DNA from: an uncultured virus (IMG/VR IMGVR_UViG_3300028591_000018)
Lineage: Duplodnaviria > Heunggongvirae > Uroviricota > Caudoviricetes
Direction: 5' to 3' (one strand)
IMG/VR virus record: IMGVR_UViG_3300028591_000018
Length of the DNA stretch: 64,000 nucleotides
Shown: in pieces, positions 1 to 64,000 of the stretch
How positions within the stretch are numbered: the first letter of the stretch is position 1
How the letters are laid out: each line of letters opens with the position of its first letter
The notes under the pieces: generated by a model
The model's database searches: none
Seen by the model: only the letters and a program-made list of their open reading frames with translations
What the model was told of the DNA's origin: nothing
Translations under genes and position numbers: made by a program

Positions 1-2781
1 TAAAGACTTATAAGCATTTGAATCAGTAATGTTTTGAATTAATTCACCGATCTTACCAAAAATATTTTTTTGAACTACATTTCCTTCAGCATCTTTTTCA
101 CCAAAAATGAACTTATAAATAGACTTAAAAGCATCTGACCGAAATAAGTTCTCAACTGCGGTTTTAATAGACTGCAATACTCCGCCCATTCTTTTATAGG
201 CTGGAATATAACTGTTTAACTTTTCACTCCATTCAGTTCCGATATGGATCTTTTTACCTAATAGAAATTCTTCAGCAGTCTTTCCAATATCTTTTAATAA
301 TTTCCAAAAGGCACTTACTTTATCATAGATCCATTCAATAGCGCCTTTTACAACTTCACCTTCTTTTTCATAACCGAATAAAAAATCAGCGATTTTCTCA
401 AAAGCAAATAATAAACCGGTAAATATCTTTCCACCAAAACCATTTTGAAGGTCTTCCATTTTCATCTTTATTTTTTCAATCAGACCACCGCTAAAAGAAT
501 AAATTTTGGTAGTTTCACCGGTCAATAGATCAGTAACCTTTTTAACATTTAACTCGCCAAAAATATATGTAAAAACCTGTTTGATTTCTTGCGGAACAGA
601 TGAAAAGAAACCAAATATCTTAGTTCGAATAGTTTCTACAGTATTAGCAACTTTTTCGGGCAGAAGTTTAAGATGCTCATTATAAATTGAAGATATACGT
701 TCTAATAGTCCCGGAACGTGATATAAATAATCGGTCGCAAATGGGTCATTGCTAAAAACATTTTTTCCATGTAAAAATTCATCCCAAGCTTTTGGAATTT
801 TTTCTTCAAAAAAACTATGAATATTTTCTTGTACTGACTCAAAAGCATCATCAGTATAAGCAAATATTGAGGTTAACTCATAAAATCCGTTTATTAACTT
901 ACCTAAAAATGACCCTCCGCCGGACAGATCCTGAAAAGTATTAATAATTTCAATTATTGTTAAATATATGTTCTTTACAGTTTTAAAAATATTTTGAAAC
1001 CCGCCAATTAATTTATCACGTCCACCAAGTTCTGTCAAAGATGCAAAAAATCCTGTCGGTTCGTCTATATCATTAATTTTTGCAATATATTTTTCGTAAG
1101 CTTTGATTTGTTCATCAAGAGCTTTTTCTAATGCTTTTTGCTCTTCATCCCATGGAACATCAATACCGGTTTTCCATGCTTCGGCCAATTCAAGCACATA
1201 TTCATAATCATAACCAAGAGCTTCAATATTTTTTCTCTGAGTTTCGTAATCTCTTCCATATGTATTTGAAGCGAGTAAAATAGCTGTTTGTTTTAATGAA
1301 GTACGTCCGCTTTTTAACTCATTTAAAAGTTTGCTAACTGTCTCACTTTCAGATACAAAATCGGCAGAAACTTGTTTAAAAGCCTGTTCAAGACTTGATC
1401 CATAAATATATTCTGAATTTTCCTTTAATAAATCTTCAAGTGAATTGTAACTGCCGAATATGGCATTCGCAGCTGCTTCCCCTTTACTATTTTTGAGCAT
1501 ATCATAGAGTTTATCCCACAAACGGTTATCCATTTCAGTAGGATCCGGGAATTCATCTAAAAAGTTTTCATAATTTGATGCAAATAGTTGTGCTAAAGTA
1601 TCATTACGACGTTCGCTTCCACCTGCAAAAATATCCCATAAATCATTTGACAATTCTGTCCATAACTTTTTAGATTTTTCATAATTCCCGAAAATAAGTT
1701 CAAAAGTACGCATCCATCCAGAAGAAACAGCATCAGTAGTTGCTTCAATTGCCTGAGTAAAAGTAATAGCTTCCTGAGCCCTTTGAAAAGCCCGAGCTCC
1801 TAAACTATCCATTTGATAGCCTTCTGCCTGAAGAACTTTAATTACTTTTGAAACTGTAAGCCATTCACCGTTATGCTCATCTGCCCATTGCTGTTGGCGT
1901 TCATAAACAGCATTTGCGAAGTCATTATATTCAGCTAATGCGGCATTTAAAACATCTCCGGTAAACCATTTTTGTTTTAATGTCTCCCGCATGTTTTCAG
2001 CAGTTACTGCGAATTTTCCATCAAGGGTACTGATCGTTCCATCTGCATTTTCTTTTAATTCACCCAGTGCAACCGCGGTATCAATAGCTACTTGTTTAAA
2101 CTCAAGAGTAGCCATATTTGCAAGTTCAATCGATTTCCAGTCCTGAATACCGACATAGCCCATACCAATAGCTTGTGAAAGATTATACATAGCTCGGCTT
2201 GCCTGCTGAATTCCGGCACCAGAAAGAGCAGCCCAGTTGGAAATACCCATCATAGAGTCAACAGCTATATCCAGATCTACACCAGCCGAAGTAAATTTAC
2301 CAATATTGTTTACCATATCAGTAAAGCTATAGGAGGTTTCATCTGCAAACCAAATCAATTTTTCAAGATAACCATTTACTTCATTAATTGATAAACCGGT
2401 AGCTGCCATAATTGTCTGTACGGACTCGGTTTTTTGCTCGTATTTTTTCCAACCCGCTGAAATTTGATCAACTGATAATGATTTTGCCAAACTTGTTCCT
2501 GCATCAATTGCCTTATTGACAATTCGGCTAAGAACATTTGCTGCAACCATCTCAAGCATATCAAATTTAACGGTTACATTTTCAAGAGATTTTGCAAGTG
2601 GTTCTATATCACACTTTGCAGCTGCAGAAGAGATATTTTCAAAACTGTCTTCTGCACCATCAAAGTCTAAAGATTCCTTTAATTTATTTATAGTCTTAAT
2701 ACTTTGATTAACATTAGCTTCGAAATTTTCATTATCAAAACGCATTTCAACTACACGTTCATCAATTACATTTTCACTCAT
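1..2781 (-). CDS. Tail tape measure protein (5' part; runs off the left edge)
   Basis: Not in the ORF track. Hand translation from ATG 2781 gives MSENVIDERVVEMRFDNENFEANVNQSIKTINKLKESLDF, a typical TMP N-terminus; it follows the tail genes. Confidence 0.9.
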   Translation of the reverse strand, partial: MSENVIDERVVEMRFDNENFEANVNQSIKTINKLKESLDFDGAEDSFENISSAAAKCDIEPLAKSLENVTVKFDMLEMVAANVLSRIVNKAIDAGTSLAKSLSVDQISAGWKKYEQKTESVQTIMAATGLSINEVNGYLEKLIWFADETSYSFTDMVNNIGKFTSAGVDLDIAVDSMMGISNWAALSGAGIQQASRAMYNLSQAIGMGYVGIQDWKSIELANMATLEFKQVAIDTAVALGELKENADGTISTLDGKFAVTAENMRETLKQKWFTGDVLNAALAEYNDFANAVYERQQQWADEHNGEWLTVSKVIKVLQAEGYQMDSLGARAFQRAQEAITFTQAIEATTDAVSSGWMRTFELIFGNYEKSKKLWTELSNDLWDIFAGGSERRNDTLAQLFASNYENFLDEFPDPTEMDNRLWDKLYDMLKNSKGEAAANAIFGSYNSLEDLLKENSEYIYGSSLEQAFKQVSADFVSESETVSKLLNELKSGRTSLKQTAILLASNTYGRDYETQRKNIEALGYDYEYVLELAEAWKTGIDVPWDEEQKALEKALDEQIKAYEKYIAKINDIDEPTGFFASLTELGGRDKLIGGFQNIFKTVKNIYLTIIEIINTFQDLSGGGSFLGKLINGFYELTSIFAYTDDAFESVQENIHSFFEEKIPKAWDEFLHGKNVFSNDPFATDYLYHVPGLLERISSIYNEHLKLLPEKVANTVETIRTKIFGFFSSVPQEIKQVFTYIFGELNVKKVTDLLTGETTKIYSFSGGLIEKIKMKMEDLQNGFGGKIFTGLLFAFEKIADFLFGYEKEGEVVKGAIEWIYDKVSAFWKLLKDIGKTAEEFLLGKKIHIGTEWSEKLNSYIPAYKRMGGVLQSIKTAVENLFRSDAFKSIYKFIFGEKDAEGNVVQKNIFGKIGELIQNITDSNAYKSL

Positions 2782-3155
2782 AGACCCTTAACCTCCTCCC
2801 ATGATTCCTTAGCCAGTTCCTCAAATATCGGACGAATTGCCGGCTCAATATAATGCAGCCCTGCAACCCAGCCGCCATTCCTGGTGCCATGTCCAGTGTC
2901 CAGAATAATTGCGATGTTCTGACCATTTTGAATATTTGAGTTTAAAAATCGTATCGAAACTGAGTCCTTTGACCGTTCGATTTTGTAATACCATGAATCT
3001 CTTGTTCGCCCGGTCCGTACCGGAGTAACAGACTTCAGAGCTTCAACACCTTTTTCACCATATTTGTCCAAAATACCGAGATTCACGGTCTCTTTTACTT
3101 TTTCAAAGTAATTTGTCAGTTTTGAAAAATTGCCCTTTTGTCTGAATTTGATCAT
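2778..3155 (-). CDS. HK97 gp10-like tail completion/neck protein
   Basis: TPVRTGRTRDSW and GHGTRNGGWV...YIEPA motifs; position before the TMP. Confidence 0.75.
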   Translation of the reverse strand: MIKFRQKGNFSKLTNYFEKVKETVNLGILDKYGEKGVEALKSVTPVRTGRTRDSWYYKIERSKDSVSIRFLNSNIQNGQNIAIILDTGHGTRNGGWVAGLHYIEPAIRPIFEELAKESWEEVKGL

Positions 3156-3164
3156 ATCCCACCT

Positions 3165-3222
3165 TAAAAAATTAAAACGACTTGAAAATCCCGCGAAATT
3201 GCAGAAATTTCAAGCCGTTTCT
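3165..3222 (-). terminator. Intrinsic terminator after the endolysin
   Basis: AAACGGCTTGAAA...TTTCAAGTCGTTT stem followed by a T-rich tract on the minus strand. Confidence 0.55.
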
Positions 3223-3225
3223 TTA

Positions 3226-3894
3226 TTATTGATTTGATAAAAGCTGAGTTTCACCATCATTTACCGCGATCCAAATCGTGTCCCGGCACTCGCAGAACGT
3301 CAAACCGTTTTTTTCAATGGTTTTTCCGGTAAACTCTAAAGGATTTCCATAAGGAAATACTTTTTTTGAAGTAAAATCACTGTTATGTCCAAACACTCCT
3401 GATGGAGCAGATACATAAACTTCTGCAGATAATTTATCTGCGCCAAACAACCCAGAATTATTTTGAATTTCTTTCGGCTGTTTAATACTGTCATCCACGC
3501 TCATTAATGGCAGTTTCATCGGATCGAAATGACTCCGATAGTTATTCCAGGTACTTCGTGCTTCAAAGTGAAGATGCGGTCCTGTGGAATTACCGGTATT
3601 TCCGGAATATCCAATGATTTCACCCTGCGTAACTTTACGACCAACTGTAGTGGTCCGAATCGTAACAAGATGCGCGTACAATGTCGCATGAGAAGCATCA
3701 TGCTCAATAATTACACAATTTCCATAACCGGTCTTATCAAAACCGGCATAACGGACCACCCCATTTTCAGATGCAAAAATGGGGGTACCAACCGGGCAAC
3801 CATAATCAATCCCTGTGTGGAAATTGGAAGTAATTGTTTCCCCGTAATATTGAGTAATCGGCCATTCTCCGGAAAAAGGCTGACGGTAGCTCAT
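3226..3894 (-). CDS. Endolysin, M23 family peptidase
   Basis: HTGIDY (HxxxD), YAHL and STGPHLHFE (HxH) motifs; next to a holin. Confidence 0.9.
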   Translation of the reverse strand: MSYRQPFSGEWPITQYYGETITSNFHTGIDYGCPVGTPIFASENGVVRYAGFDKTGYGNCVIIEHDASHATLYAHLVTIRTTTVGRKVTQGEIIGYSGNTGNSTGPHLHFEARSTWNNYRSHFDPMKLPLMSVDDSIKQPKEIQNNSGLFGADKLSAEVYVSAPSGVFGHNSDFTSKKVFPYGNPLEFTGKTIEKNGLTFCECRDTIWIAVNDGETQLLSNQ

Positions 3895-4259
3895 CCTAAA
3901 ACCTCATCATGAGGAGGGAGCTCTCCGCCATTATTTTTCAAATCCTTTACCGCAGATTCGATATACATCACGATCACATCAACATCCAGAGTAATACCCT
4001 TTGCCGCAAGGTACTTTTCAATTACGTTGATTGCATATTTCTTTTTCTCTTCACCTTTTTCTCCGCCGAAAATCTGCTCTGCAGCCTCAACTGCTTTACG
4101 AGAGACAACATTAAGAATCTCATAAAGTTCGGGGTTCTTATCTTTTACTTTTTTAAAAATTTCAATGCACTTTCCGATCATCCACCCGGCTCCGGCACTA
4201 ATCAGGATCGGGAGGGCTGTCTCGAGAAGAATCTGCAAAATTTTACTCAAAAGTTCCAT
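3891..4259 (-). CDS. Phage holin (LL-H-like)
   Basis: N-terminal TM segment and AVEAAEQIFG..GEEKKKYA...IESAV pattern. Confidence 0.8.
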   Translation of the reverse strand: MELLSKILQILLETALPILISAGAGWMIGKCIEIFKKVKDKNPELYEILNVVSRKAVEAAEQIFGGEKGEEKKKYAINVIEKYLAAKGITLDVDVIVMYIESAVKDLKNNGGELPPHDEVLG

Positions 4260-4271
4260 TTTGAATTCTCC

Positions 4272-4616
4272 TTACTTGGTATTCCATTTGGCAGCTTTTT
4301 CAGTAATGTTTTTATCCACTAAAGCCCGATAAGATTCAAGCTCTGTATTTGCTTTTTCCAAACCGCCATTATGGGTTCCATTAATTACTGCGTAAATCAA
4401 CTCATGAAGACAATCATTTGTTACCTGTTGCCCTCTAAGAGCTAAATACTGATCATACTCACGCTCTTTCTTTTCTGCCATATTCGCAGCATTCATCCTG
4501 TCAAACTGAGTAGTCAGTGTTTTCTGAATCAGCCATTTAAAAAACCAACCGGCAGCAGCAATCAATGCCGCACCGATAAATATTAATAATTTGTTATCAA
4601 TAATACTTGTATCCAT
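4272..4616 (-). CDS. Single-TM membrane protein of the lysis cassette
   Basis: One N-terminal hydrophobic helix; directly upstream of the holin. Confidence 0.6.
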   Translation of the reverse strand: MDTSIIDNKLLIFIGAALIAAAGWFFKWLIQKTLTTQFDRMNAANMAEKKEREYDQYLALRGQQVTNDCLHELIYAVINGTHNGGLEKANTELESYRALVDKNITEKAAKWNTK

Positions 4617-4625
4617 GTTCCGGAA

Positions 4626-5165
4626 TCACCCTTTCGTATTTAACTGCTGTCTGCGTGCCGCATTCAGAGCGGCGTTCCGGCTCATTATGTCTCGCTTACT
4701 TTGCTTTTTGGGAGGCTGATTTTTAATAGAGCAGATTCGAATCAAAGTTAAAAGCCGATTCAAATGCCATTTCTGACACTCAAACGGGATTTGATAAGAA
4801 ATCATCCAATAATAAATCAACTCAGAAGTAATAACCTCATGACTTTTTGGCCCCGGCATCTCACGAACAACTGTTGCGCTCATCGGGGCTTCGATATAGC
4901 TATTCACTTTTTCGATGTTTTCTTTACTCAGTAATTCATATACTTTCGGTTTTACATTCTGAGTCAGAGTCATACAACGAATATAGTCGAGCGTTTCCTC
5001 ATAAGTTTTTGGATCCTTTGAAAGAAACGGTTTGCACCATTTCGCCTCCCATTTTGAAATAGAGACAAGTGAATGCTCCAATTGAAGCGTTTGACCTTCA
5101 GTATAGACAAATTCCTGGCTTGTCTCATTCCATTCTTCACGCGCTTTTACAACCAATTGGAGCAT
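4626..5165 (-). CDS. Putative tail assembly chaperone (second)
   Basis: LEHSLVSISKWE and WHLNRLLTLI motifs; position between MTP and TMP. Confidence 0.6.
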   Translation of the reverse strand: MLQLVVKAREEWNETSQEFVYTEGQTLQLEHSLVSISKWEAKWCKPFLSKDPKTYEETLDYIRCMTLTQNVKPKVYELLSKENIEKVNSYIEAPMSATVVREMPGPKSHEVITSELIYYWMISYQIPFECQKWHLNRLLTLIRICSIKNQPPKKQSKRDIMSRNAALNAARRQQLNTKG

Positions 5166-5182
5166 CAGTCCCTCTTAAATAA

Positions 5183-5593
5183 TTAAGCAGTCGGAAGCGC
5201 GGCCTGCTGCTGTTGCTTTTCAACTGCCGCAGCCATATCAGCAGGAATGATGCCGTTCACAAATTTAGAAGCGGCGTCAGAATCAGAAGCAAGTTCCATG
5301 AACAATTCAGAATAGGCTTCGGTCTGAGCAAAAGACTCAGACAGTTCCTGACTCTTAACAAACCGTTTACCATCAGGACTCTTTTCACCATAAGCCTTCA
5401 TAATAATATCTTTGAAGACTTTAATAATCGACGGGGCGTCCTGAGTGTCAATGATACGCTGGATCATTTCTGTCAACCCGCCGGCAGTGCTCATTTCCAT
5501 TTCCATAATTTCAGCTTTTGTGAGATTGAAATAAAAATCTTCCTCACGCTTATTACCATTGTAGTCAGTATAAGTAATGTGTTTCTTAAGCAT
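5183..5593 (-). CDS. Putative tail assembly chaperone
   Basis: ITYTDYNG..REEDFYFNL; directly after the major tail protein. Confidence 0.65.
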   Translation of the reverse strand: MLKKHITYTDYNGNKREEDFYFNLTKAEIMEMEMSTAGGLTEMIQRIIDTQDAPSIIKVFKDIIMKAYGEKSPDGKRFVKSQELSESFAQTEAYSELFMELASDSDAASKFVNGIIPADMAAAVEKQQQQAALPTA

Positions 5594-5620
5594 ATTTAGT
5601 CCTTATTCCTTTCGTTATTT

Positions 5621-5656
5621 AAAAATTAAGGAGCCCCATTTTTCAGAGGCTCCTTA
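5621..5656 (-). terminator. Intrinsic terminator after the major tail gene
   Basis: TAAGGAGCC/GGCTCCTTA stem plus T tract. Confidence 0.7.
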
Positions 5657-5677
5657 TAAAAATATCAATTTACTAAA

Positions 5678-6364
5678 TTAGGCAAAAATCTGAGCGATCT
5701 CGGCCGGCAGCGGCAGACGAGCATCAACAGCCTCAGTACTGCCACTTGCAGGAGTACCATAAAGAATCTTTTCCAAATTGCCAAGCTTGGTGGCATCAGC
5801 TTTTGTAGAATCAATGGTAATGCAAGAGACCGGCTTATGACCAGAAACAATAACCGGGGTCGTAGTGATTTCCCAACTGAAAGTGATCGCTTCAGGGGAA
5901 TCATTAATCGTCTGATACTGACGTTCAGACGGGGAAGCCTTACAGCCATAGATCAGATGGAGCTTATAACCATGATCATTACCATCAATATCATTACCAA
6001 GAACGGTACGATAACAAAGACCAAAGGTCTTGCGACTCTGCTGACCAAGAACAACACCAGTTGCGAGCTCAGCAGAACCATCACACTCAGCCCATTCATC
6101 CGGATAAGTATAAGCTTCAACCGTCGCACCAAATTCTTCAGCAGAATAGAGGTTCAGATATTTAATGTTATCTGCATAAATTGCATTAGCTTCAGCACCG
6201 GACGGGCTTTCAGAGACAGAAGAAAGACCATTCCAGGCAACACCAGGGGTATAAACACCAGAATCATTAATCGGATAAAGCACCCCATGATCAAGACCAG
6301 TTTCGTAAAAACGACTGCCACTATCATCCCATGTAAGCTTATAAACAACTTCATCGTTAGCCAT
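5678..6364 (-). CDS. Major tail protein
   Basis: YETGLDHGVLY, GVAWNGL, YADNIKY motifs (phi13-like MTP). Start moved to ATG 6364, which has an AAGGAG RBS. Confidence 0.85.
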   Translation of the reverse strand: MANDEVVYKLTWDDSGSRFYETGLDHGVLYPINDSGVYTPGVAWNGLSSVSESPSGAEANAIYADNIKYLNLYSAEEFGATVEAYTYPDEWAECDGSAELATGVVLGQQSRKTFGLCYRTVLGNDIDGNDHGYKLHLIYGCKASPSERQYQTINDSPEAITFSWEITTTPVIVSGHKPVSCITIDSTKADATKLGNLEKILYGTPASGSTEAVDARLPLPAEIAQIFA

Positions 6365-6384
6365 AATATATAATCTCCTTAAAT

Positions 6385-6714
6385 TCAAAAGTAAAGTCGA
6401 AAAGTGTCATGATTCAAATTATCCTGCTCATAATGTCTCGTATGTCTGCAGCACGGCAGATGAGCAATTTTATAAATAGTCAAACTGTTCGGAGCAGGAT
6501 CAATCACTACTACTTCATATTCAGCAGTCAATTTATGAATGCCGTTATCGGCCCGGATCGGTTCCAGATTAGTCCGGGTGTACACAATTGCGGGGTATTT
6601 CATTCGAACATTCGAAGGCGGCTGAAAATATACATTTCTGCTCCCCAAAATATCTTCGAATTTCTTTTGAAGTTCCAAACGTTTTATTTCAAATATCTCA
6701 AAAGGATCATCCAT
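6385..6714 (-). CDS. Tail terminator/completion protein
   Basis: NVYFQPP...YPAIVY motif; position before the MTP. Confidence 0.7.
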   Translation of the reverse strand: MDDPFEIFEIKRLELQKKFEDILGSRNVYFQPPSNVRMKYPAIVYTRTNLEPIRADNGIHKLTAEYEVVVIDPAPNSLTIYKIAHLPCCRHTRHYEQDNLNHDTFRLYF

Positions 6715-7021
6715 GATAAAGCCCCCCCAAAGATAAAATAAGTCGAGGATATTGCACCTCGACTTCAGAAATTTTCCATTTGGAATTCAAAAATATCACA
6801 TATCGCATTGCATGAAAATTTTCAAATGCGTATGGATCCGCAACAATACTGATACGATTCGAAATCTCGATATCGTCGTTCACATTCCCTGAAGTTTGGA
6901 GCCTTCGGGAGTTATGGATCACATCGCCATAATACTGCCGCTCCGTAACTTCTTCGGTCCAAACTCCGGGAGTAGTTTCTTTTTGAACGGCGAAACCGAC
7001 TTTTCCAGCAAATCTCGCCAT
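6707..7021 (-). CDS. Head-tail adaptor/stopper
   Basis: Size, beta-rich pattern and position after the capsid gene. Confidence 0.65.
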   Translation of the reverse strand: MARFAGKVGFAVQKETTPGVWTEEVTERQYYGDVIHNSRRLQTSGNVNDDIEISNRISIVADPYAFENFHAMRYVIFLNSKWKISEVEVQYPRLILSLGGLYHG

Positions 7022-7037
7022 TTTGAATAATTACAAA

Positions 7038-9296
7038 TTATTCACGTTCACAGACAAGACGCTGCAGACCGAAGACCTTTGTGACCTTCGCACCGTTCTT
7101 GGTAGTGATCACACGGATGGTCTGAGAATCCGGGTTCGAGATACGGCCAACCCAGGTCATGTCGGAATCCAGAGTGACCGGGCCGCTCTTACCGCCAACG
7201 ATCTCTACAGTGGTCGTAGAACCGGTCTCAGTATCGAAGGACAAAGCAAGATAGTTACCGCTCTGTTCTCTCACATTATCACTGAATCCGGTGTAATCTT
7301 CAACATAGTGCAGAGTACCGGAAATATAATCGTCATTGACATTCACGTTAGACTGAAGATCAGAAACAGACTTCCCAAGAAGCTGTTCATCAGGATCAAC
7401 AGCATCAACAGTAAGGGTCAGACCATTGCCGACATAAAATTCCAGAGCAACTGCACCAAACGGAACAGTCATCGCACCGGAGCAGCGGGTTTCGATCAGA
7501 TACTTCTGAGCATTGAAGTCAATATCGAAATCATCGAACATATTCACAGAACCACCCTGATCGGCGCCGACATTATAGTCTTCAAGATTGACATAAATAC
7601 CTGCCAGAACCAGTTCATTATTGCTGCTGTCATAGCGGGACTTACCTTCCATTACCGGAACAGTCACGATTTCCTTGCAGCGCAGAACCTGAGCAAGTTT
7701 GTCAACAGATTCATAAATGAAGCGGCCATTCAGATCTTCCAGCATCAGCATGGCAGTAAGCATGTCTTCAGTGGTAAACATGGTCGGATTACCGGAGCCC
7801 TTATAAAGCTTTCGGGATTTGACACAGCCCTTAATGAAAGCTTTCGCCTTCTGATCATCAGTGGCATTTGCGGGAATCGAAACAGGATACTTCACTGTGA
7901 ACAGATCAGCATCTTTCCAGATCGGGCGAATACACTGTTCATTGATTTTATCCTCAGAAGAAGAAAGACGGCCATCACCGATCAGATATGCACGGGCAAG
8001 TTCTTCGTCCAGCATCTGGCGCATTTCTTTCTTCATCCAGGCAACCACATCGAAATCAGTAATATCAATCTGATCATCACGATCGATCTTCTGTTTCTTA
8101 TAAACAGTGGTCGGATTTGTAGCCCGGCGGAGCAGACTGAAGACTTCGTCCTTCTTCAGATTACCCTTCATATAACCCCGGGCACGAGCTTCGTCAGCAG
8201 TGATATCCGCCATCAGAGACTTTACACGGCTGAAAGGTGTGTGATGCACTCCACCCATAACCTTCTGAACCCAATTATCTTCACGCTTGATGAAAATCGG
8301 TTCATTGGTAATATTTCGATCATCCGGGAACAGATAATCAATGTTATCAATACCATGGGCAAGGAAAGCATCCTTCAGGCTGCCGCCACGGCGGGCATCT
8401 TCAAAAATCTCTTCCATATCGCTATGAGAGAGAACATTATCATACTCATTACCCCATTCATCTTCAAAAACGTTATGTTTCATATCTTCGTCATCACCGC
8501 CATTCTGTTCGTCTGCATAGCTAGCACCATCGCGAAGTGCAGCACCAATCAAAGCTTGAAGTACTGCAGTCTGTTCATCATCAAAAGTATCCAAAATATC
8601 CTGTACAGTTCTACCTGCCATATTTTCTTCATCTCCTTCGTTATTACTGTGCTTCATTTCGTCATCTTCATCCTCTTTCTCTTCACCTTCATCGGAGTTG
8701 CCGATGTTATCATGAAGAGCCTGGCCAATGAGTGCGTAAACCACAGCTTTCTGTTTGTCAGTCAGTGTATTAAAAACATCGCCGACAGTTTCTTCTTTAT
8801 TGTTTTTGGAAGATTTGTCAGCGTGTTCAAGGCCGAATTCGATTTCTTCACCACTATAAATAATGGCTTCTTCATCGTCTTCGCCTTCACTATGAGCCAT
8901 AACGGTATCAATAAATGCCCCGGGATTTGCGCCGGCAAGGACAAGAGAAACTTCACGGATCGCACCATGAAGAACATTTGCACCCTGCTGTTTCAGTTTA
9001 TTGGCGTAAATTGAGAGAGCAGAAACATCACCGTGTTCAACCAGCATTTTTGCATTGCGGCCGGACTCAGTATCATTAAATTTGCAGTATGCATAAACAC
9101 CCTGATCACGATTCTCAAGCAGCGCATGCCCAAGAACATTTTCAGGTTCGTTATGCTGGTGGTTCCATACCAACGGAACGGTCATTCCATCGTTGTCACG
9201 GAAAGCATCACGCAAAATAACGCGGCCATCCGAGCAGCGAAGATTGTTCCGAGTAGCCCACCCTGAAAAATCATAGGTTTCTGACATACTCGTCAC
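7038..9296 (-). CDS. Prohead protease-scaffold-major capsid fusion with C-terminal extension
   Basis: N-terminal HK97-type protease (VPLVWNH, LSIYA, IREVSLVLAGANPGA), acidic linker, HK97-fold capsid region, beta-rich C-terminal tail. Confidence 0.88.
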   Translation of the reverse strand: MTSMSETYDFSGWATRNNLRCSDGRVILRDAFRDNDGMTVPLVWNHQHNEPENVLGHALLENRDQGVYAYCKFNDTESGRNAKMLVEHGDVSALSIYANKLKQQGANVLHGAIREVSLVLAGANPGAFIDTVMAHSEGEDDEEAIIYSGEEIEFGLEHADKSSKNNKEETVGDVFNTLTDKQKAVVYALIGQALHDNIGNSDEGEEKEDEDDEMKHSNNEGDEENMAGRTVQDILDTFDDEQTAVLQALIGAALRDGASYADEQNGGDDEDMKHNVFEDEWGNEYDNVLSHSDMEEIFEDARRGGSLKDAFLAHGIDNIDYLFPDDRNITNEPIFIKREDNWVQKVMGGVHHTPFSRVKSLMADITADEARARGYMKGNLKKDEVFSLLRRATNPTTVYKKQKIDRDDQIDITDFDVVAWMKKEMRQMLDEELARAYLIGDGRLSSSEDKINEQCIRPIWKDADLFTVKYPVSIPANATDDQKAKAFIKGCVKSRKLYKGSGNPTMFTTEDMLTAMLMLEDLNGRFIYESVDKLAQVLRCKEIVTVPVMEGKSRYDSSNNELVLAGIYVNLEDYNVGADQGGSVNMFDDFDIDFNAQKYLIETRCSGAMTVPFGAVALEFYVGNGLTLTVDAVDPDEQLLGKSVSDLQSNVNVNDDYISGTLHYVEDYTGFSDNVREQSGNYLALSFDTETGSTTTVEIVGGKSGPVTLDSDMTWVGRISNPDSQTIRVITTKNGAKVTKVFGLQRLVCERE

Positions 9297-9321
9297 CTCT
9301 TTTTCATTAGAATTTGTAGTT

Positions 9322-9347
9322 AAAAAGAAAAAGGCGCCGAAGCGCCG
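9322..9347 (-). terminator. Intrinsic terminator after the portal
   Basis: GGCGC-TTCG-GCGCC hairpin followed by TTTTTCTTTTT. Confidence 0.7.
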
Positions 9348-9367
9348 TTATTTAAAACATTTTGAAA

Positions 9368-11215
9368 TTATTTATCAACAATTCGATTAATAAATTCTTT
9401 ATCTGTAAGATTCTGATCCATTCCTTCTGGATCATATTCTTCAAAGAATGAATATTTTACAGAACCATATGTATCGGATATCTTATCAAAGATCTCGTTT
9501 ACATTATTGACTGGTGTTACACCACGATATTTCCATAAACTTGATTCGAACCAATATGGTTTTCCATCAAGTTCGATAACAGAAAATGTATGTGTTATAT
9601 AACTCCCATCTTCACGCTGTGCAAAAAATAAATAAGAATGATCAGGAATATCATTTTGTTTAAAATAATCATGCTGAAGATTTACAAAATCCCAGCAGGT
9701 ACCAATCTTTTCTTTCTTCATCTTTTCAACAGGCATTGTTCTATAATTATCCCAATTAAAATCATTCAAGCTTCCATCATCATACATCAAACGTTTTCCG
9801 TCATGAAGAACACCATAATCCATTTCGGTGTTCATAAAATTATTGAATTTTTCAACTTTATTCAGAATCGTTTTTTCTTGAGATAAAGGGTACGGAGGGC
9901 CATTTCTTATCCCCCATTTTTGCCCTTCAACTCCATGATGTGCTAATGCACTATTTTGAAGTTCTTGTGAATCACTTTCATCCGTATATTCTTCATCTTC
10001 CGGATATTGTTCTTCATAGCCCATTTCCGGCTGCGTAATATTCCGGTTATACATCATATCTGCATCCGGATTATCAGCAGGTTTCAGCCCAAGATAAGGT
10101 CTGAATTCATTCGGTGCCATGATCCCGTTGCCCAAAATTGATTGAGCAGCAGTAGCAAGATCAGTAACAGTAACATAACGGAATGGATCAATAAAGAATT
10201 TGATTGATTGACCCTGTGTGCGAGCGGTCTTAGTCAAAAACTTCCGCTTCATTTCATCTGTGATGGCTGAAAGAATTGGTTCAATCGTACGGTTGTTATA
10301 ATTCTGCATTGACATCATGTCAGCGGTTCCATCCAATATCACCTGATTTATCCCCAGCTGGCTGTATAGCATACTCGTCAGGTATTCAATCTGGCTCATC
10401 AGATTATTTTCCACTTGCCGATTCAACTGCGTAATTTTTTCCGTACCATCTGTATAAGCAATGCCGTATTTTGAACCGGCAAGCTGTGCTTCAATATCTT
10501 TTCGCCTTTTCTCAGCCTGTTCCTTACGGGCTTCATTTTTAATCACATAAGGAAGCTGAATAATCAGATCCAATTTTCCGGATCCGCTTTGCTCATCCAC
10601 CACATCCAGAAGATTTAATTTTCGAACCAGGCGCTGCAGTGTGGAATTCTTTTCATTCATCACCGCATACAGCGGATTTTCCACAATTCCGACAGAAGTT
10701 TTTGGAAATATCAGTTCTTCTTTACGCCCGGTTCGATCATTGTACAAACGGACTTTTACATGCTGCGGATACCAGTCAACAATTTTGCCGGTACGCATCG
10801 TACGAATATCATATGTACTATGTGTACGGGGATCGATGGACGTATCCACAGGAACAATTGCAACTACCCCTTCGTCAAGCATCGACATTACAACATCCTG
10901 AATAAATGCTCTGCCTGTCTGGTCAACATTTGCTTCCAAAGACAAACAATTATTCAGTCCGGAATTGATGGTTTCAAGATAACGTTCTTCCTCATCCTGC
11001 CGAACATGACGAATTTTTACAGATGCCGCATCCATAGCGATCCGATTGACCACGGAAGTAATAATGGAGCGCTCATTCCCCGGAGTCAGCCGGGGACGAT
11101 CAGGTCGCGTCGCATAAGACGATCCAATATTTCGATATTCCGGCACAGTCGGATCTTTGTTATTTAAAAAAGCATTCCAGGCTTGTTTCAGCCTGGCTGT
11201 GAATGTTAGCTCCAT
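9368..11215 (-). CDS. Portal protein with ~200-aa C-terminal extra domain
   Basis: First ~395 aa resemble an HK97-family portal and lie between terminase and protease; extension begins at LAHHGVEGQKWG. Confidence 0.85.
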   Translation of the reverse strand: MELTFTARLKQAWNAFLNNKDPTVPEYRNIGSSYATRPDRPRLTPGNERSIITSVVNRIAMDAASVKIRHVRQDEEERYLETINSGLNNCLSLEANVDQTGRAFIQDVVMSMLDEGVVAIVPVDTSIDPRTHSTYDIRTMRTGKIVDWYPQHVKVRLYNDRTGRKEELIFPKTSVGIVENPLYAVMNEKNSTLQRLVRKLNLLDVVDEQSGSGKLDLIIQLPYVIKNEARKEQAEKRRKDIEAQLAGSKYGIAYTDGTEKITQLNRQVENNLMSQIEYLTSMLYSQLGINQVILDGTADMMSMQNYNNRTIEPILSAITDEMKRKFLTKTARTQGQSIKFFIDPFRYVTVTDLATAAQSILGNGIMAPNEFRPYLGLKPADNPDADMMYNRNITQPEMGYEEQYPEDEEYTDESDSQELQNSALAHHGVEGQKWGIRNGPPYPLSQEKTILNKVEKFNNFMNTEMDYGVLHDGKRLMYDDGSLNDFNWDNYRTMPVEKMKKEKIGTCWDFVNLQHDYFKQNDIPDHSYLFFAQREDGSYITHTFSVIELDGKPYWFESSLWKYRGVTPVNNVNEIFDKISDTYGSVKYSFFEEYDPEGMDQNLTDKEFINRIVDK

Positions 11216-11235
11216 TTTGAATTAATTCCTGTTAT

Positions 11236-12024
11236 TTACTTTTTTTTAAATTTATTCAGGAAAGATGCTACTTCATCATCAAGTCCAATTGAATCCAAAA
11301 ATCTAGCAGCCCCCGCAATAGCGTTATACTTTGTAATTTGCAAAAATGAATTAATTTCATCACCTACATGGCCATTTACGGTAGAAGTCATGTATGCTTT
11401 GCATGCTTTACCTTGAGCGCTAGCAACATATGTATTCAAATAGTTTATACCGGATTTACCGGTTACAGTTTTGTTAGCTAATACATTATTTTTATCATGG
11501 GAGCCAGAATAATAGCTCTTCATAAAATCATGGACCTTATTTGCAGACTGTGAATAAGCTTTGTGTGCTTTGTCTTTAAGTGCCGCTATTTTTTCAGAAC
11601 TATAACCTTTAGCTTTATTATACAATGCTGAAGTTCCAGTTTTAATATTCGTAAAAGTATTTCGAACTTTATCTTTAGCTTTATTAAAATTAGCCTTTGT
11701 AAGTCCAGACTTTACTCGTAGATTATTCAGCTCATATCCGGTTGCATCTTTGAGTTTACCTGCATTTATCCGCGCAGCTGCACGTGCAGTTCTTAGACCC
11801 GCACCAATTTTAGTAAAAACATTATTTTTTTTCTTTCCATATGTTGTAGCATTATTCAGATTTCGTGCATAGGTTTCTTTCCACCAGTCAGTTCCTGGAA
11901 GATGCTTCCCCCATTCCATACCTGGACGACCATAATGATACAACTCGCCATCCATATAAACCCAGCTCCCGCCACCGTTACGACTGGAAGCTGATGCATT
12001 ACTGTAAAGATCGTTTTTACGCAT
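11236..12024 (-). CDS. Basic head-module protein with HxG..W motif
   Basis: ELYHYGRPGMEWG; Lys/Ala-rich; between terminase and portal. Confidence 0.7.
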   Translation of the reverse strand: MRKNDLYSNASASSRNGGGSWVYMDGELYHYGRPGMEWGKHLPGTDWWKETYARNLNNATTYGKKKNNVFTKIGAGLRTARAAARINAGKLKDATGYELNNLRVKSGLTKANFNKAKDKVRNTFTNIKTGTSALYNKAKGYSSEKIAALKDKAHKAYSQSANKVHDFMKSYYSGSHDKNNVLANKTVTGKSGINYLNTYVASAQGKACKAYMTSTVNGHVGDEINSFLQITKYNAIAGAARFLDSIGLDDEVASFLNKFKKK

Positions 12025-12043
12025 AAACTATCCTCCTAAAATT

Positions 12044-12898
12044 TTAAACTTTAACACCAATTTTCTCGAAAAATTTACTAACTTTATCGTCAAGACCCAT
12101 CTTATCTAAAAATATCGAACAGGCTCTTGCAACATTCATTTGAGTAGTTTGAATAATACTATTAATGCAAGTTCCAATACCATCACTGCCTTCTAAATTA
12201 CAATCTATATATTTAAATAAAGCATCATCTGCTTCTTTATCACTATATTTATCAAGATGGTTAACTAAATCACTTCCTTTTGGCATATATGTAATTCTAT
12301 TCGCTATATATTTATCATAACTTTTTTCAAAGTATGATTTAGCATACTTTTTTAATTCAAAATTTGTTTTTGCTTTTAATTTTCTTATTTTTTGATTGAT
12401 CTTATAATCAATGCCATCAATATCCCTATATGGTCTTCTATATGGAGCTCGCATTGCAAATGGTTTTTCACCTTCTACCCACTTATGAGATCTTTCATTT
12501 TTAGCATATACGTATTCGAAATTATCATTTAATCCTTGATATTTATTCTGAACTTGATCTGCTTTGCTATTAGGTCGTGATCGGTGTTTGTCATTTGAAG
12601 GCCCGAAATATTCATTCTGTTTAGAGTTATACTCGATTTCATCCTTAAATTCTTTACTGACCGAAGGTGTATTTCCTTTAATGCCCTTAATATTATTTTG
12701 TGATCGCTTTTTAGAAAAATCATTAGATTTAACTTTTTCTCGACCTCCATTTTCAAGATATCTTAATTTACCAAGTCGAGTTAAAGATCCATCTTTATAT
12801 TGGTACAATCTAACCCCGTTTTTAGAACCAGGGGTCCGATAATGTATTAAATACTCTTTCATTAATATATTCCCTCCCCCTATCATTTTATTATGCAT
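12044..12898 (-). CDS. Basic head-module protein with degenerate HxG/DGSLT motif
   Basis: YLIHYRTPGSKNGVRLYQYKDGSLTRLG; the true start may be at MMKEYL. Confidence 0.7.
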   Translation of the reverse strand: MHNKMIGGGNILMKEYLIHYRTPGSKNGVRLYQYKDGSLTRLGKLRYLENGGREKVKSNDFSKKRSQNNIKGIKGNTPSVSKEFKDEIEYNSKQNEYFGPSNDKHRSRPNSKADQVQNKYQGLNDNFEYVYAKNERSHKWVEGEKPFAMRAPYRRPYRDIDGIDYKINQKIRKLKAKTNFELKKYAKSYFEKSYDKYIANRITYMPKGSDLVNHLDKYSDKEADDALFKYIDCNLEGSDGIGTCINSIIQTTQMNVARACSIFLDKMGLDDKVSKFFEKIGVKV

Positions 12899-13718
12899 AA
12901 AATTCTTTTATAAATTTATCTATCAGAGCATCATGCTGGTCTTTCATTTGTTTATCTTTTTCACGATAATTTTGTCCTGATACTCTTGCTAAATAGCCGT
13001 TATATGAGTTATAAGCGACTGCATCATTACCATAAATCCTCTTTACTAATTCACCATCTTTTTTTACATATTTTTCTATGTCTTTTGAGCTACTTGTGTA
13101 TTTAGTTTTACCATTTACATCTTGATGATCTTTATTAAATTCAGCTTCATGCTTTTTCATATAATTAGTTTCACCTAATGCATACCCCAATCCACTAGTA
13201 GCTGCACCGATTGTAGTTGGTATGAGAATTTTATTTCCAGCTTTAGCTTGAGCATATAGCATTCCGACATCTGCGGCTACACCTATGGCGCCCAATGGAA
13301 TAGCGATCATATTTCCAGCAAAAGCTTTTCCTTTGCCATAATTTGTAGTTGAAATATAACTCTCCTGATATTCAGCAATTTTCTTTTGAACATCCGGAGG
13401 CATACTTAAAAAATCCTCGGTAAATTTTTGTTGATCTGAAATCTGTTTATCAATAATTTTTTTACCGATTTCTAATTTTTCAAATTCTTTTTTTTCTTTT
13501 TCGCTTTTATCTTTTTTACCTTTCAAATAGTTATAACGTTCAGAATAAGAAATTCTTTTCATCTCTTTAACAGTATTAACACCGTATCTCTCTCTTCCTT
13601 CCGGAGTTAAGCTGCCGTCCGGATTTTGAAAACGGCGTATGCCCCAATGCATTCCAAGAATACCCCAATGTTTTAGTTCATCATTTTCATAAATATCCGT
13701 ATGAACGAGATCTAACAA
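12891..13718 (-). CDS. Head-module protein with HWG..WG/DGSLT motif
   Basis: ELKHWGILGMHWGIRRFQNPDGSLTPEGRERYG; Gly/Ala-rich hydrophobic hairpin. Confidence 0.75.
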   Translation of the reverse strand: MLDLVHTDIYENDELKHWGILGMHWGIRRFQNPDGSLTPEGRERYGVNTVKEMKRISYSERYNYLKGKKDKSEKEKKEFEKLEIGKKIIDKQISDQQKFTEDFLSMPPDVQKKIAEYQESYISTTNYGKGKAFAGNMIAIPLGAIGVAADVGMLYAQAKAGNKILIPTTIGAATSGLGYALGETNYMKKHEAEFNKDHQDVNGKTKYTSSSKDIEKYVKKDGELVKRIYGNDAVAYNSYNGYLARVSGQNYREKDKQMKDQHDALIDKFIKEFYA

Positions 13719-13733
13719 ATCTTTCTCACCTCC

Positions 13734-15464
13734 TCACTCAAAAGCTTCACGGTTCAATTTAAATGCGACATAAGCATCCAGCATTGCCGCGACAGCGTCA
13801 ATTTTCTGGTCATAGCGTTTCTTATAAAGTTTTCGATTTCCGTTTGTATCTTCCAAAGTAATACAGTTACCCATCGTGAAAGACATCAGATCTTCATCAA
13901 ATATCAGCATACGTTCTTCGGAAAGTTTCTTCAATTCACCAAGCGGAACGGATTCTGTTCGAGCACCCTGCTTAACTTTTTCAATACCAAATCCGCCGTT
14001 TTCTGACGCCCAGCGTTCAATAAAATCCCGGGCATTATAGGGGTCATATCCAACACAGCGGACATCATAGCCGCAGCGAGTGATATGCTCATCTAAATCT
14101 TCGTAAACTTCCATCATGTTTAAAACTGGTCCGTTTAAAACAACCAGACTTCCTTCATTCATAAAACTGTCATACTTTATCCGCATGGCAGCCGGAAGTT
14201 TATTTAATGTAGAAGAGGAAATATAATTTCTGGTTTTTACGCCAAATGCTCCTCCACGAAGAGGAAACAAAAATGTAAAAGCGCAAAAGTCATCACCCTG
14301 AGAAAGATCGCATCCCATAGCACACGGCATTTTCCAAAAATCCCGTTTACGATGCGGCAAAGTTTCTTCATAGCTGAAATAATAGGTATACCCCTCCATA
14401 GGGATCCCGAATCGCTTGGCTAAAATATCATTTCTTGATGCAGGAGCTTTTTCAGCACGCTCAACATCCAATTGATAAACTTCATAAGTTACGGTTTTTC
14501 CAAGATTGGGGTTCGCTTTGATCCACATCTCAGGCAGAGCAACTTCATCAATGGAGTCAAGTTTGTAATACCATATCGAGACATGAGGAGCATAGTATTC
14601 GCCTTTTAAAATATCCATTAACTCCATTTTTATGGTGTCACCGGCGCCGTTACGGACAGTTCCTTCAGAGCTGATCGCCAGGATCAAATAATCATCAAGC
14701 TTTGATGCGCCTTGCTCAATAGCCCCAACCACGTCTTCACGAATATCGCCGGAAAGCCATTCATCGACAGTATTTATCTTTGTACGAAGTCCATTTAATT
14801 TATTAATAGACATCGGCCGAATCTCTAAAAGAGATCCGGTTAAGAAATTCTCAATACCCTTTTTCGTTGATGCCAATTTGCAGCGATCCGCTTTTGAACC
14901 AGTGGTATTTTGAAGCGAACCATCAGTCAAAAACTTAAACAATGGCCCTCTTGACCGGCTGATCGCAGTTCGAATTGGCGATAATACTTCATCTGCTTGC
15001 TTCATCGTCGGAGCGGTAGTGATTTGATGAGTTGTTGATGGATCTACATTCAGGAAATAAGACTGAATACAAGAGGCGTACATAGATTTTGCCGCGCCTC
15101 GTGCAACAATTAAATATTGCTTATTGATCAGCCGTTTTTTGATTCGTTTGGTTACATACCGTTTTAGATTAGGATCATAAACGGATCGATCGACAAAATA
15201 ATACCATCCAAAAATTTGTTCGGCCCACAACTTAAAAGTGTCCAGTAAATGCAAGTCTGAACCATCTGTGAGGGTGAGCTCATTTTCGCAATAAGAAATA
15301 AATCCTTCAACGGCAAGATCATCATAGTAGATGCCTGGATTTCGTATCAACTCGTCGATACGATTCATTTCCATTTCTATTGTCTGCGGAACAGGTATCT
15401 CTCCCCGCAGCACCTTTTGACGAAACTCACCGTAATAACGTGGTGTTGCGGTGTTTGAGAGCAT
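13734..15464 (-). CDS. terL: Terminase large subunit
   Basis: Walker A VARGAAKS, Walker B TVDEW, nuclease motifs GCDLSQGDD, YDPYNA and KIDAVAA. Confidence 0.93.
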   Translation of the reverse strand: MLSNTATPRYYGEFRQKVLRGEIPVPQTIEMEMNRIDELIRNPGIYYDDLAVEGFISYCENELTLTDGSDLHLLDTFKLWAEQIFGWYYFVDRSVYDPNLKRYVTKRIKKRLINKQYLIVARGAAKSMYASCIQSYFLNVDPSTTHQITTAPTMKQADEVLSPIRTAISRSRGPLFKFLTDGSLQNTTGSKADRCKLASTKKGIENFLTGSLLEIRPMSINKLNGLRTKINTVDEWLSGDIREDVVGAIEQGASKLDDYLILAISSEGTVRNGAGDTIKMELMDILKGEYYAPHVSIWYYKLDSIDEVALPEMWIKANPNLGKTVTYEVYQLDVERAEKAPASRNDILAKRFGIPMEGYTYYFSYEETLPHRKRDFWKMPCAMGCDLSQGDDFCAFTFLFPLRGGAFGVKTRNYISSSTLNKLPAAMRIKYDSFMNEGSLVVLNGPVLNMMEVYEDLDEHITRCGYDVRCVGYDPYNARDFIERWASENGGFGIEKVKQGARTESVPLGELKKLSEERMLIFDEDLMSFTMGNCITLEDTNGNRKLYKKRYDQKIDAVAAMLDAYVAFKLNREAFE

Positions 15465-15466
15465 AT

Positions 15467-16312
15467 TTATTTTTTGCCTTTGTTCTTCTTTGGATTAGTA
15501 ATTTGCGGTTTTGGAATGCCTTTTACATAAGCTCTATTACCTGTAATATCAGACAATCTATCTAACTCGAGAAGCATGTCTTCGTATTGTGCTGTATCAA
15601 AATTGTCCGGATCTTCTTCAATTTTTTGCGCTAAGAAATCAGATATTGCGTCCCGTGTTTTGACTAAGTCGTTTATTTGTGATTCATAATTATTTAAGTT
15701 TCTTAGATGCTGAGTATCTTCAATCATTTTCTCATCATTATTTTTTCGTTCATAATCGCTGGTTTTTTTTCGCTCATCATTTAGTTCATTAATGACCTGT
15801 TGCTTTTTTAATTCTTGTTTTAGTTTGTCCAGTTCTTCTTTTGCATTGTCTTTTTTCTGAAGATGAGCGCCTGTTACGCTATTTAAATATGCAATTGCAA
15901 GATCACTGTCACTTCCTCCGAACACAGAATAGCCAAGCATTCCCAATCCAAATTGGGTATTTCTTGCCATAAAATTTTCAAATGGTACACCAAAAACATT
16001 TTTTAAAAATCTAGGTATAGCATGCTCTTTTTTGGGAGGCGTGGTATTTCTTTTAAACTGATTCTCTTGATATATGTAATTGTTTCTTGCCTGATAATAG
16101 TCTGCTTCTTTTTGGTAACGTTTAGTCATTTTATATAGTTCTTCATCGGATAAACTACCAGCATCACTTATACCTTTAGTATTTCTGGCAGGACCGACGC
16201 CATAACGTATTCTTCCTGCAGGGGTTAGAGAACCATCGGGGTTTTGATAATTACGAACACCCCATTTCATTCCAAAAATACCCCAATGTTTTAATTCATC
16301 CTCAATATCCAT
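15467..16312 (-). CDS. Head-module protein with HWG..KWG/DGSLT motif
   Basis: ELKHWGIFGMKWGVRNYQNPDGSLTPAGRIRYG; LSDEEL motif; coiled-coil C-terminus. Confidence 0.75.
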   Translation of the reverse strand: MDIEDELKHWGIFGMKWGVRNYQNPDGSLTPAGRIRYGVGPARNTKGISDAGSLSDEELYKMTKRYQKEADYYQARNNYIYQENQFKRNTTPPKKEHAIPRFLKNVFGVPFENFMARNTQFGLGMLGYSVFGGSDSDLAIAYLNSVTGAHLQKKDNAKEELDKLKQELKKQQVINELNDERKKTSDYERKNNDEKMIEDTQHLRNLNNYESQINDLVKTRDAISDFLAQKIEEDPDNFDTAQYEDMLLELDRLSDITGNRAYVKGIPKPQITNPKKNKGKK

Positions 16313-16347
16313 TTTATGAGCGACCTCCTTTCTTTAAATGTCTTTTA

Positions 16348-16356
16348 TGCTATAAT
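16348..16356 (+). promoter_or_regulatory. Extended -10 host-type promoter
   Basis: TGCTATAAT, 7 nt upstream of ATG 16364. Confidence 0.6.
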
Positions 16357-16363
16357 GAAATTT

Positions 16364-17110
16364 ATGAAACTAGAAGTACTTGAGTGTCAAAAATGTCATG
16401 GCATATTAAAAATTGATAAGGACCTAATGCATGCCCATTGTCCTTATTGTGGCTCTAATTATTTAATTGAATCTGGTCAATTAACTCTTATTCTTTCAGA
16501 AAAAGAAAAAACTAAACGTATTGTGTCAGGAATGCGAATAATTGAACAAAATAAATGGAAAATTAAACTTAGCGAGCATTCACCAATTTTGGCTTATTTT
16601 TTATTAATACTTTTTGCATTAATATTTACAACACTACTAGAGTATTTCGATTCGGATACTTATAAAATCAGTAAATTAAATAAAACAGAAAATGCAATTA
16701 TTCGAGCTATTAATAGAAATGACTATAAAAAAGCTCTTTCCGAGTTATCTAAATTAACCATTTCAGATGACTTATCTAAAAATGATAAAAAAATCTGGAA
16801 AGAAAAGATTGAAAAATATGAAAAACTAATTCCAGAAAAACAACGTGAATATGACCTTAGCAAACCAGATAATATATTAGCACCTTTAGATGCTAAAAAG
16901 TTTTCAAATAAAACTGGAGATGAAGCGAAACAAATTTTTGAAAATGCTGGTTTTCAAAATATAAAAATGGTAGAAATAAACGGCAGTGGTGGATTATTTA
17001 AAAAAGATCATTGCGTTGACCATATAGATTTCGGCGGAAAAACTGATTTTACCACTAAAGACTATATAAATAAGAAGGACAAAATTACTATTTACTATTA
17101 TTCTAATTAA
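16364..17110 (+). CDS. Zn-ribbon plus single-TM membrane protein (moron-like)
   Basis: CQKC..CPYC, a TM helix and a PASTA-like C-terminus; AT-rich; opposite strand within the head module. Confidence 0.75.
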   Translation: MKLEVLECQKCHGILKIDKDLMHAHCPYCGSNYLIESGQLTLILSEKEKTKRIVSGMRIIEQNKWKIKLSEHSPILAYFLLILFALIFTTLLEYFDSDTYKISKLNKTENAIIRAINRNDYKKALSELSKLTISDDLSKNDKKIWKEKIEKYEKLIPEKQREYDLSKPDNILAPLDAKKFSNKTGDEAKQIFENAGFQNIKMVEINGSGGLFKKDHCVDHIDFGGKTDFTTKDYINKKDKITIYYYSN

Positions 17111-17451
17111 AGTATCTCGCTATACCCACTCGTATAAAGCCGCCATTCCAATTCTTGAATTAAATTATTTCTGCTTTCATCAACTGCGCCATTCTGGCTG
17201 GGATCAAACAACTGGAGTACTCTCAAGTGAATATATGATTTAATAAACTCAATTTTACTTAAATCATCACAAAAATCACTCCAGGTCTCTGCCGGTCCGG
17301 AAATTCGAAAAGGGGATGTAGGTCCCACACCCATCTGCCACAGAATTCCCAATATCGTATTAATATCTATTATTATGTCTTGATCAAAACTCGTATCGAA
17401 TTCAGAAATCCCAAGAAGTTTTTTTATTGAATTTAAGATACTCTCATCCAT
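17107..17451 (-). CDS. Putative head-tail connector
   Basis: SILNSIKKLLGI..FDQDII..IN and LFDP..ELEWRL pattern. Confidence 0.6.
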   Translation of the reverse strand: MDESILNSIKKLLGISEFDTSFDQDIIIDINTILGILWQMGVGPTSPFRISGPAETWSDFCDDLSKIEFIKSYIHLRVLQLFDPSQNGAVDESRNNLIQELEWRLYTSGYSEIL

Positions 17452-17476
17452 GACAAGGGCCCCTTTCCTAAAAATA

Positions 17477-17695
17477 TCATTTTCTTAACACTATATATTC
17501 TTTTAGACAGTATCCTTCATCTCCGGAAGGAGTTACTACATAATAGAAAATATCAATTGATTTGTTTTCAATAATTTCAACTTCACTTAAACATCCAATC
17601 TCACAAACAATATCAGACTGGTTATTCGATTTTTCATGGACCGGAGCCCATATACAATTTACAACCACACCATGACGCGGGTTACTGGTTTTCAT
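17477..17695 (-). CDS. SH3-like small protein
   Basis: GVVVNC...FYYVVTPSGDEGYC resembles SH3b; AGGAGA RBS. Confidence 0.55.
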   Translation of the reverse strand: MKTSNPRHGVVVNCIWAPVHEKSNNQSDIVCEIGCLSEVEIIENKSIDIFYYVVTPSGDEGYCLKEYIVLRK

Positions 17696-17835
17696 TTTGA
17701 ATTCTCTCCTGTTAAAAAGAACTGACTCTGAATCAGGATGATAAAATGACTTCTAAAGAAAAATTCATTGCAATCATCAATGAAATTAAAAAAATTATCA
17801 TCTGACGATTCTGAGGCAAAAAGCGACAAATAAAA

Positions 17836-18246
17836 TTACTTCCGCCATGGGCAGGTATCATGTAAATATCTATCTACAGGTTCAACTGGCAACAGATCTT
17901 CACTGCCATAGTGGATTGCATTATGCGTTTTCTGAGAAACACAAATTAAATACTCGGGATTTAAAATATCATCTTCACGATGAATAATGTCTTTATAAGT
18001 AATAGGATTCATATGATGGATCAAGACCTTTCCGTAAATACGGCAGCCTTCAATTCCAAGATCATTCCCATTATCCCGAACAATTACCAGATCACGAATG
18101 TGCCGCCATTCGGGTGATCTGTAAAATATTTGATTTAAATATCGATCAAAGCCAAAAGTATCTTCACCGACTTTTCCATCGAGCTTTAAATAATTAAATC
18201 GATCTTTGAAGGTTTTAAATTTTTGTAATTCTGTATATGTAAGCAT
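17836..18246 (-). CDS. HNH endonuclease (packaging-associated)
   Basis: WRHIRDLVIVRD, IHHMNP, LICVSQKTHNAIH. Confidence 0.85.
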   Translation of the reverse strand: MLTYTELQKFKTFKDRFNYLKLDGKVGEDTFGFDRYLNQIFYRSPEWRHIRDLVIVRDNGNDLGIEGCRIYGKVLIHHMNPITYKDIIHREDDILNPEYLICVSQKTHNAIHYGSEDLLPVEPVDRYLHDTCPWRK

Positions 18247-18248
18247 AT

Positions 18249-18596
18249 TTAAATATCTTCACTATCTTCTTCATTTGGTTCGCCACGATAATCACGCATA
18301 GCACGTAATGCATCCGAAAATAATTCTTCAGTGCGCTTTGCAGAATGTAAAGCTTCAGTCTTTGCTTCAATTAATTCCTTTTGTTTTAGAAGAATATCTT
18401 TTTCAATACGTTCTTTTGTTGAACCAAGCTTTAAATAGTGTGTAATTACCTGCGAAGAGGCTGTTCCTTCTCGTAATTGTTTCTCCGCAAGGTCGACGGC
18501 AAGCGAAATGAGCTGGTTTTCCCGAGCTTCCACCGACATTCCGGGTCTTTGCCGTCGCTTTACCGGACTTTCGATATCTTTCTCTTTCTTTCTCAT
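18249..18596 (-). CDS. Putative terminase small subunit
   Basis: First gene of the late module, helical (RENQLISLAVDLAEKQL); RBS AAGGAAGGAG before MRKKEK. Confidence 0.5.
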   Translation of the reverse strand: MRKKEKDIESPVKRRQRPGMSVEARENQLISLAVDLAEKQLREGTASSQVITHYLKLGSTKERIEKDILLKQKELIEAKTEALHSAKRTEELFSDALRAMRDYRGEPNEEDSEDI

Positions 18597-18751
18597 CCGC
18601 TTTGCTCCTTCCTTGAACCACTTAAAAGGCACTTTTTCAAAGGCTCAAAGCAAAAAAGAAAGGTCAAATATAAAATTCGCGGAAACAAATGAACCTTGAG
18701 CCCTTGTAAAAGCCTTCTAAGCGATTCTAAAATATAAAACATACCCCAAAA

Positions 18752-18825
18752 TATCCCCCCGGAGAATTTTCGGAGACCCCCGCGATTGGGGGAGGGGGTG
18801 GGTTTTGGGCGCCACTCCCCCCGGT
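18752..18825. other. GC-rich G/C-run element, candidate cos/packaging site
   Basis: Intergenic G- and C-runs directly upstream of the terS-HNH module. Confidence 0.45.
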
Positions 18826-18827
18826 GC

Positions 18828-19172
18828 TTATCTATTATCTTTCCAGTTATCGCGGGAAATTAGTTTGTCGAAGTCTTCTTCGGCATTATTTTCGTTATTT
18901 TCTATTTCATTTTCTTCATATTCTTGTTTTTTGACGTAGAGTTTGGTGTAGATGTTACGAAAGTCGTAGCGGATGATCTCGTCAATCGCTCTTTCGATCT
19001 CTCTTTCACGCTCTATGTCACTCATTGACGGACTGAGCCGTGCGATCCGATCGAGATAGGCACAGCTATAGTAGCCGTGATCGATGTCGAAGTCCAGCCA
19101 ATCGCTGAACTGCGTATCGGGATTGAACGGATTGTCAAATGTAGTCAAGTAGCAAGTCTGATCTTTCTCCAT
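18828..19172 (-). CDS. Hypothetical protein downstream of the RNAP
   Basis: LTTFDNPFNP..WLDFD..GYYSCAYL; AGAAAGGAG upstream. Confidence 0.7.
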   Translation of the reverse strand: MEKDQTCYLTTFDNPFNPDTQFSDWLDFDIDHGYYSCAYLDRIARLSPSMSDIEREREIERAIDEIIRYDFRNIYTKLYVKKQEYEENEIENNENNAEEDFDKLISRDNWKDNR

Positions 19173-19188
19173 ATGGCTGGACTCCTTT

Positions 19189-21987
19189 CTAAATATTGCC
19201 GTTCTTCTGTTCTCTAACGTAATAAAGGACAGTAGAAACCGGAATATTCAAAGATTCTGCGATCTCGGCATTAGAATAACCGGAACGGCGCAGAGAAAAT
19301 AATCTCGTGATTTTTGTATTGCTGAGCCCTTTTTCGGACCGTGGCGTAGCATACTCACGGACGGTATTCGTATCAGTAGCATCTAATATTTGCTTCAGCA
19401 GCGAATCAGATATTGCGCCGGCCTGAATAGCGGTCCACTCTTTCGGCGTAATATTAATCTTATAGCGCTGGGCACCTACTTCAAGCCGTGCAGCAGTCAG
19501 AAATTGCTGAGCGTACTTTCCGCTCTGCTTCTTGTCATCCCGAAGCTCCGGGTTCTCTTTGTAAAGTGCCTGCATGCGCACATTGGCACGGCGCTGGGCT
19601 TCACGTTCACGGGGGGCATTCAATCTCGAGCTGCGCAATTTTTCTTTAAGTGAATCCACTTCATTCTTAAAAACTTTCGCGGCAGACGGACTGTACTCCA
19701 GGTTCGGTGTATTGTACTTGTACTCTTTGCGAGCCTGATTGGCAAGCGCCTTGAGCTGTGATGCGTAACGGGCATAGAGCAACTCGGTCGGGTTCTGCTT
19801 TTCAGAGACAAGTTCATAAGGATCATCGATCTCGAGCATGCGGAAGCTCTCCTGAGTGCGGGTCTTCTCTCGGCCCTTCTCATCAATATAGTGGGCATCA
19901 AAGGCTTCTTTCCAAACCTTCTTGCCTGTCTCCTCATCAACATCAAATTCTCCGCGCCGCTTGGCAACACGTTCAGGGCTCTTGGCACGGGTCACGATAG
20001 TACCGGATCCATAAACCCAGCGACCATCCTCATTGTAGTGGCCCTGATATTTGTCCTTAAGCTCCTGGATCTTGTTCTCTTCTTCAGACAGCTTGTAGTC
20101 AAGCTTGTGCTTCTTGGCGTCAATGACAACCATTGAATGCTTCACTGCACGGGCAACCTCATCATCCGGAGCACCGGCAAGGGTCATGTCCATAATAAGA
20201 TTCGTGATCTTGCCCATCTCCATGTCTGTACGCTGCATGTACTTCATACCGGGCCGTTCAGGATATGAGACTTCAGGATCGAACCCTTCAAGCTCTTTCA
20301 AATATTGTCGATGAGAGACCTGCACTTTAGAGGATAATGGAATGACCATGACTGTGTCACCATCAAAATCAGCGCCGGACAGCTGCTTGGCTGTCTCTGC
20401 ATTAATACCGACTGCATCGGTCGGATTTTTAGTCAGCATAGAAATTCCTTCACGGTTCTTGTTGTTCACCGTAAGGACCGGGATCTCAAAAATTCCTCCA
20501 TGAGGGTAACGGACAAGCGCAACCTTCTCGCCATCCTTAAAGTTAGGAGCATAAATTTGGTCGTTCTTCATGCTCTTGATTGGAATAATGACCTGATAGC
20601 GCTGACGCGGAAGAGCTGCCGCATCCAGATGAACTGCAGTCGAGTCACAGTCTTCAGCAAAGGTTTCTAATAATCGGCGCTTGACGGTCGGATTTGTTAA
20701 ATTACAAATATCCTCGTACTCGGCCATCTTGTCTGCAATTGACAAATCAAGCTGATTTTTTACCAGCTTAATATTCTGCTTGGACAAAAATTGGGAAGGC
20801 AAAGATTTTGACCAGTCATTCCAGTCCCCTTCATCAGCACGTTTATTAATAAGCGATAATTTCCGTTCACCGGTCTTTGAGTCAATATAGTGGCTCTGGC
20901 CTTTTGCAGAAATATAGGAACCGAAGGGATTCATCGGATCATCAGTCTTAATATCCTTAAACGGGTCTTCGCCTTTCTCACGAGATTTTCGGGAATTGTA
21001 AATAATGTCATACCCATCCGGAATATCGTCGGAATATACTGCCATCCCTTTCATATATTTCTTTCCGTCCACTAAAATTCGGACTTGAGAATATCGGGAA
21101 CCGCCAAGTGATAAATCCTCCACACCGGGGCGAATTTGAATAAGGCCGTCACGCTGGTCACCGCCGTCTTCAATATATTTGACTAAAATACGTTTGCTGT
21201 CCATAGAAGCAGGATATTCAAATTTGTCAAATTTTTCTCCGCTTCCATCCTGAGAAGCATATTCAAATAATGGATTAATTTCTCCATACTGATATGCCTG
21301 ATTCTTCGGGGATCCGGGAGGACATAAAACCTTCAATGTCGTCCGCTGCCCATGTTCATTTGTAACCTGAGGCATGGAACCTACACGAACTTCATATCCT
21401 TCTTTCTTTAAAATATCGACAGCCTGTGTAAGCTTCTCTTTGGAAATATTCAATTCCCGATTTACTTCCGCGCCCACGTCGACCGGACCTTTTTCATCAA
21501 CTACTTTTTTCAAAAAATCAGCTGTCTGCTGCGCTTTATTCGCACGGCGCTGACGCTGCTTGTCAATAATTGAACGAAATGTTGATTCCGGAATACCCAT
21601 ACGCCGAGCTGCCTCGGTTTGAGATACTCCGTCTTTAATTAATTGGTTGGCCCATTGAATTCTGTATGCAGAAATATCGTTGTTTGATCTGCGGATCTCT
21701 GCACGAAGTTCAGATGTAGTAGAATATCCGCACTTCTTCGCGATCTCGATCTCAGAATATCCCTTGCGGCGCATCTTGCGCACACGGTTCAAAAAATCGA
21801 GTTCATGCTGAAAAGGAACTTCACCGGATCCCCAAGGGTATCGCCCTGAGTGTCTCTTTGTTCCGTAATGGGCGAAAAAATCCTTGTCTGCTTCCGGTGC
21901 GGCAACCGAAAGTAAAATATCCTGTGCAATGTCATTGTCAAGATTCATTGCCAGTGTAAACAAAATATTCTTTGCGATGCCGTTCAT
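19189..21987 (-). CDS. Single-chain two-barrel RNA polymerase (YonO/QDE-1-like) with HTH domains
   Basis: GADFDGD (DFDGD at 20356-20370), RYPH, DGLIQI/SQVR/MKG, VVIDAKK; HTH-like segments at both ends. Confidence 0.8.
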   Translation of the reverse strand: MNGIAKNILFTLAMNLDNDIAQDILLSVAAPEADKDFFAHYGTKRHSGRYPWGSGEVPFQHELDFLNRVRKMRRKGYSEIEIAKKCGYSTTSELRAEIRRSNNDISAYRIQWANQLIKDGVSQTEAARRMGIPESTFRSIIDKQRQRRANKAQQTADFLKKVVDEKGPVDVGAEVNRELNISKEKLTQAVDILKKEGYEVRVGSMPQVTNEHGQRTTLKVLCPPGSPKNQAYQYGEINPLFEYASQDGSGEKFDKFEYPASMDSKRILVKYIEDGGDQRDGLIQIRPGVEDLSLGGSRYSQVRILVDGKKYMKGMAVYSDDIPDGYDIIYNSRKSREKGEDPFKDIKTDDPMNPFGSYISAKGQSHYIDSKTGERKLSLINKRADEGDWNDWSKSLPSQFLSKQNIKLVKNQLDLSIADKMAEYEDICNLTNPTVKRRLLETFAEDCDSTAVHLDAAALPRQRYQVIIPIKSMKNDQIYAPNFKDGEKVALVRYPHGGIFEIPVLTVNNKNREGISMLTKNPTDAVGINAETAKQLSGADFDGDTVMVIPLSSKVQVSHRQYLKELEGFDPEVSYPERPGMKYMQRTDMEMGKITNLIMDMTLAGAPDDEVARAVKHSMVVIDAKKHKLDYKLSEEENKIQELKDKYQGHYNEDGRWVYGSGTIVTRAKSPERVAKRRGEFDVDEETGKKVWKEAFDAHYIDEKGREKTRTQESFRMLEIDDPYELVSEKQNPTELLYARYASQLKALANQARKEYKYNTPNLEYSPSAAKVFKNEVDSLKEKLRSSRLNAPREREAQRRANVRMQALYKENPELRDDKKQSGKYAQQFLTAARLEVGAQRYKINITPKEWTAIQAGAISDSLLKQILDATDTNTVREYATPRSEKGLSNTKITRLFSLRRSGYSNAEIAESLNIPVSTVLYYVREQKNGNI

Positions 21988-21993
21988 AAAAAA

Positions 21994-22557
21994 TTATGCC
22001 TCCATTTCCTTCAGCTGGATGTCTCTTAAAATTTTGTCGAAACTCTTGATCTTATCCATGATCTCAGAAATACGATCCGGATCCGGAGTTTCATAAATAA
22101 TCTCGTTGGACTGATAAATTCTCAGCTCAGTTTCAATCTCATGCGGATCAAAGTGATACTCGAGACAAAATAGCGCATTATAAATATGAAGCTGCTCCAT
22201 ATGAGCAGGGATGGTCCCCGTCTTCAGATCATGAATGCGCAATAAATTCTTTCGATAGCTGATCGCATCAGCAGTACCGAAGCAATTCTCTGAAAAATAC
22301 AGGATCTGCTCGGAATGCATCTTATACCCGATCGCATCATTGACAAACATATTTAATGTCAAATTCGACTTGGGCAGCCGCTGATTCAGCTTAATACACT
22401 GTGAAGCAAAATCATGCAGCATGGTTCCGCGTTCCTTTGCAAGATCATTCTGATAGGTTTCAATGAGTTTCTCGGGATCGTAATTGATCCAATGATACTT
22501 GGACGCACCTAAAAATGCGTGCCTACCCTCAAGGTTGGAATGATTGTTGAAGTTCAT
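21994..22557 (-). CDS. PD-(D/E)XK nuclease-like protein (DUF2800/Cas4-like)
   Basis: RGTMLH, FGTADAI, IHDLKTG, QLHIY. Confidence 0.75.
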   Translation of the reverse strand: MNFNNHSNLEGRHAFLGASKYHWINYDPEKLIETYQNDLAKERGTMLHDFASQCIKLNQRLPKSNLTLNMFVNDAIGYKMHSEQILYFSENCFGTADAISYRKNLLRIHDLKTGTIPAHMEQLHIYNALFCLEYHFDPHEIETELRIYQSNEIIYETPDPDRISEIMDKIKSFDKILRDIQLKEMEA

Positions 22558-22819
22558 AAAAAACCTCTTCCTTATTCTCAGGGCATATGAAACGAGAAAA
22601 TGACATGCGGTTCAGCATGTCAACGTAATATTCCTGGTTTGGCTGTTTGTGCTCATGCGCAGACTTTTTAGTTTCAAGCATTGCCCAGTGCTTTCCATAG
22701 AGCACCAAAACATCAGGAATGCCTTGCAAATAGTTCGCATCATTCTTCAAAACAACACAACCCGGAAAGCGCTCTTTCAATTCATCGATCACGCGCTTTT
22801 GAAATATTCTTTCAAGCAT
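22529..22819 (-). CDS. VRR-NUC domain nuclease
   Basis: ERIFQ..GIPDVLVL..LETK..QPNQ; start at MLERIF with GAAAGGA RBS. Confidence 0.85.
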   Translation of the reverse strand: MLERIFQKRVIDELKERFPGCVVLKNDANYLQGIPDVLVLYGKHWAMLETKKSAHEHKQPNQEYYVDMLNRMSFSRFICPENKEEVFYELQQSFQP

Positions 22820-22836
22820 TGTTTGTTTCCTTTCGA

Positions 22837-23000
22837 TTGTCTGAATATTAGAGCTGTCCTGGCCCACCTTCTATTTCCGCCATAGTAAAGGAGAAAAAAT
22901 GTAAAGGAGATTGGCCCATGAAAAATAGAAACCTATGAAGAAAGGGAGGATCTTCATTGGAAAATAGAAAGTGGGATAGGCCGGCCCTAATCTCAGACAA
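22837..23000 (-). ncRNA. Structured leader/ncRNA with anti-SD segments
   Basis: Nested inverted repeats (TTGTCTGA/TCAGACAA, ATTAGGGC/GCTCTAAT, CCCACTTTCTATTT/AAATAGAAGGTGGG) enclosing three CTCC(C)TTT tracts. Confidence 0.55.
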
Positions 23001-23070
23001 AAAAATAAGAGGCCATGTACTGATCATGGCTTCTTAAAAACAAAAGAGAGAAGAAACTATCTTCTTCTCT

Positions 23071-23098
23071 CTATAAAAGGGCATGTTTTTTATGCGAA
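23071..23098 (-). promoter_or_regulatory. Phage promoter motif copy 1
   Basis: TTCGCA-TAAAAAACATGCCC-TTTTAT-A. Confidence 0.7.
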
Positions 23099-23109
23099 GT
23101 CAGAAAATA

Positions 23110-23406
23110 TCAGATTCTGTCCTCGCGTTCATCGAGTTCATGCTGGTGATTCTTATGACAGATCACGCATTCGGGAAAATTCGTACGGCATGAATAACAT
23201 TCAGGGCCATAGGCTTCTACGTACTCGTCAAGAAATTCTTTCCTTGTGATGACTGCTCCGCACTTCGGACAAATATAGCATTCCTTTTGCGGATCCCACA
23301 TCATAAATACTCCGCAGCAATCAGTAAGTACACCTTCACCATCCTGGTCATAAACGTCTTCATAGCGGTCACCAAAAATGGCACCGCAATCCACATCTCT
23401 TATCAA
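23110..23406 (-). CDS. Cys-rich Zn-finger protein
   Basis: CC, CPKC, CYSC and CVIC pairs. Confidence 0.6.
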   Translation of the reverse strand: MIRDVDCGAIFGDRYEDVYDQDGEGVLTDCCGVFMMWDPQKECYICPKCGAVITRKEFLDEYVEAYGPECYSCRTNFPECVICHKNHQHELDEREDRI

Positions 23407-23634
23407 GTTCGGTTTGGCTCCTTTCGAAATATTAATGGTCTATCCATTATACCCGAAAGCAGCTCCCATTAACCAAATAGAAAATATTCGTCCCTACGAC
23501 CTTATCAACCTTATTGATCTTATTGATCTCATTGGTCTTATTGACCTTATAGGTTTTTTCAACCTTCCAAATCGGTTGAAAAATACCCATCTTCAAACCC
23601 CTTAAAATCAGCATGAAAACCCTCCAAAAACCGC

Positions 23635-23915
23635 TTCTGCCCATTTGCCCACTTTTTTTTCTATATTACTATATATATTACATTTTTCATTTTTTAATTT
23701 CATTAATAAAAAAGGTGGGCAAATGGGCAGAAAGCCCTTTTTTGATCAATTTTACGAGTAAATTTGCCAAAAATCTCTGCCCACTTTTGATTTTAAAAGT
23801 GGGCAATTGCCCACTTTTTTTGGGCAGAAAGCAATTTTTTCAACTTCCAAAACCCAAAAACCCAAAATAAAAGTGGGCAGAAGCCCATTTTTGGCCACAA
23901 AAGTGGGCAGAAAAA
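23635..23915. repeat. TGCCCACTTT/AAAGTGGGCA repeat cluster with AT-rich core; probable replication origin
   Basis: About 10 (T)GCCCA / TGGGC(A) units in both orientations; a ~24-bp inverted repeat flanks a ~50-bp AT-rich spacer. Confidence 0.65.
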
Positions 23916-24293
23916 TGGACATAAAATTCGGCACCAAAACCGCTATTTTTTAACCACTTTTTCCACCTTTAAATTGCCTGTTACAACCCCTCTGACAATG
24001 TTAGCACCAAGAATATCGATGCAGTCTTCCCGACCTTTAAATGGACATTTTTCGCAATTGTTCTTATTTTTTTCAAGATTCGTGCAGTTGTTCAAAATAT
24101 CAAGTGTATCATTAGCAGACTTAAATGTTAACATCATCTTGTTTCTCCTTTTCTGTTTCAGAAATATCAATGCCTTCAGCCGGCAGCTCACGCTTTACCT
24201 CAAATACTTCAATGGCTTCTTCTTTAGCCTTCTGTTCATTCAAGGCATCGATGTACACCTGAGCAATATTCTCAACGATCTTTTCAAAAATAT

Positions 24294-24830
24294 TCATGCG
24301 ATCTTATGCCCTTTAACCGTAACACTGCGGTTTATGTTAAGACTTTTCGGAAAACGGTCCTCAAAAACATCCCACTGCTGATAAGGCAGCATCGGCTGAT
24401 CTTCTTCGGAAACACCAGGTTCTTCTTTAAGACTCTCCTTATACTTATTCAAATAATAGCGGGCGTCATTCCCAAAGGTATCACCGCAAATATCATCACT
24501 CTGATACGGGCAGCCCTGGCAGGTCTCGTACGAACGACAGCAATCAAAAGCAGAAATCACCTCTTCAAGCTTCCTGGAGGGTTCTTTGATCTCCATCGGA
24601 TTAATGTAACCGGCCGGTAAAATCGGAACACCGGTGCTTGAGTTACTTAGACCTTCTTTAAAATTCCGATACTCTTTCAAATACTCAATGGCGTCTTTGA
24701 CCATCTGACCGTCGCAGTCATCTTCAAGAGGCTCGTACGGGCAACTCTTACAATGGCTTTTATCCGGATTCAGGCCATAGCAGCATTCCAGACCATAAAT
24801 AACATTACTGATTTGATTCTTCTCCATCAC
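24294..24830 (-). CDS. Hypothetical protein with two Cys-rich repeats
   Basis: CC..CxxCPY..C..DA..YL unit occurs twice. Confidence 0.65.
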   Translation of the reverse strand: MMEKNQISNVIYGLECCYGLNPDKSHCKSCPYEPLEDDCDGQMVKDAIEYLKEYRNFKEGLSNSSTGVPILPAGYINPMEIKEPSRKLEEVISAFDCCRSYETCQGCPYQSDDICGDTFGNDARYYLNKYKESLKEEPGVSEEDQPMLPYQQWDVFEDRFPKSLNINRSVTVKGHKIA

Positions 24831-25585
24831 TAAAATCCTTCTAAAATTTCATAAGCTTCCCAGTTTCTTCCTTTGAATTCCCTGGTTATGATGTAAGTAT
24901 CCTCATCGTCCTCACGCTCAACCAGAAGCACATGCTCATTGTCTACGTGACTGGTACCTAAAATCTTCACCGGCCAGAGATCCATCTTGGTAGGTTTGAT
25001 GGAATAATAGACGATGAGAATATCTTTACCCACCATGGCAGGATCAGTTAGTTTGCCCCACGACAGTGTGTTCCAGTTCATGGTGTTCATAAAACTCCTC
25101 AGGTACTTTCAATTTAAGATCATCCTCAATGAGATTCTTAAGAAATGCGTCACAAATCTCGCGATTATCTTGTCTCGTCAGAATCCACACCCTTTTGAAC
25201 CCATAAGTTTCATCCATAATCGCAGCACCGAAATTAGCCTGAGTCGGTTCCTGTTCGACAATCACACGCATCTCTTCAGTGGCATTACTAATGAAAATAT
25301 CAACGGCTGGATGATAAGCTTCATACTCATCGACCGTAAGATTTTCCAAAACTGCAGGAGAACCATCTCCGGCAAGGGTAAAATACAATTCAATAACGTA
25401 GTACATCTGAACTCCTTTTATTCATACAACATTAGCAAAATTAAGACGACAAGCATTACCACCGGTAAGCTTAAAAGATAGATACCTAAAATGTCGTATT
25501 CATGATCTCTAAAAAATTTGCTGAGACGTTTCATATGTTCTTCTTTTAAAAAATAAATAGCCCTTGTTTAAGGGGCTTTTAATAC

Positions 25586-25765
25586 TTATTCAACAATACC
25601 GACGCTCCAGCGAGCGTCATTAAACCCTAAATTCCTTAGGGTGTTGCATAATTGCCGGGCACGGTATTCTTCACCGAATACCCGACTTTCTACATTATTT
25701 TTTGTGGTCCACGTAACCACGTAGACCTCCTTTATTTCTTTAATAACTACAATTTTCTTTTTCAT
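25586..25765 (-). CDS. 59-aa cassette gene (not in ORF track)
   Basis: MKKKIVVIKEIKEVYVVTW...; AAGGAGG RBS; flanked by a promoter motif and a terminator. Confidence 0.7.
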   Translation of the reverse strand: MKKKIVVIKEIKEVYVVTWTTKNNVESRVFGEEYRARQLCNTLRNLGFNDARWSVGIVE

Positions 25766-25776
25766 AGTTATCCTCC

Positions 25777-25804
25777 TTATTAAAGGAGCTGTAAATTATA
25801 CGAA
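25777..25804 (-). promoter_or_regulatory. Phage promoter motif copy 2
   Basis: TTCGTA-TAATTTACAGCTCC-TTTAAT-AAGGAGG. Confidence 0.7.
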
Positions 25805-26039
25805 AAACAGGCACTAATGCCTGTAATACTCATAACCCTTTTTATCATCATCTTCCTTTTCAACTTCCTCAATAATCTGCCAGATCTTATTCTCCGGCAT
25901 GTCCAGTGTCTCAGCAATCTCGCTGACCAAATATCCTTCATCGAGAAACTTGTAAATCTTAAGAATCAGTTGATCCTTTTGCATAATAAACTCCTATGAT
26001 AAAAAATAAGAAAAAAAATAAAGGGCTTGCGCCCTCTTC

Positions 26040-26354
26040 CTAGCAATTAATGCTAGGGTAATATGCTTCTGCCCATTCCTGGGCCATTTCTTCTGCTTCT
26101 TGCGGGGTTTCCGCAATAACACAGACTAACACATTTCTACTTCCTCCATGTTCATGGAGTTGTAGAATATATACACCTTCATCATCCTCCTCACTGGGAA
26201 TATAATTTCCCTGTGAGGGATTATCCGTTATATATTTATCCCAGGCACGAATTTTGTCCTGGGGCCAAATCTCGGCCTGACCGATAGTCAGACCGTCATC
26301 CCAATTATAAGAGTGGGAATAATTTCCCCACCCATTTATAAAATAAATGTTCAT
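26040..26354 (-). CDS. Acidic cassette gene
   Basis: MNIYFING...; AGGAGG RBS; own promoter and terminator. Confidence 0.75.
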   Translation of the reverse strand: MNIYFINGWGNYSHSYNWDDGLTIGQAEIWPQDKIRAWDKYITDNPSQGNYIPSEEDDEGVYILQLHEHGGSRNVLVCVIAETPQEAEEMAQEWAEAYYPSINC

Positions 26355-26401
26355 TTTTCCTCCTGGAGAGAATAAAATTTCAGACTTTTGTCTATTTCTC
26401 T

Positions 26402-26429
26402 CCATTAGAGGGCTTGTTGATATCGCGAT
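26402..26429 (-). promoter_or_regulatory. Phage promoter motif copy 3
   Basis: ATCGCG-ATATCAACAAGCCC-TCTAAT-G. Confidence 0.7.
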
Positions 26430-26691
26430 CGATCTATAAATCTAATTACTTTGTCCAAGGTCTTCGTTGTTATCCTCGGATTCGGATATGTCTATTAAAG
26501 AACTATGAACTTCTTTTTCTAACCAACATAATCTTCTAATCAATTCCTGAATTTCATCGTGGTCTCTTCCTACTTTAGTTTTCAAATCTTCATAATCTTG
26601 AATACCAGCAATGATCCCCAGAACCGCTAAAGTAGCCAGAATTCCAAACACAAAATATAAGGCGCCCATTAATCACTCCAATCATTCATTT

Positions 26692-27180
26692 CTAACTCAC
26701 AAACCACGGACCGGAAAACGCATCAAAAAACTTTTGCGGTAAAGGCAATCCGGTAAACTCCAGTTTGCTATCTTCCCACAACTGAGTTTTGATCTTCATC
26801 AAAATATCAATAGTTACCCGGCCGATGCCATTCATACAAATCAGGTTGTGTCTCGGTATCCGCATTAACTGAGCAAGGGTTGTAATATTGTTTCTCGCTA
26901 ACACCCCGGCAACACGGGTGGTCTCACGCTTGGAAAAATATTCTGAGAGCTTATCTGCCAGCTCTTGTTGGTATGCGGCTCGTGTTTTGTGAATAATAGT
27001 CTCCTTTGTCTTCATCTCAAGAAGGATCTTCACTTCCGAACGCCACAGTCCTTTTGTCGGAACTGTCTTCTCAACAAAGTCATTAAAGTCCAAAATATCA
27101 TTGTCCGTAAGAACTTTGATAACGTGTTTCGGACGTTTGAATCTTCGGTTTTTTAAAATACAAGTTTGAAGATTGTACAT
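26692..27180 (-). CDS. Protein with RNAP alpha-CTD/HhH-like domain
   Basis: RVAGVLARNNITTLAQL..NLICMNGIGRVTIDIL. Confidence 0.6.
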   Translation of the reverse strand: MYNLQTCILKNRRFKRPKHVIKVLTDNDILDFNDFVEKTVPTKGLWRSEVKILLEMKTKETIIHKTRAAYQQELADKLSEYFSKRETTRVAGVLARNNITTLAQLMRIPRHNLICMNGIGRVTIDILMKIKTQLWEDSKLEFTGLPLPQKFFDAFSGPWFVS

Positions 27181-27799
27181 AGATCCTTTTTTCTCCTTTC
27201 TATCCCAGTATTTTATAGATAAGCATTTTTCCGTCATAAAATCTAATCGTTATAAACGTTGGATAAGACCCAAGAGGATACGAACCATCTGTCATCTTTC
27301 CAATAGGTAATTCAATTGCATGCGACTTTTCGCATTCGGAAGCTTTATCAGATTCATCATATACTCGTCCGCAGATTTCACATTTATATACCGTCTGGTT
27401 GACAAGTTTTTCCATAAATATCAATCTTCCTCTCTATCTTTGTACTGTTCGTGCAAGACTTCGATGAGCTGCTTCGTTAATACAGGATCATAGCTATCTT
27501 TGTATAATCTCTCTATCACATCTTTCTGCCATTTATCTTTGTCCCCGCAATAAAACTTGTAAGGATTATCGCATTCAAAACCCATCACACCGCACAGGAA
27601 ACCAATCGAGATGTAACCTTTATCGCGTAAACGTTCTATGAGTTCTTTAAATTTCTTTTCTAATTTGTCTTCTTCTGATTCATCTTTTTCAAAATGAAAT
27701 TCATATTCATCTTCTTCACGAAGAAATTCATAATAATTAAATGTATACGGCATAATTATTTTCCCCTCTCGTTTTTTTCAAAATTTCGCCATTCCATCT

Positions 27800-28387
27800 T
27801 TAATCCAATATTGTTTTCCATACCACGAATGGGAGTGCATTATCGCTATATAGATCTCTAAGAGCAGTGTTCTTAGCAAGCTTATGAAACCCGTCTAAAC
27901 CGTTTGACGCGATTTCATTTAAAAATATTCGTATGAGCTTCTCGGTATCCGGATGAAAATGCCTGCCGCTTCTAACTTTGTTGTAGTATTCAAGCGGTGA
28001 TGCCTGTGTCCATTTATCTTTGCTGTACACCTTTCCGGCACCTACCCAGTCACATACCATTTCCACGACATATTTGTATGGGATCTTGTTAACTTTCAAT
28101 GACCCGTCTTCCTCATTGAAATCCGTCCAGAATTCCCAATGATGCGGATTGCATCCTTTATGATGCAGCCATGCGAGAGAATATCCGTTTTCAGCCGCGT
28201 CACCGTAATGAGGACTTTTGTCACCACAAAAGTATTTAGCAGACGAGAAGAACTCCGTCTTTCCAAATTTTGACAGGTCATGCGTTATTCCCTGCCATGT
28301 TATCCCGCAAGCCTTACACTCAAGGAATACGTACCATTTATGTTTACAGATAGTTTTGAAAAATTTCCAATATGAATTAAGACTCAT
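27800..28387 (-). CDS. DUF5662-like HD-superfamily protein
   Basis: HKWYV, HDLSKF, WLHHKGCNPHHWE, EMVCDW. Confidence 0.75.
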   Translation of the reverse strand: MSLNSYWKFFKTICKHKWYVFLECKACGITWQGITHDLSKFGKTEFFSSAKYFCGDKSPHYGDAAENGYSLAWLHHKGCNPHHWEFWTDFNEEDGSLKVNKIPYKYVVEMVCDWVGAGKVYSKDKWTQASPLEYYNKVRSGRHFHPDTEKLIRIFLNEIASNGLDGFHKLAKNTALRDLYSDNALPFVVWKTILD

Positions 28388-28596
28388 AAAATCCTTTATC
28401 GATACGGGCTTCAACGATGTAATAATATTCATCATCTGATACAATGTAAGTATCGTCGACGCCATCATATTTATAAGAAATGGAACATTTATCAAGATAA
28501 GCTACAGCTTTTTCTTTTGAAGTAAAAACACCAACAACATTTTCGCAGTCAAGAAGCGCGTTCACACCATAAAGAATATAAACGATAGAGTTCATC

Positions 28597-29040
28597 CTAA
28601 TTTTTACCCCTTTTAATAATCTCAAACCGAACCGGACCAATTCCCTTAATTTGTTTGAGCTGATCATTTGAATACGCTACCAGCAAACGCAAGTTTGTAA
28701 TTCCGTTTGCGATAAGAATGTTGTATGCACGAATCGCTTCTCCTTTACGATCTTCTGGTGACCGCATGATCAGACGGTTCTTCAATTCCAACTTTCTCAT
28801 TTCAATAGTGTTGCGAAACAGAAGTTCTTTTCTGCGCAAATCTTCAAGAAATCGTACTTCGCTTTTACTAAGGCCGTACATACGATGATTGTAAGGCGGA
28901 GTCCATTCGATCAAATCGTCCATATCGGCGATACCGTATTTATAAGTTAAAACATAGAACATGTTTTGCCGACGACTTGGCGCGATTTCATAAGAATGAT
29001 CAATGTAGTACATAAGAGAAATAGAAGTCGATTCATTCAT
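28597..29040 (-). CDS. Protein with RNAP alpha-CTD/HhH-like domain
   Basis: IRAYNILIANGITNLRLL..DQLKQIKGIGPVRFEII. Confidence 0.65.
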   Translation of the reverse strand: MNESTSISLMYYIDHSYEIAPSRRQNMFYVLTYKYGIADMDDLIEWTPPYNHRMYGLSKSEVRFLEDLRRKELLFRNTIEMRKLELKNRLIMRSPEDRKGEAIRAYNILIANGITNLRLLVAYSNDQLKQIKGIGPVRFEIIKRGKN

Positions 29041-30544
29041 AGTCCCATCCTTTTACCAAAGCCAGTTTTTATCTACGATTACTTCTCTAACTTTGTAGAT
29101 CTTGTCGTCTATTATTCTTGTTTTTGGAATAAAATATTCGATTTCTTTACCGTCTTTTGTTGTTTTACGGCCATCTTTTTCCGGGTCGAATCCGTACATC
29201 TTCATATGATAGACATAATCTTCTTCTGTCAGGCAATGAATATTTTTACGGAAACCGTCATAATAAATTATTTGAATCATTATGCTTTTCATTTGGCAAG
29301 CCTTCTTCCAAGAATAGCAAACGGCAATACTACCATTGCTAATTCATCTACAGTGATGACGTTGTATCCTTCTGGCAAATATCCATCAACGTCGAGATAT
29401 ATACACACGCCAAATCCAACCGGATGGTACCATACGTTTGAATCATCGGATTCCTGAGTAAAATTTATTCTTTCCAGAACATCTTTTATTTCGTCGAATG
29501 AGGGTGTTCCTTGTTCAACGTAAATGGCATATCGAGCATATGAATACGCTGTATTATCGGCAAGATTAAAAAAGAGTATTTTCCAGAGCATGAATATCAA
29601 TCCCCCACATCTTTATAGCTAATGTTTAGATTATCCGTAACAATTCTTTCCTTGCGAATAAGTCTTGAATTAACCCATACCTCAATTTCAACAATGTAAT
29701 ATCCCGAATACGGAATGTATTCATCTTCGATGTGTTTGTATGAAATAATAGTACTGAGAGGACCGATGCTAACTTTTCTATTAGGCATAATATCGTTCAC
29801 GTTTGTTTCCTTTCTATCCACCCATTTCTGTATAATGATTCCACGGCATTTGAGATGCTCGATAGTCTTCTTCCCATCTTCTGGATATTGCATCATCATG
29901 AGCCTGTTTCATGCATCCATCTCTAAAGCCTTTTTGATATGCGAAATTTGTATTTTTCAGCATATTTCTGTACTCTTTAAGATATTCGAGCGCATCGGCT
30001 TCCCACGGTGTGGGCGAATACGGCGCCTCAAATATCACTTCATCCAGCGTCTTCATAAGCGCCTTCTTTCGTTCTGTAAATAAAGCTTCCAATTCTTTGC
30101 CACCGATCATTTCCTCTGATAGCATAATCTTCACCGTCCAAATTTTTTCGCACCGCTGTGATGATTTCCCAATGTCCTTTACAACCTCGATCTTTAATAT
30201 ACACAGGCTCGCCAATCATTTCGGCAAGCTGATGGAAATCAAGCGGAATGTAGTCAGGTGAATTTCCAAGTGGTGGCTCTTCACTAGTGGCTTTCATTTC
30301 TTCAAGTCTCCGAAGAACTTTCGTCCAGACATGATTCTCCTGATTATGTTCTTTATATGAATTATCCTTGTCAATATAATAAAAAGTATAGGTTTCGTAC
30401 TGCTTCAGCCATCCCATCTGCCAACAACGTAACAGGAAACTGTCGAGTACGGCCATTTCATCAGGAGCCATTTCAATATTTGTAGATTCAAGCAAATCTT
30501 TTTTGGCTTCTGCAATTACTTTATAGCGGTTATCTGTACAGGTA

Positions 30545-30850
30545 TCACTCATGGCCACCTCTCCACTTCACTCCACAGTTTGGGCAAAAATTCTCGTATT
30601 CTAATTCATGAAAAAATGTTGCACCGCATACGGTACACTGAGATACACAAAATCCAATGCATTCGCATTCCCCCGTTCGCTTACCCATAGCAGTATTCCA
30701 TGTTTTTGCAGCCTCTTCAAGTGTTTCGAAGATCGCTGTTTTCATTCCACATTCCTCACAGGAAATGTAATAACCTTCTGTTTTCATGTATCCAATCATA
30801 TGAGCATACGCTTCACTGCCACAACCGCATTTTGCAAGGTTTTCAATCAT
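30545..30850 (-). CDS. Lar-like (restriction alleviation family) Zn protein
   Basis: CGCG..YYISCEECG..EEAAKTWN plus a C-terminal FCPNCG ribbon. Confidence 0.6.
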   Translation of the reverse strand: MIENLAKCGCGSEAYAHMIGYMKTEGYYISCEECGMKTAIFETLEEAAKTWNTAMGKRTGECECIGFCVSQCTVCGATFFHELEYENFCPNCGVKWRGGHE

Positions 30851-31091
30851 ATTTTCACCATTCTATAGACTTTCCCTTCTCAAATTCCATCCATACTCGA
30901 TTGCGACGATCTTCAGATCATCGGTGATCAAATAGTCCTCGTCATCTGCAGGGGTCCAGTCACCAAAAATCCCGCGCTTAACTTTAATGGCCCTCCATAG
31001 GCCACGATCCTCGGGAGCCAATATCCCGGGATCACGGTAACGGAGGGCATAGTGTTCACCATTAATTAATACGATTCGTCCATACAAGGCT

Positions 31092-31565
31092 TTATCGCTC
31101 CTTGGGACGACCTTTGGTCCACTGCTTTCGTTTGGACGAAGGATACTTTGGCTTGTCACCGACTTCATAAAATTCAAAATAATCCATGGAATAGTCCATA
31201 GTTCCGCCTTTGGCAATAACTTTCGGAAGAGCTTCAAAAATCTCTTTCGCACTGAGCTGTTTGCTTTTCGCAGTCTTGGCAGGTTTGTACCAGGTATTGC
31301 AAAAATCCCTGGCTCGTTCCTCAGCCTGCTGGTAACCCATAGCTTTCACCAGAAGAGTTACCTGCCGGTCGCCTTTAAACTCAGTCACAGATACTTCCTG
31401 CACAGGAGGACAAACAGACTTATCCAGACAGGTATCCGGTCCGGACAGTCCAAGAGCTTCAGTCTTTGTTCGGTGAACCGGTCTCAGAATATTGGTAATT
31501 CCGTCATCCCAATAGTGATGAGGATCGTACTTTCCACTACAGACAACCGCAAAAAACATCGACAT
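31092..31565 (-). CDS. Hypothetical protein, paralogous to 26040-26354
   Basis: Shared WDDG(I/L)T and G.R.V...V.A...Q.AEE.A..(F/W)...(W/Y)Y pattern. Confidence 0.6.
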   Translation of the reverse strand: MSMFFAVVCSGKYDPHHYWDDGITNILRPVHRTKTEALGLSGPDTCLDKSVCPPVQEVSVTEFKGDRQVTLLVKAMGYQQAEERARDFCNTWYKPAKTAKSKQLSAKEIFEALPKVIAKGGTMDYSMDYFEFYEVGDKPKYPSSKRKQWTKGRPKER

Positions 31566-32659
31566 CTTAGCCCTCCTTGGTATTTTCGTTCATAATCTTG
31601 CTGATATGTCGGACAAAGTCCAACCGGGACGTCTCATTGACGATCTTGGCCATCTGGTCATACAGAAAACATGCATTCCCAAGAACCACAGTCTCACGAG
31701 TCAACCCCTTCGGATTGATGAAATATTCATAAAGCATATGGTAAAAACGCTCTATGGATTGTTTTTCAATAATAGCATTGCGCTTTTTATTTAAAATGTC
31801 TGAGTATTCATAAAGGTTGTCGATAATAGATTCGACATCCATATCAGACATAGCTTCATATCTGTCTCCCCAGCATTCATCTTCATTTTGTTCTTCGTAC
31901 TCTTCAATTTCATCCTGAAAAATTCCTTCAGGATCTGTAAAATCTTCATCAAGCCTTTCCAAATCCGATTGAAGATCCATAGCTTTATGACGAATTTCAG
32001 CAATAAGTTTTAAATACTCATCAAGAGAATCAATAGTAATTTCCATTTGTTTCCTATCCTTTTATTTTTAAAAGCAAGAGGAGAAGCGCGGAATACCCCA
32101 ACACTTCTCCTCACGATCAATCTTCCGATATCAAAGCACTATTATTTAATCCCCTTAAATAAATTAAAAGTTGCTGTAAGCGCTTTTAGCTGGAAGACAA
32201 ACTCAGCAATTATTCACCGTCGCTGATCTCAACTTCGACTTCTTCAATAACCGGTGTTTCCACCGGTGCAAAATATCCTGTATGAGTCGCATAAGAATAA
32301 ATCCCATAACCCAACACAGAAACTACAAAAAGGCCGGCAACGGCCAGAACAACACGTTTGAAAATTTTAGACATAGTTTTCTCCTATAAAATATAAATAG
32401 CCTGTAAAGGCTTTATTCAACCCAATCATCTGCTTCGTCATCCGACAAAACTTTTACATCAGTTTCATTTAATAATTTAGTGTACTTGTCACCCAATTTT
32501 TTAATATCATCCATTGCGTTACACAAGAACGAACCATCATCCAGAATAGCCGTACAAAGTACCATGAACATTTCTTTAATCCACAATGCTGTGAATACAA
32601 AAATCAGGATGAGACAATTAAACCAATTTGTAAAATATCTTTTCATTTCTTTCCTTTTA

Positions 32660-32770
32660 TACAAAAAAGACAGACAAGATCCACCCGCACCATATGGATC
32701 CTGTCTGCCAGAGGCTCACAAGGGTTATGGATTAAATTATTGGAAAGGAGGTTAGTTTGTAGTGCGGAGG
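32660..32770 (-). ncRNA. Candidate anti-SD small RNA ending in a terminator
   Basis: ORF-less gap containing AACCTCCTTTCC, followed by the GCAGACAGGATCCA/TGGATCTTGTCTGT stem and a T6 tract. Confidence 0.45.
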
Positions 32771-33079
32771 AAAATATCAAAGTTTAATCAGCTTTTGGAT
32801 CTCTCCAAGGATTTGTTCATCTTTGTTGATCACATCCGAACAAATCTTTAGCGTCTGAGCATCATGCTCAAGAATATCATTCATACGATTCAGGCTGTCT
32901 TTATATTTTTCTTCGAGTTCCGTTCGGAGCTCGTCCTGCATCGCTCGAATATTGCGGAGATCCTCATTGATCTTATGGTTGACGATCATACAAACAACCG
33001 CCAACCCCAAAATCCACGCAAAGAAAATAAAAAGGTAAAGTTCCATATCTACCATACTCCTCCTTATTTGTTGTACTCT

Positions 33080-33721
33080 TCATAAATACTTGTACTCTTC
33101 ATAAATACACTGAAGAATCGCCAAATTCTTCGGACCGCAGCGTTTCAGCGAGTCTAACGACTCATACGGCATATCAAGCAGATCCTTCAATGTTTTCAGT
33201 CCGGTTGCTTTCAGCATACGGCTGAACTGACTCTTTGTATGATAAGAAGTCATATCACCGAATCGCTGATCGTAAATATCAATCAAAAGGATCTCGTCTT
33301 TTGACTTGGCGACCATCTTGCTTAATTCTTCCGGAGTCGGCCCTACGATCTTATGAGAATATAAATCGTAGAGCTGTTTCTTGATGTCATCCAGATCGTT
33401 CAGGCATCGTCCCTGTGAATGCTGCAAATACCTTTGCATCCTTTCCAGTTCTTCCATTTTAGAAACAATATTTTCAGGAAGCGGATGTTTTTTAAGATGC
33501 AAAGCCATCGTTACATCAATTGAATCCTCCAAATTCTTCTTATGTTCTTCGAAAGAACTCCGGAGTTCATTGAGCCCTTCATTAAGAATATAAGTCTGGG
33601 CCGAAACATTCACCAGATTCGTATTGAGATCGTCAAACTTGCTTTCCAAAGCAGTCAGACGTTCTGCCAGGGATCCGATTTCAGTCTGAGAAACACCACC
33701 AAGAAATTCAACAAAAGACAT
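33080..33721 (-). CDS. Coiled-coil protein with C-terminal alpha-CTD/HhH-like domain
   Basis: RMLKATGLKTLKDLL..ESLDSLKRCGPKNLAIL; RBS AAAGGAGAAAAAATG. Confidence 0.6.
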   Translation of the reverse strand: MSFVEFLGGVSQTEIGSLAERLTALESKFDDLNTNLVNVSAQTYILNEGLNELRSSFEEHKKNLEDSIDVTMALHLKKHPLPENIVSKMEELERMQRYLQHSQGRCLNDLDDIKKQLYDLYSHKIVGPTPEELSKMVAKSKDEILLIDIYDQRFGDMTSYHTKSQFSRMLKATGLKTLKDLLDMPYESLDSLKRCGPKNLAILQCIYEEYKYL

Positions 33722-33734
33722 TTTTTCTCCTTTT

Positions 33735-34166
33735 TTATTCTTCGTCTTCGTCATTTGCACTTTCTTTAATATCATTAAAGAGTTTGCAGATTGCTGTAAC
33801 AGTCATAGGATGCAAGCCAAGGGCATCCACGATTTCATACATAACTTTCCCATGATCAAGCATATCCGCTGTATAAATCAGGGCCGATTCACAGAGGTCT
33901 TTGTCTTCTGTGTTGTAGCTGTTGTAATAGGCATACTCATCATGCCGTTCGCATTGAATAATTTTGTCGAAGAGTTTTCTCTTCATACTGTAATATTCGC
34001 GATCGTCCAACAGGCAGTAAGCCATTTTGGAAAATGATCCCTTTGACTGAATCTCCGTCATATCGACAGGAACAGGTTCAGAGATTTCACCAAGAGCAGA
34101 AAGAAAACTGCTGGTGTTCCGATAAGTCCGGCCGCAGGAGGCCTTCAGCAATGCACCTAATTTCAT
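33735..34166 (-). CDS. Hypothetical protein with C-terminal HTH-like segment
   Basis: MYEIVDALGLHPMTVTAI; AAAGGAG RBS before MKLGALL. Confidence 0.55.
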   Translation of the reverse strand: MKLGALLKASCGRTYRNTSSFLSALGEISEPVPVDMTEIQSKGSFSKMAYCLLDDREYYSMKRKLFDKIIQCERHDEYAYYNSYNTEDKDLCESALIYTADMLDHGKVMYEIVDALGLHPMTVTAICKLFNDIKESANDEDEE

Positions 34167-34219
34167 TTGTTTCTCCTTTAAAAAATAAAAGCCCGTGTGA
34201 ACGAGCTTTTTTGAAATCG

Positions 34220-34303
34220 AAAAAATAAAAGGAGAGTTTTGTTTCAACGGGTACTCTCCTAAACCCAAATCAATGAAGAGCGTACTAAAAGCTCTTCTCC
34301 ATC
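34220..34303 (-). ncRNA. ORF-less promoter-terminator unit (~85 nt)
   Basis: Promoter at 34302-34329, GAAGAGC/GCTCTTC hairpin, AGGAGAGT/ACTCTCCT terminator and T tract. Confidence 0.55.
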
Positions 34304-34329
34304 ACTATAGCACATGTTTTTTTCGCGAA
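34302..34329 (-). promoter_or_regulatory. Phage promoter motif copy 4
   Basis: TTCGCG-AAAAAAACATGTGC-TATAGT-G. Confidence 0.7.
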
Positions 34330-34862
34330 TTATTCGAAATACTTCCATCGCTCCGGATCAAGAATCATAAGAGGCTCGTTTCTGTCTGAATAATTCCATT
34401 GTTCGATGATCTCTTCCATGTCTTTCAAAGACAGTATCAGGACTTTCTCCAATGAATACTCCCGATCTACTATGTAATGACCTGTTTTGTATCCGGCTTT
34501 GCGGAACACAAACCAGGCTCCGGCCAAGCTGAATGCGCCGAAGAAAATATAAAAGAGTTTGCTCATGACTTGTTCTCCCACCAATCCGGTTTGACCATAA
34601 CGATGATATCATCATCTTCTTTATCATCATCTCTCATTTTTGTGGTGATGTTCTCAATATCTTCGATCGTCACATAGCGGATCTCACTTTCCCATTGTTC
34701 TGTGCTTCGCTCTTTTCCGTTTTTAAATCCTTGGAAAAAAGCAACAGCAGATGTTATTACGAAACCGATAATAAAAACAGCTTTCATACTTTTACTGCAT
34801 CACGCCTCCTTTGGAAAAATTAATAGGATGAGATTGCTCTCAATCCTATTATAATGTGGGTT

Positions 34863-35069
34863 TCAAACCCACTGGTCCGGGTTAACCACCCGGCGGGTGC
34901 CGGTCTTACCCCGGCGGATTTTAGCCCGCTTTTCAGCGGTTTGCATAATCATTTCGGCATTCTCTGAACGCCATTCATAATTACAAGAGCCGTCTGAATA
35001 GACGACTTTCGTGTACCCTTTTTCCGGTCCTCTTCGGACCAGTTGTTCAGATACAATTTTACGTTCCAT
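34863..35069 (-). CDS. Basic cassette gene
   Basis: 68-aa ORF with AGAAAGGAG RBS, own promoter and terminator. Confidence 0.7.
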   Translation of the reverse strand: MERKIVSEQLVRRGPEKGYTKVVYSDGSCNYEWRSENAEMIMQTAEKRAKIRRGKTGTRRVVNPDQWV

Positions 35070-35113
35070 TTTCTCCTTTCTTGAAGGTTACTCCCATTTC
35101 GCCTTCTTTTTCT

Positions 35114-35141
35114 CTATTAAAGGAGCTGCAAATTACGCGAA
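35114..35141 (-). promoter_or_regulatory. Phage promoter motif copy 5
   Basis: TTCGCG-TAATTTGCAGCTCC-TTTAAT-A. Confidence 0.7.
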
Positions 35142-35146
35142 ATTCG

Positions 35147-35278
35147 AAAAAATAAAAGGATACTCAGTTAATCCGTAATTCCCTCTTATACGAAAGTTCA
35201 CCCTGAACATTGGCAAACGATCATTCATCAATTGGATGTTCGGTCCTTTGATGCGTCCTTACAAATCTTCTTTTCTCC
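35147..35278 (-). ncRNA. ORF-less promoter-terminator unit (~130 nt)
   Basis: Follows the promoter at 35277-35304 and ends at TTTTATTTTTT; no convincing RBS-ORF. Confidence 0.45.
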
Positions 35279-35304
35279 AATTAAGGCATTGCGAATATTG
35301 CGAA
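35277..35304 (-). promoter_or_regulatory. Phage promoter motif copy 6
   Basis: TTCGCA-ATATTCGCAATGCC-TTAATT-G. Confidence 0.6.
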
Positions 35305-35323
35305 AAATTAAGAGCCCCAGCTC

Positions 35324-35452
35324 TTACCAGAGACTGGGGTCCAATCCTAAAAAATTCCATGCCTCGGGCCAGAACCCGAAGCAAACCAATGTGGCGTATA
35401 CCACCAAAAATACTAAAATGGCTTTCGCAAGCCATAAGTATACATTTTTCAT
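35324..35452 (-). CDS. 42-aa membrane peptide (not in ORF track)
   Basis: MKNVYLWLAKAILVFLVVYATLVCFGFWPEAWNFLGLDPSLW; AAAGGAG RBS; terminator overlaps the stop. Confidence 0.7.
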   Translation of the reverse strand: MKNVYLWLAKAILVFLVVYATLVCFGFWPEAWNFLGLDPSLW

Positions 35453-35496
35453 TTCTACTCCTTTTTAAAAATTTTGAGCAGATCATCCGTGTCTGC

Positions 35497-35524
35497 TCAT
35501 TAAAGGAGATGCGTATTCTGCGAT
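35497..35524 (-). promoter_or_regulatory. Phage promoter motif copy 7, with GAGCAG hairpin at 35476-35498
   Basis: ATCGCA-GAATACGCATCTCC-TTTAAT-GAGCAG. Confidence 0.7.
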
Positions 35525-35561
35525 TTTGGAAAAAATTTCGAGGGCTTGTTAGGCCCTCTTT

Positions 35562-35756
35562 TTATTGAAGAATATTCTCCGGGTTCGGAGTATATTCATT
35601 TTTGTTTTTCAATATAATAGCGACGTCACCATTATAGCGACGTCCCAACATCCGAGTGATGCCTCGAATTTGTTCCTCTGTCTTAGGGACAGAGGAGTAC
35701 AATTTGTATGTTTTAGAAGAACTCGTCTTCCAAAACATATAAAAATATCTTTTCAT
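35562..35756 (-). CDS. Cassette gene
   Basis: MKRYFYMFW...; AGGAGG RBS; own promoter and terminator. Confidence 0.7.
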   Translation of the reverse strand: MKRYFYMFWKTSSSKTYKLYSSVPKTEEQIRGITRMLGRRYNGDVAIILKNKNEYTPNPENILQ

Positions 35757-35804
35757 TTTTCCTCCTGGAGAGAATTTAGTTTTAGACTCTTCGTCTATTT
35801 CTCT

Positions 35805-35832
35805 CCATAAAAGAGGTTGCGGATATCGCGAT
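35805..35832 (-). promoter_or_regulatory. Phage promoter motif copy 8
   Basis: ATCGCG-ATATCCGCAACCTC-TTTTAT-G. Confidence 0.7.
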
Positions 35833-35901
35833 CGAAAAAAAAGAGGAGATGTTAATAGCAACATCTCCTTTAGAATGCAAGGCCATGCTTTTATCGCGTT
35901 T

Positions 35902-37080
35902 TTACACTTTCCCCTCCGCGAAGGATTTTTCATTGAAATTCTTTTTCAGCTTCAGCGCTTTAAGGATCGCCAGATCAATACTGCTGTGAGATTTCAGATG
36001 ATAGTAGTAAAGATCTTTAAACGGCGTGTTCAAGCGGTCAATTCGTCCCGACGACTGCAGCATGACTTTGTATGAATAGTTCTGACTGAAAAATATAATT
36101 GTGTCCGTCTCCGTACAGTTCCAGCCTTCGCATCCGGCTGTGTATTGAACCAGATAAACCCATTTCTCCGTGGTTGGGATCGGTTCATGTTTATGACCGT
36201 TCCATTCAGCAATGGAAATATCAACCCCGTAATTCAGCCCTTTCAGCAGCTCCAACTCATAATCAAAGTTGTAAAAGATAATCGCTTTGGGATGATCCTT
36301 TAAAATATTAATCACCTGTCTTCCACGGGTATCATCTGTATTTACGAGTCTTCTGAGACTGTAACACAGCTCTGCAGCGTTATCCATGGGCTTTTCTTTA
36401 TAGAGATCCCAGCGGGTGCGTACCAGACTTTTATACACCAAAGAATCAAACTCGCACCAAATATCAATGTGATGCTGAACCGCTTCCCGATGGAAGTCCA
36501 TTGTCACCAAAATATCTTTTCGATATTTGTTCAGCACCGCCAGACCCACGTAGTGATCGATTTTTGGGAACTTTGCAAATCTGGACCAAACAATATGCTT
36601 AGTTGTGAACTCAGACTTGTTTCTAAAGAAGCCATTGGCGATGAAGACAGGTATATAATCAGACCAGGTGTCTCCCGGCGTGGCCGAAAGAAGTATCCAT
36701 CGGTTATGTCTGGAGATACGGATGAAGGATTTTGCCCAGGTGCCATATCCCACAACTCTCTGCTCATCAAATATAAAGAAAGCATCTTCCACCTCACGAT
36801 AATCTTTGATCTTGTTCCAGGAATCGATAACCTTCGGTGAAATATCAAACGGTTCCAGTTCCTTTTCCCATTCCTGTGTATCCCGTTTCCGGGCAGTGGT
36901 GATGATATAAAGAGGCGGAGCTCCTTTCAGCTTTTTGGGCTTTTTCAGATCTCCGCCGTATTGTGTAAAATAATAGGCCAATGCCGTCCGGGATTTTCCG
37001 CTTCCGACTCCACCGCAGAGGATGCAGCCGTTTTTCATTCTCCGTACCGCATCCCGCTGGTAGTCGTAAAGTTCAATCAT
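35902..37080 (-). CDS. SF2 (SNF2/DEAD-like) helicase
   Basis: LYDYQ, GVGSGKS, FDEQ, LSATP, QSSGRIDR. Confidence 0.9.
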   Translation of the reverse strand: MIELYDYQRDAVRRMKNGCILCGGVGSGKSRTALAYYFTQYGGDLKKPKKLKGAPPLYIITTARKRDTQEWEKELEPFDISPKVIDSWNKIKDYREVEDAFFIFDEQRVVGYGTWAKSFIRISRHNRWILLSATPGDTWSDYIPVFIANGFFRNKSEFTTKHIVWSRFAKFPKIDHYVGLAVLNKYRKDILVTMDFHREAVQHHIDIWCEFDSLVYKSLVRTRWDLYKEKPMDNAAELCYSLRRLVNTDDTRGRQVINILKDHPKAIIFYNFDYELELLKGLNYGVDISIAEWNGHKHEPIPTTEKWVYLVQYTAGCEGWNCTETDTIIFFSQNYSYKVMLQSSGRIDRLNTPFKDLYYYHLKSHSSIDLAILKALKLKKNFNEKSFAEGKV

Positions 37081-37471
37081 AAAATATCAAACCTTTTCTT
37101 CTGGTCCATAATTAATAGGCTCATCAAGTTCTTTGATCCAATCGTAAAATGCAAATGGGATCAACATAAATAAAGGTGCAACAACAATGATTGCAATCAT
37201 AAACCACTCCAATCTTTTGTATTATCTATTAGCCAATCCTCATATATATTTTTTCGTGTTCCTCTCGTTTGCAAATCCCGGTACGAATCGACTAGTTCCA
37301 ACGTCATCGTACTATAGAAATTGAAATCGGAATGCGGATTCATATGCAAACAATCCAGAATGTACTGTGAAGCTTCCTGTAAACTATAAAAAGCTTTTAA
37401 CGGAACGTCCCTATAAGAATCCATAGAGTCATCTTCATTCGGCACATGTACACCGGACACGATATAAATCT

Positions 37472-37891
37472 TCATTTTTTCAACGCTCCTTCACCATATT
37501 GAATCTTCATTTTTCCGTGCTCATCACGAATATAATAATGAGTACGTTCGTCATTCTCATTAAACCAATAGAACTTGATCGGAACTTCCGGGTTATCTAA
37601 GAATATCTTTTTGATCGCCAGGTCCGGGCATTTGCTGTGTGACCAGAAGGACACTGAATCGCTCCCCGGGTTATATCCTGCATGAGAGACATTCTCCTGA
37701 GCACCCCAGTTGCGTAATGCCCATGCAATTGTTGCAACACGTTTAGATTGTGTGTTTTTGACAACCTTGTTTAGATCAAAGTTATATGGGCATCCATCTG
37801 TAAAATTATTATCTTTAACCATATATTGTTTAAGAATGTCAGGAGGAGCAATAAGATCACAAATAGTGTATATTATTTTTTTCTTTGTCAT
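37472..37891 (-). CDS. YubB/DUF1281-like protein (divergent)
   Basis: FDLNKVV..WALRNWG..IKKIFLDNP; similar to 39013-39684. Confidence 0.55.
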   Translation of the reverse strand: MTKKKIIYTICDLIAPPDILKQYMVKDNNFTDGCPYNFDLNKVVKNTQSKRVATIAWALRNWGAQENVSHAGYNPGSDSVSFWSHSKCPDLAIKKIFLDNPEVPIKFYWFNENDERTHYYIRDEHGKMKIQYGEGALKK

Positions 37892-37900
37892 TTATAAATA

Positions 37901-38455
37901 TCAATTATTCCCTTCTTCAAGATGGTATCCAAGATAATCAATCAAATCTACTCCACTCCATAAAATATCAAGAGGAATAGCATATTGATTATTAGATGCT
38001 AGATTAACACCAAGATAAGGATCAAGATGTGGCTCATCACCAGGAATATATCGTCCAAATTTGATGATAATTCCAGTAGATAAACTTAAACTTTTTAGTA
38101 CACAAAGTTGTTTCTTTATTTCATGAGGATAGTATCCGGTATAAATAATAATTGGATAAATCCTTGCGAAATATTTTTTTCGAAACAACAGAATAAGAGC
38201 CAACATTTCATCAAAGCTATCAAATGGCTCTAGTCCACCAAATATCAATGCTTCTGTAATTGGGTTGTTTTCAAAACGGTCAATAATTTCTGAAAGTGAA
38301 ATATCAATCATTTTAGCATTATAAAGTTCCGTATTTTGACAAACTATTTTCCCAGCATCATTATTGCATTTACCAGAACAATAAGGAAAGCCGAGGAATA
38401 ACCCCGGCTTCTTATAGTTCGTAAAATCTTCTTCAATTAGATTCACAAGTTTCAT
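37901..38455 (-). CDS. nrdG: Anaerobic RNR activating enzyme (radical SAM)
   Basis: CSGKC...CQN, GGLEPF, IYTGY, KFGRY, LASNNQ; nrdD lies nearby. Confidence 0.8.
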   Translation of the reverse strand: MKLVNLIEEDFTNYKKPGLFLGFPYCSGKCNNDAGKIVCQNTELYNAKMIDISLSEIIDRFENNPITEALIFGGLEPFDSFDEMLALILLFRKKYFARIYPIIIYTGYYPHEIKKQLCVLKSLSLSTGIIIKFGRYIPGDEPHLDPYLGVNLASNNQYAIPLDILWSGVDLIDYLGYHLEEGNN

Positions 38456-38606
38456 AAAGAGTTGTCCTTATAAGTTCAAAGTATTCATCTTTTGCACGAT
38501 GTTTATTAAAAGCTTTCAATTCTTTTTGTGCAGCCTCTTCATCCAGAAATGCCCCCATATATGTCATAATGTACATTCCCAGAATCTGTTTTCCATTATG
38601 GATTCA

Positions 38607-39023
38607 TCATCCTTTTCGATCGTTCCAGTTATTAATAGCATCACGCAGTTTAAAATAGCGCTTTGTCTGCAGACCACAATCATGACATTCGATAAAAAAG
38701 CTGTGATTATATTCTTTCAGATCTGCGATGCCATGGCACTTCGGACAATTTTTCAACGCACTTGTATCTACAATGCTTGGTGAGTATTTTTCACGCAGCT
38801 TTTTTTCAGCATCTTCACGTGTAAAGAAAAATGCGGTACCTTCATAACTTCCCCAGTAAGATCCTTCATTATTTGTTTTCATCTGTATTACACCGCCTGA
38901 ATAAATCTCAAGACTGCTGACATGGACTGCTTTTACAAAAGGATGATCTTCCGCCATGTTCTCGATCACATAAATATCTTTTCCGACATAGTCAAGATAC
39001 TTGTCCAGATTCTCAATTTTCAT
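38607..39023 (-). CDS. Protein with C-terminal Lar-like Zn domain
   Basis: LKNCPKC..FIECHDCG..DAINNWNDR. Confidence 0.6.
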   Translation of the reverse strand: MKIENLDKYLDYVGKDIYVIENMAEDHPFVKAVHVSSLEIYSGGVIQMKTNNEGSYWGSYEGTAFFFTREDAEKKLREKYSPSIVDTSALKNCPKCHGIADLKEYNHSFFIECHDCGLQTKRYFKLRDAINNWNDRKG

Positions 39024-39684
39024 CTTCTTTCTCTCTTTCTGAAAAAACCTCAGGATCCCAGTCTTCCCAACGAGTCCATACACCATGCTCATTCCGGCCG
39101 ATGCAGTGATGACCGTCATAATCCTCATCGTACCAGCTGAAGTTGATCACACAGTTAGGATTGTCTTTAAATATCTTATCGATGATCGGTTCGGGATAAG
39201 ACCAGGCTGTATCAAAATGGACTACGCCAAAACCATTATCATCATAAGAGACACGCGTTTCACAGGCATTCCATTTGGTTCCCCAATTATCAATAGACCA
39301 GGTATACCAGCTTCGATATCCGTATGATTTATAAGCCGTGAAATATTTCTCCCCTCTTCGATAGTATTCCCCAGAATGGTTATTACAGTCGCGCAGCATT
39401 CTTTCAATCATGACTGGATCATTGAAATACCATCCATCATTGTTAAAAATATTTCCAAATCGTATAAAAATTTCACGTGGGCTGATTTTGCCCCTGGCGC
39501 TCAGATACCAATAAAGGCATAGCGTAGTATCACCGCCTTCAGACATATCAGGATCCTGATAAATATCGGGACGTGGGATCACCTTATTAAAGTCAAAATA
39601 GAGATCCCCATCTTCATCCTTTGACAAATATTTTTCAATGACTGCTTTGGGAGCTTCCAGCATGCAATAAGTCCAATTCGGCAT
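39013..39684 (-). CDS. YubB/DUF1281 ferredoxin-like protein
   Basis: MPNW, FDFNKVIPRP, NWGTKWNA, FDTAWSYP. Confidence 0.75.
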   Translation of the reverse strand: MPNWTYCMLEAPKAVIEKYLSKDEDGDLYFDFNKVIPRPDIYQDPDMSEGGDTTLCLYWYLSARGKISPREIFIRFGNIFNNDGWYFNDPVMIERMLRDCNNHSGEYYRRGEKYFTAYKSYGYRSWYTWSIDNWGTKWNACETRVSYDDNGFGVVHFDTAWSYPEPIIDKIFKDNPNCVINFSWYDEDYDGHHCIGRNEHGVWTRWEDWDPEVFSEREKEDEN

Positions 39685-39686
39685 TA

Positions 39687-40538
39687 TTATTTCCTTTCAG
39701 TAAAATCTTCAATATCAATAAATGGTGTCACACTGCCAGTGAAGACCGGGAGCTTGCCATCCCAGGCTTCGATCTTACGGATCTCAATGAGTTCCGGTGC
39801 AAGACTTTCCTGGATCAGGGTGTTTGCATCAGCTTCAGCCTCTGCAGCAATACGGATCTTTTCAGCTTCCGCTTCTGCCTTCAAGATCGAAACTTTCTTA
39901 TCCGCTTCAGCTTTGCTGATAGCAGTCTGGTTCTCGATCTCAATACGCTTCTGTTCCTGAATGGCAAGGGACTTTTGTTGGATCGCCTGATTGTAAACGT
40001 CCTCAAAGTCCATATTGTTGATGATGACCTTGTGAATATAAATTGTGCCTTCATCATACTTTTCATCCAGGGATTCCTGTAGCTTCCGCATAGCCAGCGG
40101 CTCGATCATTGCACGGTTGGTCACCTGATCCGGACCCAGTTCTACCATGGCAGCCTTCAGAGCCGAAGCGATCAGGCTCTGGGTCAGCAGATTCTTTGTA
40201 TAATCGCTGATATTAGCATAAATCCAGGCAGATTTCTGAGGGGAGATATTGTAAGTCACCGAAATGTTTTCGGCAAACACTGGTGTCTTGTCATTCGTCT
40301 CACCCCAGACTTTAGTCTCCACTTTATATTCCTGCTGTTTGTTGTTCACATTCTCAATCTTTTCAACAAAAGGGATCGTGATAAACAGCTGACCATTCGG
40401 AAGGGGCTCTGTACGGATCTGTCCGAACGTGGTCTTTACACCGGTATAACCGGTCGGAATAATATGAAGATTACAGACAACAACCAGGACCAGCAGCAAT
40501 GCGACCCCAAGAGCAATATATAATTTAATGTTTTTCAT
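39687..40538 (-). CDS. SPFH/band 7 (prohibitin-like) membrane protein
   Basis: N-terminal TM, GYTGVKTTFG, AEAEAE coiled coil, WDGKLP. Confidence 0.88.
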   Translation of the reverse strand: MKNIKLYIALGVALLLVLVVVCNLHIIPTGYTGVKTTFGQIRTEPLPNGQLFITIPFVEKIENVNNKQQEYKVETKVWGETNDKTPVFAENISVTYNISPQKSAWIYANISDYTKNLLTQSLIASALKAAMVELGPDQVTNRAMIEPLAMRKLQESLDEKYDEGTIYIHKVIINNMDFEDVYNQAIQQKSLAIQEQKRIEIENQTAISKAEADKKVSILKAEAEAEKIRIAAEAEADANTLIQESLAPELIEIRKIEAWDGKLPVFTGSVTPFIDIEDFTERK

Positions 40539-41320
40539 TCATTTCCTTTTCTATTAATTCAATTTCATTATCTTCTTCAAATTAATGAAACTTGGTGTTG
40601 TTCAGCAGCCAATGATTTTTCGGGTCATTAACAACCTGACTGAAGACCTCCCCGCTGGAAAACGTCTTCCATATTGCACAGGTATAATTATCCGAATCAA
40701 TGGTGTAAATATAATACTCAGCCAAATCCACACACTTTCTGTGACATGCACGTTCAACAAAATCGGAGTGCATCTGACGCAAAGTATCTTCCACGGTAGA
40801 GTGCAGACCAATGACCTGATGGGGGTGATCCATCTCCTGATAAATCAATTCATACATTTATTTCCTTTCATTCCTGTCTTTTTTATTCCTTTACAACATT
40901 GCATTTAGCTCCGAATTCCTTACAGAACCAGGTGCCGTCAGAAGTTTTGGTAAACCCGTTATCTGTCAGGAATCGCTCAATAAATATCAATGCTTCCTCT
41001 TCAGTATCTTCTTCGAATTGCATATCATAATTCCGATAAGTTTCGTATCCGGTATAAGGAGGATAAGTAAATTTCAATATATAACTAATCATTTCATATT
41101 TCTTTCAAACCAGCTTCCGTAATAGGCCAATACCTTGAACCGATAAACACCATTTACGATCTCATCAACAAACTTAACTTCATAATGATCTTTGGGCTGA
41201 ATAATTATTCTGTTCACATTAGGTATGTCATCACGAATTACTTGGCTTAATACACACTTCCGTATTTCAATGTATAAAGTATTTGTATCTCTATCAATAT
41301 AAAACCAATGGCCAAATTTG

Positions 41321-43234
41321 TTATTCAACTTTCATCCAATCACGTAACTTAAATTCCTCCTTACGAGGCTCACTGTAGCTCCGTACGGGTGTTAAAAATC
41401 CGACAATGCGCTGATAAGTCGTCACCTTCGGACCGCCGCAGATCGGGCAGACATCGCCGTAAAAACCATGGTTATGAGCACAAGCGCTGATTCGGGTGCA
41501 GAAGGCAAAATACTTCACACCCGACTTTGCCAGTTCCTGCAGCAGGTCCCAGGCAATATCAAATGACCGGAACGGACTGTCCAGGTTGATATGACAGATG
41601 GATCCGCCGGTGCAGGCTTCATCGATCCTGGCGCTGATGCGGATCTTGTTTTCGATCGAGGTCCGCACGGCCAGCGGAATCCATTGGTTAGCATAGAGCG
41701 GGAGCTCATATTTCTCATCCGGGAAAAATATCTTATCCTTTCGCATGAGTTTTGCCGCGGCGGATTCCGCAGGAACGGCTTCGATGTTGATCATATAATC
41801 ATGATCTTTCTTGAATTCATCTTTGATCTCATGAATAGTTTTCAGGATCTGTTCGGCAAATATCAATCCGTCTTCGGTATAGGTGGTATAGCCAAAACTG
41901 TCCTTACGAACGCAGCCGAACCGATCCAGTGTCTCATAGATCCCGATGATGCCGATCGTGGAATATAATTTATCCATTTCCACGATGCCTTTATCGAAAT
42001 TCTTCATCAGCCCTTTTTCAATATTCCGCTGAATGATATGACGGACTACATCCAGTGCCTTCAGGCAGGTTAGTACCCGATCTTCCAGAATATCAAAGTA
42101 TTTGTCCGTATCGCCATTTGATTCATAGGCAATACGGGCCAGGTTGATGGTGTTGACTTTTTCGGAGCCGACTTTCAGCGCAGTCCCGCCGATGGAGTTC
42201 ATATAAAGATCCTTGACATTATTAGAAAGCCGGCAGCAGGAGCTGAGGCTGGTAACGGAGTCATCAATGAAGAAATTGCTGTCGCACCACTTCATGTTCT
42301 GTTCGCAGGCCCATTCAGCAAAGGCCCTGTCCACAAAATTGCCGTCCTTGTCCTTCAGCAGACTGATCGTGTTGACCGGATAAGTCATCATGTTCTTTTC
42401 CCGAATCTCATGCATAGTATCCATGAAGAGTTTCTGGAACTCCATGATCTGCTCGAGTTCATCATACATCAGCTTTCCGTCCGGAAATACCATTCCGCCA
42501 AACAATGCTTCCAGATAGGGATGATCAAAAATAGAAGTGTTCGTGAAAGCGGACTGGATGTTGCCGCGCAGAAACGGCTGGTTCAGTGCATAGATCAGAC
42601 GCTGAATCTGCTGCTTGGCATACTTGATCGGAGTTTCTGTATAGTAATCCTTCTGAATATCACGGTCCCAGAAGTAATACATATAGATGATCAGATCCGG
42701 AAGGCCGACCGCACCGCTGGAACTGTTAGCGCAGAAGCTGATGAACTCCTTGACAAAGTCAACGAAAGTCCCGAGATGCTTCGGGGGTTCCGCATTGAAA
42801 TTATCAATGAAGAACAGCCCTTTTTCGGCAAGATCCTGCAGGGATGAGGCCCAGCAATAATGCAGATAGCTCGCATGATGGGCATCATGCATGTAAAGAG
42901 CTCCGGTCCATTCCAGTTCGAGCCAATGCTTTGCGGTATCCAGACCGTATTTTTTCTTCATTTCATAAAATATCTTGTTGAACGCCAGCAGCTTCTGGTG
43001 AGGCTTTGCCATCTCATTCAGCAGCGTCACTACAGATTTATTGGAGACATTCGCATTAGCATCTACTGAGGCATCTGCTACTGTCTCTGTGTCAATAAAA
43101 TTATCAATAAAGTCAGTATAGTCGAGCTGACTGTCTGAAAGCCCGTTCAGCATAGCCAGCCCTTCTCCGTGAATTGATTTGAGTTTTGTAAATTCGTATG
43201 AAAAATCAGGATCCAGTTTGATGTTGATCTTCAT
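41321..43234 (-). CDS. nrdD: Anaerobic (class III) ribonucleotide reductase
   Basis: YMHD, SCCRL, VNTINLARIA, EAVPAE, Zn Cys pairs and glycyl-radical loop QRIVGFL. Confidence 0.92.
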   Translation of the reverse strand: MKINIKLDPDFSYEFTKLKSIHGEGLAMLNGLSDSQLDYTDFIDNFIDTETVADASVDANANVSNKSVVTLLNEMAKPHQKLLAFNKIFYEMKKKYGLDTAKHWLELEWTGALYMHDAHHASYLHYCWASSLQDLAEKGLFFIDNFNAEPPKHLGTFVDFVKEFISFCANSSSGAVGLPDLIIYMYYFWDRDIQKDYYTETPIKYAKQQIQRLIYALNQPFLRGNIQSAFTNTSIFDHPYLEALFGGMVFPDGKLMYDELEQIMEFQKLFMDTMHEIREKNMMTYPVNTISLLKDKDGNFVDRAFAEWACEQNMKWCDSNFFIDDSVTSLSSCCRLSNNVKDLYMNSIGGTALKVGSEKVNTINLARIAYESNGDTDKYFDILEDRVLTCLKALDVVRHIIQRNIEKGLMKNFDKGIVEMDKLYSTIGIIGIYETLDRFGCVRKDSFGYTTYTEDGLIFAEQILKTIHEIKDEFKKDHDYMINIEAVPAESAAAKLMRKDKIFFPDEKYELPLYANQWIPLAVRTSIENKIRISARIDEACTGGSICHINLDSPFRSFDIAWDLLQELAKSGVKYFAFCTRISACAHNHGFYGDVCPICGGPKVTTYQRIVGFLTPVRSYSEPRKEEFKLRDWMKVE

Positions 43235-43466
43235 TTACAGTGTTCTCCTTCTCCGGCTCAACCCAGCCATGTGTCAGGGCATCGATGAATTTCATCGCTT
43301 TGGAAAAATCCATATAAACACCTTTGGCATAAAGAACCGGTACTGATTGAAAACCAAGCTTCTCCATTTGATCCACATCAGTAACCAATATATAAGAGAC
43401 ACCCGCCTGGTTCATCTTCATTTCAAGTGTTTTACAAAGCGGGCAACCAGTTGAGTAAAGTATCAT
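43206..43466 (-). CDS. Glutaredoxin-like protein
   Basis: LYSTGCPLC, SVPVL. Confidence 0.8.
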   Translation of the reverse strand: MILYSTGCPLCKTLEMKMNQAGVSYILVTDVDQMEKLGFQSVPVLYAKGVYMDFSKAMKFIDALTHGWVEPEKENTVNEDQHQTGS

Positions 43467-43969
43467 ACTTCCTCCTTATCGGTCGATCCCAAACCGCCGG
43501 TGCGTTCCAGCGAGGCTTTATCCCCGCTGCAAATATCAAACGGCAGGATGATCCCCTGGCAAATAGCGGTTCCTGCGAGAATCCGGCAGTCTTTTTCGCC
43601 ATTATTCACCAGTTTGACCATGATGTGCCCCTCATTACTCGAGTTATTAAAATAATCACGGTCAATGATCCCGACAGTATTGGCCAGACCGATCCGGTAT
43701 TTAAATCCAAGTCCGGACCTCGGGACGATCATCAGAAAATGTCCGGGATCCAGTTCGACTTTTAACCCGGTCGGAATCACAATTGATGCACCGGCTCGCA
43801 GCAGAAGATTGATCGGGCTGAAAATATCATAACCGGCGCTTTCTGCAGTAGCCCGTCTCGGAATGATGAACTTAGCATCCTCAAGGCTGTTTTCTCCGCT
43901 GATCGGCCAATGATGTTCCATCCAATCCTTCCGGATCTGCTCATCACTTACTTTGTAAAACTTATCCAT
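43463..43969 (-). CDS. dut: Trimeric dUTPase
   Basis: SAGYDI, PRSG, GIIDRDY, RTGGLGST. Confidence 0.93.
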   Translation of the reverse strand: MDKFYKVSDEQIRKDWMEHHWPISGENSLEDAKFIIPRRATAESAGYDIFSPINLLLRAGASIVIPTGLKVELDPGHFLMIVPRSGLGFKYRIGLANTVGIIDRDYFNNSSNEGHIMVKLVNNGEKDCRILAGTAICQGIILPFDICSGDKASLERTGGLGSTDKEEV

Positions 43970-43970
43970 T

Positions 43971-44588
43971 CTATTTCCTTTCTTTTCCTGTGATCAATCC
44001 TGAATTCGGAAGTTCTTCGATCCAATTACAGAAAATTCTCCACTCATCCAGTTTGTGATCTTTACGCAATGCATACATATTTGCCAGAACTTCATAGTTC
44101 AGCATAACTGTACGGAGCTGGTTATAAGATGATGGCAGCATCTGAATGATCTGCCACCACCAGGTCTTATCCTTTGTTTCCAGAAAATTCTCCCGCGCGT
44201 TATTTAGAGCCCGAATTGTGTGTTTTTCAAAGATCTGTTTATAATCGTCTGTAAGATGCTCCACACTAAAATCTGAAATATCAAACGGCTTTCGGGTGAT
44301 CGTATGCATGGTAGATTGAGAGTTTGCTACCGTCCCTACTTTATAGGTATCAAACTCTTTCCACCAGTACATCGGAGCTAAAATATCAATCCAGGCAACG
44401 ATCATACGGCGGTATTTCGCATGGGAAGGACCTGATTTTGCCAGTCGTTCCATCAGGCTGTAATCATTCGGGCCGATATAAAAACCGCCGGAGTCAGATT
44501 TCCTCCGGCTGTCGTACGAGTTCCGCATACCCAGGATCGACGGCAATTCTCCGTGAAGTTCGAGCAGGCAAATATCAATCATTTGCAT
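43971..44588 (-). CDS. ThyX-like thymidylate synthase (divergent)
   Basis: SHAKY, APMYWWKEFDTY, SQSTMH, LPSSY, NY..L, R..HKL.EW; next to dut; canonical RHR motif absent. Confidence 0.6.
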   Translation of the reverse strand: MQMIDICLLELHGELPSILGMRNSYDSRRKSDSGGFYIGPNDYSLMERLAKSGPSHAKYRRMIVAWIDILAPMYWWKEFDTYKVGTVANSQSTMHTITRKPFDISDFSVEHLTDDYKQIFEKHTIRALNNARENFLETKDKTWWWQIIQMLPSSYNQLRTVMLNYEVLANMYALRKDHKLDEWRIFCNWIEELPNSGLITGKERK

Positions 44589-45166
44589 TCGTCCTTACGA
44601 TGGCTGAACCATTTCCGGATCACCTGAGCACGATAAGTCTGCATGATCTTTGCGTAATCACCAAATGTTACTTCATTGAAGTTAGCTTTTGCATTGTTAA
44701 TGGCCATATCGAATTCTGTACGAATCCCGGCATTTTCAAGCATTTTATACAGTTTTCCGCGTTTGGAAATATCAAACTTCGCTTTCTTCATCTGTTCTTC
44801 TTCAGAAAGATCTTTTCCGTAAAACTTCTTCAGAGCCAGAAAGTTTGCAATTCTGTTCAGCAAAATATAATTGGCGAGTTCAACGCCTTCGATTTTTTTT
44901 GTAGGCATAATTCATTCCTCCATAACTAAAATATCAAAGATGGTACATTAAATACAGTATGATGATACCCAGCATAATAAAACCGTCAAAGATCAGAACC
45001 CCACCGAGAGTAATGATCGCAAGATCACCGAGAATCCTGAACAACAGTCCGCTGAGCAGACAAATCAATGCAAATATCAATAAAGCGCCTAACATGGTGA
45101 TTTCCTTTTGAAAATATAAAAGACGGAGCCGAGTACATTACCCGACCCCGTCTCCACGAGTCTTAA

Positions 45167-45679
45167 TTAGAACGGAACTTCTTCGGTTTCCGGATTTTTT
45201 ACATCATATTTGTTACCGAAAATACCCGGTCGTTCACGGAAGTAAAGCTGATCCAGATACGCTTTGATCCCATGTCCAAATCGTTCATTTTCCCACTCAG
45301 AACCATTAATGACCAAACCAATATCCGTCATCGGAACATTATCCAGATCGTCCAGCATTTCTGCATCATACTGAATCTGGCGATAGTTATTCACCATAAA
45401 AATCTTCGGTGGCCAGCGGCTTTCCATATTGATCTTGACATTAAGGGTGTAATAAGGTTCCTCGTCTTCATTGCGAGGTTTGCGGATTTTTACATTCCAG
45501 CCTTTTTCGCCCATAATAACTGCCATGTCTTTATCAGGCAGGATCACATCAATATTCCGGTTGCCTTTAGCATTGTATTCCGTCTGGGCACCGGCAAAAT
45601 TATGAAAGCGCAATTCAGCATCGTCAATAACCAGCTGTTCTTTACCACGTTCGTTAACAACAAATCTCATTTCAGACAT
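45167..45679 (-). CDS. Single-stranded DNA-binding protein
   Basis: FHNFAG..YNAKGNRN, GWNVK, GIKAYL and an acidic EEVPF tail. Confidence 0.75.
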   Translation of the reverse strand: MSEMRFVVNERGKEQLVIDDAELRFHNFAGAQTEYNAKGNRNIDVILPDKDMAVIMGEKGWNVKIRKPRNEDEEPYYTLNVKINMESRWPPKIFMVNNYRQIQYDAEMLDDLDNVPMTDIGLVINGSEWENERFGHGIKAYLDQLYFRERPGIFGNKYDVKNPETEEVPF

Positions 45680-45938
45680 ATTCTTTATCTTCTCCTGTGT
45701 TTTTATTTGTTTTTGATTTAATAGTTTTTAAATAAACATTCAGCATTTCAATCCAGCGATTGAAATCAGACAGCAAAAGGAATGTTTTTTCAACTCCATA
45801 GATCCGCAGCACCAGATCGTACATAAGAATCCCGATCAGCAGCGGAATCGTTGCAATGATCAGCCATACCCATAAAAGCAGCTGAAGCAACCTGGTAAGC
45901 ACCAAACATACGAATTTCAAAAGTCACCTCTTAAAATA

Positions 45939-48900
45939 TCAAACAGGTTCCGGAACATCCCGGAACCATTCGAAATCACCATACTGTGAAATATCAATTA
46001 TCGCTTCATCCACCAATCGGTCATAATAAGACCGGTCTATGAATGCATCATAGTTGCCAAAATCCCGGATATCTTCTGATTCCATCCAGAGATAATCTTT
46101 GGCTCCTGCTGCGGAATCGTATTTCACATTTCCGTCTTTATCAATAGCTTCACGAACGAGCCGTCCGCCACCCATTCCCGGTTTAACCGGACAAAATTGC
46201 CCGACACGACCAACGAATTGATAGTCATGTTCTCCTTCCGGAAGCTTTTCATTAAAATCAAGAACCAGACAGCTGGTTACCTGTTTGGTTTCGCACATGT
46301 CTTCGAACTCAATCGGCGCTTTAGCAAAGAGTGTTTTAAAGACATACGGAACCTGAAATTCTGTACCGGTTGCAGTCCAGCCTTTTTTCCAGGCATTTTT
46401 TTTATCTGTCGGATCCCAATTTTTATCATGAGCAATGTAAACAGCATCATTCACCAGACAGAATCGGTCAAACTCTGCTTCTGTTTCAAAGTTGTAACCG
46501 AACTCATGCCCAAAAGCTTTTACAAAGTCAAATATCTTTTGATCCCAATTCGGAATCTTGATTGAATCAGTTTTTATGTGCGCCACCTGATAGCCGCGCT
46601 TTTGCACTTCCTGCTTCAGCAGTGTCATGAACAATGCGCCGCGTTTGGCCACAATATTATCCTTATTCCGCAGATCCCGGAATGGATTCTCAAACCTGGC
46701 ACTGGTCAAACCATACACCGAGTTGATTGCAATCTTCAAAGCATTTGCCAGCCCCTTTGCCTGATCTGCATTCGTCAGCCACTTCGCCAGTTTTCCATCC
46801 ATCATCTTTGCAGCTTCTGAAAAGTCACCGGTTTTAATGGCTTTCTTTACCGCTACACGAATATCCACAAGGTCATAGAACTTTCGGCTGTACTTTGGCC
46901 CAAAGAGTCTCTCAGCCCATATGCTGTGGGGGTGCATAGAAGTTACATCTGCGTCCCAGACATTTCCGTACATACCGGGCTCAGAATATACTCGTCCACC
47001 CTCTCCGATCTCCTGATCAAGATAAGTTGATTTCCCAGCATCAAACTTATACCCGGGAAAGAAGGGCAGGATCGAGTATCCAGAGGGTAAGGATCCTCCA
47101 TTGTAAGTTTGATAGGTTGGTAATCCGCTGCTGTCGAACACGTGAAATTCATAATCTTCTCCAAATAGTTCCCTGTACTCCGAATATCTTTCCGGACCGA
47201 CCGGTTCAGCCAGATTGCGGTAGTTAAACTGACTTTGCGGGTTCCGGTCCTGACCGAATATAATTCGGGTTGTCAGACTGTTGGTTGTGGCGTTAGGTGT
47301 CATTCCGGCAATATCTGCCAAAATCATCCGTGCCAGAAAATCGTCCTGACGATCCTTACTGAAAAATACCGCCTCGGTTGCGATCACATCATTATCACAA
47401 TAAAGAGCAACTTCCTCCCAACGATCCTTCGGAACCGGCTGATCCCAGGGAAGTGCCAGTTCTTTGTGATGGATTCCCAGATCGATTTCAAATTTTTTCA
47501 GGGATTGTTTTACACTGCTGAAGTCATAAATATCTGTATAGGAAACTTCATAAGCATCTCTGAAAAATGCGTTCTTATCTTTATCGATAATCCCTTTGGA
47601 AACTTCATAGATCTGTTCAAGATTCTTACCAAGTGATCGTGCATACAAAATATGATTGTCATATCTCCGACAATTGAAACCGACAAGATGAAAATTGGTC
47701 ATCAATTTGTAAACTTCTTCCGGATCCGGGTTGAACATCCGTACCGGAGGATGGTCAGGGCCCGGATACTTCCAGCAGATCAGCAAAAGATTCGGAAAGA
47801 CCTCAACATCGAAAAATATCAATGGGAGATTCTCATTCTGTTCTTCTGCAGTCGGTTCAATATAATCATCGGAGCATAGTTTCATCTTTCCGACAAGCTT
47901 GATTGCTTCCCTGGCATGGTGAGTGGACTGTGCAGCAAATGAATAAATTGCATCATGCATCTTCCGCACATCATAAGACAAACCGTCATTGTAGGCGCGT
48001 TCCAAATCGTTGTAGATCATGTTGACACAGTTATATGTGCCATTGACATTTTCTTTATTCAGGTTTCGCTCGATCGCCTTGATCAGTGCTTTGTCGTTAA
48101 TAAACGACTTAAAATTAATCACTTTCTTTTTCTCTTTCTTCAAAGGGAGACCTGAAGAAATCGTGGCTACCGGCAGGTCATTGCATTTTGTCAGCATTCT
48201 CCGGAGAGAACTTCCGCCATTAAACACCTTTACTTCAATGTGATCCGCGTAATTGATCTGCAGCTCGGTCGGATCACCCTGATAAATATAATGCAGGTGG
48301 ATTCCGGCACCGGACTTACTTAATTCTGCGTAAGTCGGAGGCCATTTTGAAGCTGCTTCCAGATTCTTTTCAAAACATTTGTTGCCGTTTTCATCCGGAA
48401 TATCAAAGTCAATGACAATGTGCTCCAGCGGCACTTTTACATAATGCAATTTTCGTGTGTTGATGCCTGAAAGTTTTGTAAAACAATTATCCCAGGCTTT
48501 CAGCGGAGTTCCTTCTGAGTTTGCATACTGAGCAGGAGCTTTAGCCATGAGAATATCAAACAGGGAATCTTCACAGTTAAATGTCAGCCATTTATCGTCC
48601 TTTTTATCTCCATTTTGAATGTCTTTCTTTTTCCAGGTCTCTTCGAATTTTTCGGTTTTGAATCCACTGAACCAACTGCGGATCCGTGTTCCGTCTTCGA
48701 GTGTGACCCGATCTTTATAGTCTTCAAAGTAGTTTTTCAGTTCTTCTTTGAAAGCTCTTTGGGAAAACGGATAAACTACTTTAGCTTCCTCGCAGAATGT
48801 TTTATACATGTCATACGCAGCTTTCAGTGACACTCCGTTTTCTTTTTTAAACACAAAATAGCTGTCCGAGACAAAGTTGAAAAAATCATTTGACGCGTCC

Positions 48901-49937
48901 AGCATTTTCAACGGAACATACTCTTCATAGCATTGAGGATCGTCCAGATAAACCTGCTGACAATGCCATGCGATCGCCCCAAGTTCAAAGTCGATCATTT
49001 TCATCAAAATGTCGTATTCTCTTTTTGGAATCTTATGCCCGGTCGGTGTAACATCGATCAAACGTCTCAGCAAGCCTGATTTCGCATCGGTTATCCGCAC
49101 CGGTTTGTTAGTTCCCATAAATAGAAATGAGTTGAAGCGCATCGAATACTGTGGTTTATTTTTTTCATTTACCAGTAATGTCTCGTGAGAGACAATAGAG
49201 TTCAAACGGGTGTTGTCTTCAATATGAGACAGATCGCCATCATGCTGGATCGCAACCAATGGGTTGGACTTGAACGGTTCCAGTGCAAAACTGGCATTCG
49301 CCGATCCAAGTGCTTTCGCGTCAAACACACTACAATATCCTTCAAAGAGTTTTTCAATGATATGAATTACAGTGGACTTGCCTGATGCCGGAGGTCCGTA
49401 AAACACCAGAAATTTCTGGATGTTTTTCGAATCCCCGCTAACAACCGCACCGATCGCCCATTCGATCTTGTGTCTTTCTTCTTCAGAATATAAAACAGAA
49501 AGAAGCCGGTCCCATGCTTCTATGCTGCCTTCCTCAAGCGGATAGCTCAGTGTTTTGCTGGCGTAATCCCGTTTTTTGGTTTTCTGATTGGAAAATATCA
49601 ATTTCTCGTCCAGCTGATGATAATTTTCCCGCATCTGCTCTTTACAATAGTGATGGAACGTATCAATCATCTTGTTATTGCCCATTTTCAGATGCTTGAT
49701 TTTCGGTTTGCGGTCCCACTTACCGCGATGCGCTTCATAATAGTCATCCATCTCACGATCAATAATATCAATCAGATCCTGTTCGACGGTTGACCACAGG
49801 TTTTTTTCTTCAACCCATACTGCGTAAAAATCTTTCGCACGAACCATTAAGTCTGAGGTCCTGTTATTGACAATGAACATTGGGAAAATCTCCGTTCCTT
49901 TTTTTGTTTCTTCATCGGAGATCGTAACAAAGTCCAT
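45939..49937 (-). CDS. SF3 helicase-primase-family B DNA polymerase fusion
   Basis: GPPASGKST and MGTN; IDFD and SKSGAGIHLHY; Exo motifs FDVE, GFN..YD, YCDND; PolB motifs DVTSMHP, KIAINSVYG, KTDS. Confidence 0.85.
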   Translation of the reverse strand: MDFVTISDEETKKGTEIFPMFIVNNRTSDLMVRAKDFYAVWVEEKNLWSTVEQDLIDIIDREMDDYYEAHRGKWDRKPKIKHLKMGNNKMIDTFHHYCKEQMRENYHQLDEKLIFSNQKTKKRDYASKTLSYPLEEGSIEAWDRLLSVLYSEEERHKIEWAIGAVVSGDSKNIQKFLVFYGPPASGKSTVIHIIEKLFEGYCSVFDAKALGSANASFALEPFKSNPLVAIQHDGDLSHIEDNTRLNSIVSHETLLVNEKNKPQYSMRFNSFLFMGTNKPVRITDAKSGLLRRLIDVTPTGHKIPKREYDILMKMIDFELGAIAWHCQQVYLDDPQCYEEYVPLKMLDASNDFFNFVSDSYFVFKKENGVSLKAAYDMYKTFCEEAKVVYPFSQRAFKEELKNYFEDYKDRVTLEDGTRIRSWFSGFKTEKFEETWKKKDIQNGDKKDDKWLTFNCEDSLFDILMAKAPAQYANSEGTPLKAWDNCFTKLSGINTRKLHYVKVPLEHIVIDFDIPDENGNKCFEKNLEAASKWPPTYAELSKSGAGIHLHYIYQGDPTELQINYADHIEVKVFNGGSSLRRMLTKCNDLPVATISSGLPLKKEKKKVINFKSFINDKALIKAIERNLNKENVNGTYNCVNMIYNDLERAYNDGLSYDVRKMHDAIYSFAAQSTHHAREAIKLVGKMKLCSDDYIEPTAEEQNENLPLIFFDVEVFPNLLLICWKYPGPDHPPVRMFNPDPEEVYKLMTNFHLVGFNCRRYDNHILYARSLGKNLEQIYEVSKGIIDKDKNAFFRDAYEVSYTDIYDFSSVKQSLKKFEIDLGIHHKELALPWDQPVPKDRWEEVALYCDNDVIATEAVFFSKDRQDDFLARMILADIAGMTPNATTNSLTTRIIFGQDRNPQSQFNYRNLAEPVGPERYSEYRELFGEDYEFHVFDSSGLPTYQTYNGGSLPSGYSILPFFPGYKFDAGKSTYLDQEIGEGGRVYSEPGMYGNVWDADVTSMHPHSIWAERLFGPKYSRKFYDLVDIRVAVKKAIKTGDFSEAAKMMDGKLAKWLTNADQAKGLANALKIAINSVYGLTSARFENPFRDLRNKDNIVAKRGALFMTLLKQEVQKRGYQVAHIKTDSIKIPNWDQKIFDFVKAFGHEFGYNFETEAEFDRFCLVNDAVYIAHDKNWDPTDKKNAWKKGWTATGTEFQVPYVFKTLFAKAPIEFEDMCETKQVTSCLVLDFNEKLPEGEHDYQFVGRVGQFCPVKPGMGGGRLVREAIDKDGNVKYDSAAGAKDYLWMESEDIRDFGNYDAFIDRSYYDRLVDEAIIDISQYGDFEWFRDVPEPV

Positions 49938-50388
49938 TATTATTCCTCCGACAAAATTTCAATCAGCTCTCTTTTTGCTTCCTTATCTTCTAATCGCTTC
50001 AGCCGTTTATCCAGTTTATCGATAACATCAAGAATGATGAAACCAGCACAGGCCATAAAGATCATCCCCCATCCGCTCATCTTAAAATTACGCTGGATGT
50101 TATTGTTGATTTGATCCTGTACAGCCACTGAATCTTTCAGATACTGAATATCTTTTCCCAACTGGAAACTGTCGCGTGCTTTTTTAAATCCCATCATTTT
50201 TCCTCAACTTTCTCAAACAGCAATTCAAAAATATCTTTATTTGCCGGATAGATTCGGCCATTTTGATCTTTGATCAAATAGTTTCCGCCCGGCACATGAA
50301 GCTTTTGCATATTAACAGTGATCACTACATCCTGTTCAAGATGCTCGGCTTCAAGCTGCACCTGTTTTGTTTTGTAAATATCAATCAT

Positions 50389-50937
50389 TCAGACCTCACT
50401 TGTCGAGTTCAGGTACCAGGTCATTTGGCACCAGATTTCAACATTTCTTAAATCTTTTTTACAATTCGCTATAGTAAACAGGCCTCCTCTTCCGTTGGCT
50501 TCGTACTTACGATCCAACATGCGCTCTATAATTCTGTCTACATATTCCGCATCAAATTTGTCATCTGTCATTCCGCCGAGATTCATGTTGGTAATCATCT
50601 TCCAGAACCATCGCCAGGTCCTGTCGCCATAATCAAAGTCCTGCATAAGCTCGGTTTCGCATCGAATTGAGAGCGCCACCAGCATTTCCAGAACCGAACA
50701 AGGCCGAATATCAATTTCCTGTTCGATTCTGTACCGCGGCACTCTCACTTCTGATCCGAATCTGTACCGCAGGTTTATCCCGTCAATAAAACGGTTTTCA
50801 TCCAGCGGCAGCAGATAAACAAAATCAATTTGATGTAAATGAAAAAGAAGCTCGTGGTATTCGAGCTTCTCAACGTATCCATCACTGCAGACGAGATCAT
50901 AGAGCCACTCAAAATATTGGTGCTCTAAATCCCGCAT
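50389..50937 (-). CDS. Hypothetical protein
   Basis: 182-aa ORF with GGAGG RBS (YFEWL, DENR..DG, CSVLEML). Confidence 0.7.
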   Translation of the reverse strand: MRDLEHQYFEWLYDLVCSDGYVEKLEYHELLFHLHQIDFVYLLPLDENRFIDGINLRYRFGSEVRVPRYRIEQEIDIRPCSVLEMLVALSIRCETELMQDFDYGDRTWRWFWKMITNMNLGGMTDDKFDAEYVDRIIERMLDRKYEANGRGGLFTIANCKKDLRNVEIWCQMTWYLNSTSEV

Positions 50938-50947
50938 GGTTTACCTC

Positions 50948-51640
50948 CTACAGTGAGAAATTGGCAAGTGTTTCATCTCTCAGAAAAACAGCATAATCCG
51001 TTTCCTGACGATTGTTCCTGACAAATACTGCATCTGCTTCATATACGCCGAATTCATTCAATGCATCATCACCGATCGCAGCATGAACATCTTCGATCAC
51101 GTTTCCTTCATCATCTACCAGATTCCGATCCCGCAGATAATATAAATTAATCTGATCATAGGAAGGGATATCTCCGAATTCCTGCGGACTGATCAGTTCA
51201 ATATCATCATAGGCAGTTGCCAGAGATTCCAGTTCTTCATCCGGGACCTCGTTCTTTACCGGTTCTTCATTCTTTTTTCCGGAATAGCTAATGTAATGTT
51301 CATTTTCAACGATTCCGCGATGAAAGGCCATCAGATCCGGCTTTTCCCGGGCCTTGCTGGCATTGTCAAGAATCTTTTTGCTGATATCAGTCAGGGCTTT
51401 CTCATCAAGATCTTTAGAATCTTCGTCATTACTTTCTTCAAAAAGTTCATAATTATGCTCTCTTTCCTGGAACGACTGCTCAATACCAATTCTCGCTTCT
51501 TCAATTTCTTCGTTTACGCGTTCCTCAAATTCATCTTCGAGTTTGTCAAGTTTCTTTTTAAAATACACACCGGTTGCAACAACACCGATGCCGCCTCCTG
51601 CTACAAAGAGCAGGATTCCTTTAATAACTTCAGAATTCAT
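50948..51640 (-). CDS. Acidic protein with N-terminal TM
   Basis: Hydrophobic N-terminus, coiled coil, acidic body. Confidence 0.7.
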   Translation of the reverse strand: MNSEVIKGILLFVAGGGIGVVATGVYFKKKLDKLEDEFEERVNEEIEEARIGIEQSFQEREHNYELFEESNDEDSKDLDEKALTDISKKILDNASKAREKPDLMAFHRGIVENEHYISYSGKKNEEPVKNEVPDEELESLATAYDDIELISPQEFGDIPSYDQINLYYLRDRNLVDDEGNVIEDVHAAIGDDALNEFGVYEADAVFVRNNRQETDYAVFLRDETLANFSL

Positions 51641-51881
51641 TATCTCGTTTCCTTTCTTCTTTAATCGTGATCACTGTGACCGACATTCCACCGAATAGTA
51701 AAGACAGACTCATTAACAGACCTCCAAAAAGATGCCGCTTTCTGGAAGTATCGAGAAGCCCGTCCATTATCGACAGAAAATAATCAAGTTTATCGATCAT
51801 AGACACCGCTTTTTAAAACCGCGATTCCGCTGATCATAAAAATCGCGGAAATCGCTCCAAAAGAAAAAGAAATCAGCTTTA

Positions 51882-52829
51882 TCATGCCGCAAACCCTTTT
51901 ACCAGACCCAGATCGGTCATAGGATTCAGCGGATGACAGTTGAAATGAAGCGGAATCACCGGTTCAAGTCCGTTTGCGAAATCCCGTACGATCTGATTAC
52001 TGAAATCATTGATACCGAAATCGATCACATCTTCAAGTCTCGGATCATGCTTATCCCAGAACCATCCCCAGCCGAAACTTTCAGCAGGCGGATTTTTCCC
52101 AAAGTGCTGATAAAGTTCATTCACCATGAAATATCCTTTGGAATAGTCTGTTGCCCGGGACTGCATAATGTCCTGACATTCTCGCTGAATGAGCTTAAGT
52201 ACACTCATATTATTTCCTGGAGTATGCTGATAGTTCGGGTTGGTACGGTCAAATATAAAATCGAACGGCCCGCCGGCACCGGTTTCAACCAGCTTCTGAT
52301 AAATCGGAACTTTCTTGGTTTTGCCGTCTTCACCCACTTCGATTTGAGTGCCGATCTTTTTATTTGTCAAACCGTAAAAAAGATCATTCTCTGCTTCTTC
52401 GCCGACTTTATCACGAACCCTCTCACGATAATTTTCCAGCTGCTGTGTCAGGACCATCGCCGTAGATGCCAGTGCAGCATTACGTTTCACCATAATGCCA
52501 TGACTGTACCAAATGGCGACGATCGACAAAATTTCCAGCAAAAGCGGGATCCAAAACACTTTCAAATAACGCCAGGCGCTTTTTCCGCCGATTTTAATAC
52601 AATTAGCAACATGTTTCTTACGGTCAGGTTCTTCTTCATTTTCATAGCGGGTCTGCTCTTCTTCAAGCTCCGCATGATTTTCTTCTGTTGCTGCTTCTGC
52701 TTCTTTCATTTTTGAGCAGGCTGTGATCAGCGCAGCAACACCCAAAATAATGCCGCCGGCTGTTAAAATTTCAGGACTTGCCTGCTTCAAGACAAGTCCC
52801 GCTTTCGATAAAATTACTTTTACGTTCAT
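51882..52829 (-). CDS. DUF6353-like membrane-anchored protein, paralog 1
   Basis: SPEILTAGGI; two hydrophobic segments; YRERV..G.E.E; GWGW. Confidence 0.7.
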   Translation of the reverse strand: MNVKVILSKAGLVLKQASPEILTAGGIILGVAALITACSKMKEAEAATEENHAELEEEQTRYENEEEPDRKKHVANCIKIGGKSAWRYLKVFWIPLLLEILSIVAIWYSHGIMVKRNAALASTAMVLTQQLENYRERVRDKVGEEAENDLFYGLTNKKIGTQIEVGEDGKTKKVPIYQKLVETGAGGPFDFIFDRTNPNYQHTPGNNMSVLKLIQRECQDIMQSRATDYSKGYFMVNELYQHFGKNPPAESFGWGWFWDKHDPRLEDVIDFGINDFSNQIVRDFANGLEPVIPLHFNCHPLNPMTDLGLVKGFAA

Positions 52830-52837
52830 ACAACCCC

Positions 52838-53446
52838 TTATTCATCTTCTTCAATTGGTCTTGGTTCCGGAAGATTCAAATAATATCTTCCGTCTTTTGC
52901 ACGAAATGCTGAGGCTTTATCCAAATTCGCCCAGCCATATTTCACATCTGCCCAGGTTTGATCCACACCGGCATATGAGCACAAATCACTGATCGTAACA
53001 GTTCCGTACTCACGAATATCACTCCGCAGATCAGTCAGGACTTTTTCTGCTTCTCTGCGGCTGTCAAAGCTGATGTCTTTATATGTCAGCACTTGACCGG
53101 ACTCGTAGTTACGATTGTATCCGCTGCGTTTATTTCCATTTTGATAACTTTTGCTGTAGCTGGTATAAGATCCGCTATGTTTATATCGATCCGGCAGCGT
53201 GCTGCGATATGTGCCGTCCGGAGATTTGAACATACTGTAAATCAGACTGCTGCATACTTCGTTCAACCAGTCCAATGTGTTCGGTATGACTATTTCGGTG
53301 ACAAAATTATCTTTAATTTCATGATAATTTTTCACGATCACTTCATCATAGATCGTCCGGAAAATGCTCCGCCGGCCGGAAGTTACTTTTCCCTGGGCGA
53401 CCGGTTTAATTTCCCGGTCATTCTTATTCGGGACATTTTCGCTCAA
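52838..53446 (-). CDS. Hypothetical protein
   Basis: FDSRREAEKVL..YG..TISDL..KYGW..LPEP; this C-terminus resembles that of the DUF6353-like proteins. Confidence 0.65.
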   Translation of the reverse strand: MSENVPNKNDREIKPVAQGKVTSGRRSIFRTIYDEVIVKNYHEIKDNFVTEIVIPNTLDWLNEVCSSLIYSMFKSPDGTYRSTLPDRYKHSGSYTSYSKSYQNGNKRSGYNRNYESGQVLTYKDISFDSRREAEKVLTDLRSDIREYGTVTISDLCSYAGVDQTWADVKYGWANLDKASAFRAKDGRYYLNLPEPRPIEEDE

Positions 53447-53525
53447 TGCTCCTCCTTTTCTTTAATTAAAAAAAATAAGAGGAGAAGAATCTTTCGATTC
53501 AACCCCTCTATAAGATCACCGGAAA

Positions 53526-53924
53526 TTATTTCTTCCGGTTTTTATTATTCAATAATCGGGCATGCGCCCGCTGAAGGGCACTGGGCCCTTCGTCACCAGC
53601 AGTTTCCTGCTGGATTTCAGTATTCATTGCAGCCGGTGCAGTTGCTACCGGATCTGCATTTTCTTCTTTCGCCCGTCTTTCACGGGCTTTGTCTGCAACC
53701 TTAATGGCCGCAGGCTCCACAACTTTTCGGAAGAGCCATTTAAGGCCCTCCCAAATTCCAACGCTCAGCGCGAAGCCGAGCGCCCCTCCCAGGGCAACCT
53801 GCCCTGGTGTAATTTCGGCATATTCGTCCTCAGTATTAACTGGGACGATCTGATTGTTCCCCTCAACGGGGACTTCGATCATCGGGACGTTAGTCCCGTT
53901 TGTATAGTTGGAATTTTCTTCCAT
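53526..53924 (-). CDS. Single-TM cassette protein
   Basis: Own promoter and hairpin; AGAAAGGA RBS; downstream terminator. Confidence 0.7.
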   Translation of the reverse strand: MEENSNYTNGTNVPMIEVPVEGNNQIVPVNTEDEYAEITPGQVALGGALGFALSVGIWEGLKWLFRKVVEPAAIKVADKARERRAKEENADPVATAPAAMNTEIQQETAGDEGPSALQRAHARLLNNKNRKK

Positions 53925-53981
53925 TTTTGTTTCCTTTCTTTTTTTTTTTCAAAAAATAAAGAGCAGATAATCCATGTCTGC

Positions 53982-54009
53982 TCTTTAAAGCACTTGATTT
54001 TTTCGCGAA
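53982..54009 (-). promoter_or_regulatory. Phage promoter motif copy 9, with GAGCAG hairpin at 53961-53983
   Basis: TTCGCG-AAAAAATCAAGTGC-TTTAAA-GAGCAG. Confidence 0.7.
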
Positions 54010-54015
54010 CCTGAT

Positions 54016-54798
54016 TTAGAGAACTGTAAGACGGTTGCGATAATGATAAATTGCAATATACGGTGTTCCGTTCTTCGTCATACCGGTTGTATAGTCAAAC
54101 ATGATGCTTTGTGATCCGTCAAATTTCCCGGACCGTTTCCAACCGATATTTTCGAAGTTCGTATTGATTCCGAGCAGAGCTTTTGTGTAATCATCGAGAT
54201 AGAGCTCTTCTTCGGTTTCATAAATACCCTGAAGATCCCTTTCGACGGATTTCACATGCTCCATACTGTCATGAAAATATCTTGTGGTAATTGAATCATA
54301 AAACAGCGTGTCCCCATGCCCGGTTTCAATAATTCCGCGGACCGCACCTTCTGTTTCGAACGGATGCTTTTCTACCTGCTTTTCCATAGCAGTATCCCGG
54401 ATCGCCTGTTCTTTTTTATCACCGACGGTTTCCAAGGTCGCATCCATATAATCCTTCAAATATGATTCAGAAAGCGCATATGCAGTGGATAGAGCTGCAT
54501 AGCGCTTTACCATTCGTGTCGTGTTCACCACCAGACATCCGATTGTCAGACCTAAAATAATCACAACAGGAATGAACCTTTTCCACACGACTTTTATTAT
54601 TTCTTTAGGAGTTAATTCCTCAACCCCCATTTCTTCTTTGGCCTCTTCAATATCTTCTGCGGATTCTCTTCCGGCTTTTACAGCCAGAATAACCGCCGAG
54701 ACCATACCGATAATTACAGCACCCGTCGCAATCGGGGTACTGTTTGCTTTTGCCCACATCACAAAATGTTGGGCAAGCGCTTTGATTGGTACTTTCAT
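54016..54798 (-). CDS. DUF6353-like protein, paralog 2
   Basis: NSTPIATG; two hydrophobic segments; FYDSITTRYF; IGW. Confidence 0.7.
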   Translation of the reverse strand: MKVPIKALAQHFVMWAKANSTPIATGAVIIGMVSAVILAVKAGRESAEDIEEAKEEMGVEELTPKEIIKVVWKRFIPVVIILGLTIGCLVVNTTRMVKRYAALSTAYALSESYLKDYMDATLETVGDKKEQAIRDTAMEKQVEKHPFETEGAVRGIIETGHGDTLFYDSITTRYFHDSMEHVKSVERDLQGIYETEEELYLDDYTKALLGINTNFENIGWKRSGKFDGSQSIMFDYTTGMTKNGTPYIAIYHYRNRLTVL

Positions 54799-55149
54799 TT
54801 GTTTCCTCCTACAAAAAATACGCTGAAACTTCATCCGCAGCATCACGCATGTTGCAGAAAAGTTTATGCGCTTCACTGTCCGGATTTGCCTGAGCAGCCC
54901 GGGCGTTCATCCGGTTGATAAAAATATCAATCAGATTGATCAGCTCATCTTCAAATCTATGCTCGATGAGATAATTTTTTAATTCATTCAACCCCTGACG
55001 CTTCTGAGCGATCGTCAGTTCTTTTTCAGGTGAGATCGGATGATCCGGGAAGCTCACCTGAATATCGATATAATTTTCAATGATATCGATAGCAATTCGA
55101 ACATCATTTAAATAGACAGGAGCTTCATCCTCAGGATTGTAGTAGACCA

Positions 55150-55908
55150 TTAAATAATCATCTCCATCGGCCGCGGCATCGGCAGATCAATCACATAATA
55201 TTCAAGGCCGCTTTCATCCGTATCTTTAAAAATATGAGGATAAAGCATACTTACACCATAACGTCTGGTCAGATCATACGAGTCCCATCCGTAAGCAAAA
55301 TACTTTTGGTCCATCGGTTCCCGTACTTTGGCCAGTTTGAAAAATTCAGCCATCTCGCAGCATTCCGGGCCTTTTTCCATTTTTACATTAAGCTCTGAAA
55401 TGGCGTTTGTGACATCTTCAATGCACGAAACAGTAAAAAATGAATCATATCCCGGAAGCATACAGGTGATCCCATCATATTCTTTCGGAGGATCATTATG
55501 AATATTCTCCCGGGTAACTTCTGAGATGATCCGATCATCGCTTTCTTTTCCATTTTGAAAGACGTTATGCTGCCGGTATTGGTTATATGCTGTTGTAACT
55601 CCGGCTGCATATACAGTCAGATCCCTTATCCGGTGATGAGATATCACCGCTGAACTGACAATGCAAAACAATGTAGCCAACAGACAAAGAAAAGAAGGAG
55701 CATAAATTTTGACTAATGTTTTACCCATTTCAAAGCTTTGAGTTTCCTCTTCGGCAGCTTCATTTAATACTTCTGCAGCTTCTTCGGTTTCTTTGATCGT
55801 CAAAATATAAAGTCCGATCAACCCGATTCCTGCGGCTGCACTTAAAAGAAAAGGAACATTCCGCTGAAGGATCTTCAATGCGGCTGCTCCTGCTTTAGCA
55901 AGATTCAT
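55150..55908 (-). CDS. DUF6353-like protein, paralog 3
   Basis: NVPFLLSAAAGIG; two hydrophobic segments; YGW. Confidence 0.65.
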   Translation of the reverse strand: MNLAKAGAAALKILQRNVPFLLSAAAGIGLIGLYILTIKETEEAAEVLNEAAEEETQSFEMGKTLVKIYAPSFLCLLATLFCIVSSAVISHHRIRDLTVYAAGVTTAYNQYRQHNVFQNGKESDDRIISEVTRENIHNDPPKEYDGITCMLPGYDSFFTVSCIEDVTNAISELNVKMEKGPECCEMAEFFKLAKVREPMDQKYFAYGWDSYDLTRRYGVSMLYPHIFKDTDESGLEYYVIDLPMPRPMEMII

Positions 55909-56342
55909 ATCTCCTCCTATGCGGCAAGAACCCGCATACTTTTCAGAATATCTCCCAACCGTTCTCCGTCTGCTTTTCTTCTGTCAAGTTCCCACATCTC
56001 ATATGATGTAAGCTCTCGTTTCAGCGTCCAGTGATGCCCGATTGAATGGTCATAAATATGCGTACGCTGATATTGCTGTTCCCGTTCAATTTTGCTCTTA
56101 CGGAACTTTGTAATGGCCCAGTTTGCACCACCGATAATGGTACTGCCGACAGTAATAACTTCCGGGTTATCAACGCACCACTTTGCAACTTCTTTAACCT
56201 GCTTCACAATCCATTTACATGCTTTCACGAACTTGTTCCAGCACTTTTTCACAAGGTTCTTTACCTTTTTCAATAAATTTTTCATTTGTTTCCTCCTTGA
56301 AAAAATAAAAGTGCAAGCGAAAGCTCACACTTTTTAAAATTA

Positions 56343-56477
56343 TTACTTTTTGCTTCCGCCTTGGAAGCATTTAAGAGCGATTGTCGCTCCTATGACAATT
56401 AAAATAATTGGCCTAATATCGGACCATACGGTCCAGCCAAAACAACATAAAAATAAGGTTACTAATATGCTAACCAT
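56343..56477 (-). CDS. 44-aa two-helix membrane peptide (not in ORF track)
   Basis: MVSILVTLFLCCFGWTVWSDIRPIILIVIGATIALKCFQGGSKK; AAAGGAG RBS; cassette context. Confidence 0.65.
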   Translation of the reverse strand: MVSILVTLFLCCFGWTVWSDIRPIILIVIGATIALKCFQGGSKK

Positions 56478-56529
56478 ATTTTTTTTTCTCCTTTTAACAA
56501 AAAATTAAGAGCAGATCATCTATGTCTGC

Positions 56530-56557
56530 TCAATAAAGGAGTTGTAAATTTCGCGAT
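56530..56557 (-). promoter_or_regulatory. Phage promoter motif copy 10, with GAGCAG hairpin at 56509-56531
   Basis: ATCGCG-AAATTTACAACTCC-TTTATT-GAGCAG. Confidence 0.72.
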
Positions 56558-56877
56558 CAGTTTGAGTCTGATTCAAAAACCCGAATTACTTTATAATCAA
56601 AAAGTTTTGCTCCGAGTTCATCAAGTTCATCGGCGGTCAGATTCTTTCCCCGCTTTTCAAACGGGCATGCATAATCAATAGAAGTCATGTACAGTGCGTA
56701 CTGAGCAATATGTGCCGGAAGGGCTCCGATCACATGTTTGCCTTTAATATCATCAATGGTAACGCTGGCTTTTACTTCTCCGGTAATTCCGCGGCGTTTC
56801 AGCCACTCTACAGTACCCTCATGACGGGTCACAATAAGGGTTTCAATTTTAGGGGTTTGCGTATCTGCAACGGTCAT
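56557..56877 (-). CDS. Csx16 (Cas_VVA1548)-like protein
   Basis: LIVTRHEGTVEWLKRRG...VIGALPAHIA...RGKNLTADEL...GAKL matches the Csx16 pattern (S/T)RHxG..EW / VIGxLPxHxA. Confidence 0.75.
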   Translation of the reverse strand: MTVADTQTPKIETLIVTRHEGTVEWLKRRGITGEVKASVTIDDIKGKHVIGALPAHIAQYALYMTSIDYACPFEKRGKNLTADELDELGAKLFDYKVIRVFESDSN

Positions 56878-57531
56878 AAAATCCTCCTTCAGGAATTCAA
56901 ATATTCAAGGTCGCGCTCCCAGTGAAGCGCTAATGCATCTTTGTCAGTCAAACCGATAAACTCGTCATTATCAAAGGTCAATTCATTTGGATAATATGTG
57001 AACAGAAGCGTCCAATCTTCTTTTTCATCATGCCAGATAAAAACACCCATTAAAGATGGGTCTGAAATACATTTTCTGATTTCACATTTAACAATGACGT
57101 CCATGTCCATACTAAATTTCCTTTCTGTCAAATACTGTCTCCCATCGCATTTTCGGGAGCGGTTTCATACGAAGCGCCCACATGATCTGGCGCACAGTAA
57201 CAGTTGGGTAAAGTCCATCCTTACAAGGCTTTGCCCGTTTTTCAAAAAACTCCGGAAAGTTCGGATTCAGATAAATATCTGCAGCCAGATTTCTTCCGAT
57301 TTCACGCCAGTAAGTGCATTTTGTTTGCTGACTGAAGTATTGCCGGATTACAGCAATCCCCCGATCCTTGACCAAATATAATGTGCAGCGGTCATACACC
57401 GGATGCTTACACAAATAAAGCCGGCCATAAACTCCCGGTCCATGGTCGGAAGATTCGTAATGGTATCGCATAATGCCCTAAAAAAAATAAGAGGCTATGC
57501 ACCGAAGTGCACAACCTCTATAAAATATCGT

Positions 57532-58065
57532 TTAACTTCTTTTCTTAAACATTCGATCGAAATCGAATGCATGCCGGGAAATATCTTTCCCCGATGCAGA
57601 GGTGATCGTCTCACCTCCTGCCTCAAACGTGTTCTGGCGCTGCATCAATGCGCCATAACATATGAATGATACTACGGTACCTGCAATGCTCAACAGAGCA
57701 TTGAGGAAACCATTTCTCTTAATAGATTTAACCTCTTCTACCCGAAGAGCAATCTCCTCCTCGCGGCACTGCTTATCGAACTCGATTTTTTCAAGTTCGG
57801 CTTCGGATTTTTTCTTTTCGAGTTCAAGCCGTGTATGTGCGACTTGTACCTCTTTCATCGTTTTTAACGATGAAATCAATTTTTCCGATTTTTCTGGCTG
57901 TTCATCCGAACAAGCCATGGCCTTTTTCAATAGTTCATCCGACGCTTCTGCGTAGATGTCTTCCGGAATTTCAACGATTTCCGGGTTTTCAACAATTTGT
58001 GCCGCTTCTTCAGCGACACTTATTTCATTCACAGATTTATTATTTTTTTGATACTTCTTTCCCAT
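57532..58065 (-). CDS. Coiled-coil protein with C-terminal TM (cassette gene)
   Basis: Own promoter, hairpin and terminator; AAAGGAG RBS. Confidence 0.7.
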   Translation of the reverse strand: MGKKYQKNNKSVNEISVAEEAAQIVENPEIVEIPEDIYAEASDELLKKAMACSDEQPEKSEKLISSLKTMKEVQVAHTRLELEKKKSEAELEKIEFDKQCREEEIALRVEEVKSIKRNGFLNALLSIAGTVVSFICYGALMQRQNTFEAGGETITSASGKDISRHAFDFDRMFKKRS

Positions 58066-58112
58066 TTTTCTCCTTTTTTACAAAAAATAAAGAGCAGATC
58101 ATCCGTGTCTGC

Positions 58113-58140
58113 TCTTTAAAGGCGTTGATTTTCTCGCGCT
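58113..58140 (-). promoter_or_regulatory. Phage promoter motif copy 11, with GAGCAG hairpin at 58092-58114
   Basis: AGCGCG-AGAAAATCAACGCC-TTTAAA-GAGCAG. Confidence 0.65.
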
Positions 58141-58494
58141 CAGTTTTCGTATTTAATTTTTACATCAAATACAGCGCTCAGTGAAAAATCAAGATTTTTC
58201 AGGGTATCCTGATCTTTCAACTCCAGAAGCAACTCTGCTGACCCATCGGAATGCACAATTTTATAAAGTGTTCCGATCGGCTCTGGTTTTACAGATTTTT
58301 TGATCAATCTGCCAATACACCAGCCGATAGCTCCTCCGATCGCAAACCAGATCGGAATCGGCACCGCTATAATGAAATTCTCAATCTCCTGAATCATGAA
58401 AACTCCGTATAAAAACTTTTTTCATTTTTCCTCCCCCGGGAATTTTTGCATTAAGAATATACCATTTTGAATTGTCACCTGAGTACGGAACTTT

Positions 58495-58827
58495 TCAGTC
58501 AGATTCATATCCTCTTTCTATCAGTTCAAGAATTGCATAATTTGCAATATCTTTCAAAGTATCTTCGATGCTTTCATCAGCAACATGCACATCGTGACTA
58601 CTATAAAGCCTTTTCAAACGATTGAGTTTATCGGTGAGACGATAGCAGATTGAATTCGGAAATTCCTTCCGAAGTTCCGCAAAACTGTCGCCATAATCTG
58701 CATTTTTCCGTTCATACAAATCTGTCAGTTCCTTACAGATTTTTTTATGCTTATTAACCTTATTATGTTGTTTACCCATTTCCATTAATTCATCACAGTA
58801 TTTTTTATCATATTCGGTGGTATTCAT
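58495..58827 (-). CDS. DUF1599 / nucleotide-modification-associated domain protein
   Basis: KNADYGDSF, RLTDKLNRL, ESIEDTLKDIANYAIL. Confidence 0.8.
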   Translation of the reverse strand: MNTTEYDKKYCDELMEMGKQHNKVNKHKKICKELTDLYERKNADYGDSFAELRKEFPNSICYRLTDKLNRLKRLYSSHDVHVADESIEDTLKDIANYAILELIERGYESD

Positions 58828-59211
58828 TTTTTCCTCCTCCATTTTGAATGCCCTATTAATGCCGAAACGGTTACTGCTTGTTCTATAATATTCACAAATC
58901 ACATTAAAACACATAGCCAAGCTCCACCAATCCACTGATAATATCATCCAAATGCTCATCTGCAAGCCGTTGAATGGCTCCGCGCATTCGTTCCGGGTCT
59001 TTTTCCATTAAACATTCATACAATTTATTACATAGCCATGCTTTTTCATAGCAATCAATAATCTTCCGGTTAGCTTGTTTTTCCGGTTGATATACCGCAC
59101 GGGAATATGATCCTCTGAGGCCCTTCACAAGCTTCTCGGTAAGCACCACATTGTACTCGTTGATTCGTTGATTTGTGATCGGATTTACTTCATCAACCAT
59201 ATAGATTTTTC

Positions 59212-59535
59212 TCATTTTTTCTGATCCTTTTCATATTGTCGTTTGAAGAATTCAAAAGCCTTGTCGACCGTAAGATAACCGACTACTTCATCACCATATT
59301 CTTCTTCTGTAATATCAAAACCCATCGCTTCCAGAAGTCCGTACTCATGACCATATGAACCCATATTGCACACAACATCCCCACATCCAGGCTTCCTAAG
59401 TTCCCATTTTCCATCTGAGGAATACCGGATCTGTCCGCCAAATATTGGATTATCATCACATAAGAATTCATGCGGAATTCCGGCGATTTCAAGTTCTTCA
59501 TGCAATTTCTGTAACGGTTTAATTAAATCTGTCAT
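59212..59535 (-). CDS. Hypothetical protein
   Basis: MTDLIKP with GGAGG RBS; GSYGHEYGLLEAMG..VVGYLT. Confidence 0.7.
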   Translation of the reverse strand: MTDLIKPLQKLHEELEIAGIPHEFLCDDNPIFGGQIRYSSDGKWELRKPGCGDVVCNMGSYGHEYGLLEAMGFDITEEEYGDEVVGYLTVDKAFEFFKRQYEKDQKK

Positions 59536-59559
59536 TTTACCTCCAATAAGATCCAATAG

Positions 59560-59658
59560 AAAAAAAATAAAAGAAGTTGAACCGAATCGAACGGTTCCAG
59601 GCGGGCAGACAAGACCCGTCGCCCACTCACAAACTTTCGTTTGCTTTAACTTCTTCTC
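59560..59658 (-). ncRNA. tRNA-like small RNA (non-canonical)
   Basis: 8-bp closing stem, GAAA-tetraloop arm, central arm and GAACCG-TTCGATT-CGGTTC T-arm; own promoter (copy 12, 59657-59684) and T tract. Confidence 0.65.
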
Positions 59659-59683
59659 ATTAAAGTCCATGTTAATATTGCGT

Positions 59684-59826
59684 AAAAAATAGCAGGAGAT
59701 GTGTTAACTATAAACTCTACCTGTTGTGCAGCTATCTCACAACAGCAACTTTATAGCAACGGATATCTCCTGCTTAATTTAATGCCAGCTCATTTTTTCT
59801 CCTTTCTTTAAGTGAACTAGCTCCTA
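59684..59826 (-). ncRNA. Small RNA with SD and MSWH minigene (59779-59793)
   Basis: Promoter copy 13 at 59823-59850; AAAGGAG-AAAAA-ATG AGC TGG CAT TAA; long AGCAGGAGAT/ATCTCCTGCT terminator stem. Confidence 0.65.
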
Positions 59827-59848
59827 TTTAGACTATGTTTTTCATGCG

Positions 59849-59954
59849 AAAATAAATAGGAGAAGCGCCTGCAATTAACGCTTCTCCTTTCAAATAATTA
59901 ATAATATTTGTACAGTGCTAGGTCATTTTTCCTCCTTCCTATTGCACTCTCATC
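59849..59954 (-). ncRNA. Small RNA with SD and MT minigene (59918-59926)
   Basis: Promoter copy 14 at 59953-59980; AAGGAGG-AAAA-ATG ACC TAG; AGGAGAAGCG/CGCTTCTCCT terminator. Confidence 0.65.
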
Positions 59955-59979
59955 ATTATAGAAGATGTTTTTTTCGCGG

Positions 59980-60071
59980 AAAAAATAAGAGCCTTTGCAA
60001 CGACTCTTATTTTTAATAAATATCTTTGCACCTCCTTTCTTCATAGGAACCTGCTTTCGGGTATGCAGGTC
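59980..60071 (-). ncRNA. Small RNA with orphan SD
   Basis: Promoter copy 15 at 60070-60097 (TTCGCA-N14-TATAAT); ACCTGC/GCAGGT hairpin; AAAGGAGGTG; AAAAATAAGAG/CTCTTATTTTT terminator. Confidence 0.6.
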
Positions 60072-60097
60072 ATTATAGAGAATGTAAATCTTGCGAA

Positions 60098-60514
60098 TTA
60101 TTTCCGCAATTTCGAGAGGATCCAGAAAAATCTTCGAAAGCTTTCATAATACGTTTCCTTACAGCAGGGAACGTCCATACGAGCCGTCAGGTATTCATAG
60201 GAAATTCCTTCTGTGACTCCTTTGAAAATATAATTTCCCAAATCCTCCGAACAAGCTTTTGCCGCCTTATCAACCATATCCAGATGGTCTGTCAGCAATT
60301 CCCGCCGCAGCACAGCCGTAAGAACCGGATCACTCGGCCCCGCGGATTTTCCAATTTTTTCGGAATACGGCGATCCCATCAGGCTGATCATTTTCAGCTC
60401 TTCCTTCCATTCCGGATACTGAAGGCAAAAATGCTTCAGCTCATAAAACCGATGTCTGCTGATCCAGTATGAACTGCGCTTTGAGATCTCAGGACGAATA
60501 TTGGTACCCATCAC
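60098..60514 (-). CDS. Putative transcriptional regulator (RinA/ArpU-like)
   Basis: ELKHFCLQY.EW..DPV..A; C-terminal HTH-like ISYEYL..TYYESFRRFFW. Confidence 0.5.
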   Translation of the reverse strand: MMGTNIRPEISKRSSYWISRHRFYELKHFCLQYPEWKEELKMISLMGSPYSEKIGKSAGPSDPVLTAVLRRELLTDHLDMVDKAAKACSEDLGNYIFKGVTEGISYEYLTARMDVPCCKETYYESFRRFFWILSKLRK

Positions 60515-60753
60515 CGCTCTCCCTTCCAGACAAAGCCTGTATGCTCGAAAAGCAGTTTGGGCGAAATATAATAATTGATCCGCCCGTATTTGCTGTTCAT
60601 TTCCTCAATAGAGGTGACCAGTTTGCCGTTCCGTGTTGCGTTCCCGATAGGTAGCCATCCACAGATCAAACCGGCCCGCACCCAGCACGCATCCTTCCCG
60701 TACGCCCGCGCTGCCACGGACACCGGTACATTACCGTTAGAATACTCTTCCAT
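60511..60753 (-). CDS. Small winged-HTH / excisionase-like protein
   Basis: VPVSVAARAYGKDACWVRAGL..LPIG..YYISP. Confidence 0.55.
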   Translation of the reverse strand: MEEYSNGNVPVSVAARAYGKDACWVRAGLICGWLPIGNATRNGKLVTSIEEMNSKYGRINYYISPKLLFEHTGFVWKGER

Positions 60754-60836
60754 AAATTTCTCCTTTCGTGAGTCTTCTATCTCCGAAACTTATTCTATGA
60801 TAGCCAGGCGTAATCTAAAATAAAAACTTATGTTGA

Positions 60837-60890
60837 AAAAATAAAAGGAGTTGTAAAAATAAAAGGAGTTGTAAAAATAAAAGCCCTTGT
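60837..60890. repeat. 18-bp tandem repeat (2 exact copies and 1 variant)
   Basis: AAAAATAAAAGGAGTTGT twice, then AAAAATAAAAGCCCTTGT. Confidence 0.85.
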
Positions 60891-60908
60891 GGGGCTCAAC
60901 TTCCTTTC

Positions 60909-61085
60909 TTATTCAAATTTTGCTGAGATCTTCTCAGCAAAGTCCATTCCGATTTCGAACGCTTCTCCATAAAGCGTCATAAACATCTTGAAATACCACC
61001 GACGAAGCGGTGGAATACAACAAATAATTATGGACAAAACTGTCCAAATCAATAAAAATCCAAAATAAATATTTATAAAATTCAT
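60909..61085 (-). CDS. 58-aa membrane peptide (not in ORF track)
   Basis: MNFINIYFGFLLIWTVLSIIICCIPPLRRW...; AAAGGAG RBS; cassette context. Confidence 0.7.
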   Translation of the reverse strand: MNFINIYFGFLLIWTVLSIIICCIPPLRRWYFKMFMTLYGEAFEIGMDFAEKISAKFE

Positions 61086-61131
61086 CTTTTTTCTCCTTTT
61101 TTAAAACAACGAGCAGATCATCCATGTCTGC

Positions 61132-61159
61132 TCAATAAAGGAGTTGTAAATTTTGCGAA
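61132..61159 (-). promoter_or_regulatory. Phage promoter motif copy 16, with GAGCAG hairpin at 61111-61133
   Basis: TTCGCA-AAATTTACAACTCC-TTTATT-GAGCAG. Confidence 0.72.
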
Positions 61160-61183
61160 AAATAAGAGGCCTTGCGGCCTATC

Positions 61184-61348
61184 TTATTCAATCGTAATCG
61201 GGGTGATCACGATTTCTTCTACCACGATTTCTTCCAGTTTTGGTCCGGGATCAAGTCCCGGGGTTTCATTAATTTTCTCTGATCCGCTGCACGCGGATAA
61301 AGTAATGGCCATTATGGCCAGCAATACAATGATAAAGAACTTTTTCAT
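61184..61348 (-). CDS. Small lipoprotein (cassette gene)
   Basis: MKKFFIIVLLAIMAITLSAC lipobox; promoter copy 17 at 61372-61399. Confidence 0.75.
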   Translation of the reverse strand: MKKFFIIVLLAIMAITLSACSGSEKINETPGLDPGPKLEEIVVEEIVITPITIE

Positions 61349-61438
61349 TTTATCCTCCTTTAGCTCTTTCTTCATTAGAGGATCTGTTCTTATCGCGAAA
61401 AAAATAAGAGCCCTTGTGGGCTCCATTTTGATTCGGTT

Positions 61439-61768
61439 TCATTTCGCCTGCTTGGCCCAAAATCCCATGCCAAGCTCCGATGCATATTCATGCATCAGAT
61501 CTATGTCATTATATGACCAATGTACCCATTGGTACTTGGCCATATCAGAGAACCTATCAGGTTCTCCTTCCGGTGCGGTTTCCCACACGCCTTCGACCTT
61601 AGCGGTCGCAATAATCTCACCTGCATTATTATGCAGGTAGAAGTTTGTTATTGGTTCCACAACGTATTTTACGTTGCGGTTTAATACATACAGTGCCATC
61701 AGGCTGACGACACAAACAACTGCTGCGATAACAGCAGTCTTCATCATAATGGAATTAAACTTTTTCAT
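61439..61768 (-). CDS. Membrane-anchored cassette protein
   Basis: N-terminal TM; promoter copy 18 at 61801-61828; GAGCCCACAAGGGCTC terminator. Confidence 0.7.
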   Translation of the reverse strand: MKKFNSIMMKTAVIAAVVCVVSLMALYVLNRNVKYVVEPITNFYLHNNAGEIIATAKVEGVWETAPEGEPDRFSDMAKYQWVHWSYNDIDLMHEYASELGMGFWAKQAK

Positions 61769-61788
61769 TTTTATTCTCCTTTCAAATT

Positions 61789-62217
61789 TTAAGTTTTCTT
61801 CCATAGTAGACCTTGCGCATATCGCGACCAGAGATAGATACTCAGGTAACTTGCACCGCAGCCGGCAGTAATACCGCTTTGGATTTTTACAAAAGTATTA
61901 CGGTCATAGTGTTTATATGGAAGAAGAAAAGAAGGAAGAGTAAGAAAAACTTTTCCGCATTTTTGACAGCGGTATTTTGGAAGATAGATCCAATATCGGA
62001 ATCCATAAAAATCAATCATTTTGCGTTTGCGATATCCGTACCGCCACATGGCAAGGCCGGTATTGCATTCAGGACAGCATACGGGTTTAGTGTATCGAAG
62101 ATGATACCCATCAGAATAAACTATCGGCTCGTATTCGATCATGATCATGTAAAAAATAAGTGCATAATACATACGAAAAAATAAAAAGGATAAGTTACAA
62201 ATTTGTGATCCGTTCAC
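61789..62217 (-). CDS. Zn-ribbon protein (DUF6431-like); start uncertain
   Basis: CPEC..YGYRKR..RCQKCG..LPSFLLPYKHY. Confidence 0.6.
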   Translation of the reverse strand: MNGSQICNLSFLFFRMYYALIFYMIMIEYEPIVYSDGYHLRYTKPVCCPECNTGLAMWRYGYRKRKMIDFYGFRYWIYLPKYRCQKCGKVFLTLPSFLLPYKHYDRNTFVKIQSGITAGCGASYLSIYLWSRYAQGLLWKKT

Positions 62218-62374
62218 ACCGGATCATTCATAAATCCTATCCTGTAAAAATTCAAGCTACAATTTTGCTCTCCACGGGTCATGTAGCCAACCTCTGTTTA
62301 TGACCGTTCCTTTCCAAGTTTACGGTTAACCCAATTTCCGGTAAGGCACTTTCATAAAGCACACCTTTCCCTCA
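62176..62374 (-). ncRNA. Structured ~200-nt RNA unit
   Basis: Promoter copy 19 at 62372-62399; several hairpins; AGGATAG/TTATCCT closing stem and T tract. Confidence 0.55.
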
Positions 62375-62433
62375 CTATAGTCCATGCGCACATCGCGAAA
62401 AATAAAGAGCCCTTGTGGGGCTCGTTTCAAAGG

Positions 62434-62655
62434 TCAGTGATGACCTTTGAACAGAAATACTTCTAAGTCTGAGTCGTAGTCCAACTCTGACTCTGAAACC
62501 TTTTTTACTGGCTGCTTTTCTGCAGCCTCTACGTCTTCGATATACCCTTTGATATATCCAAAAACCCCAATTAACGTGACAGTAGCTGCCACAAAACAAT
62601 AAATTGTATTTATTGTTTCAATAATTTTTTTGATTATTTTAAAAAATTTTTTCAT
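62434..62655 (-). CDS. Single-TM cassette protein
   Basis: AAAGGAG RBS; promoter copy 20 at 62704-62731, GAGCAG hairpin at 62683-62705, terminator at 62398-62423. Confidence 0.7.
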   Translation of the reverse strand: MKKFFKIIKKIIETINTIYCFVAATVTLIGVFGYIKGYIEDVEAAEKQPVKKVSESELDYDSDLEVFLFKGHH

Positions 62656-62778
62656 ATTTTTTTTCTCCTTTTTAAAAATAAAGAGCAGATCATTTATGTC
62701 TGCTCAATAAAGGCGTTGTAAAAACCGCGATTATAAATTGTAGGAGTATAATAACTTCTACAAGGAGAAAAAATATCA

Positions 62779-63999
62779 ATGCTGATAAAGTGTCCGGAAT
62801 GTGAACTGTCAGTGAGTGATAAAGCCATTATATGCCCTCACTGCGGCTATCCTTTAAAGCCCGAAGCGAAGAATATCAATTACCGATCCACCAGAAGGAA
62901 GCGCCTTCCGAATGGTTTTGGGCAAATATCAAAGATCAAAGGGGCGAACCTTCGTAAACCTTTCCGAGCCATGGTCACGATCGGAAAAACCGACGAAGGA
63001 AAACCCGTATGCCGATTATTACAGCCGGAAGCCTACTTCGAAACCTACAATGATGCTTATCAGGCATTAGTAAAATATAATAAAGATCCATATGTATTTA
63101 GCAATAATTTAACTGTTGGAGAGCTATACGAAAGATGGAGTGAATATCATTTTAAAACAATTTCTGCAGGTGCGGCGACAAACCTTGGAGCAGCCTGGAA
63201 ATACTGCAATTCCATCAAAAATATCAAACTTGTTGATCTGCGAAGTCGGCACATAAAGTATTGCATGGAAGAAGGAACTGTTACACTAAAAAACGGAAAT
63301 ATCAAACATCCCTCAGTAAACATGAAAAACGTGATTAAAGTCATGTTTAATCAAATGCTTGATTATGCTGTTGAATACGAATTGATCGATCGAAATTATG
63401 CCCGAAACTTCTCTGTATCAAAAGAAGACCGTAAAGAGATGGCAGAAAACCGTGAAAGCCATATCCCGTATACTGATGAAGAAATCGAAAAACTCTGGGA
63501 AAATATCAATTTCAATGAAGTTATAGGTATTATTCTGATTCAGTGCTATACCGGTTGGCGTCCGAAAGAACTTGAAATCATGAAAATCAGTGATATTGAC
63601 CTTGAACTTGGAACCATGAAAGGCGGTGTCAAAACCAGAGCCGGCAAAAATCGCATTGTACCGATCCACTCAAGAATCTATGATCTCATTAAAAAGTATT
63701 ATGAAGCCAGTAAAAAATCCGGCAGCGAATATCTTTTTACAATGACCGGCCGCAGCAAACTATTTTCCTACACGAAATTCGATTGGAACCTGAAACAAAT
63801 CAAGTCACAATTAAATCTAAACGACCGTCACCGTCCCCACGATGGTCGTGCGCACTTTATCACCCAGGCCAAAAAATATCACATGGATGAATACGCCATC
63901 AAACGAATCGTCGGACATGAAATCAAAGACCTAACCGAAAACGTCTACACCACCCGAGATCTCGAATGGCTAAAAGCCGAAATCGAAAAAATACCTTAA
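62779..63999 (+). CDS. int: Tyrosine integrase with N-terminal Zn ribbon
   Basis: TGWRPKEL (R), KT (K), HDGR (HxxR), VGH, VYT (Y); AAGGAG RBS. Confidence 0.92.
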   Translation: MLIKCPECELSVSDKAIICPHCGYPLKPEAKNINYRSTRRKRLPNGFGQISKIKGANLRKPFRAMVTIGKTDEGKPVCRLLQPEAYFETYNDAYQALVKYNKDPYVFSNNLTVGELYERWSEYHFKTISAGAATNLGAAWKYCNSIKNIKLVDLRSRHIKYCMEEGTVTLKNGNIKHPSVNMKNVIKVMFNQMLDYAVEYELIDRNYARNFSVSKEDRKEMAENRESHIPYTDEEIEKLWENINFNEVIGIILIQCYTGWRPKELEIMKISDIDLELGTMKGGVKTRAGKNRIVPIHSRIYDLIKKYYEASKKSGSEYLFTMTGRSKLFSYTKFDWNLKQIKSQLNLNDRHRPHDGRAHFITQAKKYHMDEYAIKRIVGHEIKDLTENVYTTRDLEWLKAEIEKIP

Positions 64000-64000
64000 A

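Follow-up and report, generated by a model that had tools for sequence, protein, structure and literature searches.

A putative HTH-flanked single-chain RNA polymerase in an uncultured gut phage and the promoter-like repeat that accompanies its gene

Introduction

Does a phage protein that databases mostly describe as an HTH protein transcribe the genes of its phage, and does it find its promoters through those same HTHs? This question is raised by an open reading frame of 932 codons with an ATG start (932 aa; positions 19189–21987, minus strand) in an uncultured gut phage, which we analyzed within a stretch of 64,000 nucleotides (hereafter the window). The original prediction was that the gene encodes a single-chain two-barrel RNA polymerase akin to YonO, with built-in HTHs that read a 20-copy promoter.

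YonO, encoded by the Bacillus prophage SPbeta, is a single-chain DNA-dependent RNA polymerase that uses a single start site to transcribe a late operon and whose promoter determinants are unknown (PMC5467207). According to one study, the phage 1706 family is one of five YonO-like two-barrel families (PMC2919709), and a second describes a 1706-type family with an HHpred value of 95.68% to PF05183, HTHs at both ends and a DxDGD motif (bioRxiv 10.1101/842583). The two-barrel assignment of this family and its terminal HTHs are thus already published and are not new here; at the level of the protein, we add one further member of an already predicted family. The useful part of our analysis is the link to a promoter.

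Results

A full-length member of the phage 1706 family

The protein matched the PHROG 4291 profile with E = 0 and 1083 bits, residues 32–926 aligning to profile positions 6–907 of 909. PHROG 4291 carries the label 'RNA-dependent RNA polymerase' and is also the phage 1706 family of YonO-like proteins. By sequence, the protein is therefore a full-length member of the 'phage 1706' family, and its predicted place in a phage polymerase family, here one with an RdRP-type (two-barrel) label, was borne out.

19189–21987, minus strand: P0001, putative single-chain two-barrel RNA polymerase flanked by HTHs (ORF and PHROG 4291 match)

A relative is present in 250 phage records, with at least 80% query coverage in 249, and searches of representative clusters returned 2205 matches at E ≤ 1e-3 and 833 at E ≤ 1e-30. 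Identity is 34–45% to cultured family members and does not exceed 54% for any representative cluster. Named members include Lactococcus phage 1706 orf75, Faecalibacterium phage FP_oengus 'putative RNA polymerase' and proteins of actinophages (Arthrobacter, Streptomyces, Gordonia, Rhodococcus) called 'HTH DNA-binding domain protein' or 'RNA-dependent RNA polymerase'. The expectation that such an enzyme is easily mis-annotated as an HTH protein held: among the 40 phage records listed, 21 are labeled HTH protein, 2 DNA-binding protein, 10 hypothetical, 5 'RNA-dependent RNA polymerase' and 1 structural protein, and 1 is unannotated. We regard the label 'RNA-dependent RNA polymerase' for PHROG 4291 members as misleading, for reasons given below.

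The protein shares with cultured 1706-family members a full-length layout (N-terminal box, two HTHs, core, C-terminal HTH), invariant catalytic motifs and a promoter architecture. It differs from them in its source, an uncultured phage whose closest relatives have genomes of ~90 kb, and in having an integrase nearby.

The gene belongs to an operon whose endonuclease-exonuclease-polymerase order is the same in DrGrey, Untouchable, ReqiPepy6 and Circum. A small gene follows it, and four actinophages and 1706 likewise have a small gene at the equivalent position. Beyond lies a G/C-rich region that is probably the genome end, judging from its resemblance to the right ends of Circum and 1706, and the polymerase gene is the second-to-last gene before that end, as in five cultured phages.

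22529–22867, minus strand: endonuclease gene, first of the endonuclease-exonuclease-polymerase operon (PHROG 93)
21994–22557, minus strand: Cas4-like exonuclease gene, directly upstream of the polymerase gene (PHROG 3953, E 5e-80)
18828–19172, minus strand: small conserved gene after the polymerase gene, last before the cos-like region (PHROG 4303)
18740–18830, no strand: G/C-rich cos-like region, putative virion genome end (sequence reading)

The operon is closely preceded by a second conserved non-coding element, with six exact copies of GCCCACTTTT (23647–23908). The same 10-mer is found in Circum, and clusters of it in 10 of 19 relatives.

A promoter-like repeat accompanies the gene

The predicted 20-copy promoter proved real as a repeat. 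With the consensus TTCGCR-N7-CA-N4-CTtTAaT-GAG, a PWM scan of the window gave 19 matches on the gene strand (25–44 bits) and none on the other, compared with 0 or 1 in each of 20 shuffles; an IUPAC pattern gave 17 and 0 (shuffle mean 0.05). A twentieth, variant copy, also on the gene strand, was found only with a loose regular expression. Thirteen of the 19 copies have a ribosome-binding site and start codon 13–59 nt downstream that open an ORF of at least 30 codons, and a hairpin and T-run directly follow six of the promoter-like copies.

23067–23102, minus strand: operon promoter-like copy (...ACATGCCCTTTTATAGAGAG), preceding the endonuclease gene and ~1.1 kb ahead of the polymerase gene, 28.4 bits (PWM, as below)
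25773–25808, minus strand: promoter-like copy, 33.9 bits
26398–26433, minus strand: promoter-like copy, 38.9 bits
34298–34333, minus strand: promoter-like copy, 31.6 bits
35110–35145, minus strand: promoter-like copy, 33.8 bits
35273–35308, minus strand: promoter-like copy, 34.4 bits
35493–35528, minus strand: promoter-like copy, then hairpin GAGCAGA-N9-TCTGCTC, 36.5 bits
35801–35836, minus strand: promoter-like copy, 36.4 bits
53978–54013, minus strand: promoter-like copy, then hairpin and T-run, 32.2 bits
56526–56561, minus strand: promoter-like copy, then hairpin and T-run, 42.7 bits
58109–58144, minus strand: promoter-like copy, then hairpin and T-run, 33.4 bits
59653–59688, minus strand: promoter-like copy, 35.7 bits
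59949–59984, minus strand: promoter-like copy, 36.4 bits
60066–60101, minus strand: promoter-like copy, 28.4 bits
61128–61163, minus strand: promoter-like copy, top-scoring, then hairpin and T-run, 43.5 bits
61368–61403, minus strand: promoter-like copy, 36.3 bits
61797–61832, minus strand: promoter-like copy, weakest, 25.3 bits
62368–62403, minus strand: promoter-like copy, 32.6 bits
62700–62735, minus strand: promoter-like copy adjoining the integrase gene, then hairpin and T-run, 35.3 bits
3171–3195, minus strand: twentieth, variant copy in the tail/lysis region, spacer one base longer (loose regular expression only, no PWM match)

The repeat recurs, with the same strand bias, in related phages. 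On 26 viral-contig relatives, 78 motif matches lay on the polymerase strand and 4 on the other, and of 19 relatives in which 10 kb upstream could be examined, 18 have a copy 0.93–1.14 kb upstream of the polymerase gene. Five near-complete genomes gave 52 matches and 1 on the other strand (control pattern, 2). In five cultured phages, of Streptomyces, Gordonia, Rhodococcus, Lactococcus and Arthrobacter, the core pattern was found 61 times forward and 2 times in reverse (controls, 8 and 7), and a single architecture, TCGC(A/G)-N7-CA-N4-CTATAAT-GAGA, is common to all five. The -10-like element is a perfect TATAAT in most relatives, whereas the window variant mostly has T, not A, at its second position.

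The association also holds in the opposite direction. When contigs were selected by the motif alone, 44 of 62 encoded the polymerase, as did 21 of the 23 that were at least 90% complete; of contigs picked with a reversed-pattern control, 1 of 27 searchable and 0 of 8 near-complete ones did (Fisher p = 1e-9 for all, 6e-6 for near-complete). The promoter is thus tied to the gene across phyla. This association is one at the level of a phage lineage whose members have other core genes in common as well; it could arise from co-inheritance alone and does not point to the polymerase in particular as the protein that reads the promoter.

The repeat could instead be a host sigma-A promoter with phage-specific flanks that serves early and middle genes, the phage polymerase, like YonO, transcribing only the late operon, which begins just downstream of its gene across cos, from some other promoter. 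We consider this unlikely. The perfect TATAAT of most relatives does favor it, and in Gordonia phage Vardy the repeat was noticed and taken for a sigma-70 -10 box in the one paper on it that we found (PMC9671010). The distribution of copies also agrees: late genes follow the polymerase gene and have no copy except the variant at 3171–3195, and none lies after the gene in one complete 90 kb relative. However, 14 of the 19 window copies do not have A at the would-be -11 position (A in 5, T in 12, C in 2), the spacer from TTCGCG to the -10-like heptamer is 14 bp, and TTGACA is absent at 16–18 bp from the window copies. Sigma-70-like sites around the gene occur at chance (31 found, 26.3 ± 5.2 expected). 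The pattern does not rise above background in a Lachnospiraceae MAG of 3.6 Mb with a related prophage (10 matches, 12 for the control), and Circum has a GC content of 45% against 63% in its host (PMC5513430). A host promoter would not explain why TCGCR, CA and GAGA are kept between phages of Firmicutes and Actinobacteria, and the gaps downstream of the polymerase gene showed no conserved candidate for the separate late promoter.

HTH modules at both ends of the protein

The three HTH-like strings first proposed from the sequence fall at residues 66–100, 105–150 and 886–926, and the prediction that HTHs are built in at both ends was confirmed by Pfam matches above cut-off that are kept in nearly all family members (HTH_23 in 47 of 48, Sigma70_r4_2 in 45 of 48).

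21688–21792, minus strand: first N-terminal HTH-like segment, residues 66–100 (PHROG 664, conservation in relatives)
21538–21675, minus strand: second N-terminal HTH, residues 105–150 (Pfam HTH_23, HTH_28)
19210–19332, minus strand: C-terminal sigma-70 region-4-type HTH, residues 886–926 (Pfam Sigma70_r4_2, HTH_24, HTH_38)
21808–21870, minus strand: N-terminal box HYGTKRHSGRYPWGSGEVPFQ, residues 40–60 (near-invariant in an 87-sequence alignment)

The first segment has only sub-threshold Pfam matches; its other support is conservation in relatives and a match of residues 67–157 to the 'DNA binding protein' profile PHROG 664 (E 2e-12). The second matched HTH_23 (residues 115–144; 35.3 bits, cut-off 24.6) and HTH_28 (30 bits, cut-off 25). 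The C-terminal module matched HTH_38 (27.7 bits, cut-off 27) and Sigma70_r4_2 (PF08281; residues 897–920; 32.6 bits, cut-off 25.7), a match that gives the type of the HTH and does not establish sigma-factor action. The N-terminal box HYGTKRHSGRYPWGSGEVPFQ, also conserved across 14 relatives including 1706 and Circum, had no match in Pfam or Atlas searches.

These modules may have another job in a protein that is nonetheless a polymerase, such as binding the GCCCACTTTT cluster, tethering to the genome end or helping packaging, while a small, Pfam-invisible factor picks the promoter. The conserved cluster upstream of the operon would provide such a target, and comparison of HTH recognition helices with promoter variants revealed no clean co-variation. 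No known family could be assigned to most of the small early-region ORFs, and the authors of the YonO study left open whether an extra factor is needed (PMC5467207). On the other side, the simplest pairing is that of the three HTH modules with the three conserved blocks of the promoter. Of the 93 other window ORFs, 82 were scanned with Pfam, which detected neither a sigma factor nor another HTH, and the remaining 11 have structural or replication PHROG assignments; the window thus encodes no other recognizable DNA-binding protein. Moreover, small early genes are described in bioRxiv 10.1101/842583 as the least conserved part of these genomes, whereas the promoter is kept across phyla. We give this alternative little credence.

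The putative catalytic core and its relation to YonO

Every motif string on which the polymerase call was based is present in the ORF, and the motif residues are conserved in an alignment of 87 sequences (the query and 86 of the 150 best representative relatives, 42–53% identical to it). GADFDGD is at residues 538–544 (nt 20356–20376), RYPH at 493–496 (nt 20500–20511), and the DG..I / Q.R / KG block comprises D280-G281, Q301-x-R303 and K313-G314, within nt 21007–21162. Invariant columns are R286, Q301, R303, K313, G314, D327, R493, P495, H496, D524, S537-G-A-D540, D542-G-D544, D623, K626 and H627.

21007–21162, minus strand: putative beta-like barrel motifs, residues 276–327, with D280-G, R286, Q301-x-R303, K313-G314 and D327 (invariant columns)
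20308–20583, minus strand: putative beta-prime-like barrel, residues 469–560, with R493-Y-P495-H496 and the metal loop D540-F-D542-G-D544 (invariant columns)
20107–20130, minus strand: VVIDAKKH motif, residues 620–627, D623, K626 and H627 invariant (alignment; inside the Pfam RdRP match)

The central part of the protein, approximately residues 270–630, thus carries the signature motifs of the two-barrel catalytic core. The D-x-D-G-D metal-binding loop by which the two-barrel superfamily is recognized is represented by D540, D542, G543 and D544, all invariant, and R493 and P495 align with R492 and P494 of YonO. In PMC2919709, an Arg and a Pro upstream of the metal loop are equivalents of Rpb1 R446 and P448, and an Asp and a basic pair of the second barrel are equivalents of Rpb2 D837, K979 and K987. 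D280, R303 and K313, invariant or nearly so, are candidates for this second set and pair with the YonO block in a weak alignment.

By Pfam's own rule the protein is a distant relative of the RdRP family PF05183 and not a member, since its score is below cut-off (16.4 bits, cut-off 23.8; E 0.004, residues 532–632), although among 48 members of the 1706 family 20 do match it at E ≤ 0.01 (best 7.3e-6). PDB sequence searches with the protein, which are blind to fold, returned HTH matches only, with no polymerase and no QDE-1, and the ESM Atlas contained no model of it. The family label and the invariant catalytic signature support the single-chain two-barrel reading, from which a paired double-psi beta-barrel fold, catalytic activity and the use of DNA as template would follow.

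The kinship with YonO stood at the level of motifs and not of overall similarity. Both proteins are phage-encoded single chains of similar size, with late genes directly downstream, and both families touch PF05183. Their R-x-P-H and D-x-D-G-D blocks align and their cores are collinear: core-against-core hhalign paired both blocks in order over 338 columns (E 0.0044, probability 7.8%), and the beta-like block paired with YonO SFMVRL...WVKGL in this statistically weak alignment. Full profiles gave a sole match, of residues 469–560 to YonO 469–555 (probability 3%), and the single sequence reached 0.2%, none of which is significant. YonO, unlike this protein, has no Pfam-detectable HTH or other domain, and it uses one late-operon start, whereas here ~20 promoter-like copies lie before early and middle genes. 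The 1706 family is therefore separate from the YonO family proper, with only the catalytic blocks in common.

QDE-1-type cellular RdRPs (Neurospora, PF05183) provide the sole curated profile that reaches the core, and they share the invariant Asp, Arg, Lys and Pro set, as given in PMC2919709; unlike this protein, they copy RNA and have no HTH. That profile is what speaks for an enzyme acting on RNA, as the database label has it, or for a replication primase in place of a transcriptase. We judge this very unlikely: the label is inherited from the eukaryotic family, YonO, the tested phage enzyme of this kind, is DNA-dependent (PMC5467207), and fused DNA-binding HTHs with a conserved DNA motif before genes fit transcription. 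The phage also encodes a primase-polymerase fusion of its own (PHROG 4210 with primase PHROGs, 45939–49937). An inactive protein, with polymerase-like motifs persisting in the central domain of what would be an HTH regulator or a structural protein, would agree with the prevailing HTH labels and with the annotation of 1706 orf75 as 'structural protein', but is extremely improbable given that all catalytic-signature residues are invariant in the 87 sequences, within a family of thousands of clusters, which argues for a maintained active site.

Discussion

The reading that we favor, and hold to be probable on balance, is a single-chain RNA polymerase of the 1706 family whose own HTHs dock on the repeated promoter, with RNA starting near GAG. 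The core, flanked by two N-terminal HTHs and one sigma-region-4-type C-terminal HTH, would be placed by these modules on the ~30 bp promoter. The 19–20 same-strand copies would drive early and middle genes, and one, ~1.1 kb upstream, the enzyme's own endonuclease-exonuclease-polymerase operon. That the polymerase reads the signal itself is probable; direct contact between HTHs and promoter, and a start near the conserved GAG, are what we infer from the arrangement.

T7-type single-subunit RNA polymerases would work alike, with one protein and one long, repeated promoter on one strand. In both, the promoter would run into the presumed transcript start and have many same-strand copies. The T7-type enzymes have an unrelated, right-hand polymerase fold, and they recognize promoters with the polymerase's own loops, not with fused HTHs. 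The virion RNA polymerase gp66 of crAss-like phages is likewise a two-barrel, RdRP-like phage enzyme; it is a much larger protein, and we know of no report of HTH modules in it. It figures in the motif comparison in bioRxiv 10.1101/842583.

With copies in front of early and middle genes as well as of the polymerase's own operon, the favored reading meets a bootstrapping problem, which would be solved if the virion brings the enzyme in or if host polymerase first expresses it. If the 'structural protein' label of 1706 orf75 comes from virion proteomics, it would suggest delivery with the DNA, as for gp66. The pair of proteins whose genes adjoin the terminase gene open with a box similar to the polymerase's N-terminal HYG...WGSG box, and the two box-bearing proteins examined in phage 1706 both have the annotation 'structural'. 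A bolder scheme, which we find doubtful, is that the enzyme is packed into the virion through its HYG...WGSG box, injected, and alone fires the ~20 early promoters without sigma factor or host polymerase, the hairpin and T-run after six of these promoters stopping host polymerase only.

This bolder scheme, if true, would amount to fully self-contained transcription by a single protein from a single promoter, one kept alike in phages of Firmicutes and of Actinobacteria.

An RNA polymerase-type gene with built-in HTH modules

The open reading frame at 19189–21987 (minus strand) proved to be real, with an ATG start and a product of 932 amino acids. Every string quoted in the original prediction was found in its translation, and the nucleotide positions were verified.

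Motifs and HTH-like segments in the translation of the polymerase ORF
Residues 66–100, 105–150 and 886–926: three HTH-like segments
Residues 280–314: DG..I / Q.R / KG block
Residues 493–496: RYPH
Residues 538–544: GADFDGD
Residues 620–626: VVIDAKK

We aligned the polymerase with 86 of its best 150 representative relatives (42–53% identity to the polymerase), omitting 64 listed rows, mostly relatives with large insertions that matched in two or more stretches. Across these 87 sequences the columns R286, Q301, R303, K313, G314, D327, R493, P495, H496 and D524 are invariant, as are S537-G-A-D540, D542-G-D544, D623, K626 and H627. Because these residues are invariant, the motif strings are no chance look-alikes. 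On six relative contigs (G007, G027, G033, G045, G058 and G062) the polymerase match falls in two pieces, at profile positions ~1–704 and 614–893, within one open frame of 1004–1046 amino acids, which points to extra sequence inserted between core and C-terminal part; all six were among the contigs picked out by the promoter-like motif described below.

The only Pfam matches above threshold in the polymerase were HTHs: HTH_23 (residues 115–144), Sigma70_r4_2 (897–920) and HTH_38 (886–925). Lying near the N- and C-termini, they bear out the predicted built-in HTHs. When 48 of the 87 aligned family members were scanned singly, Sigma70_r4_2 was present in 45 and HTH_23 in 47.

The polymerase matched PHROG 4291, labelled 'RNA-dependent RNA polymerase', from end to end (E = 0, 1083 bits), which places it in a phage family labelled as RNA-polymerase-type. 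The family is very large: related representative clusters number 2205 at a threshold of E ≤ 1e-3 and 833 at the stricter E ≤ 1e-30. Searching with only the catalytic core gave 7998 scored candidates, every one of them a relative at E ≤ 1e-5. A cultured-phage collection held 250 records with the family (Arthrobacter 95, Gordonia 55, Streptomyces 54, Lactococcus 13 and others). NCBIfam has no model matching the polymerase and none matching YonO, the single-chain RNA polymerase of prophage SPbeta. Among the 40 phage records listed of the 250, the gene is labelled an HTH protein in 21, a DNA-binding protein in 2, hypothetical in 10, 'RNA-dependent RNA polymerase' in 5 and 'structural protein' in 1 (Lactococcus phage 1706), and is unannotated in 1. 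These counts uphold the expectation that such enzymes are mis-annotated as HTH proteins. Genome papers from 2024 and 2026 repeat the RdRP label (PMC11536984, PMC13587820), and the 2026 authors read it as an RNA-virus enzyme or function (PMC13587820). Corrected names could be given to thousands of entries that now read 'HTH domain protein', 'response regulator', 'hypothetical' or, misleadingly, 'RNA-dependent RNA polymerase'.

A possible distant relationship to YonO and QDE-1-type enzymes

The polymerase is a new member of a family that is already known and computationally described. The phage 1706 protein has been listed as one of five YonO-like families, with eight invariant residues described as common to all two-barrel polymerases (PMC2919709, 2010). 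The same family has been described as the signature gene of phages that extend over both Actinobacteria and Firmicutes, with an HHpred value of 95.68% to the RdRP family PF05183, HTHs at both ends and a DxDGD loop (bioRxiv 10.1101/842583). The terms 'promoter' and 'transcription' do not occur in the accessible part of the latter. We found no bench test of the PHROG 4291 family in the literature searched.

PF05183 scored 16.4 bits at residues 532–632 of the polymerase, below the cut-off of 23.8, so by Pfam's own rule the polymerase is outside PF05183; the same model reached E ≤ 0.01 in 20 of the 48 family members scanned (best 7.3e-6). YonO, as given in the SPbeta record, has zero Pfam matches and therefore no HTH, whereas the polymerase family carries HTHs. 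Comparing the polymerase-family profile with the single YonO sequence by hhalign gave no match. We then used a YonO-family alignment of 24 sequences out of 120 listed relatives (56–85% identity to the first of them, which matches SPbeta YonO at 96% identity). The sole profile–profile match joined polymerase 469–560 to YonO 469–555 (E 0.014, probability 3%), pairing VALVRYPH ... SGADFDGDTVMVI with LRSPH ... QFDNDGDKALVI. With both alignments trimmed to their cores, hhalign produced one collinear alignment of 338 columns (E 0.0044, probability 7.8%) that also matched the first block, SQVRIL...YMKGM in the polymerase with SFMVRL...WVKGL in YonO. This pattern, although statistically insignificant, is what would be expected of very distant two-barrel relatives. 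The polymerase is no member of the YonO family proper.

The PDB, searched by sequence and by profile, returned HTH proteins only. The ESM Atlas contains no structural model of the polymerase; there the core query retrieved a single RdRP-named cluster at 0.89, which we treat as a lead only, and a query with the N-terminal box of the polymerase had no match. The proposed kinship to YonO is motif-level, and with low hhalign probabilities and a sub-threshold PF05183 score the link is weaker than the original prediction implied. Overall, that prediction is partly supported: it holds for the family, the HTHs and the mis-annotation, and the fold and activity are predictions only.

A strand-specific promoter-like motif precedes early and middle genes

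Direct-repeat families of intergenic DNA yielded a 36-nt weight matrix, which found 19 sites on the gene strand of the window (25–44 bits) and 0 on the other, with 0 or 1 in 20 shuffles. A further copy at 3171–3195 has a spacer longer by one base, so that the proposed 20-copy promoter-like repeat was recovered as 19 matrix sites and one variant. The consensus is TTCGCR-N7-CA-N4-CTtTAaT-GAG, and a compact IUPAC pattern occurs 17 times against 0 by strand (shuffle mean 0.05). The 19 sites span 23067–62735 and precede early and middle genes; one stands in front of an endonuclease gene at ~1.1 kb from the polymerase gene, on its upstream side, and the late region (3.2–23 kb) has no matrix sites. 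Thirteen of the 19 copies have, within the next 13–59 nt, an RBS and the start codon of an ORF at least 30 codons long. The motif bears little resemblance to a host sigma-70 promoter, because its two blocks are separated by a 14-bp spacer and the would-be -11 position is A in only 5 of the 19 copies. Sigma-70-type sites around the polymerase gene were at chance level, no commoner than in shuffles.

A hairpin, GAGCAGA-N9-TCTGCTC, directly follows six copies (62700, 61128, 58109, 56526, 53978 and 35493), with a T-run after five of the six. Since it starts at the conserved GAG, it would form the extreme 5' end of the transcript, an unusual site for a terminator-like element; it might stabilize the mRNA or block the host polymerase only. 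A near-identical sequence is present in two metatranscriptome runs of one study, as assembled contigs only. We rejected the contig ends as transcription starts: they coincide with repeated hairpins, where assemblies break, and so these contigs demonstrate neither starts nor transcription. The 22-copy strand-specific 10-mer AAATATCAAT was likewise rejected as a promoter, because it lies mostly within coding sequence and in varied contexts.

The copy before the polymerase operon (23067–23102) forms its own subclass, ...ACATGCCCTTTTAT[A/G]GAG, with counterparts at positions 8865–9074 of 18 loci among the viral-contig relatives L001–L025. These operon copies resemble each other between phages more than they resemble the early copies of their own genome, which hints at two promoter classes. 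The non-coding stretch upstream of the operon also contains six exact copies of GCCCACTTTT in both orientations (23647–23908), absent from the rest of the 64 kb, and a short array of 9-base, ATCAATAAG-like units (~23495–23550). The equivalent gap of Arthrobacter phage Circum has the same 10-mer, GCCCACTTTT, as an inverted pair, and GCCCACTT is present in at least two copies in 10 of 19 viral-contig relatives, mostly 0.7–2.3 kb upstream of the gene (~3 kb in L024). The GCCCACTTTT cluster may serve as an origin or as an operator that one of the HTH modules binds.

The motif accompanies the polymerase gene in other phages

Across 26 viral-contig relatives, which include some near-duplicates and encode polymerases 43–83% identical to that of the window, the matrix matched 78 times on the polymerase strand and 4 times on the other. 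Nineteen loci extend 10 kb upstream of the gene, and 18 of these keep a copy 0.93–1.14 kb before it. In the five near-complete genomes among the 26, the IUPAC pattern occurred 52 times on the polymerase strand and once on the other, against 2 for a reversed-pattern control, and in a complete 90 kb genome 13 of 13 copies lie upstream of the polymerase gene.

We compared five of the 250 cultured-phage records: DrGrey (Streptomyces), Untouchable (Gordonia), ReqiPepy6 (Rhodococcus), 1706 (Lactococcus) and Circum. ACA-N4-CTATAAT-R with at most one mismatch gave 61 forward and 2 reverse matches, against control counts of 8 and 7 that came mostly from the AT-rich 1706 genome. Aligned copies share one architecture, TCGC(A/G)-N7-CA-N4-CTATAAT-GAGA, and the actinophage copies continue into a conserved leader containing an RBS. 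Inverted repeats flanking the actinophage promoters were dismissed as a general feature because only 3 of 10 DrGrey copies have them at a length of 7 nt or more.

For the reverse test, we scanned 2.9 million viral contigs by the motif alone, which gave at least 141 matching stretches, 80 of them listed and lying on 62 contigs. Among the matches listed, the polymerase family (E ≤ 1e-10) was present in 44 of the 62 contigs and in 21 of the 23 that were at least 90% complete. A backward pattern gave 31 single matches, with the polymerase in 1 of 27 searchable contigs and 0 of 8 near-complete ones (Fisher p = 1e-9 and 6e-6). As a comparative association, the link between motif and polymerase is strong, but it concerns a phage lineage whose members have further core genes in common and may be due to co-inheritance. 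A promoter–polymerase link is plausible and now well supported by this association; we did not find it in the literature searched.

What reads the motif

The simplest reading is that the polymerase itself would recognize the three-block promoter via its three HTH modules, much as the original prediction held in having fused HTHs replace a sigma factor. Among the 93 other window ORFs of at least 60 codons, Pfam found no sigma factor or further HTH protein in 82, and the remaining 11 have PHROG assignments to head, tail, terminase, NrdD, dUTPase or DNA-polymerase functions; about a quarter of the phage genome may lie outside the window. Co-variation of the HTH recognition helices with promoter variants gave no clean pattern.

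In the main rival account, the motif would be a host sigma-A promoter carrying phage-specific flanks, and the enzyme would resemble YonO in transcribing nothing but the downstream late operon. Most relatives have a perfect TATAAT, and in Gordonia phage Vardy the TATAAT of a 50-bp motif in five copies was called a sigma-70 -10 box (PMC9671010), in a paper that nowhere mentions an RNA polymerase. Arguing against a host promoter are the spacer length, the missing A at -11 in the window phage's copies, and upstream blocks and a GAGA that phages of two phyla have conserved. The motif is also at background level in a host genome, a 3.6 Mb Lachnospiraceae MAG with a related prophage (10 matches against 12 for the control), where two consensus-like matches share one contig, presumably that of the prophage; and the G+C content of Circum is low relative to its host (PMC5513430).

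Genome context and possible virion delivery

Nearly all genes of the window, a siphovirus-type phage or prophage, are on the minus strand. From the right, the order is integrase (at the edge, plus strand), many small early genes, a primase-polymerase fusion, NrdD, dUTPase, helicase, endonuclease, a Cas4-like exonuclease, the polymerase gene, one small gene and a G/C-rich cos-like stretch, followed by an HNH endonuclease, terminase, portal, a protease-capsid fusion and tail genes. Scans for tRNAs and Rfam families had no match in the window. The integrase (62779–63999), of the tyrosine type with an N-terminal zinc ribbon, is the sole clearly real plus-strand gene; its presence, reaching the window edge, means that the element may be temperate. 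The early genes on the minus strand include a small gene that matches Pfam Cas_VVA1548, 'putative CRISPR-associated protein' (56557–56877, 64 bits), unexpected in a phage early region, and three successive paralogs of DUF6353 / PHROG 2152 (51882–52829, 54016–54876 and 55150–55908). The two closest viral-contig relatives, with polymerases 73% and 83% identical, are contigs of ~90 kb, one with direct terminal repeats. Host leads point to Lachnospiraceae: a 47%-identical copy is in a rumen MAG, and one relative is named from Pseudobutyrivibrio.

At 18740–18830, runs of G and C recall the right-hand ends of the Circum and 1706 genomes; this stretch is probably cos, in which case the polymerase gene would be second-to-last on virion DNA. 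If the polymerase reads early promoters, it must be present when infection starts. The 1706 member, orf75, is a 'structural protein' by GenBank annotation alone, a label repeated in a note of the ReqiPepy6 record, and this hints at virion delivery. The two ORFs on either side of the large terminase gene (15467–16312 and 12891–13718, minus strand) both start LKHWGIxGMKWGxRxYQNPDGS (Pfam DUF7211), reminiscent of the invariant N-terminal HYGxxRxSGRYPWGSG box of the polymerase (21808–21870). Similar openings occur in Circum gp7 and gp9 and in 1706 orf7, annotated 'structural protein', and on the relative contig G017 the polymerase-type box itself is found on two small ORFs flanking the terminase. 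The box may be a virion-incorporation signal.

YonO has been shown to be the DNA-dependent polymerase of the SPbeta late operon, with its promoter determinants left open (PMC5467207). The way in which such a minimal single-chain two-barrel enzyme locates promoters can now be tested: the present family offers a candidate answer in fused HTHs and a ~30 bp promoter whose three conserved blocks are near-identical across phages of two phyla. It is this promoter–polymerase link that makes the family deserve a bench test. If the polymerase works alone, its 932 amino acids and compact promoter would be a possible orthogonal expression tool for Gram-positive bacteria.

Follow-up and report, generated by a model that had tools for sequence, protein, structure and literature searches.

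Operon, leader and early region

The DNA analysed here (the window) is a stretch of 64,000 nucleotides from a rumen Firmicute-type phage, and its minus strand carries nearly all of the genes. The features discussed are collated in Table 1. The operon of interest codes for a VRR-NUC-like protein, a Cas4-like exonuclease and a 932-aa two-barrel RNAP-like protein, and its genes gave matches to the PHROGs families phrog_93, phrog_3953 and phrog_4291. The 932-aa protein carries GADFDGD at residue 540; comparison with solved structures gave no significant match, and comparison with NCBIfam gave weak HTH matches only. Its assignment as a two-barrel RNAP-like protein also leans on a preprint (10.1101/842583).

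Table 1. Positions of the features in the window. Promoter, terminator and small-RNA labels are predictions.
Feature	Position	Strand	Remarks
932-aa two-barrel RNAP-like protein gene	19189-21987	-	same operon as VRR-NUC and Cas4-like genes
Cas4-like exonuclease gene	21994-22557	-	same operon as VRR-NUC
VRR-NUC-like gene	22529-22819	-	first operon gene; ATG at 22819
VRR-NUC RBS, GAAAGGAAAC	22834-22825	-	RBS and ATG together span 22817..22834
Structured leader element	22839..22997	-	long imperfect closing helix around an 80-nt interior
Tract 3, (A)CAUUUUUUCUCCUUUACUAUG including CAUUUUUUCUCCUUU	22882..22902	-	anti-SD and anti-AUG, in open region
Tract 2, AAUCUCCUUUAC	22901..22914	-	anti-SD, in open region
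Tract 1, hairpin AUGAAGA-UCCUCCCUU-UCUUCAU plus AGG	22932..22957	-	9-nt loop UCCUCCCUU
Hairpin 2 and U run, GCCATG...CATGGC CTCTTATTTTTTT	23001..23030	-	common to relatives G1 and G2 only
Hairpin 1 and U run	23035..23072	-	promoter-proximal, terminator-like; family-wide
Promoter-like motif, TTCGCATAAAAAACATGCCCTTTTATAGAGAG	23067..23098	-	ahead of the VRR-NUC/Cas4/RNAP operon
Iteron/AT-rich region, TGCCCACTTTT repeats	23635..23962		from repeat scans
Early unit 3 ("MSWH minigene")	59683..59850	-	promoter-like motif, conserved 5' hairpin with SD-like loop, structured 3' domain, terminator
Early unit 2	59848..59979	-	promoter-like motif, hairpin with 15-nt loop AAGGAGGAAAAAUGA, terminator
Early unit 1	59981..60097	-	promoter-like motif, 5' hairpin, single-stranded CCUAUGAAGAAAGGAGGUG, terminator

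The promoter-like motif, counted at a score of at least 16/24, was found upstream of VRR-NUC in 130 sequences, namely 128 related loci, Faecalibacterium phage FP_oengus and the window. About ten further modules resembling it are present on the minus strand of the window, and no sigma-70-type site was found in 22500-23500. The motif is a putative promoter. The terminator scan placed hairpin 1 directly behind it, with a 12-pair stem (23072-23045) followed by TTTGTTTTT, and a hairpin with a U run likewise stands downstream of the motif in the relatives. The pattern of hairpin 2 was met at 26 viral-contig loci, and VRR-NUC adjoins it in just two of them (G1 and G2, described below). A GC-rich hairpin followed directly by a U run, taken as the mark of an intrinsic terminator, was found in hairpins 1 and 2 and in the large leader element of G1; the large element of the window is flanked on its 3' side by CAAUCGAAAGG and has no U run. 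The leader transcript would have to read through hairpins 1 and 2.

Operon leaders have a median length of 77 nt and measure at most 100 nt in 110 of the 130 sequences, so the 244-nt leader of the window is regarded as carrying an insertion. The 20 leaders longer than 100 nt have mixed contents (ORFs on either strand, a tRNA-like piece, extra promoter-like units).

Fold, strand and transcription of the leader element

On the minus strand the element comes after the promoter-like motif and the two terminator-like hairpins and before the VRR-NUC RBS. The arms of its closing helix (approximately 22839-22878 and 22960-22997) form an inverted repeat that is 80% complementary over 30-nt arms. The minus-strand RNA 23005..22825 folds at -58.9 kcal/mol (z -4.93), a value reached by none of 200 shuffles. 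In this fold, nested outer, middle and inner stems enclose the tract-1 hairpin and an open region with tracts 2 and 3. An earlier note on this DNA had described nested stems round three anti-SD tracts on the minus strand, and the fold confirms that description, with the CU-rich tracts enclosed by an inverted repeat at 22839-22997; the structure also stops just ahead of the VRR-NUC RBS (22834-22825), as had been claimed, the outer stem ending at 22839.

The plus strand of the same region folds equally well (-58.9 kcal/mol, z -5.32), so the strand cannot be chosen by folding alone in the window, and the G.U pairs in its arms, read by eye, are divided 2 / 2 between the strands. The homologous element of G1 (L001 2049-2216) folds at -61.7 kcal/mol (z -6.4) in the sense direction and at -53.6 in the antisense direction; its four arm mismatches, likewise read by eye, are all G.U on the sense strand, and a U run follows the helix. 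These observations point to the minus strand as the transcribed strand of the element. Between the window and G1 the closing helix is conserved, and the interiors show little similarity.

Two sheep-gut metatranscriptome contigs, 100% identical to the window, cover 22684-22883 and 22881-23057, the second spanning hairpin 2. They are strandless and have a depth of 2.5-5.4, like the flanking genes, and library DNA is a possible source; they were therefore taken to report the presence of the stretch only, and no meaning was attached to uncovered parts. A 59-codon minus-strand ORF (22848-23027) was rejected as a gene, having no PHROG match and no SD and not being kept in G1.

A search of the whole window against Rfam 15 at gathering thresholds gave no match. 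At E <=10 the best scores over the element stayed far below threshold (L20_leader 24.0 vs 58.7 bits, LhrC 18.4 vs 110, RsaE 15.3 vs 79), and nothing better was obtained over the early units. The tRNA and tmRNA scan found none. Exact and gapped patterns located no further copies of the element in viral contigs, the scan of genome contigs with the upstream 98-aa protein gave one irrelevant match, the scan of metagenomes with VRR-NUC gave 65% identity at best, and no near-identical phage record was found in the phage collection.

Anti-SD tracts and exact matches

The 14-nt complementarity reported earlier between 22932-22945, in tract 1, and 60034-60047, in early unit 1, is exact: CCTATGAAGAAAGG occurs at the former position on the plus strand and at the latter on the minus strand, two matches at no more than one mismatch against 0.02 expected. 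Altogether, tract 1 is complementary to early unit 1 over 18 Watson-Crick pairs with one bulge. The tract is mostly buried in the fold model (P(unpaired) = 2e-4), because half of it sits in the hairpin stem. Tract 2 is more open (0.38), and no specific partner was found for it, the longest exact match elsewhere being 10 nt. Tract 3 (0.45) is complementary to units 3 and 2 and also to generic RBSs; no other interior segment is as well conserved between the elements of the window and G1 (17/19, a score reached by 4 of 1000 shuffles).

The 15-nt match in tract 3 calls for caution. AAAGGAGAAAAAATG is found at 22887-22901 (+), 33719-33733 (-) and 59791-59805 (-), together with one 1-mismatch site, against 0.08 expected, and the match that had been noted is thus present at both distant positions. 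Its 13-mer core, however, recurs at four more minus-strand RBSs. Among 83 real 26-nt RBS windows, exact matches elsewhere on the strand of at least 14 nt were found for 17 and of at least 15 nt for nine. AAAGGAGAAAAAATG is a generic RBS of this phage, and the 15-nt match alone is weak evidence; the specific match proposed for the gene starting at 33721 comes down to generic RBS similarity. A strict SD+ATG pattern occurs three times on the whole plus strand, two of them inside the element, versus 41 times on the minus strand. The cluster of tracts in the element exceeds chance; the 15-mer by itself does not. Local alignment of the plus strand of the element with the early region gave a score of 30, which was reached by 2 of 500 shuffles and by 7 of 82 natural RBS-containing windows, and revealed no homology of the window element to the window's early region past the 15-mer.

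Early units

By sequence and fold, each early unit consists of a phage promoter-like motif and a hairpin with a U run, and in the predicted folds the SD-like purines fall in the loop of the 5' hairpin or in a linker. Homologues of unit 3 were detected in G1, in G2 and in G003, a fragment without the operon, and the unit-3 pattern search returned these three only. A three-genome alignment of unit 3 with its consensus fold gave 31 predicted pairs, of which six are changed on both sides. The ORF in question measures 4 codons in the window, 4 in G003, 11 in G1 and >40 in G2. Unit 3 had been called a minigene, MSWH; that reading is unlikely, since in units 2 and 3 the "codons" make up the 3' side of the conserved hairpin and ORF length is not conserved. 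In the consensus fold the supposed coding stretch is more probably one arm of a small-RNA stem, and the early units are probably small RNAs and not genes.

Predicted pairing within the window

Pairing was scored by a windowed, accessibility-weighted interaction energy; whole-molecule duplex folding of the long RNAs gave meaningless giant duplexes. The element scored -17.9 kcal/mol with unit 1, -15.5 with unit 2 and -13.8 with unit 3. For comparison, 82 natural RBS windows scored against the element in the same way had a median of -8.55, the best of them reaching -15.2. Units 1-3 are the best predicted partners of the element tracts in the window, and the element is in turn the top partner of each early unit on the whole minus strand (467 seeds evaluated for unit 1 and 517 for unit 2).

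Control sequences were prepared by shuffling each unit 100 times with its SD core kept fixed, the observed duplex energy serving as the bar. Shuffles as good as the real sequence numbered 0/100, 4/100 and 8/100 for units 1, 2 and 3 of the window; for the units of the relatives they numbered 0/100 (G1 unit A), 0/100 (G1 unit B), 3/100 (G2 unit B') and 83/100 (G2 unit A'). The SD-preserving shuffle that had been suggested as a check hence favours complementarity beyond the shared SD core in five of the seven pairs (at most 4/100) and fails to do so for unit 3 of the window and the first unit of G2.

The alternative put forward in the earlier note, a leader switch opened by the small RNAs, did not hold up in the models. 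The predicted probability that the RBS-to-AUG stretch is unpaired (0.005 for a leader starting at hairpin 2, 3e-5 from the putative start) was unchanged with tracts 1, 3, 1+3 or 1+2+3 blocked, so no output mechanism is evident. Co-folding of the element with the units brought a net gain of just -1.0 to -1.4 kcal/mol, the median for the 82 natural RBS windows being -1.8. The models do not predict a translational leader switch.

Related genomes

The two relatives examined, G1 (90,190 bp) and G2, are genomes of about 90 kb. The window and G1 are about 20-30% divergent even in coding DNA. A tract in the G1 leader is complementary to that genome's own unit B over 16/16 nt and is the sole exact forward-strand match in G1 to the 15-nt search pattern; the same leader region pairs with unit A through 18 Watson-Crick and one GU pair. 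Genome-wide, the G1 leader is predicted to pair best with a gene RBS (-15.1) and with unit B (-14.9), and the G2 leader with unit B' (-13.4).

Leaders and units were also combined across genomes. The window leader scored -28.7 with its own unit 1 versus -18.4 and -20.9 with the first units of G1 and G2, and the G1 leader -27.0 with its own unit A versus -18.3 to -19.8, which amounts to an own-unit preference of about 8-10 kcal/mol for both. For the unit 3/B pair, GGAG is followed by A in the two partners of the window and by T in those of G1, giving one covarying position, and the window and G2 leaders are without genome specificity (-21.0 own vs -21.5 and -20.7). The G2 leader scored -12.7 with its own unit A', a value matched by 83/100 shuffles, and -24.1 with unit A of G1; the G2 sequences support pairing weakly. 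G2 has no large element, and its iteron differs (GTGGCCAAAA). Where the tract stands with respect to the terminator-like hairpins varies among the window, G1 and G2, the three related genomes from which the arrangement is known.

The reverse complement of the G1 leader aligns to unit A over 29 columns with a score reached by none of 500 shuffles. This alignment suits an inverted duplication, and the complementarity may for that reason be inherited rather than selected.

Proposed explanation

The best explanation, to which a probability of about 0.45 is assigned, is that the early small RNAs pair in trans with the structured leader of the polymerase operon and that early transcription is thereby coupled to the operon mRNA. 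The element, about 160 nt long, would be a lineage-specific structured insert in the 5' untranslated region that precedes the VRR-NUC / Cas4-like / two-barrel RNAP genes. On the gene-sense strand, its long closing helix would hold an interior showing CU-rich anti-SD (and anti-AUG) tracts, complementary to the SD-like purine stretches that two to three small RNAs carry in loops or linkers; these RNAs would come from promoter-terminator units arrayed in tandem in the early region. Leader and small RNAs would meet in loop-loop or loop-linker contacts, and their pairing may decide the fate of the polymerase-operon mRNA through processing, stability or mutual titration; an opening of the RBS by the small RNAs is not part of the proposal. 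The analysis establishes the sequences, the folds, the complementarity with its recurrence in a relative, and the occurrence of the region in an RNA library; the transcribed strand, read-through of the two hairpins, the pairing itself and any regulatory outcome are inferred. The complementarity hints at an RNA-RNA timer. The tracts are most likely inverted copies of early-unit hairpin loops. The interpretation of the earlier note is partly supported, namely in the gene-sense strand, the display of anti-SD tracts, the best partners and the recurrence in a relative. The multi-target repressor of early RBSs that the note also offered is a conjecture; the third genome (G2) favours the pairing only weakly.

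Alternative explanations

The element could act in cis only, its helix being a processing (RNase III-type) or termination signal that governs the abundance of the operon mRNA or the place of its 5' end, and its tracts partnerless leftovers. Long stems in phage leaders are RNase III substrates. It is the closing helix that the window and G1 have kept in common, their interiors being little alike; in G1 this helix would constitute a third intrinsic terminator behind the two terminator-like hairpins already in the leader, and in the models it shields the interior from the RBS. Lack of the U run in the window speaks against termination there, and a purely cis-acting structure leaves unexplained that tract 3 is the best-conserved interior segment and that the tracts fit the units of their own genome better than those of the other and win over SD-preserving shuffles. 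This explanation is considered unlikely.

Somewhat less credit is given to a neutral relic, according to which the intergenic slot is an insertion hot spot and the element a decaying inverted duplicate of early-unit pieces, complementary by common descent. The heterogeneous contents of the 20 long leaders, the 29-column homology between the reverse complement of the G1 leader and unit A, the better fit of the G2 tract to unit A of G1 than to its own units, and an ATG-TAA on the window's plus strand at the place of a 40-codon ORF of G1 would all follow from such a history. A duplicate that predates the split of the window and G1 should nevertheless have decayed, yet at about 20-30% divergence in coding DNA both leaders keep 15-18 (near-)contiguous bases complementary to their own units; independent recent duplications into one leader in two lineages would point to selection.

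It is improbable that the plus (antisense) strand is the functional one, providing real RBSs for tiny ORFs or an antisense small RNA like those of the early units. An SD followed at the correct spacing by a start codon does occur three times, the ORFs of the element on this strand being a start-stop (1 codon), MKNRNL (6 codons), one of 10 codons and a TTG ORF of 28-29; the hairpin AUGAAGA-AAGGGAGGA-UCUUCAU is built like the SD-loop hairpins of the early units, and ORFs on the opposite strand stand behind an SD in the leaders of G1 (40 codons), G2 (21) and L152 (39). These ORFs, however, differ in sequence, length and frame: the 40-residue and 21-residue peptides of G1 and G2 are unrelated, and a tblastn search with the former against the related loci and the window gave no match better than E 0.49 beyond itself. 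Promoter scans of the plus strand gave neither a sigma-70-type nor a phage-type site, no U run follows the hairpins in that direction, and the G1 element folds better by 8 kcal/mol in the sense direction. A plus-strand promoter motif read by eye inside the 5' end of VRR-NUC was dropped, being absent from G1.

The inner arms of the element contain the iteron core CCCACYTT in inverted orientation (22863 (+) and 22975 (-)) and might be bound, as an operator or roadblock, by the same phage DNA-binding protein. Nine of the ten CCCACYTT sites of the window lie within 22863-23907 (seven in the iteron/AT-rich region and two in the element arms), the seven GCCCACYT sites of G1 are confined to its iteron cluster (six) and leader element (one), and G2, with its different iteron, also has no large element. 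Against such a DNA-level element, the inverted repeat extends to about 40 nt per arm, far past the 8-nt core, the arm flanks depart from the iteron consensus (8/11, read by eye), the window and G1 elements are homologous and thus count as one event and not two, and the anti-SD tracts are left unexplained. A DNA-level role could be compatible with the RNA reading; as an explanation in its own right it has little probability.

An equally low probability is given to the early units as SD mimics. The near-maximal Shine-Dalgarno sequences in their loops would occupy the anti-SD of the host 30S subunit or other CU-rich targets early in infection, and the leader, with 16S-3'-end-like tracts such as GAUCCUCCCUUUCU, would act as a timed antidote that soaks up the early RNAs once middle transcription starts, together an early-to-middle switch made of RNA alone, to which inverted duplication of a hairpin loop would have given rise. 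Unit 1 contains GAAAGGAGGUG, which we take to be an 11-nt complement of the 16S 3' end. A protein-coding small gene or minigene on either strand was discarded, there being no ORF conserved in frame, length or sequence and no family match.

Significance and comparison with known systems

The timing of phage gene expression is mostly credited to proteins (sigma factors, antiterminators, phage polymerases), and to our knowledge RNA-RNA control in gut and rumen Firmicute phages is almost unexplored. If the pairing in trans of early small RNAs with the leader is real, the phage's early small RNAs address the leader of its own RNA-polymerase operon, and an evolutionary route becomes visible, because reverse-complementing a hairpin that displays a loop directly yields a kissing partner of the original. 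By-products of the analysis are a testable promoter-like module for the very large phage family that has YonO-like polymerases, several candidate small RNAs of phage origin and the caution that a strong RBS consensus can give rise to spurious "minigenes" and 15-nt RBS matches.

Several known systems resemble parts of the arrangement. In the lambda bar minigenes, a stop comes only a few codons after a strong SD and a start codon. This order of SD, start and near stop is also seen in early units 2 and 3 and on the plus strand of the element, but the "codons" of the two units belong to the 3' arm of a conserved hairpin and ORF length varies. In attenuation of the pT181 / pIP501 type, a cis-encoded, fully complementary antisense RNA contacts a nascent terminator-bearing leader through loop-loop interactions. 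The leader described here likewise holds intrinsic terminators and is proposed to make loop-loop contacts with a complementary RNA, but its partners are encoded in trans and form 15-19 pairs, and tract and terminator are arranged differently in the three genomes.

RNA sponges and anti-sRNAs (prophage-encoded AgvB/AsxR; 3'ETS-leuZ) titrate a small RNA through complementarity to its seed. The element RNA similarly carries sites complementary to small RNAs, titration being only proposed here, and unlike in the sponges these sites are inside a closed helix of a 5' UTR. RsaE/RoxS, LhrC and the Staphylococcus UCCC-motif RNAs are free-standing small RNAs of Firmicute hosts whose C/U-rich loops bind the SD of mRNAs and repress them. 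They share with the element CU-rich anti-SD motifs in loops or open regions, in several copies per RNA; unlike these host RNAs, the phage element belongs to the leader of an mRNA and pairs best, by prediction, with small RNAs, and its Rfam scores (LhrC, RsaE) are far below threshold.

The c4 antisense RNA of P1/P7 (immI operon) blocks the icd/ant RBS further down its own transcript. As in c4, a structured RNA in the leader of a phage operon has short tracts complementary to RBS-containing sequence; c4 acts by RNA-RNA pairing, which is predicted here. In the present case, in contrast to c4, the complementary partners are distinct small RNAs whose loci lie 37 kb from the leader, the RBS of the operon itself is not the predicted target, and there is no sequence or Rfam relation between the two. 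The combination of leader and early units may represent, with the partial support set out above, a variant of phage antisense control.

Genome context and layout of the leader

The window represents a phage or prophage, and almost every gene lies on its minus strand; the products include an integrase, an anaerobic ribonucleotide reductase, a terminase and a connector. The structured leader (the element) precedes three genes, the third of which encodes a 932-aa protein with GADFDGD at residue 540 and HTH domains at its two ends; no sequence match for it was found among solved structures. According to the preprint 10.1101/842583, the FP_oengus homologue is a putative RNA polymerase, YonO/RdRP-like, that has the DxDGD loop and terminal HTH domains; the word "promoter" is absent from this text. 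On the annotation and the motif, "RNAP operon" is a reasonable name for the three genes.

Features of the leader, the operon and the promoter-like modules in the window
Feature	Position	Strand	Basis
Promoter-like motif	23098..23067	minus	sequence
Hairpin 1 + U run	23072..23035	minus	terminator-like
Hairpin 2 + U run	23030..23001	minus	terminator-like
Large nested structure (element)	22997..22839	minus	sequence + fold
VRR-NUC RBS GAAAGGAAAC, then ATG	ATG at 22819	minus	sequence
VRR-NUC-like gene	22819..22529	minus	phrog_93
Cas4-like exonuclease	22557..21994	minus	phrog_3953
932-aa protein	third gene downstream of element	minus	end-to-end phrog_4291 match
Promoter-like modules	~starts 62710, 60097, 59975, 59850, 59682, 58139	minus	recurring motif
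Promoter-like modules	~starts 56556, 54015, 35561, 35150, 34357, 23098	minus	recurring motif

The minus-strand RNA of the element is predicted to fold at -58.9 kcal/mol (z -4.9), with UCCUCCCUU shown in a hairpin loop and two more CU-rich tracts in the open interior (probability of being unpaired 0.38 and 0.45); most of tract 1 is buried (2e-4). Sequence and fold thus confirm the structured RNA with anti-SD tracts described in the earlier note, and both exact complementarities claimed there are present. The suggestion of a leader switch is disfavoured by the model, in which accessibility of the VRR-NUC RBS is unchanged when the tracts are blocked. The RNA evidence consists of unstranded contigs (100% identical) that cover 22684-22883 and 22881-23057 at a depth like that of neighbouring genes.

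Promoter-like module and related leaders

The family set comprised 160 related loci retrieved with exonuclease and VRR-NUC queries, plus FP_oengus. A motif of the CGCGAAAAAAACATGCCCTTTTATGAAGAGAG form, with a hairpin and U run directly after it, was found upstream of VRR-NUC in 130 sequences including FP_oengus, at a median distance of 77 nt from the ATG (<=100 nt in 110/130). In the module (about 33 nt), TCGCG precedes an A/T-rich run, then ACAT or ACAA, a CTTTA-like stretch and GAG; the hairpin with its U run comes immediately after, ahead of the RBS. The window minus strand carries some ten other, similar modules of motif and hairpin. At 60800-60870 (minus), TTTTTACAACTCCTTTTA occurs twice in tandem and resembles the downstream half of the motif. 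No fit to sigma-70 spacing was found among the motifs near the element. We infer that the motif is a promoter, and since a hairpin and U run separate it from the gene in every family member, a polymerase using it must read through. According to the Discussion of the YonO paper, multi-subunit polymerases need a flap domain for hairpin-dependent pausing and termination, and the YonO-type enzyme lacks it; this could be the cause of the read-through. The module may be the type of promoter that the YonO-like phage polymerase recognises, or one used by a host polymerase together with a phage factor.

Expanded leaders (n=20; window 244 nt, L001 of relative G1 264 nt, L002 of relative G2 147 nt) have heterogeneous contents, and the promoter-to-VRR-NUC slot is a hot spot for insertions. 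Single leaders carry a tRNA-like 3' half (L162), an ORF of about 150 codons on the same strand (L011), or a second promoter-like unit resembling that of window unit 3 (L004, ~2120-2210). Directly 5' of the true VRR-NUC SD, L130, L133 and L137 contain ACCUCCUUUC...GGAGGU-type hairpins, which could act as anti-SD/SD translational attenuators of the classical kind in these more distant relatives.

Early units, probable small RNAs

Three tandem units, each composed of a promoter-like motif, a short RNA and a terminator, occupy 60097..59671. In the predicted folds, unit 1 has a 5' hairpin and a single-stranded CCUAUGAAGAAAGGAGGUG; units 2 and 3 hold SD-like purines in the loops of 5' hairpins, and the "codons" 3' of their AUG form the 3' stem arm. 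The unit 3 stem is kept in G1 and G2, two related phages, with both-side changes in 6 of the 31 predicted pairs of the 3' domain. Its ORF has 4 codons in the window and in a fragment lacking the polymerase operon (G003), and 11 codons in G1; in G2 it continues across the terminator. Such a hairpin arm and varying ORF length speak against the "MSWH minigene" of the earlier note; sequence and modelled folds indicate that the early units are probably small RNAs with SD-like loops.

In a fourth unit (59562-59682, minus), a promoter-like motif precedes an RNA of about 90 nt that combines a stem resembling an acceptor (GAAGUU.../...AACUUC) with a hairpin resembling a T-arm (GGAACCGUUCGAUUCGGUUC) and has a U run. 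G1, G2 and G003 all keep this unit, its T-arm showing compensatory changes; neither ARAGORN nor Rfam gave a call. The start that the ORF list gives to a 152-aa ORF inside this unit is wrong, the gene start lying more likely at 59535.

Predicted pairing and chance expectation in the window

Accessibility-weighted energies with the element were -17.9, -15.5 and -13.8 kcal/mol for units 1, 2 and 3 (82 natural RBS windows: median -8.55, best -15.2 kcal/mol). With 467, 517 and 605 seeds evaluated across the full minus strand, each unit had the element as its top partner, in part through the rarity of anti-RBS tracts. Plain co-folding yielded about -1 kcal/mol, with equally good background. Shuffling with the SD core kept gave energies as good as the observed one in 0/100 cases for unit 1, 4/100 for unit 2 and 8/100 for unit 3. 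The predicted second-best partner of all three units is another intergenic stretch (32665-32776, minus) with anti-SD tracts AUUUUCCUCCGCAC and AACCUCCUUUCC and RBS-like plus-strand sites at 32745-32746.

The 15-mer AAAGGAGAAAAAATG is the standard RBS of the phage, its 13-mer core recurring at four further minus-strand gene starts, so that the noted match to the gene at 33721 is nothing specific. Stretches of at least 14 nt are shared with another place by 17/83 real RBS windows, of at least 15 nt by 9/83, and 7/82 natural RBS-bearing windows equal the element in their alignment to the early region. Taken alone, the window matches are no higher than SD-containing background, which the earlier note had named as counting against it. 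The strict SD+ATG pattern has 3 sites on the plus strand of the whole window (2 of them inside the element) versus 41 on the minus strand; the cluster of tracts, not single matches, is the unusual part. An identical 23-nt RBS region, ATTCTCTCCAGGAGGAAAAATGA, at the gene starts at 26354 and 35756 (minus) suggests a duplicated gene start or cassette.

Comparison with G1 and G2

Both relatives are complete 90-kb records and share synteny with the window, the aligned blocks being ~66-88% identical. The G1 element is homologous to that of the window, with a closing helix of 29 bp and a U run at its end; tract 3 (22882-22902 in the window) is the best-conserved interior segment (17/19; 4/1000 shuffles). 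A G1 leader tract matches unit B, the counterpart of unit 3, over 16/16 nt, the sole exact forward-strand match to the 15-nt pattern in 90 kb, and the same region is predicted to pair with unit A, the counterpart of unit 1 (18 WC + 1 GU). Genome-wide, the top partners were a gene RBS (-15.1) and unit B (-14.9) for the G1 leader and unit B' (-13.4) for that of G2.

The window leader is predicted to pair with its own unit 1 at -28.7, versus -18.4 and -20.9 with the first units of the other genomes, and the G1 leader with its own unit A at -27.0, versus -18.3 to -19.8 for foreign ones; at one position after GGAG, both window partners have A and both G1 partners T. For unit 3/B, such specificity was seen in G1 only. 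SD-core-preserving shuffles reached the observed energy in 0/100 cases for both A and B of G1, and in 83/100 for A' and 3/100 for B' of G2. The G2 leader is a poor fit for its own unit A' and a better one for G1 unit A, and a 13-of-15 match sought in G2 was not found. The position of the hairpins relative to the tract differs in each of the three genomes. Together with the unchanged RBS accessibility and the unstranded RNA contigs, these G2 results, the G1-only specificity for unit 3/B and the differing hairpin position speak against the pairing.

Interpretation of the element

Our leading reading, tentative at a probability of roughly 0.45, is that early SD-loop small RNAs would contact the displayed anti-SD tracts of the sense-strand leader in trans, altering mRNA fate or being titrated themselves, and opening no RBS switch; the tracts would have arisen through inverted duplication. 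The interpretation in the earlier note is partly supported, as regards trans pairing, and the models lend no support to the switch. It is rather unlikely that the element acts in cis only, as a processing or termination helix. Somewhat less likely still, it is a neutral relic: the reverse complement of the G1 leader shows homology with unit A across 29 columns (0/500 shuffles), so the tracts are most likely inverted copies of early-unit loops, and part of the complementarity could come from descent. The window plus strand folds equally well over the element, but a functional plus strand is improbable, the sense strand of the G1 element folding 8 kcal/mol better.

A DNA-level site is the least probable explanation. 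It draws on CCCACYTT, of which nine of the ten window copies fall within 22863-23907; an iteron/AT-rich region (23635-23962) has seven of these, and the inner arms of the element are the other two. GCCCACYT occurs seven times in G1 (iteron cluster 6, leader element 1). The helix arms may have a protein-binding role, possibly beside an RNA role. The iteron cluster, also present in G1, has TGCCCACTTTT in two orientations and a 25-nt inverted repeat (96% complementary) around a 48-nt AT-rich stretch, and looks like a replication origin or major operator region. Iterons of G2 and FP_oengus have GTGGCCAAAAA(CCCAC) instead, and G2 is without the large element. Between the iteron region and a 98-aa zinc-ribbon-like gene lie four to six tandem CTTATTGAT-like copies with a 9-nt period (23498-23550).

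Pairing between the leader and early RNAs as a new form of phage antisense control is partly supported. The closest parallels would be the c4 RNA of P1/P7, the CU-loop small RNAs of Firmicutes and RNA sponges, with the comparison made through Rfam.

What the first reader, a model, noticed from the sequence alone, without database searches (positions are those of the whole stretch)
23071..62731. Twenty copies of a non-sigma70 promoter define modular promoter-payload-terminator cassettes
Seen: minus-strand consensus TCGCR-N7-CA-N4-C-TWTAWT-R at 23071, 25777, 26402, 34302, 35114, 35277, 35497, 35805, 53982, 56530, 58113, 59657, 59823, 59953, 60070, 61132, 61372, 61801, 62372 and 62704, co-oriented and nearly all at gene or unit boundaries. 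The hexamer spacer is fixed at 14 bp, whereas sigma70 needs about 16-18. In many copies a hairpin or SD starts at the base right after TWTAWT, implying +1 is adjacent. Many copies abut the previous unit's T tract, and several terminators share GAGCCC(C)ACAAGGGCTC. Inference: promoters of the phage RNAP, with repeats that also allow cassette shuffling.
Basis: partly seen in the sequence, partly recalled or inferred. Interest (0 to 1): 0.85.

Follow-up and report, generated by a model that had tools for sequence, protein, structure and literature searches.

The report
Promoters of a phage's own polymerase
Twenty same-strand copies of a 26-base signal sit in front of the early and middle genes of this gut phage and are most likely the start signals read by the phage's own single-chain RNA polymerase, an enzyme family that has never been tested at the bench.

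Summary
All 20 copies exist on the minus strand, 1 base right of the stated coordinates. With up to 2 mismatches there are 22 matches against 1.89 expected, and a weight matrix finds no intermediate scores.

The motif is not sigma70-like. The boxes have a fixed, too-short geometry, the position that should be A-11 is T in 12 of 20, and conservation runs straight into a G followed by purines.

ORF 19189-21987(-) encodes a 932-aa YonO/QDE-1-like two-barrel RNA polymerase. It has a GADFDGD motif and an HTH at each end.

The same motif, on the gene strand only, travels with this gene:
- 24 of 27 metagenomic relatives.
- Isolated phages of Faecalibacterium, Arthrobacter, Streptomyces and Lactococcus.
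- It is not enriched in a 3.6-Mb Lachnospiraceae genome that carries a related prophage.

Best reading (0.72): these are promoters of the phage polymerase. It is possibly delivered in the virion, because the phage 1706 homologue is annotated 'structural protein'. No transcript data exist.

Homology with two relatives breaks preferentially at the promoter modules, which fits cassette exchange.

My searches found no published promoter for this enzyme family. This scan has reported the same system before on other genomes.

The parts
62705..62730 (-). Promoter copy 1. It is the first unit, divergent from the integrase gene. Leader hairpin at +1; SD and ATG at +51.
62373..62398 (-). Promoter copy 2. 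It abuts the terminator GAGCCCCACAAGGGCTC and its T tract.
61802..61827 (-). Promoter copy 3 (2 mismatches). SD and ATG at +35.
61373..61398 (-). Promoter copy 4. It abuts the terminator GGAGCCCACAAGGGCTCT and its T tract. SD and ATG at +26.
61133..61158 (-). Promoter copy 5. Leader hairpin at +1. A terminator (61167-61180) lies just upstream.
60071..60096 (-). Promoter copy 6. It heads a 92-nt unit that runs to a terminator and has no credible ORF.
59954..59979 (-). Promoter copy 7. It heads a 105-nt unit without a credible ORF.
59824..59849 (-). Promoter copy 8 (2 mismatches, the lowest score). It heads a 141-nt unit without a credible ORF.
59658..59683 (-). Promoter copy 9. The first SD and ATG lie at +124.
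58114..58139 (-). Promoter copy 10 (2 mismatches). It directly follows the stop codon of the upstream ORF. Leader hairpin at +1.
56531..56556 (-). Promoter copy 11. It directly follows the stop codon of ORF 56557-56877. Leader hairpin at +1.
53983..54008 (-). Promoter copy 12. It is the last copy before the 18-kb replication block. Leader hairpin at +1.
35806..35831 (-). Promoter copy 13, just after the helicase gene. A terminator lies upstream. The leader hairpin is GGAGAGAA..TTCTCTCC.
35498..35523 (-). Promoter copy 14. Leader hairpin at +1. It heads a 42-aa ORF.
35278..35303 (-). Promoter copy 15.
35115..35140 (-). Promoter copy 16. It heads a 68-aa ORF.
34303..34328 (-). Promoter copy 17.
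26403..26428 (-). Promoter copy 18. Its leader hairpin is a paralogue of the one at copy 13.
25778..25803 (-). Promoter copy 19. The SD begins at +2.
23072..23097 (-). Promoter copy 20, of the variant CATGCCCTTTTATR. It heads the endonuclease-exonuclease-polymerase operon. A matching copy sits in the same place in 24 of 27 related loci. A 28-nt leader hairpin and a T tract follow it.
19189..21987 (-). Gene of the 932-aa single-chain two-barrel RNA polymerase. GADFDGD lies at residues 537-543. One HTH is near residues 109-145 and another near 886-929.
21994..22867 (-). Exonuclease (21994-22557) and endonuclease (22529-22867) genes. They lie between promoter copy 20 and the polymerase gene, and relatives keep them in the same place.
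60881..60897 (-). Shared terminator hairpin GAGCCCCACAAGGGCT(T). The other two copies are at 62407-62423 and 61407-61424.

Best explanation
The 20 motif copies are promoters read by the phage's own RNA polymerase, the 932-aa product of 19189-21987(-).

Proposed mechanism (inferred, not shown):
- The enzyme is a single polypeptide with the two-barrel catalytic core of cellular RNA polymerases and a helix-turn-helix module at each end.
- The two upstream boxes, CGCR at positions 2-5 and (A/G)CA at 12-14, lie 11 bp apart, so they face the same side of the helix. They are the likely docking sites of the HTH modules.
- The A+T-rich block CTWTAWT (19-25) is where the DNA opens.
- RNA starts at or next to the conserved G at position 26 and continues into a purine-rich stretch.

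Twelve copies drive the early cassettes next to the integrase gene, and the last of them leads into the replication block. Five more drive small middle units after the helicase gene, and two (26403, 25778) sit further down the middle region. One variant copy (23072) drives the endonuclease-exonuclease-polymerase operon. That copy is probably also the promoter of the late genes downstream, which hold no copy.

The very first genes already use this promoter, and the phage 1706 homologue is labelled a structural protein. The enzyme may therefore be carried in the virion and injected with the DNA. I rate this sub-claim at about 0.4.

The repeated promoter-plus-leader and terminator modules also serve as shared sequence at which payloads are exchanged between related phages.
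For: 1. Reality and strand bias of the motif.

2. It is not sigma70-like.
- Position 21, which would be A-11, is T in 12/20 copies, A in 6 and C in 2.
- The box spacing is fixed, and too short for a sigma70 -35/-10 pair.
- None of the 20 copies is among the sigma70-like sites. Those sites are not enriched: 25 against 26.5, and 47 against 49.9 in shuffles.
- The conserved leader hairpin starts exactly at position 26 in 6 window copies and 7 copies in relatives. All 63 of 63 cells pair, and 2 of 7 pairs show compensatory changes. The RNA must therefore begin at or before position 26, not 6-8 nt further on.

3. A polymerase gene is present.
- phrog_4291 at E=0.
- GADFDGD, invariant in 19 and in 8 aligned homologues.
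- AlphaFold model with pLDDT 73.7. Its best fold matches are QDE-1 (E 1.6e-5, prob 1.00), RDR2 and the phage polymerases P74 gp62 and P32 gp64.
- The generic HTH families HTH_23 and HTH_28 match near residues 109-145, and Sigma70_r4_2 matches at 897-920.

4. Motif and gene occur together.
- 78 hits on the gene strand and 0 on the other strand, in 24 of 27 loci fetched by polymerase homology at 43-83% identity.
- Gene-strand hits in isolated phages: FP_oengus 13 (1 on the other strand), Arthrobacter phage Kardesai 10 (0), Streptomyces phage Psst2 8 (0).
- Lactococcus phage 1706: 8 copies of a diverged form.
- Whole related records: 12/1, 21/3, 14/2 and 13/1 forward/reverse, against 0-3 per strand for the reversed-pattern control.
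- Fetched by the pattern alone, 75 of 78 loci with enough flank have the polymerase gene 904-1397 nt downstream.

5. It is not a host signal. In a 3.6-Mb Lachnospiraceae MAG the counts are 47/41 against control 44/39, and the only close matches lie in its prophage.

6. No sigma factor or cI-like repressor family appeared among the 107 frames scanned with Pfam.

7. Phage 1706 orf75, the homologue, is annotated 'structural protein' in EU081845.1.

8. Precedent. [quoted passage not shown] Motif-travels-with-polymerase reasoning was used for phage P23-45 (PMC10770324, passages read).
Against: - No transcription start site, no RNA 5' end and no enzymology exists for this phage or for any member of the family.
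- The one RNA-library run that holds the stretch is kept as contigs, which cannot show starts.
- The only tested relative, YonO, transcribes late genes. Here the motif is absent from the late region (1-23000).
- The polymerase gene lies behind a copy of its own promoter type. The first enzyme molecules must therefore come from the virion or from an undetected host-type promoter. The phage has an integrase, so induction from a prophage needs the second route.
- In the actinophages the downstream block is a perfect TATAAT, which host sigma-A could also use.
- The recognition helices of the HTH modules do not visibly change with the diverged first box of phage 1706.
- The fold match has low TM-scores (0.29-0.30).
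- The 'structural protein' label of 1706 orf75 comes from the database record only. I could not read the paper behind it.
- 3 of 78 pattern loci lack the polymerase gene within the flank.
Confidence: 0.72

Rival explanations
1. These are host sigma-A promoters. TWTAWT is a -10 box. The conserved CGCR and ACA boxes are sites for a phage or host activator or repressor that replaces a -35 box. The phage polymerase would transcribe only something else, for example late genes from an unrecognised promoter, as YonO does.
For: - The early genes of most phages use host polymerase.
- The block is a perfect TATAAT in Arthrobacter and Streptomyces relatives and in 2 window copies, and TATAGT in 2 more.
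- YonO is a late-gene enzyme.
- A temperate phage must be inducible by host polymerase.
Against: - The would-be A-11 is T in 12/20 copies.
- There is no -35-like hexamer at 16-18 bp.
- Conservation continues into position 26 and the leader. The covarying hairpin starts at position 26, upstream of where a sigma-70 start would fall.
- The same 26-bp geometry is kept in phages of two phyla.
- The pattern is not enriched in a host-type genome.
- No activator or repressor family was detected.
Confidence: 0.12
2. The motif is read by host core polymerase redirected by an unrecognised phage-encoded sigma-like or specificity factor, as with SPO1 gp28. The two-barrel protein would not be involved.
For: Many small ORFs of unknown function lie in the early region. 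Phage sigma replacement is a known strategy (recalled).
Against: - No sigma family matched any of the 107 frames scanned with Pfam.
- The factor would have to be present before the first gene is transcribed.
- The small early ORFs are not conserved even between the window and its two nearest relatives, whereas the motif and the polymerase gene are.
Confidence: 0.08
3. The copies are mainly protein-binding or recombination sites, for example one-orientation repressor sites like the stoperators of mycobacteriophage L5 (recalled) or mosaic boundary sequences. Promoter-like features would be incidental.
For: - The sites are asymmetric, all in one orientation and at unit boundaries.
- Homology with relatives breaks near them: 16 of 37 and 7 of 23 alignment ends lie within 60 nt, against null means of 4.07 and 2.54.
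- Contig joints in other samples lie near them.
- The phage has an integrase, so it needs some silencing mechanism.
Against: - No repressor gene was detected.
- Each copy carries an A+T-rich block and a conserved purine start. In 15 of 20 copies an SD and start codon follow at +12 to +60.
- The virulent phage 1706 and the lytic actinophages keep the motif.
- Breakpoints at shared modules are expected for any repeated promoter. Part of the enrichment arises because the promoter module is itself the aligned piece.
Confidence: 0.05

Closest known systems
HTH-flanked 'putative RNA polymerase' of the phage 1706 / FP_oengus / actinophage supercluster (phrog_4291; the '1706 family' of YonO-like proteins)
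   Same: The window's polymerase is a full-length member. It matches phrog_4291 at E=0 and is 36-46% identical to the products of 1706 orf75, FP_oengus gp55, Kardesai gp99 and the Psst2 gene. Gene order is the same: endonuclease, exonuclease, polymerase, small ORF, then the packaging and late genes. PMC2919709 names the 1706 family (passages read). bioRxiv 10.1101/842583 describes the two HTH domains and the DxDGD loop (passages read).
   Different: Those papers treat the protein only. 'Promoter' occurs 0 times in the main text of 10.1101/842583. The multi-copy motif that travels with the gene is not described in anything my searches returned. This phage is larger than the isolates: its relatives are about 90 kb against 43-62 kb for most isolates listed. 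It comes from ruminant gut metagenomes.
YonO of Bacillus prophage SPbeta and its promoter P_YonO (PMC5467207)
   Same: It is a single-chain two-barrel DNA-dependent RNA polymerase of a temperate Firmicutes phage. One promoter drives a very long operon. That resembles the single variant copy at 23072 ahead of a late region without further copies.
   Different: YonO transcribes late genes only, and its promoter sequence was left undetermined. YonO belongs to a different family of the five defined in PMC2919709. Here the motif marks early and middle genes in 20 copies.
Virion-carried two-barrel polymerases: gp66 of crAss-like phage phi14:2 (bioRxiv 10.1101/2020.03.07.982082, listing and start of abstract seen) and the tape-measure-fused polymerase gp96 of P23-45 (PMC10770324, passages read)
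   Same: The phage-encoded two-barrel enzymes of phi14:2 and P23-45 are carried in the virion, and the P23-45 one transcribes the first (pre-early) genes from phage-specific motifs. The P23-45 work used the same reasoning of a motif co-occurring with the polymerase in relatives. The P74 gp62 and P32 gp64 structures are among the fold matches.
   Different: Those enzymes are much larger or fused to other virion proteins, and no terminal HTH modules are reported in the parts I read. [quoted passage not shown] Virion carriage is not shown here. It rests on a database label for the 1706 homologue.
T7-type single-subunit polymerase promoters (recalled, not tested here)
   Same: It works alike in outline: about 20 or more conserved bases in many co-oriented copies, an A+T-rich stretch right before a purine start, and use by one phage enzyme.
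   Different: The enzyme fold is unrelated (right-hand polymerase against two-barrel). This motif is bipartite or tripartite, with variable spacers, and reaches to about -25.

Membership tests
Two-barrel RNA polymerases, YonO/QDE-1-like single-chain branch (the polymerase gene) | Catalytic metal-binding loop DxDGD | tested here: met
   GADFDGD lies at residues 537-543. G537-D543 are invariant in 19 homologues and in 8 homologues that include four isolated phages.
Two-barrel RNA polymerases, YonO/QDE-1-like single-chain branch (the polymerase gene) | Fold similar to solved two-barrel polymerases | tested here: met
   The model has pLDDT 73.7 and pTM 0.60. Foldseek gives 14 matches at E<=0.001. 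The top matches are QDE-1 (7y7t_A, E 1.6e-5, prob 1.00) and RDR2, followed by P74 gp62 and P32 gp64 and then beta-prime/Rpb1 chains. TM-scores are low (0.2-0.3). A sequence search of the PDB found nothing.
Two-barrel RNA polymerases, YonO/QDE-1-like single-chain branch (the polymerase gene) | DNA-templated RNA synthesis | not testable with these tools
   Shown only for YonO, a different family (PMC5467207).
phrog_4291 / '1706 family' | Full-length profile match with an HTH at both ends | tested here: met
   1083 bits, covering residues 32-926 of the protein and 6-907 of 909 profile positions. HTH_23 and HTH_28 match near residues 109-145 and Sigma70_r4_2 at 897-920. For HTH_23 and Sigma70_r4_2 the score is above the cut-off for the whole protein but no single stretch passes on its own; HTH_28 has one stretch that passes.
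Sigma70-type promoter | -35 and -10 hexamers 16-18 bp apart | tested here: not met
   The conserved boxes sit at fixed positions 1-5, 13-14 and 19-25. A TCGCRN 'hexamer' lies 13-14 bp from TWTAWT. 0 of the 20 copies appear in the sigma70-like scans.
Sigma70-type promoter | A at the second and T at the last position of the -10 hexamer | tested here: not met
   The second position (column 21) is T in 12, A in 6 and C in 2 of 20 copies. The last position is T in 17 of 20.
Sigma70-type promoter | Start 6-8 nt downstream of the -10 hexamer | tested here: inconclusive
   No start is mapped. The covarying leader hairpin begins at position 26, which argues for a start at or before that base.
Promoters specific to a phage-encoded polymerase | Many co-oriented copies of one long motif in front of genes | tested here: met
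   20 of 20 copies lie on the gene strand. In 15 of 20 an SD and start codon follow at +12 to +60.
Promoters specific to a phage-encoded polymerase | The motif co-occurs with the polymerase gene across relatives and is absent from the host genome | tested here: met
   The host control is a single MAG that carries a related prophage, not the unknown host of this phage.
Promoters specific to a phage-encoded polymerase | Polymerase-dependent initiation at a defined base | not testable with these tools
   Only contigs of one RNA library were available.
N4-type DNA-hairpin promoters | Inverted repeat inside the promoter, upstream of the start | tested here: not met
   The 26-bp alignment has no internal inverted repeat. 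Hairpins lie downstream of position 26, and only in 9 of 20 copies.
One-orientation repressor sites (L5 stoperator type, recalled) | A cognate repressor gene and short asymmetric sites | tested here: inconclusive
   The sites are asymmetric and co-oriented. No repressor family was found among the 107 frames scanned with Pfam. Virulent relatives keep the motif.

The most novel reading that the evidence does not exclude
A self-contained, host-independent transcription system.

One 932-aa polypeptide finds a 26-bp promoter with its own two HTH modules, one per upstream box, without any sigma factor. It enters the cell inside the virion and transcribes the whole early and middle programme. It also transcribes its own gene from a variant promoter.

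The phage genome would then be silent by default wherever the enzyme is absent. The choice between lysogeny and growth would rest on an autocatalytic polymerase loop rather than on a classical repressor. The late genes would be reached only by read-through from the polymerase operon across the joined genome ends.
Probability: 0.2. Interest if true: 0.85.

Novelty: new variant of a known kind. Interest (0 to 1): 0.65.

Why it matters
Single-chain two-barrel RNA polymerases are thought to resemble the ancestor of cellular RNA polymerases. How any of them finds a promoter is unknown: the YonO paper leaves its promoter undetermined.

This family has its DNA-binding modules built in. It comes with a well-defined consensus present in hundreds of phage genomes, including easily grown phages of Lactococcus, Arthrobacter and Streptomyces. 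That makes promoter recognition by a minimal two-barrel enzyme directly testable with simple run-off assays.

A compact polymerase-promoter pair that works in both Firmicutes and Actinobacteria could also serve as an orthogonal expression tool. For genome annotation, the motif marks the transcription units of a widespread group of gut and soil phages.

Tried and rejected
- **Whole genome of the window.** None is held, so no genome-wide scan of the real host was possible. The Lachnospiraceae MAG behind L027 served as a stand-in.
- **Near-identical phage records.** Megablast of nrdD against the phage collection found none.
- **Sequencing runs.** One RNA-library run (X5) holds about a third of the sampled words, but only as contigs. 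These show no starts, strands or levels, and DNA may be present in such a library. One X5 contig ends at 58105, 9 nt inside the predicted transcript of copy 58114. I give that no weight. Depth holes were not interpreted.
- **Rfam and tRNA.** Rfam at gathering thresholds and the tRNA search over the whole window found nothing. The leader hairpin and the ORF-less units therefore match no curated RNA family.
- **Sequence search of solved structures with the polymerase.** No significant hit. Only the fold search worked.
- **Co-variation between the first box and the HTH modules.** I looked for changes in the HTH recognition helices that follow the first box (CGC in most, CAC in phage 1706). The alignment shows none that I could interpret.
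- **A second, late-region promoter motif.** The weight matrix finds none in 1-23000. The conserved non-coding block at 18632-18828 looks like a packaging or end region, not a copy of the motif.
- **The phage 1706 paper.** It is not held. The basis of the 'structural protein' label is therefore unverified.
- **Literature searches for a published promoter of this family.** Searches found none. Supplements of the bioRxiv preprint 10.1101/842583 are closed and might hold more.

Full report
**1. The observation.**
The exact consensus TCGCR-N7-CA-N4-C-TWTAWT-R occurs 6 times, all on the minus strand, against 0 in 100 shuffles.

With up to 2 mismatches the window has 22 matches against 1.89 +/- 1.59 expected. 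Twenty-one are on the minus strand.

A weight matrix built from the 20 copies scores them 22.8 to 45.0 bits. Nothing else in the window exceeds 10.1. The matrix was trained on the same sites, but the empty range between 10 and 22 shows a discrete class, and none was missed inside this window.

The copies align without gaps. C2, G3, C13, A14, C19 and T20 are invariant. C4 is kept in 19 of 20 copies, and T22, A23, T25 and G26 in 17 of 20 each. The following six bases are purine-rich.

**2. Context in the window.**
The window is part of a tailed-phage genome with nearly all genes on the minus strand. Reading that strand from right to left, the order is:
- an integrase on the opposite strand (62779-63999);
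- about 9 kb of small early genes with 12 motif copies;
- a replication block without copies (three DUF6353 paralogues, a 1332-aa primase-polymerase, an ssDNA-binding protein, dUTPase, NrdD, helicase);
- five copies within 1.5 kb after the helicase gene;
- about 11 kb of small ORFs of unknown function, with two further copies (26403, 25778);
- one copy at 23072 ahead of the endonuclease, exonuclease and a 932-aa protein;
- a small ORF, a 200-nt G+C-rich non-coding block, an HNH nuclease, the terminase, portal, protease-capsid fusion, tail genes, holin, a peptidase and the tape measure.

In 15 of 20 copies a Shine-Dalgarno sequence and start codon follow at +12 to +60, counted from position 26.

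Twelve of 20 copies have 6 or more T in the 12 bases upstream. At least eight follow a terminator-like hairpin whose T tail runs into the motif. Terminator-like sites are enriched about threefold over shuffles. Sigma70-like sites are not enriched (25 against 26.5; 47 against 49.9), and none of them coincides with a motif copy.

**3. Why it is not a sigma70 promoter.**
If TWTAWT were a -10 hexamer, its second base should be A. It is T in 12 of 20 copies, A in 6 and C in 2. The upstream boxes lie 13-14 bp (CGCR) and 5 bp (CA) from the hexamer, not 16-18 bp.

Conservation does not stop at the hexamer. It continues into G26 and a purine run.

Six copies are followed by the same 23-nt hairpin, GAGCAGACAYRGATKATCTGCTC, whose first base is position 26. 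Seven further copies of this hairpin follow motif copies in the two nearest relatives. There the stem reads GAGAGGA/TCCTCTT or GAGGAGA/TCTTCTC, while the loop CAYGGATGA is kept. All 63 of 63 cells pair, and 2 of 7 pairs show changes on both sides. Versions with the partner slid by 1-3 columns pair in 41-72% of cells.

The sample is small and the sequences are related. Still, a selected hairpin whose 5' arm starts at position 26 means the transcript must begin at or before that base. A sigma70 start 6-8 nt further on would cut the arm off.

**4. The polymerase.**
ORF 19189-21987(-) matches phrog_4291, labelled 'RNA-dependent RNA polymerase', at 1083 bits over its whole length. It contains GADFDGD. 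Every residue of that motif is invariant in 19 homologues from metagenomes and in a set that includes four isolated phages.

An AlphaFold model built on 19 sequences reached pLDDT 73.7. Its best matches among solved structures are the two-barrel polymerase QDE-1 (E 1.6e-5, probability 1.00) and plant RDR2. The phage polymerases P74 gp62 and P32 gp64 follow, and then the largest subunits of cellular polymerases. TM-scores are low (0.2-0.3), as expected for a multi-domain model, so I lean on the consistency of the list together with the catalytic motif.

Pfam finds HTH families near residues 109-145 and 886-929, among them Sigma70_r4_2. For most of these families (HTH_28 is the exception) the score exceeds the cut-off for the whole protein, but no single stretch passes alone.

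The literature already predicts this protein:
- PMC2919709 puts the phage 1706 protein in one of five YonO-like families (passages read).
- bioRxiv 10.1101/842583 describes the HTH-flanked 'putative RNA polymerase' as the signature of a supercluster joining Lactococcus 1706, Faecalibacterium FP_oengus and several actinophage clusters (passages read).
- YonO itself is a proven DNA-dependent RNA polymerase whose promoter sequence was left open (PMC5467207, passages read).

No sigma factor or cI-type repressor family was found among the 107 frames scanned with Pfam.

**5. The motif travels with the polymerase gene.**
- *Loci fetched by polymerase homology.* In 27 loci (43-83% identity) the window's matrix gives 78 hits at 14 bits or more on the polymerase strand and 0 on the other, in 24 of the 27 loci. 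Those 24 have a copy of the variant form CGCR-A-rich-ACATGCCCTTTTATR about 0.9-1.1 kb upstream of the polymerase gene, the counterpart of window copy 23072. The three without it are L005 and L023, plus L007, which has no upstream flank.
- *Isolated phages.* FP_oengus has 13 hits on the gene strand and 1 on the other at 10 bits. Arthrobacter phage Kardesai has 10 and 0, and Streptomyces phage Psst2 (59% G+C) has 8 and 0, both at 14 bits.
- *Lactococcus phage 1706.* Its polymerase is only 36% identical. It has eight copies of YCRCAWGTTTTACAYAYRCTATAGTR. The first box has drifted from CGC to CAC, while the ACA box, the spacing and the A+T block are kept.
- *Position.* In these four phages the copies mostly cluster at the start of the early region, and one further copy sits ahead of the polymerase operon in FP_oengus and Psst2 (none at 10 bits or more in Kardesai or 1706).
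- *Whole related records.* Forward/reverse counts at 2 mismatches or fewer are 12/1, 21/3, 14/2 and 13/1, against 0-3 per strand for the reversed pattern.
- *Host-type control.* The 3.6-Mb Lachnospiraceae MAG that carries a related prophage has 47/41 against 44/39 for the control. There is no enrichment, and its two close matches lie in the prophage.
- *The converse test.* A scan of 2.9 million viral contigs for the 25-base variant pattern returned at least 117 stretches. Of the 79 loci I examined, 78 had 1500 nt or more of downstream flank. Seventy-five of those have a polymerase homologue (38-55% identity) starting 904-1397 nt downstream on the same strand. Of the three exceptions, two have the endonuclease and a truncated exonuclease after the motif, and one has the motif downstream of the terminase gene.

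This pattern is the copy that sits in the same place across relatives, so the test shows linkage of one homologous block rather than independent events. The strength of the argument lies in the multi-copy early clusters. Their payload genes are unrelated between phages of different phyla, yet the motif is the same.

**6. Mechanism proposed.**
Shown: a discrete, co-oriented, gene-proximal motif; a two-barrel polymerase gene with two HTH modules; their co-occurrence across two host phyla; and no enrichment in the one host-type genome available.

Inferred: the polymerase reads the motif. The two upstream boxes, 11 bp apart and so on one face of the helix, are contacted by the HTH modules. The A+T block melts, and RNA starts at or beside G26.

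The copy at 23072 belongs to a distinct sub-type (CATGCCCTTTTATR) that relatives keep. It is followed by a 28-nt hairpin with a T tract. No further copy lies in the 23 kb downstream. The late genes are therefore probably read from this promoter as one long transcript, as YonO does in SPbeta.

In the actinophage relatives the physical genome ends lie just after the polymerase gene. Here a conserved G+C-rich block occupies that place. Read-through into the late genes would then require joined ends. This is an idea, not a result.

**7. Where the first polymerase comes from.**
The first genes next to the integrase already carry the motif, and the polymerase gene itself sits behind a copy. Either the enzyme arrives with the DNA, or a host-type promoter that I did not detect feeds it.

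In the GenBank record of phage 1706 the homologue orf75 is labelled 'structural protein', like the capsid and tail proteins and unlike its neighbours. I could not read the paper behind that label.

Virion carriage has precedents among two-barrel phage polymerases:
- crAss-like phi14:2 gp66 (listing and start of abstract only);
- P23-45 gp96 (passages read).

I put this sub-claim at about 0.4. The integrase implies a prophage state, and induction from it cannot rely on a virion protein. That counts against virion delivery being the whole story.

**8. Cassette exchange.**
Against two related ~90-kb records the window is collinear but mosaic. The replication genes and the polymerase operon align at 67-83% identity, while most early and middle payloads do not align at all. 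Several alignments are just the 80-100-nt promoter-plus-leader module.

Inside the promoter-bearing regions, 16 of 37 alignment ends (G002) and 7 of 23 (G001) lie within 60 nt of a motif centre. Random placement gives 4.07 +/- 1.88 and 2.54 +/- 1.50, reached in 0 of 5000 permutations and at P = 0.011 respectively. Part of this arises because the module itself is the aligned piece, so the test overstates independence.

Contigs of other ruminant-gut samples join 59807 to 61103, 61162 or 61174 to 59788, and 62661 to 59205. Each joint end lies within about 60 nt of a motif copy or terminator, except 59205, which lies at the start of ORF 58904-59215. These were laid at 90% likeness in metagenomes, so they may come from relatives.

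Together the data fit exchange of payloads at shared promoter and terminator modules. They do not show that the repeats cause it.

**9. Rivals.**
- *Host sigma-A promoter plus a factor site (0.12).* It is favoured by the perfect TATAAT in the actinophages and by YonO's late role. The points in section 3 and the cross-phylum conservation count against it.
- *An undetected phage sigma-like factor (0.08).* It would have to precede all transcription. It would also have to be conserved, whereas the small early ORFs are not.
- *Repressor or recombination sites (0.05).* This reading does not explain the start-proximal features, or why virulent relatives keep the motif.

**10. Novelty and earlier notes.**
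My ten literature searches returned no description of this motif or of any promoter for this polymerase family.

Earlier agents of this scan reported the same polymerase-plus-motif system on other genomes. I formed my reading before seeing those notes and tested it independently here. They are not independent evidence.

I class the finding as a new variant of a known kind. Phage-polymerase-specific promoters are well known. A promoter for an HTH-flanked single-chain two-barrel polymerase is not in print as far as I could search.

Noticed in passing
window 18632-18828 (-): A non-coding G+C-rich block of about 200 nt lies after the polymerase gene and a small ORF. Its core, GGGGGG..AAAA..CACCCCCTCCCC..ATCGCG..TCT..TTCTCCGGGGG..ATTTTT, is invariant in four relatives whose polymerases are about 47-83% identical. 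The genome ends of the actinophage relatives lie at this place, so it is probably the cohesive-end or packaging region.
   Followed up: partly
window 60071-59980, 59954-59850, 59824-59684 (-): Three consecutive promoter-to-terminator units of 92, 105 and 141 nt hold only 2-4-codon mini-ORFs and fold stably. They are candidate small RNAs. No Rfam family matches them.
   Followed up: partly
window 35476-35498, 53961-53983, 56509-56531, 58092-58114, 61111-61133, 62683-62705 (-): A 23-nt leader hairpin occurs in six copies, each starting at motif position 26 and mostly followed by a T-rich run. In relatives the stem co-varies and the 9-nt loop CAYGGATGA is kept. It may be a 5' stabiliser or the binding site of a phage protein. 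The more distant relatives lack it.
   Followed up: partly
window 21826-21873 (-), polymerase residues 39-54: The stretch HYG..R.SGRYPWGSG is invariant near the N-terminus of all aligned polymerases, inside a segment of very low model confidence. It may be a docking or packaging signal.
   Followed up: no
window 56557-56877 (-) and 58495-58965 (-): The early region encodes a Cas_VVA1548-family protein (E 1.3e-17) and a DUF1599 'nucleotide modification associated' protein (E 1.1e-11). These may be counter-defence or DNA-modification functions.
   Followed up: no
window 51882-52829, 54016-54876, 55150-55908 (-): Three DUF6353 paralogues lie ahead of the primase-polymerase gene. FP_oengus also has three.
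   Followed up: no
window 12891-13718, 15467-16312 (-) and 16316-17110 (+): Two ORFs that share the short N-terminal DUF7211 motif flank the large terminase gene. The only plus-strand ORF of the late region (264 aa, no clear family) lies next to them.
   Followed up: no
window 28597-29040 (-): A 147-aa ORF gives a weak match, below the cut-off, to the C-terminal domain of the bacterial RNA polymerase alpha subunit (E 3.6e-4, 20.6 bits against a cut-off of 23.8). I gave it no weight.
   Followed up: no
L095 (viral contig), motif at 4501: In one relative the variant motif lies downstream of the terminase gene, not ahead of the polymerase operon. Some relatives may therefore have copies in the late region.
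   Followed up: no
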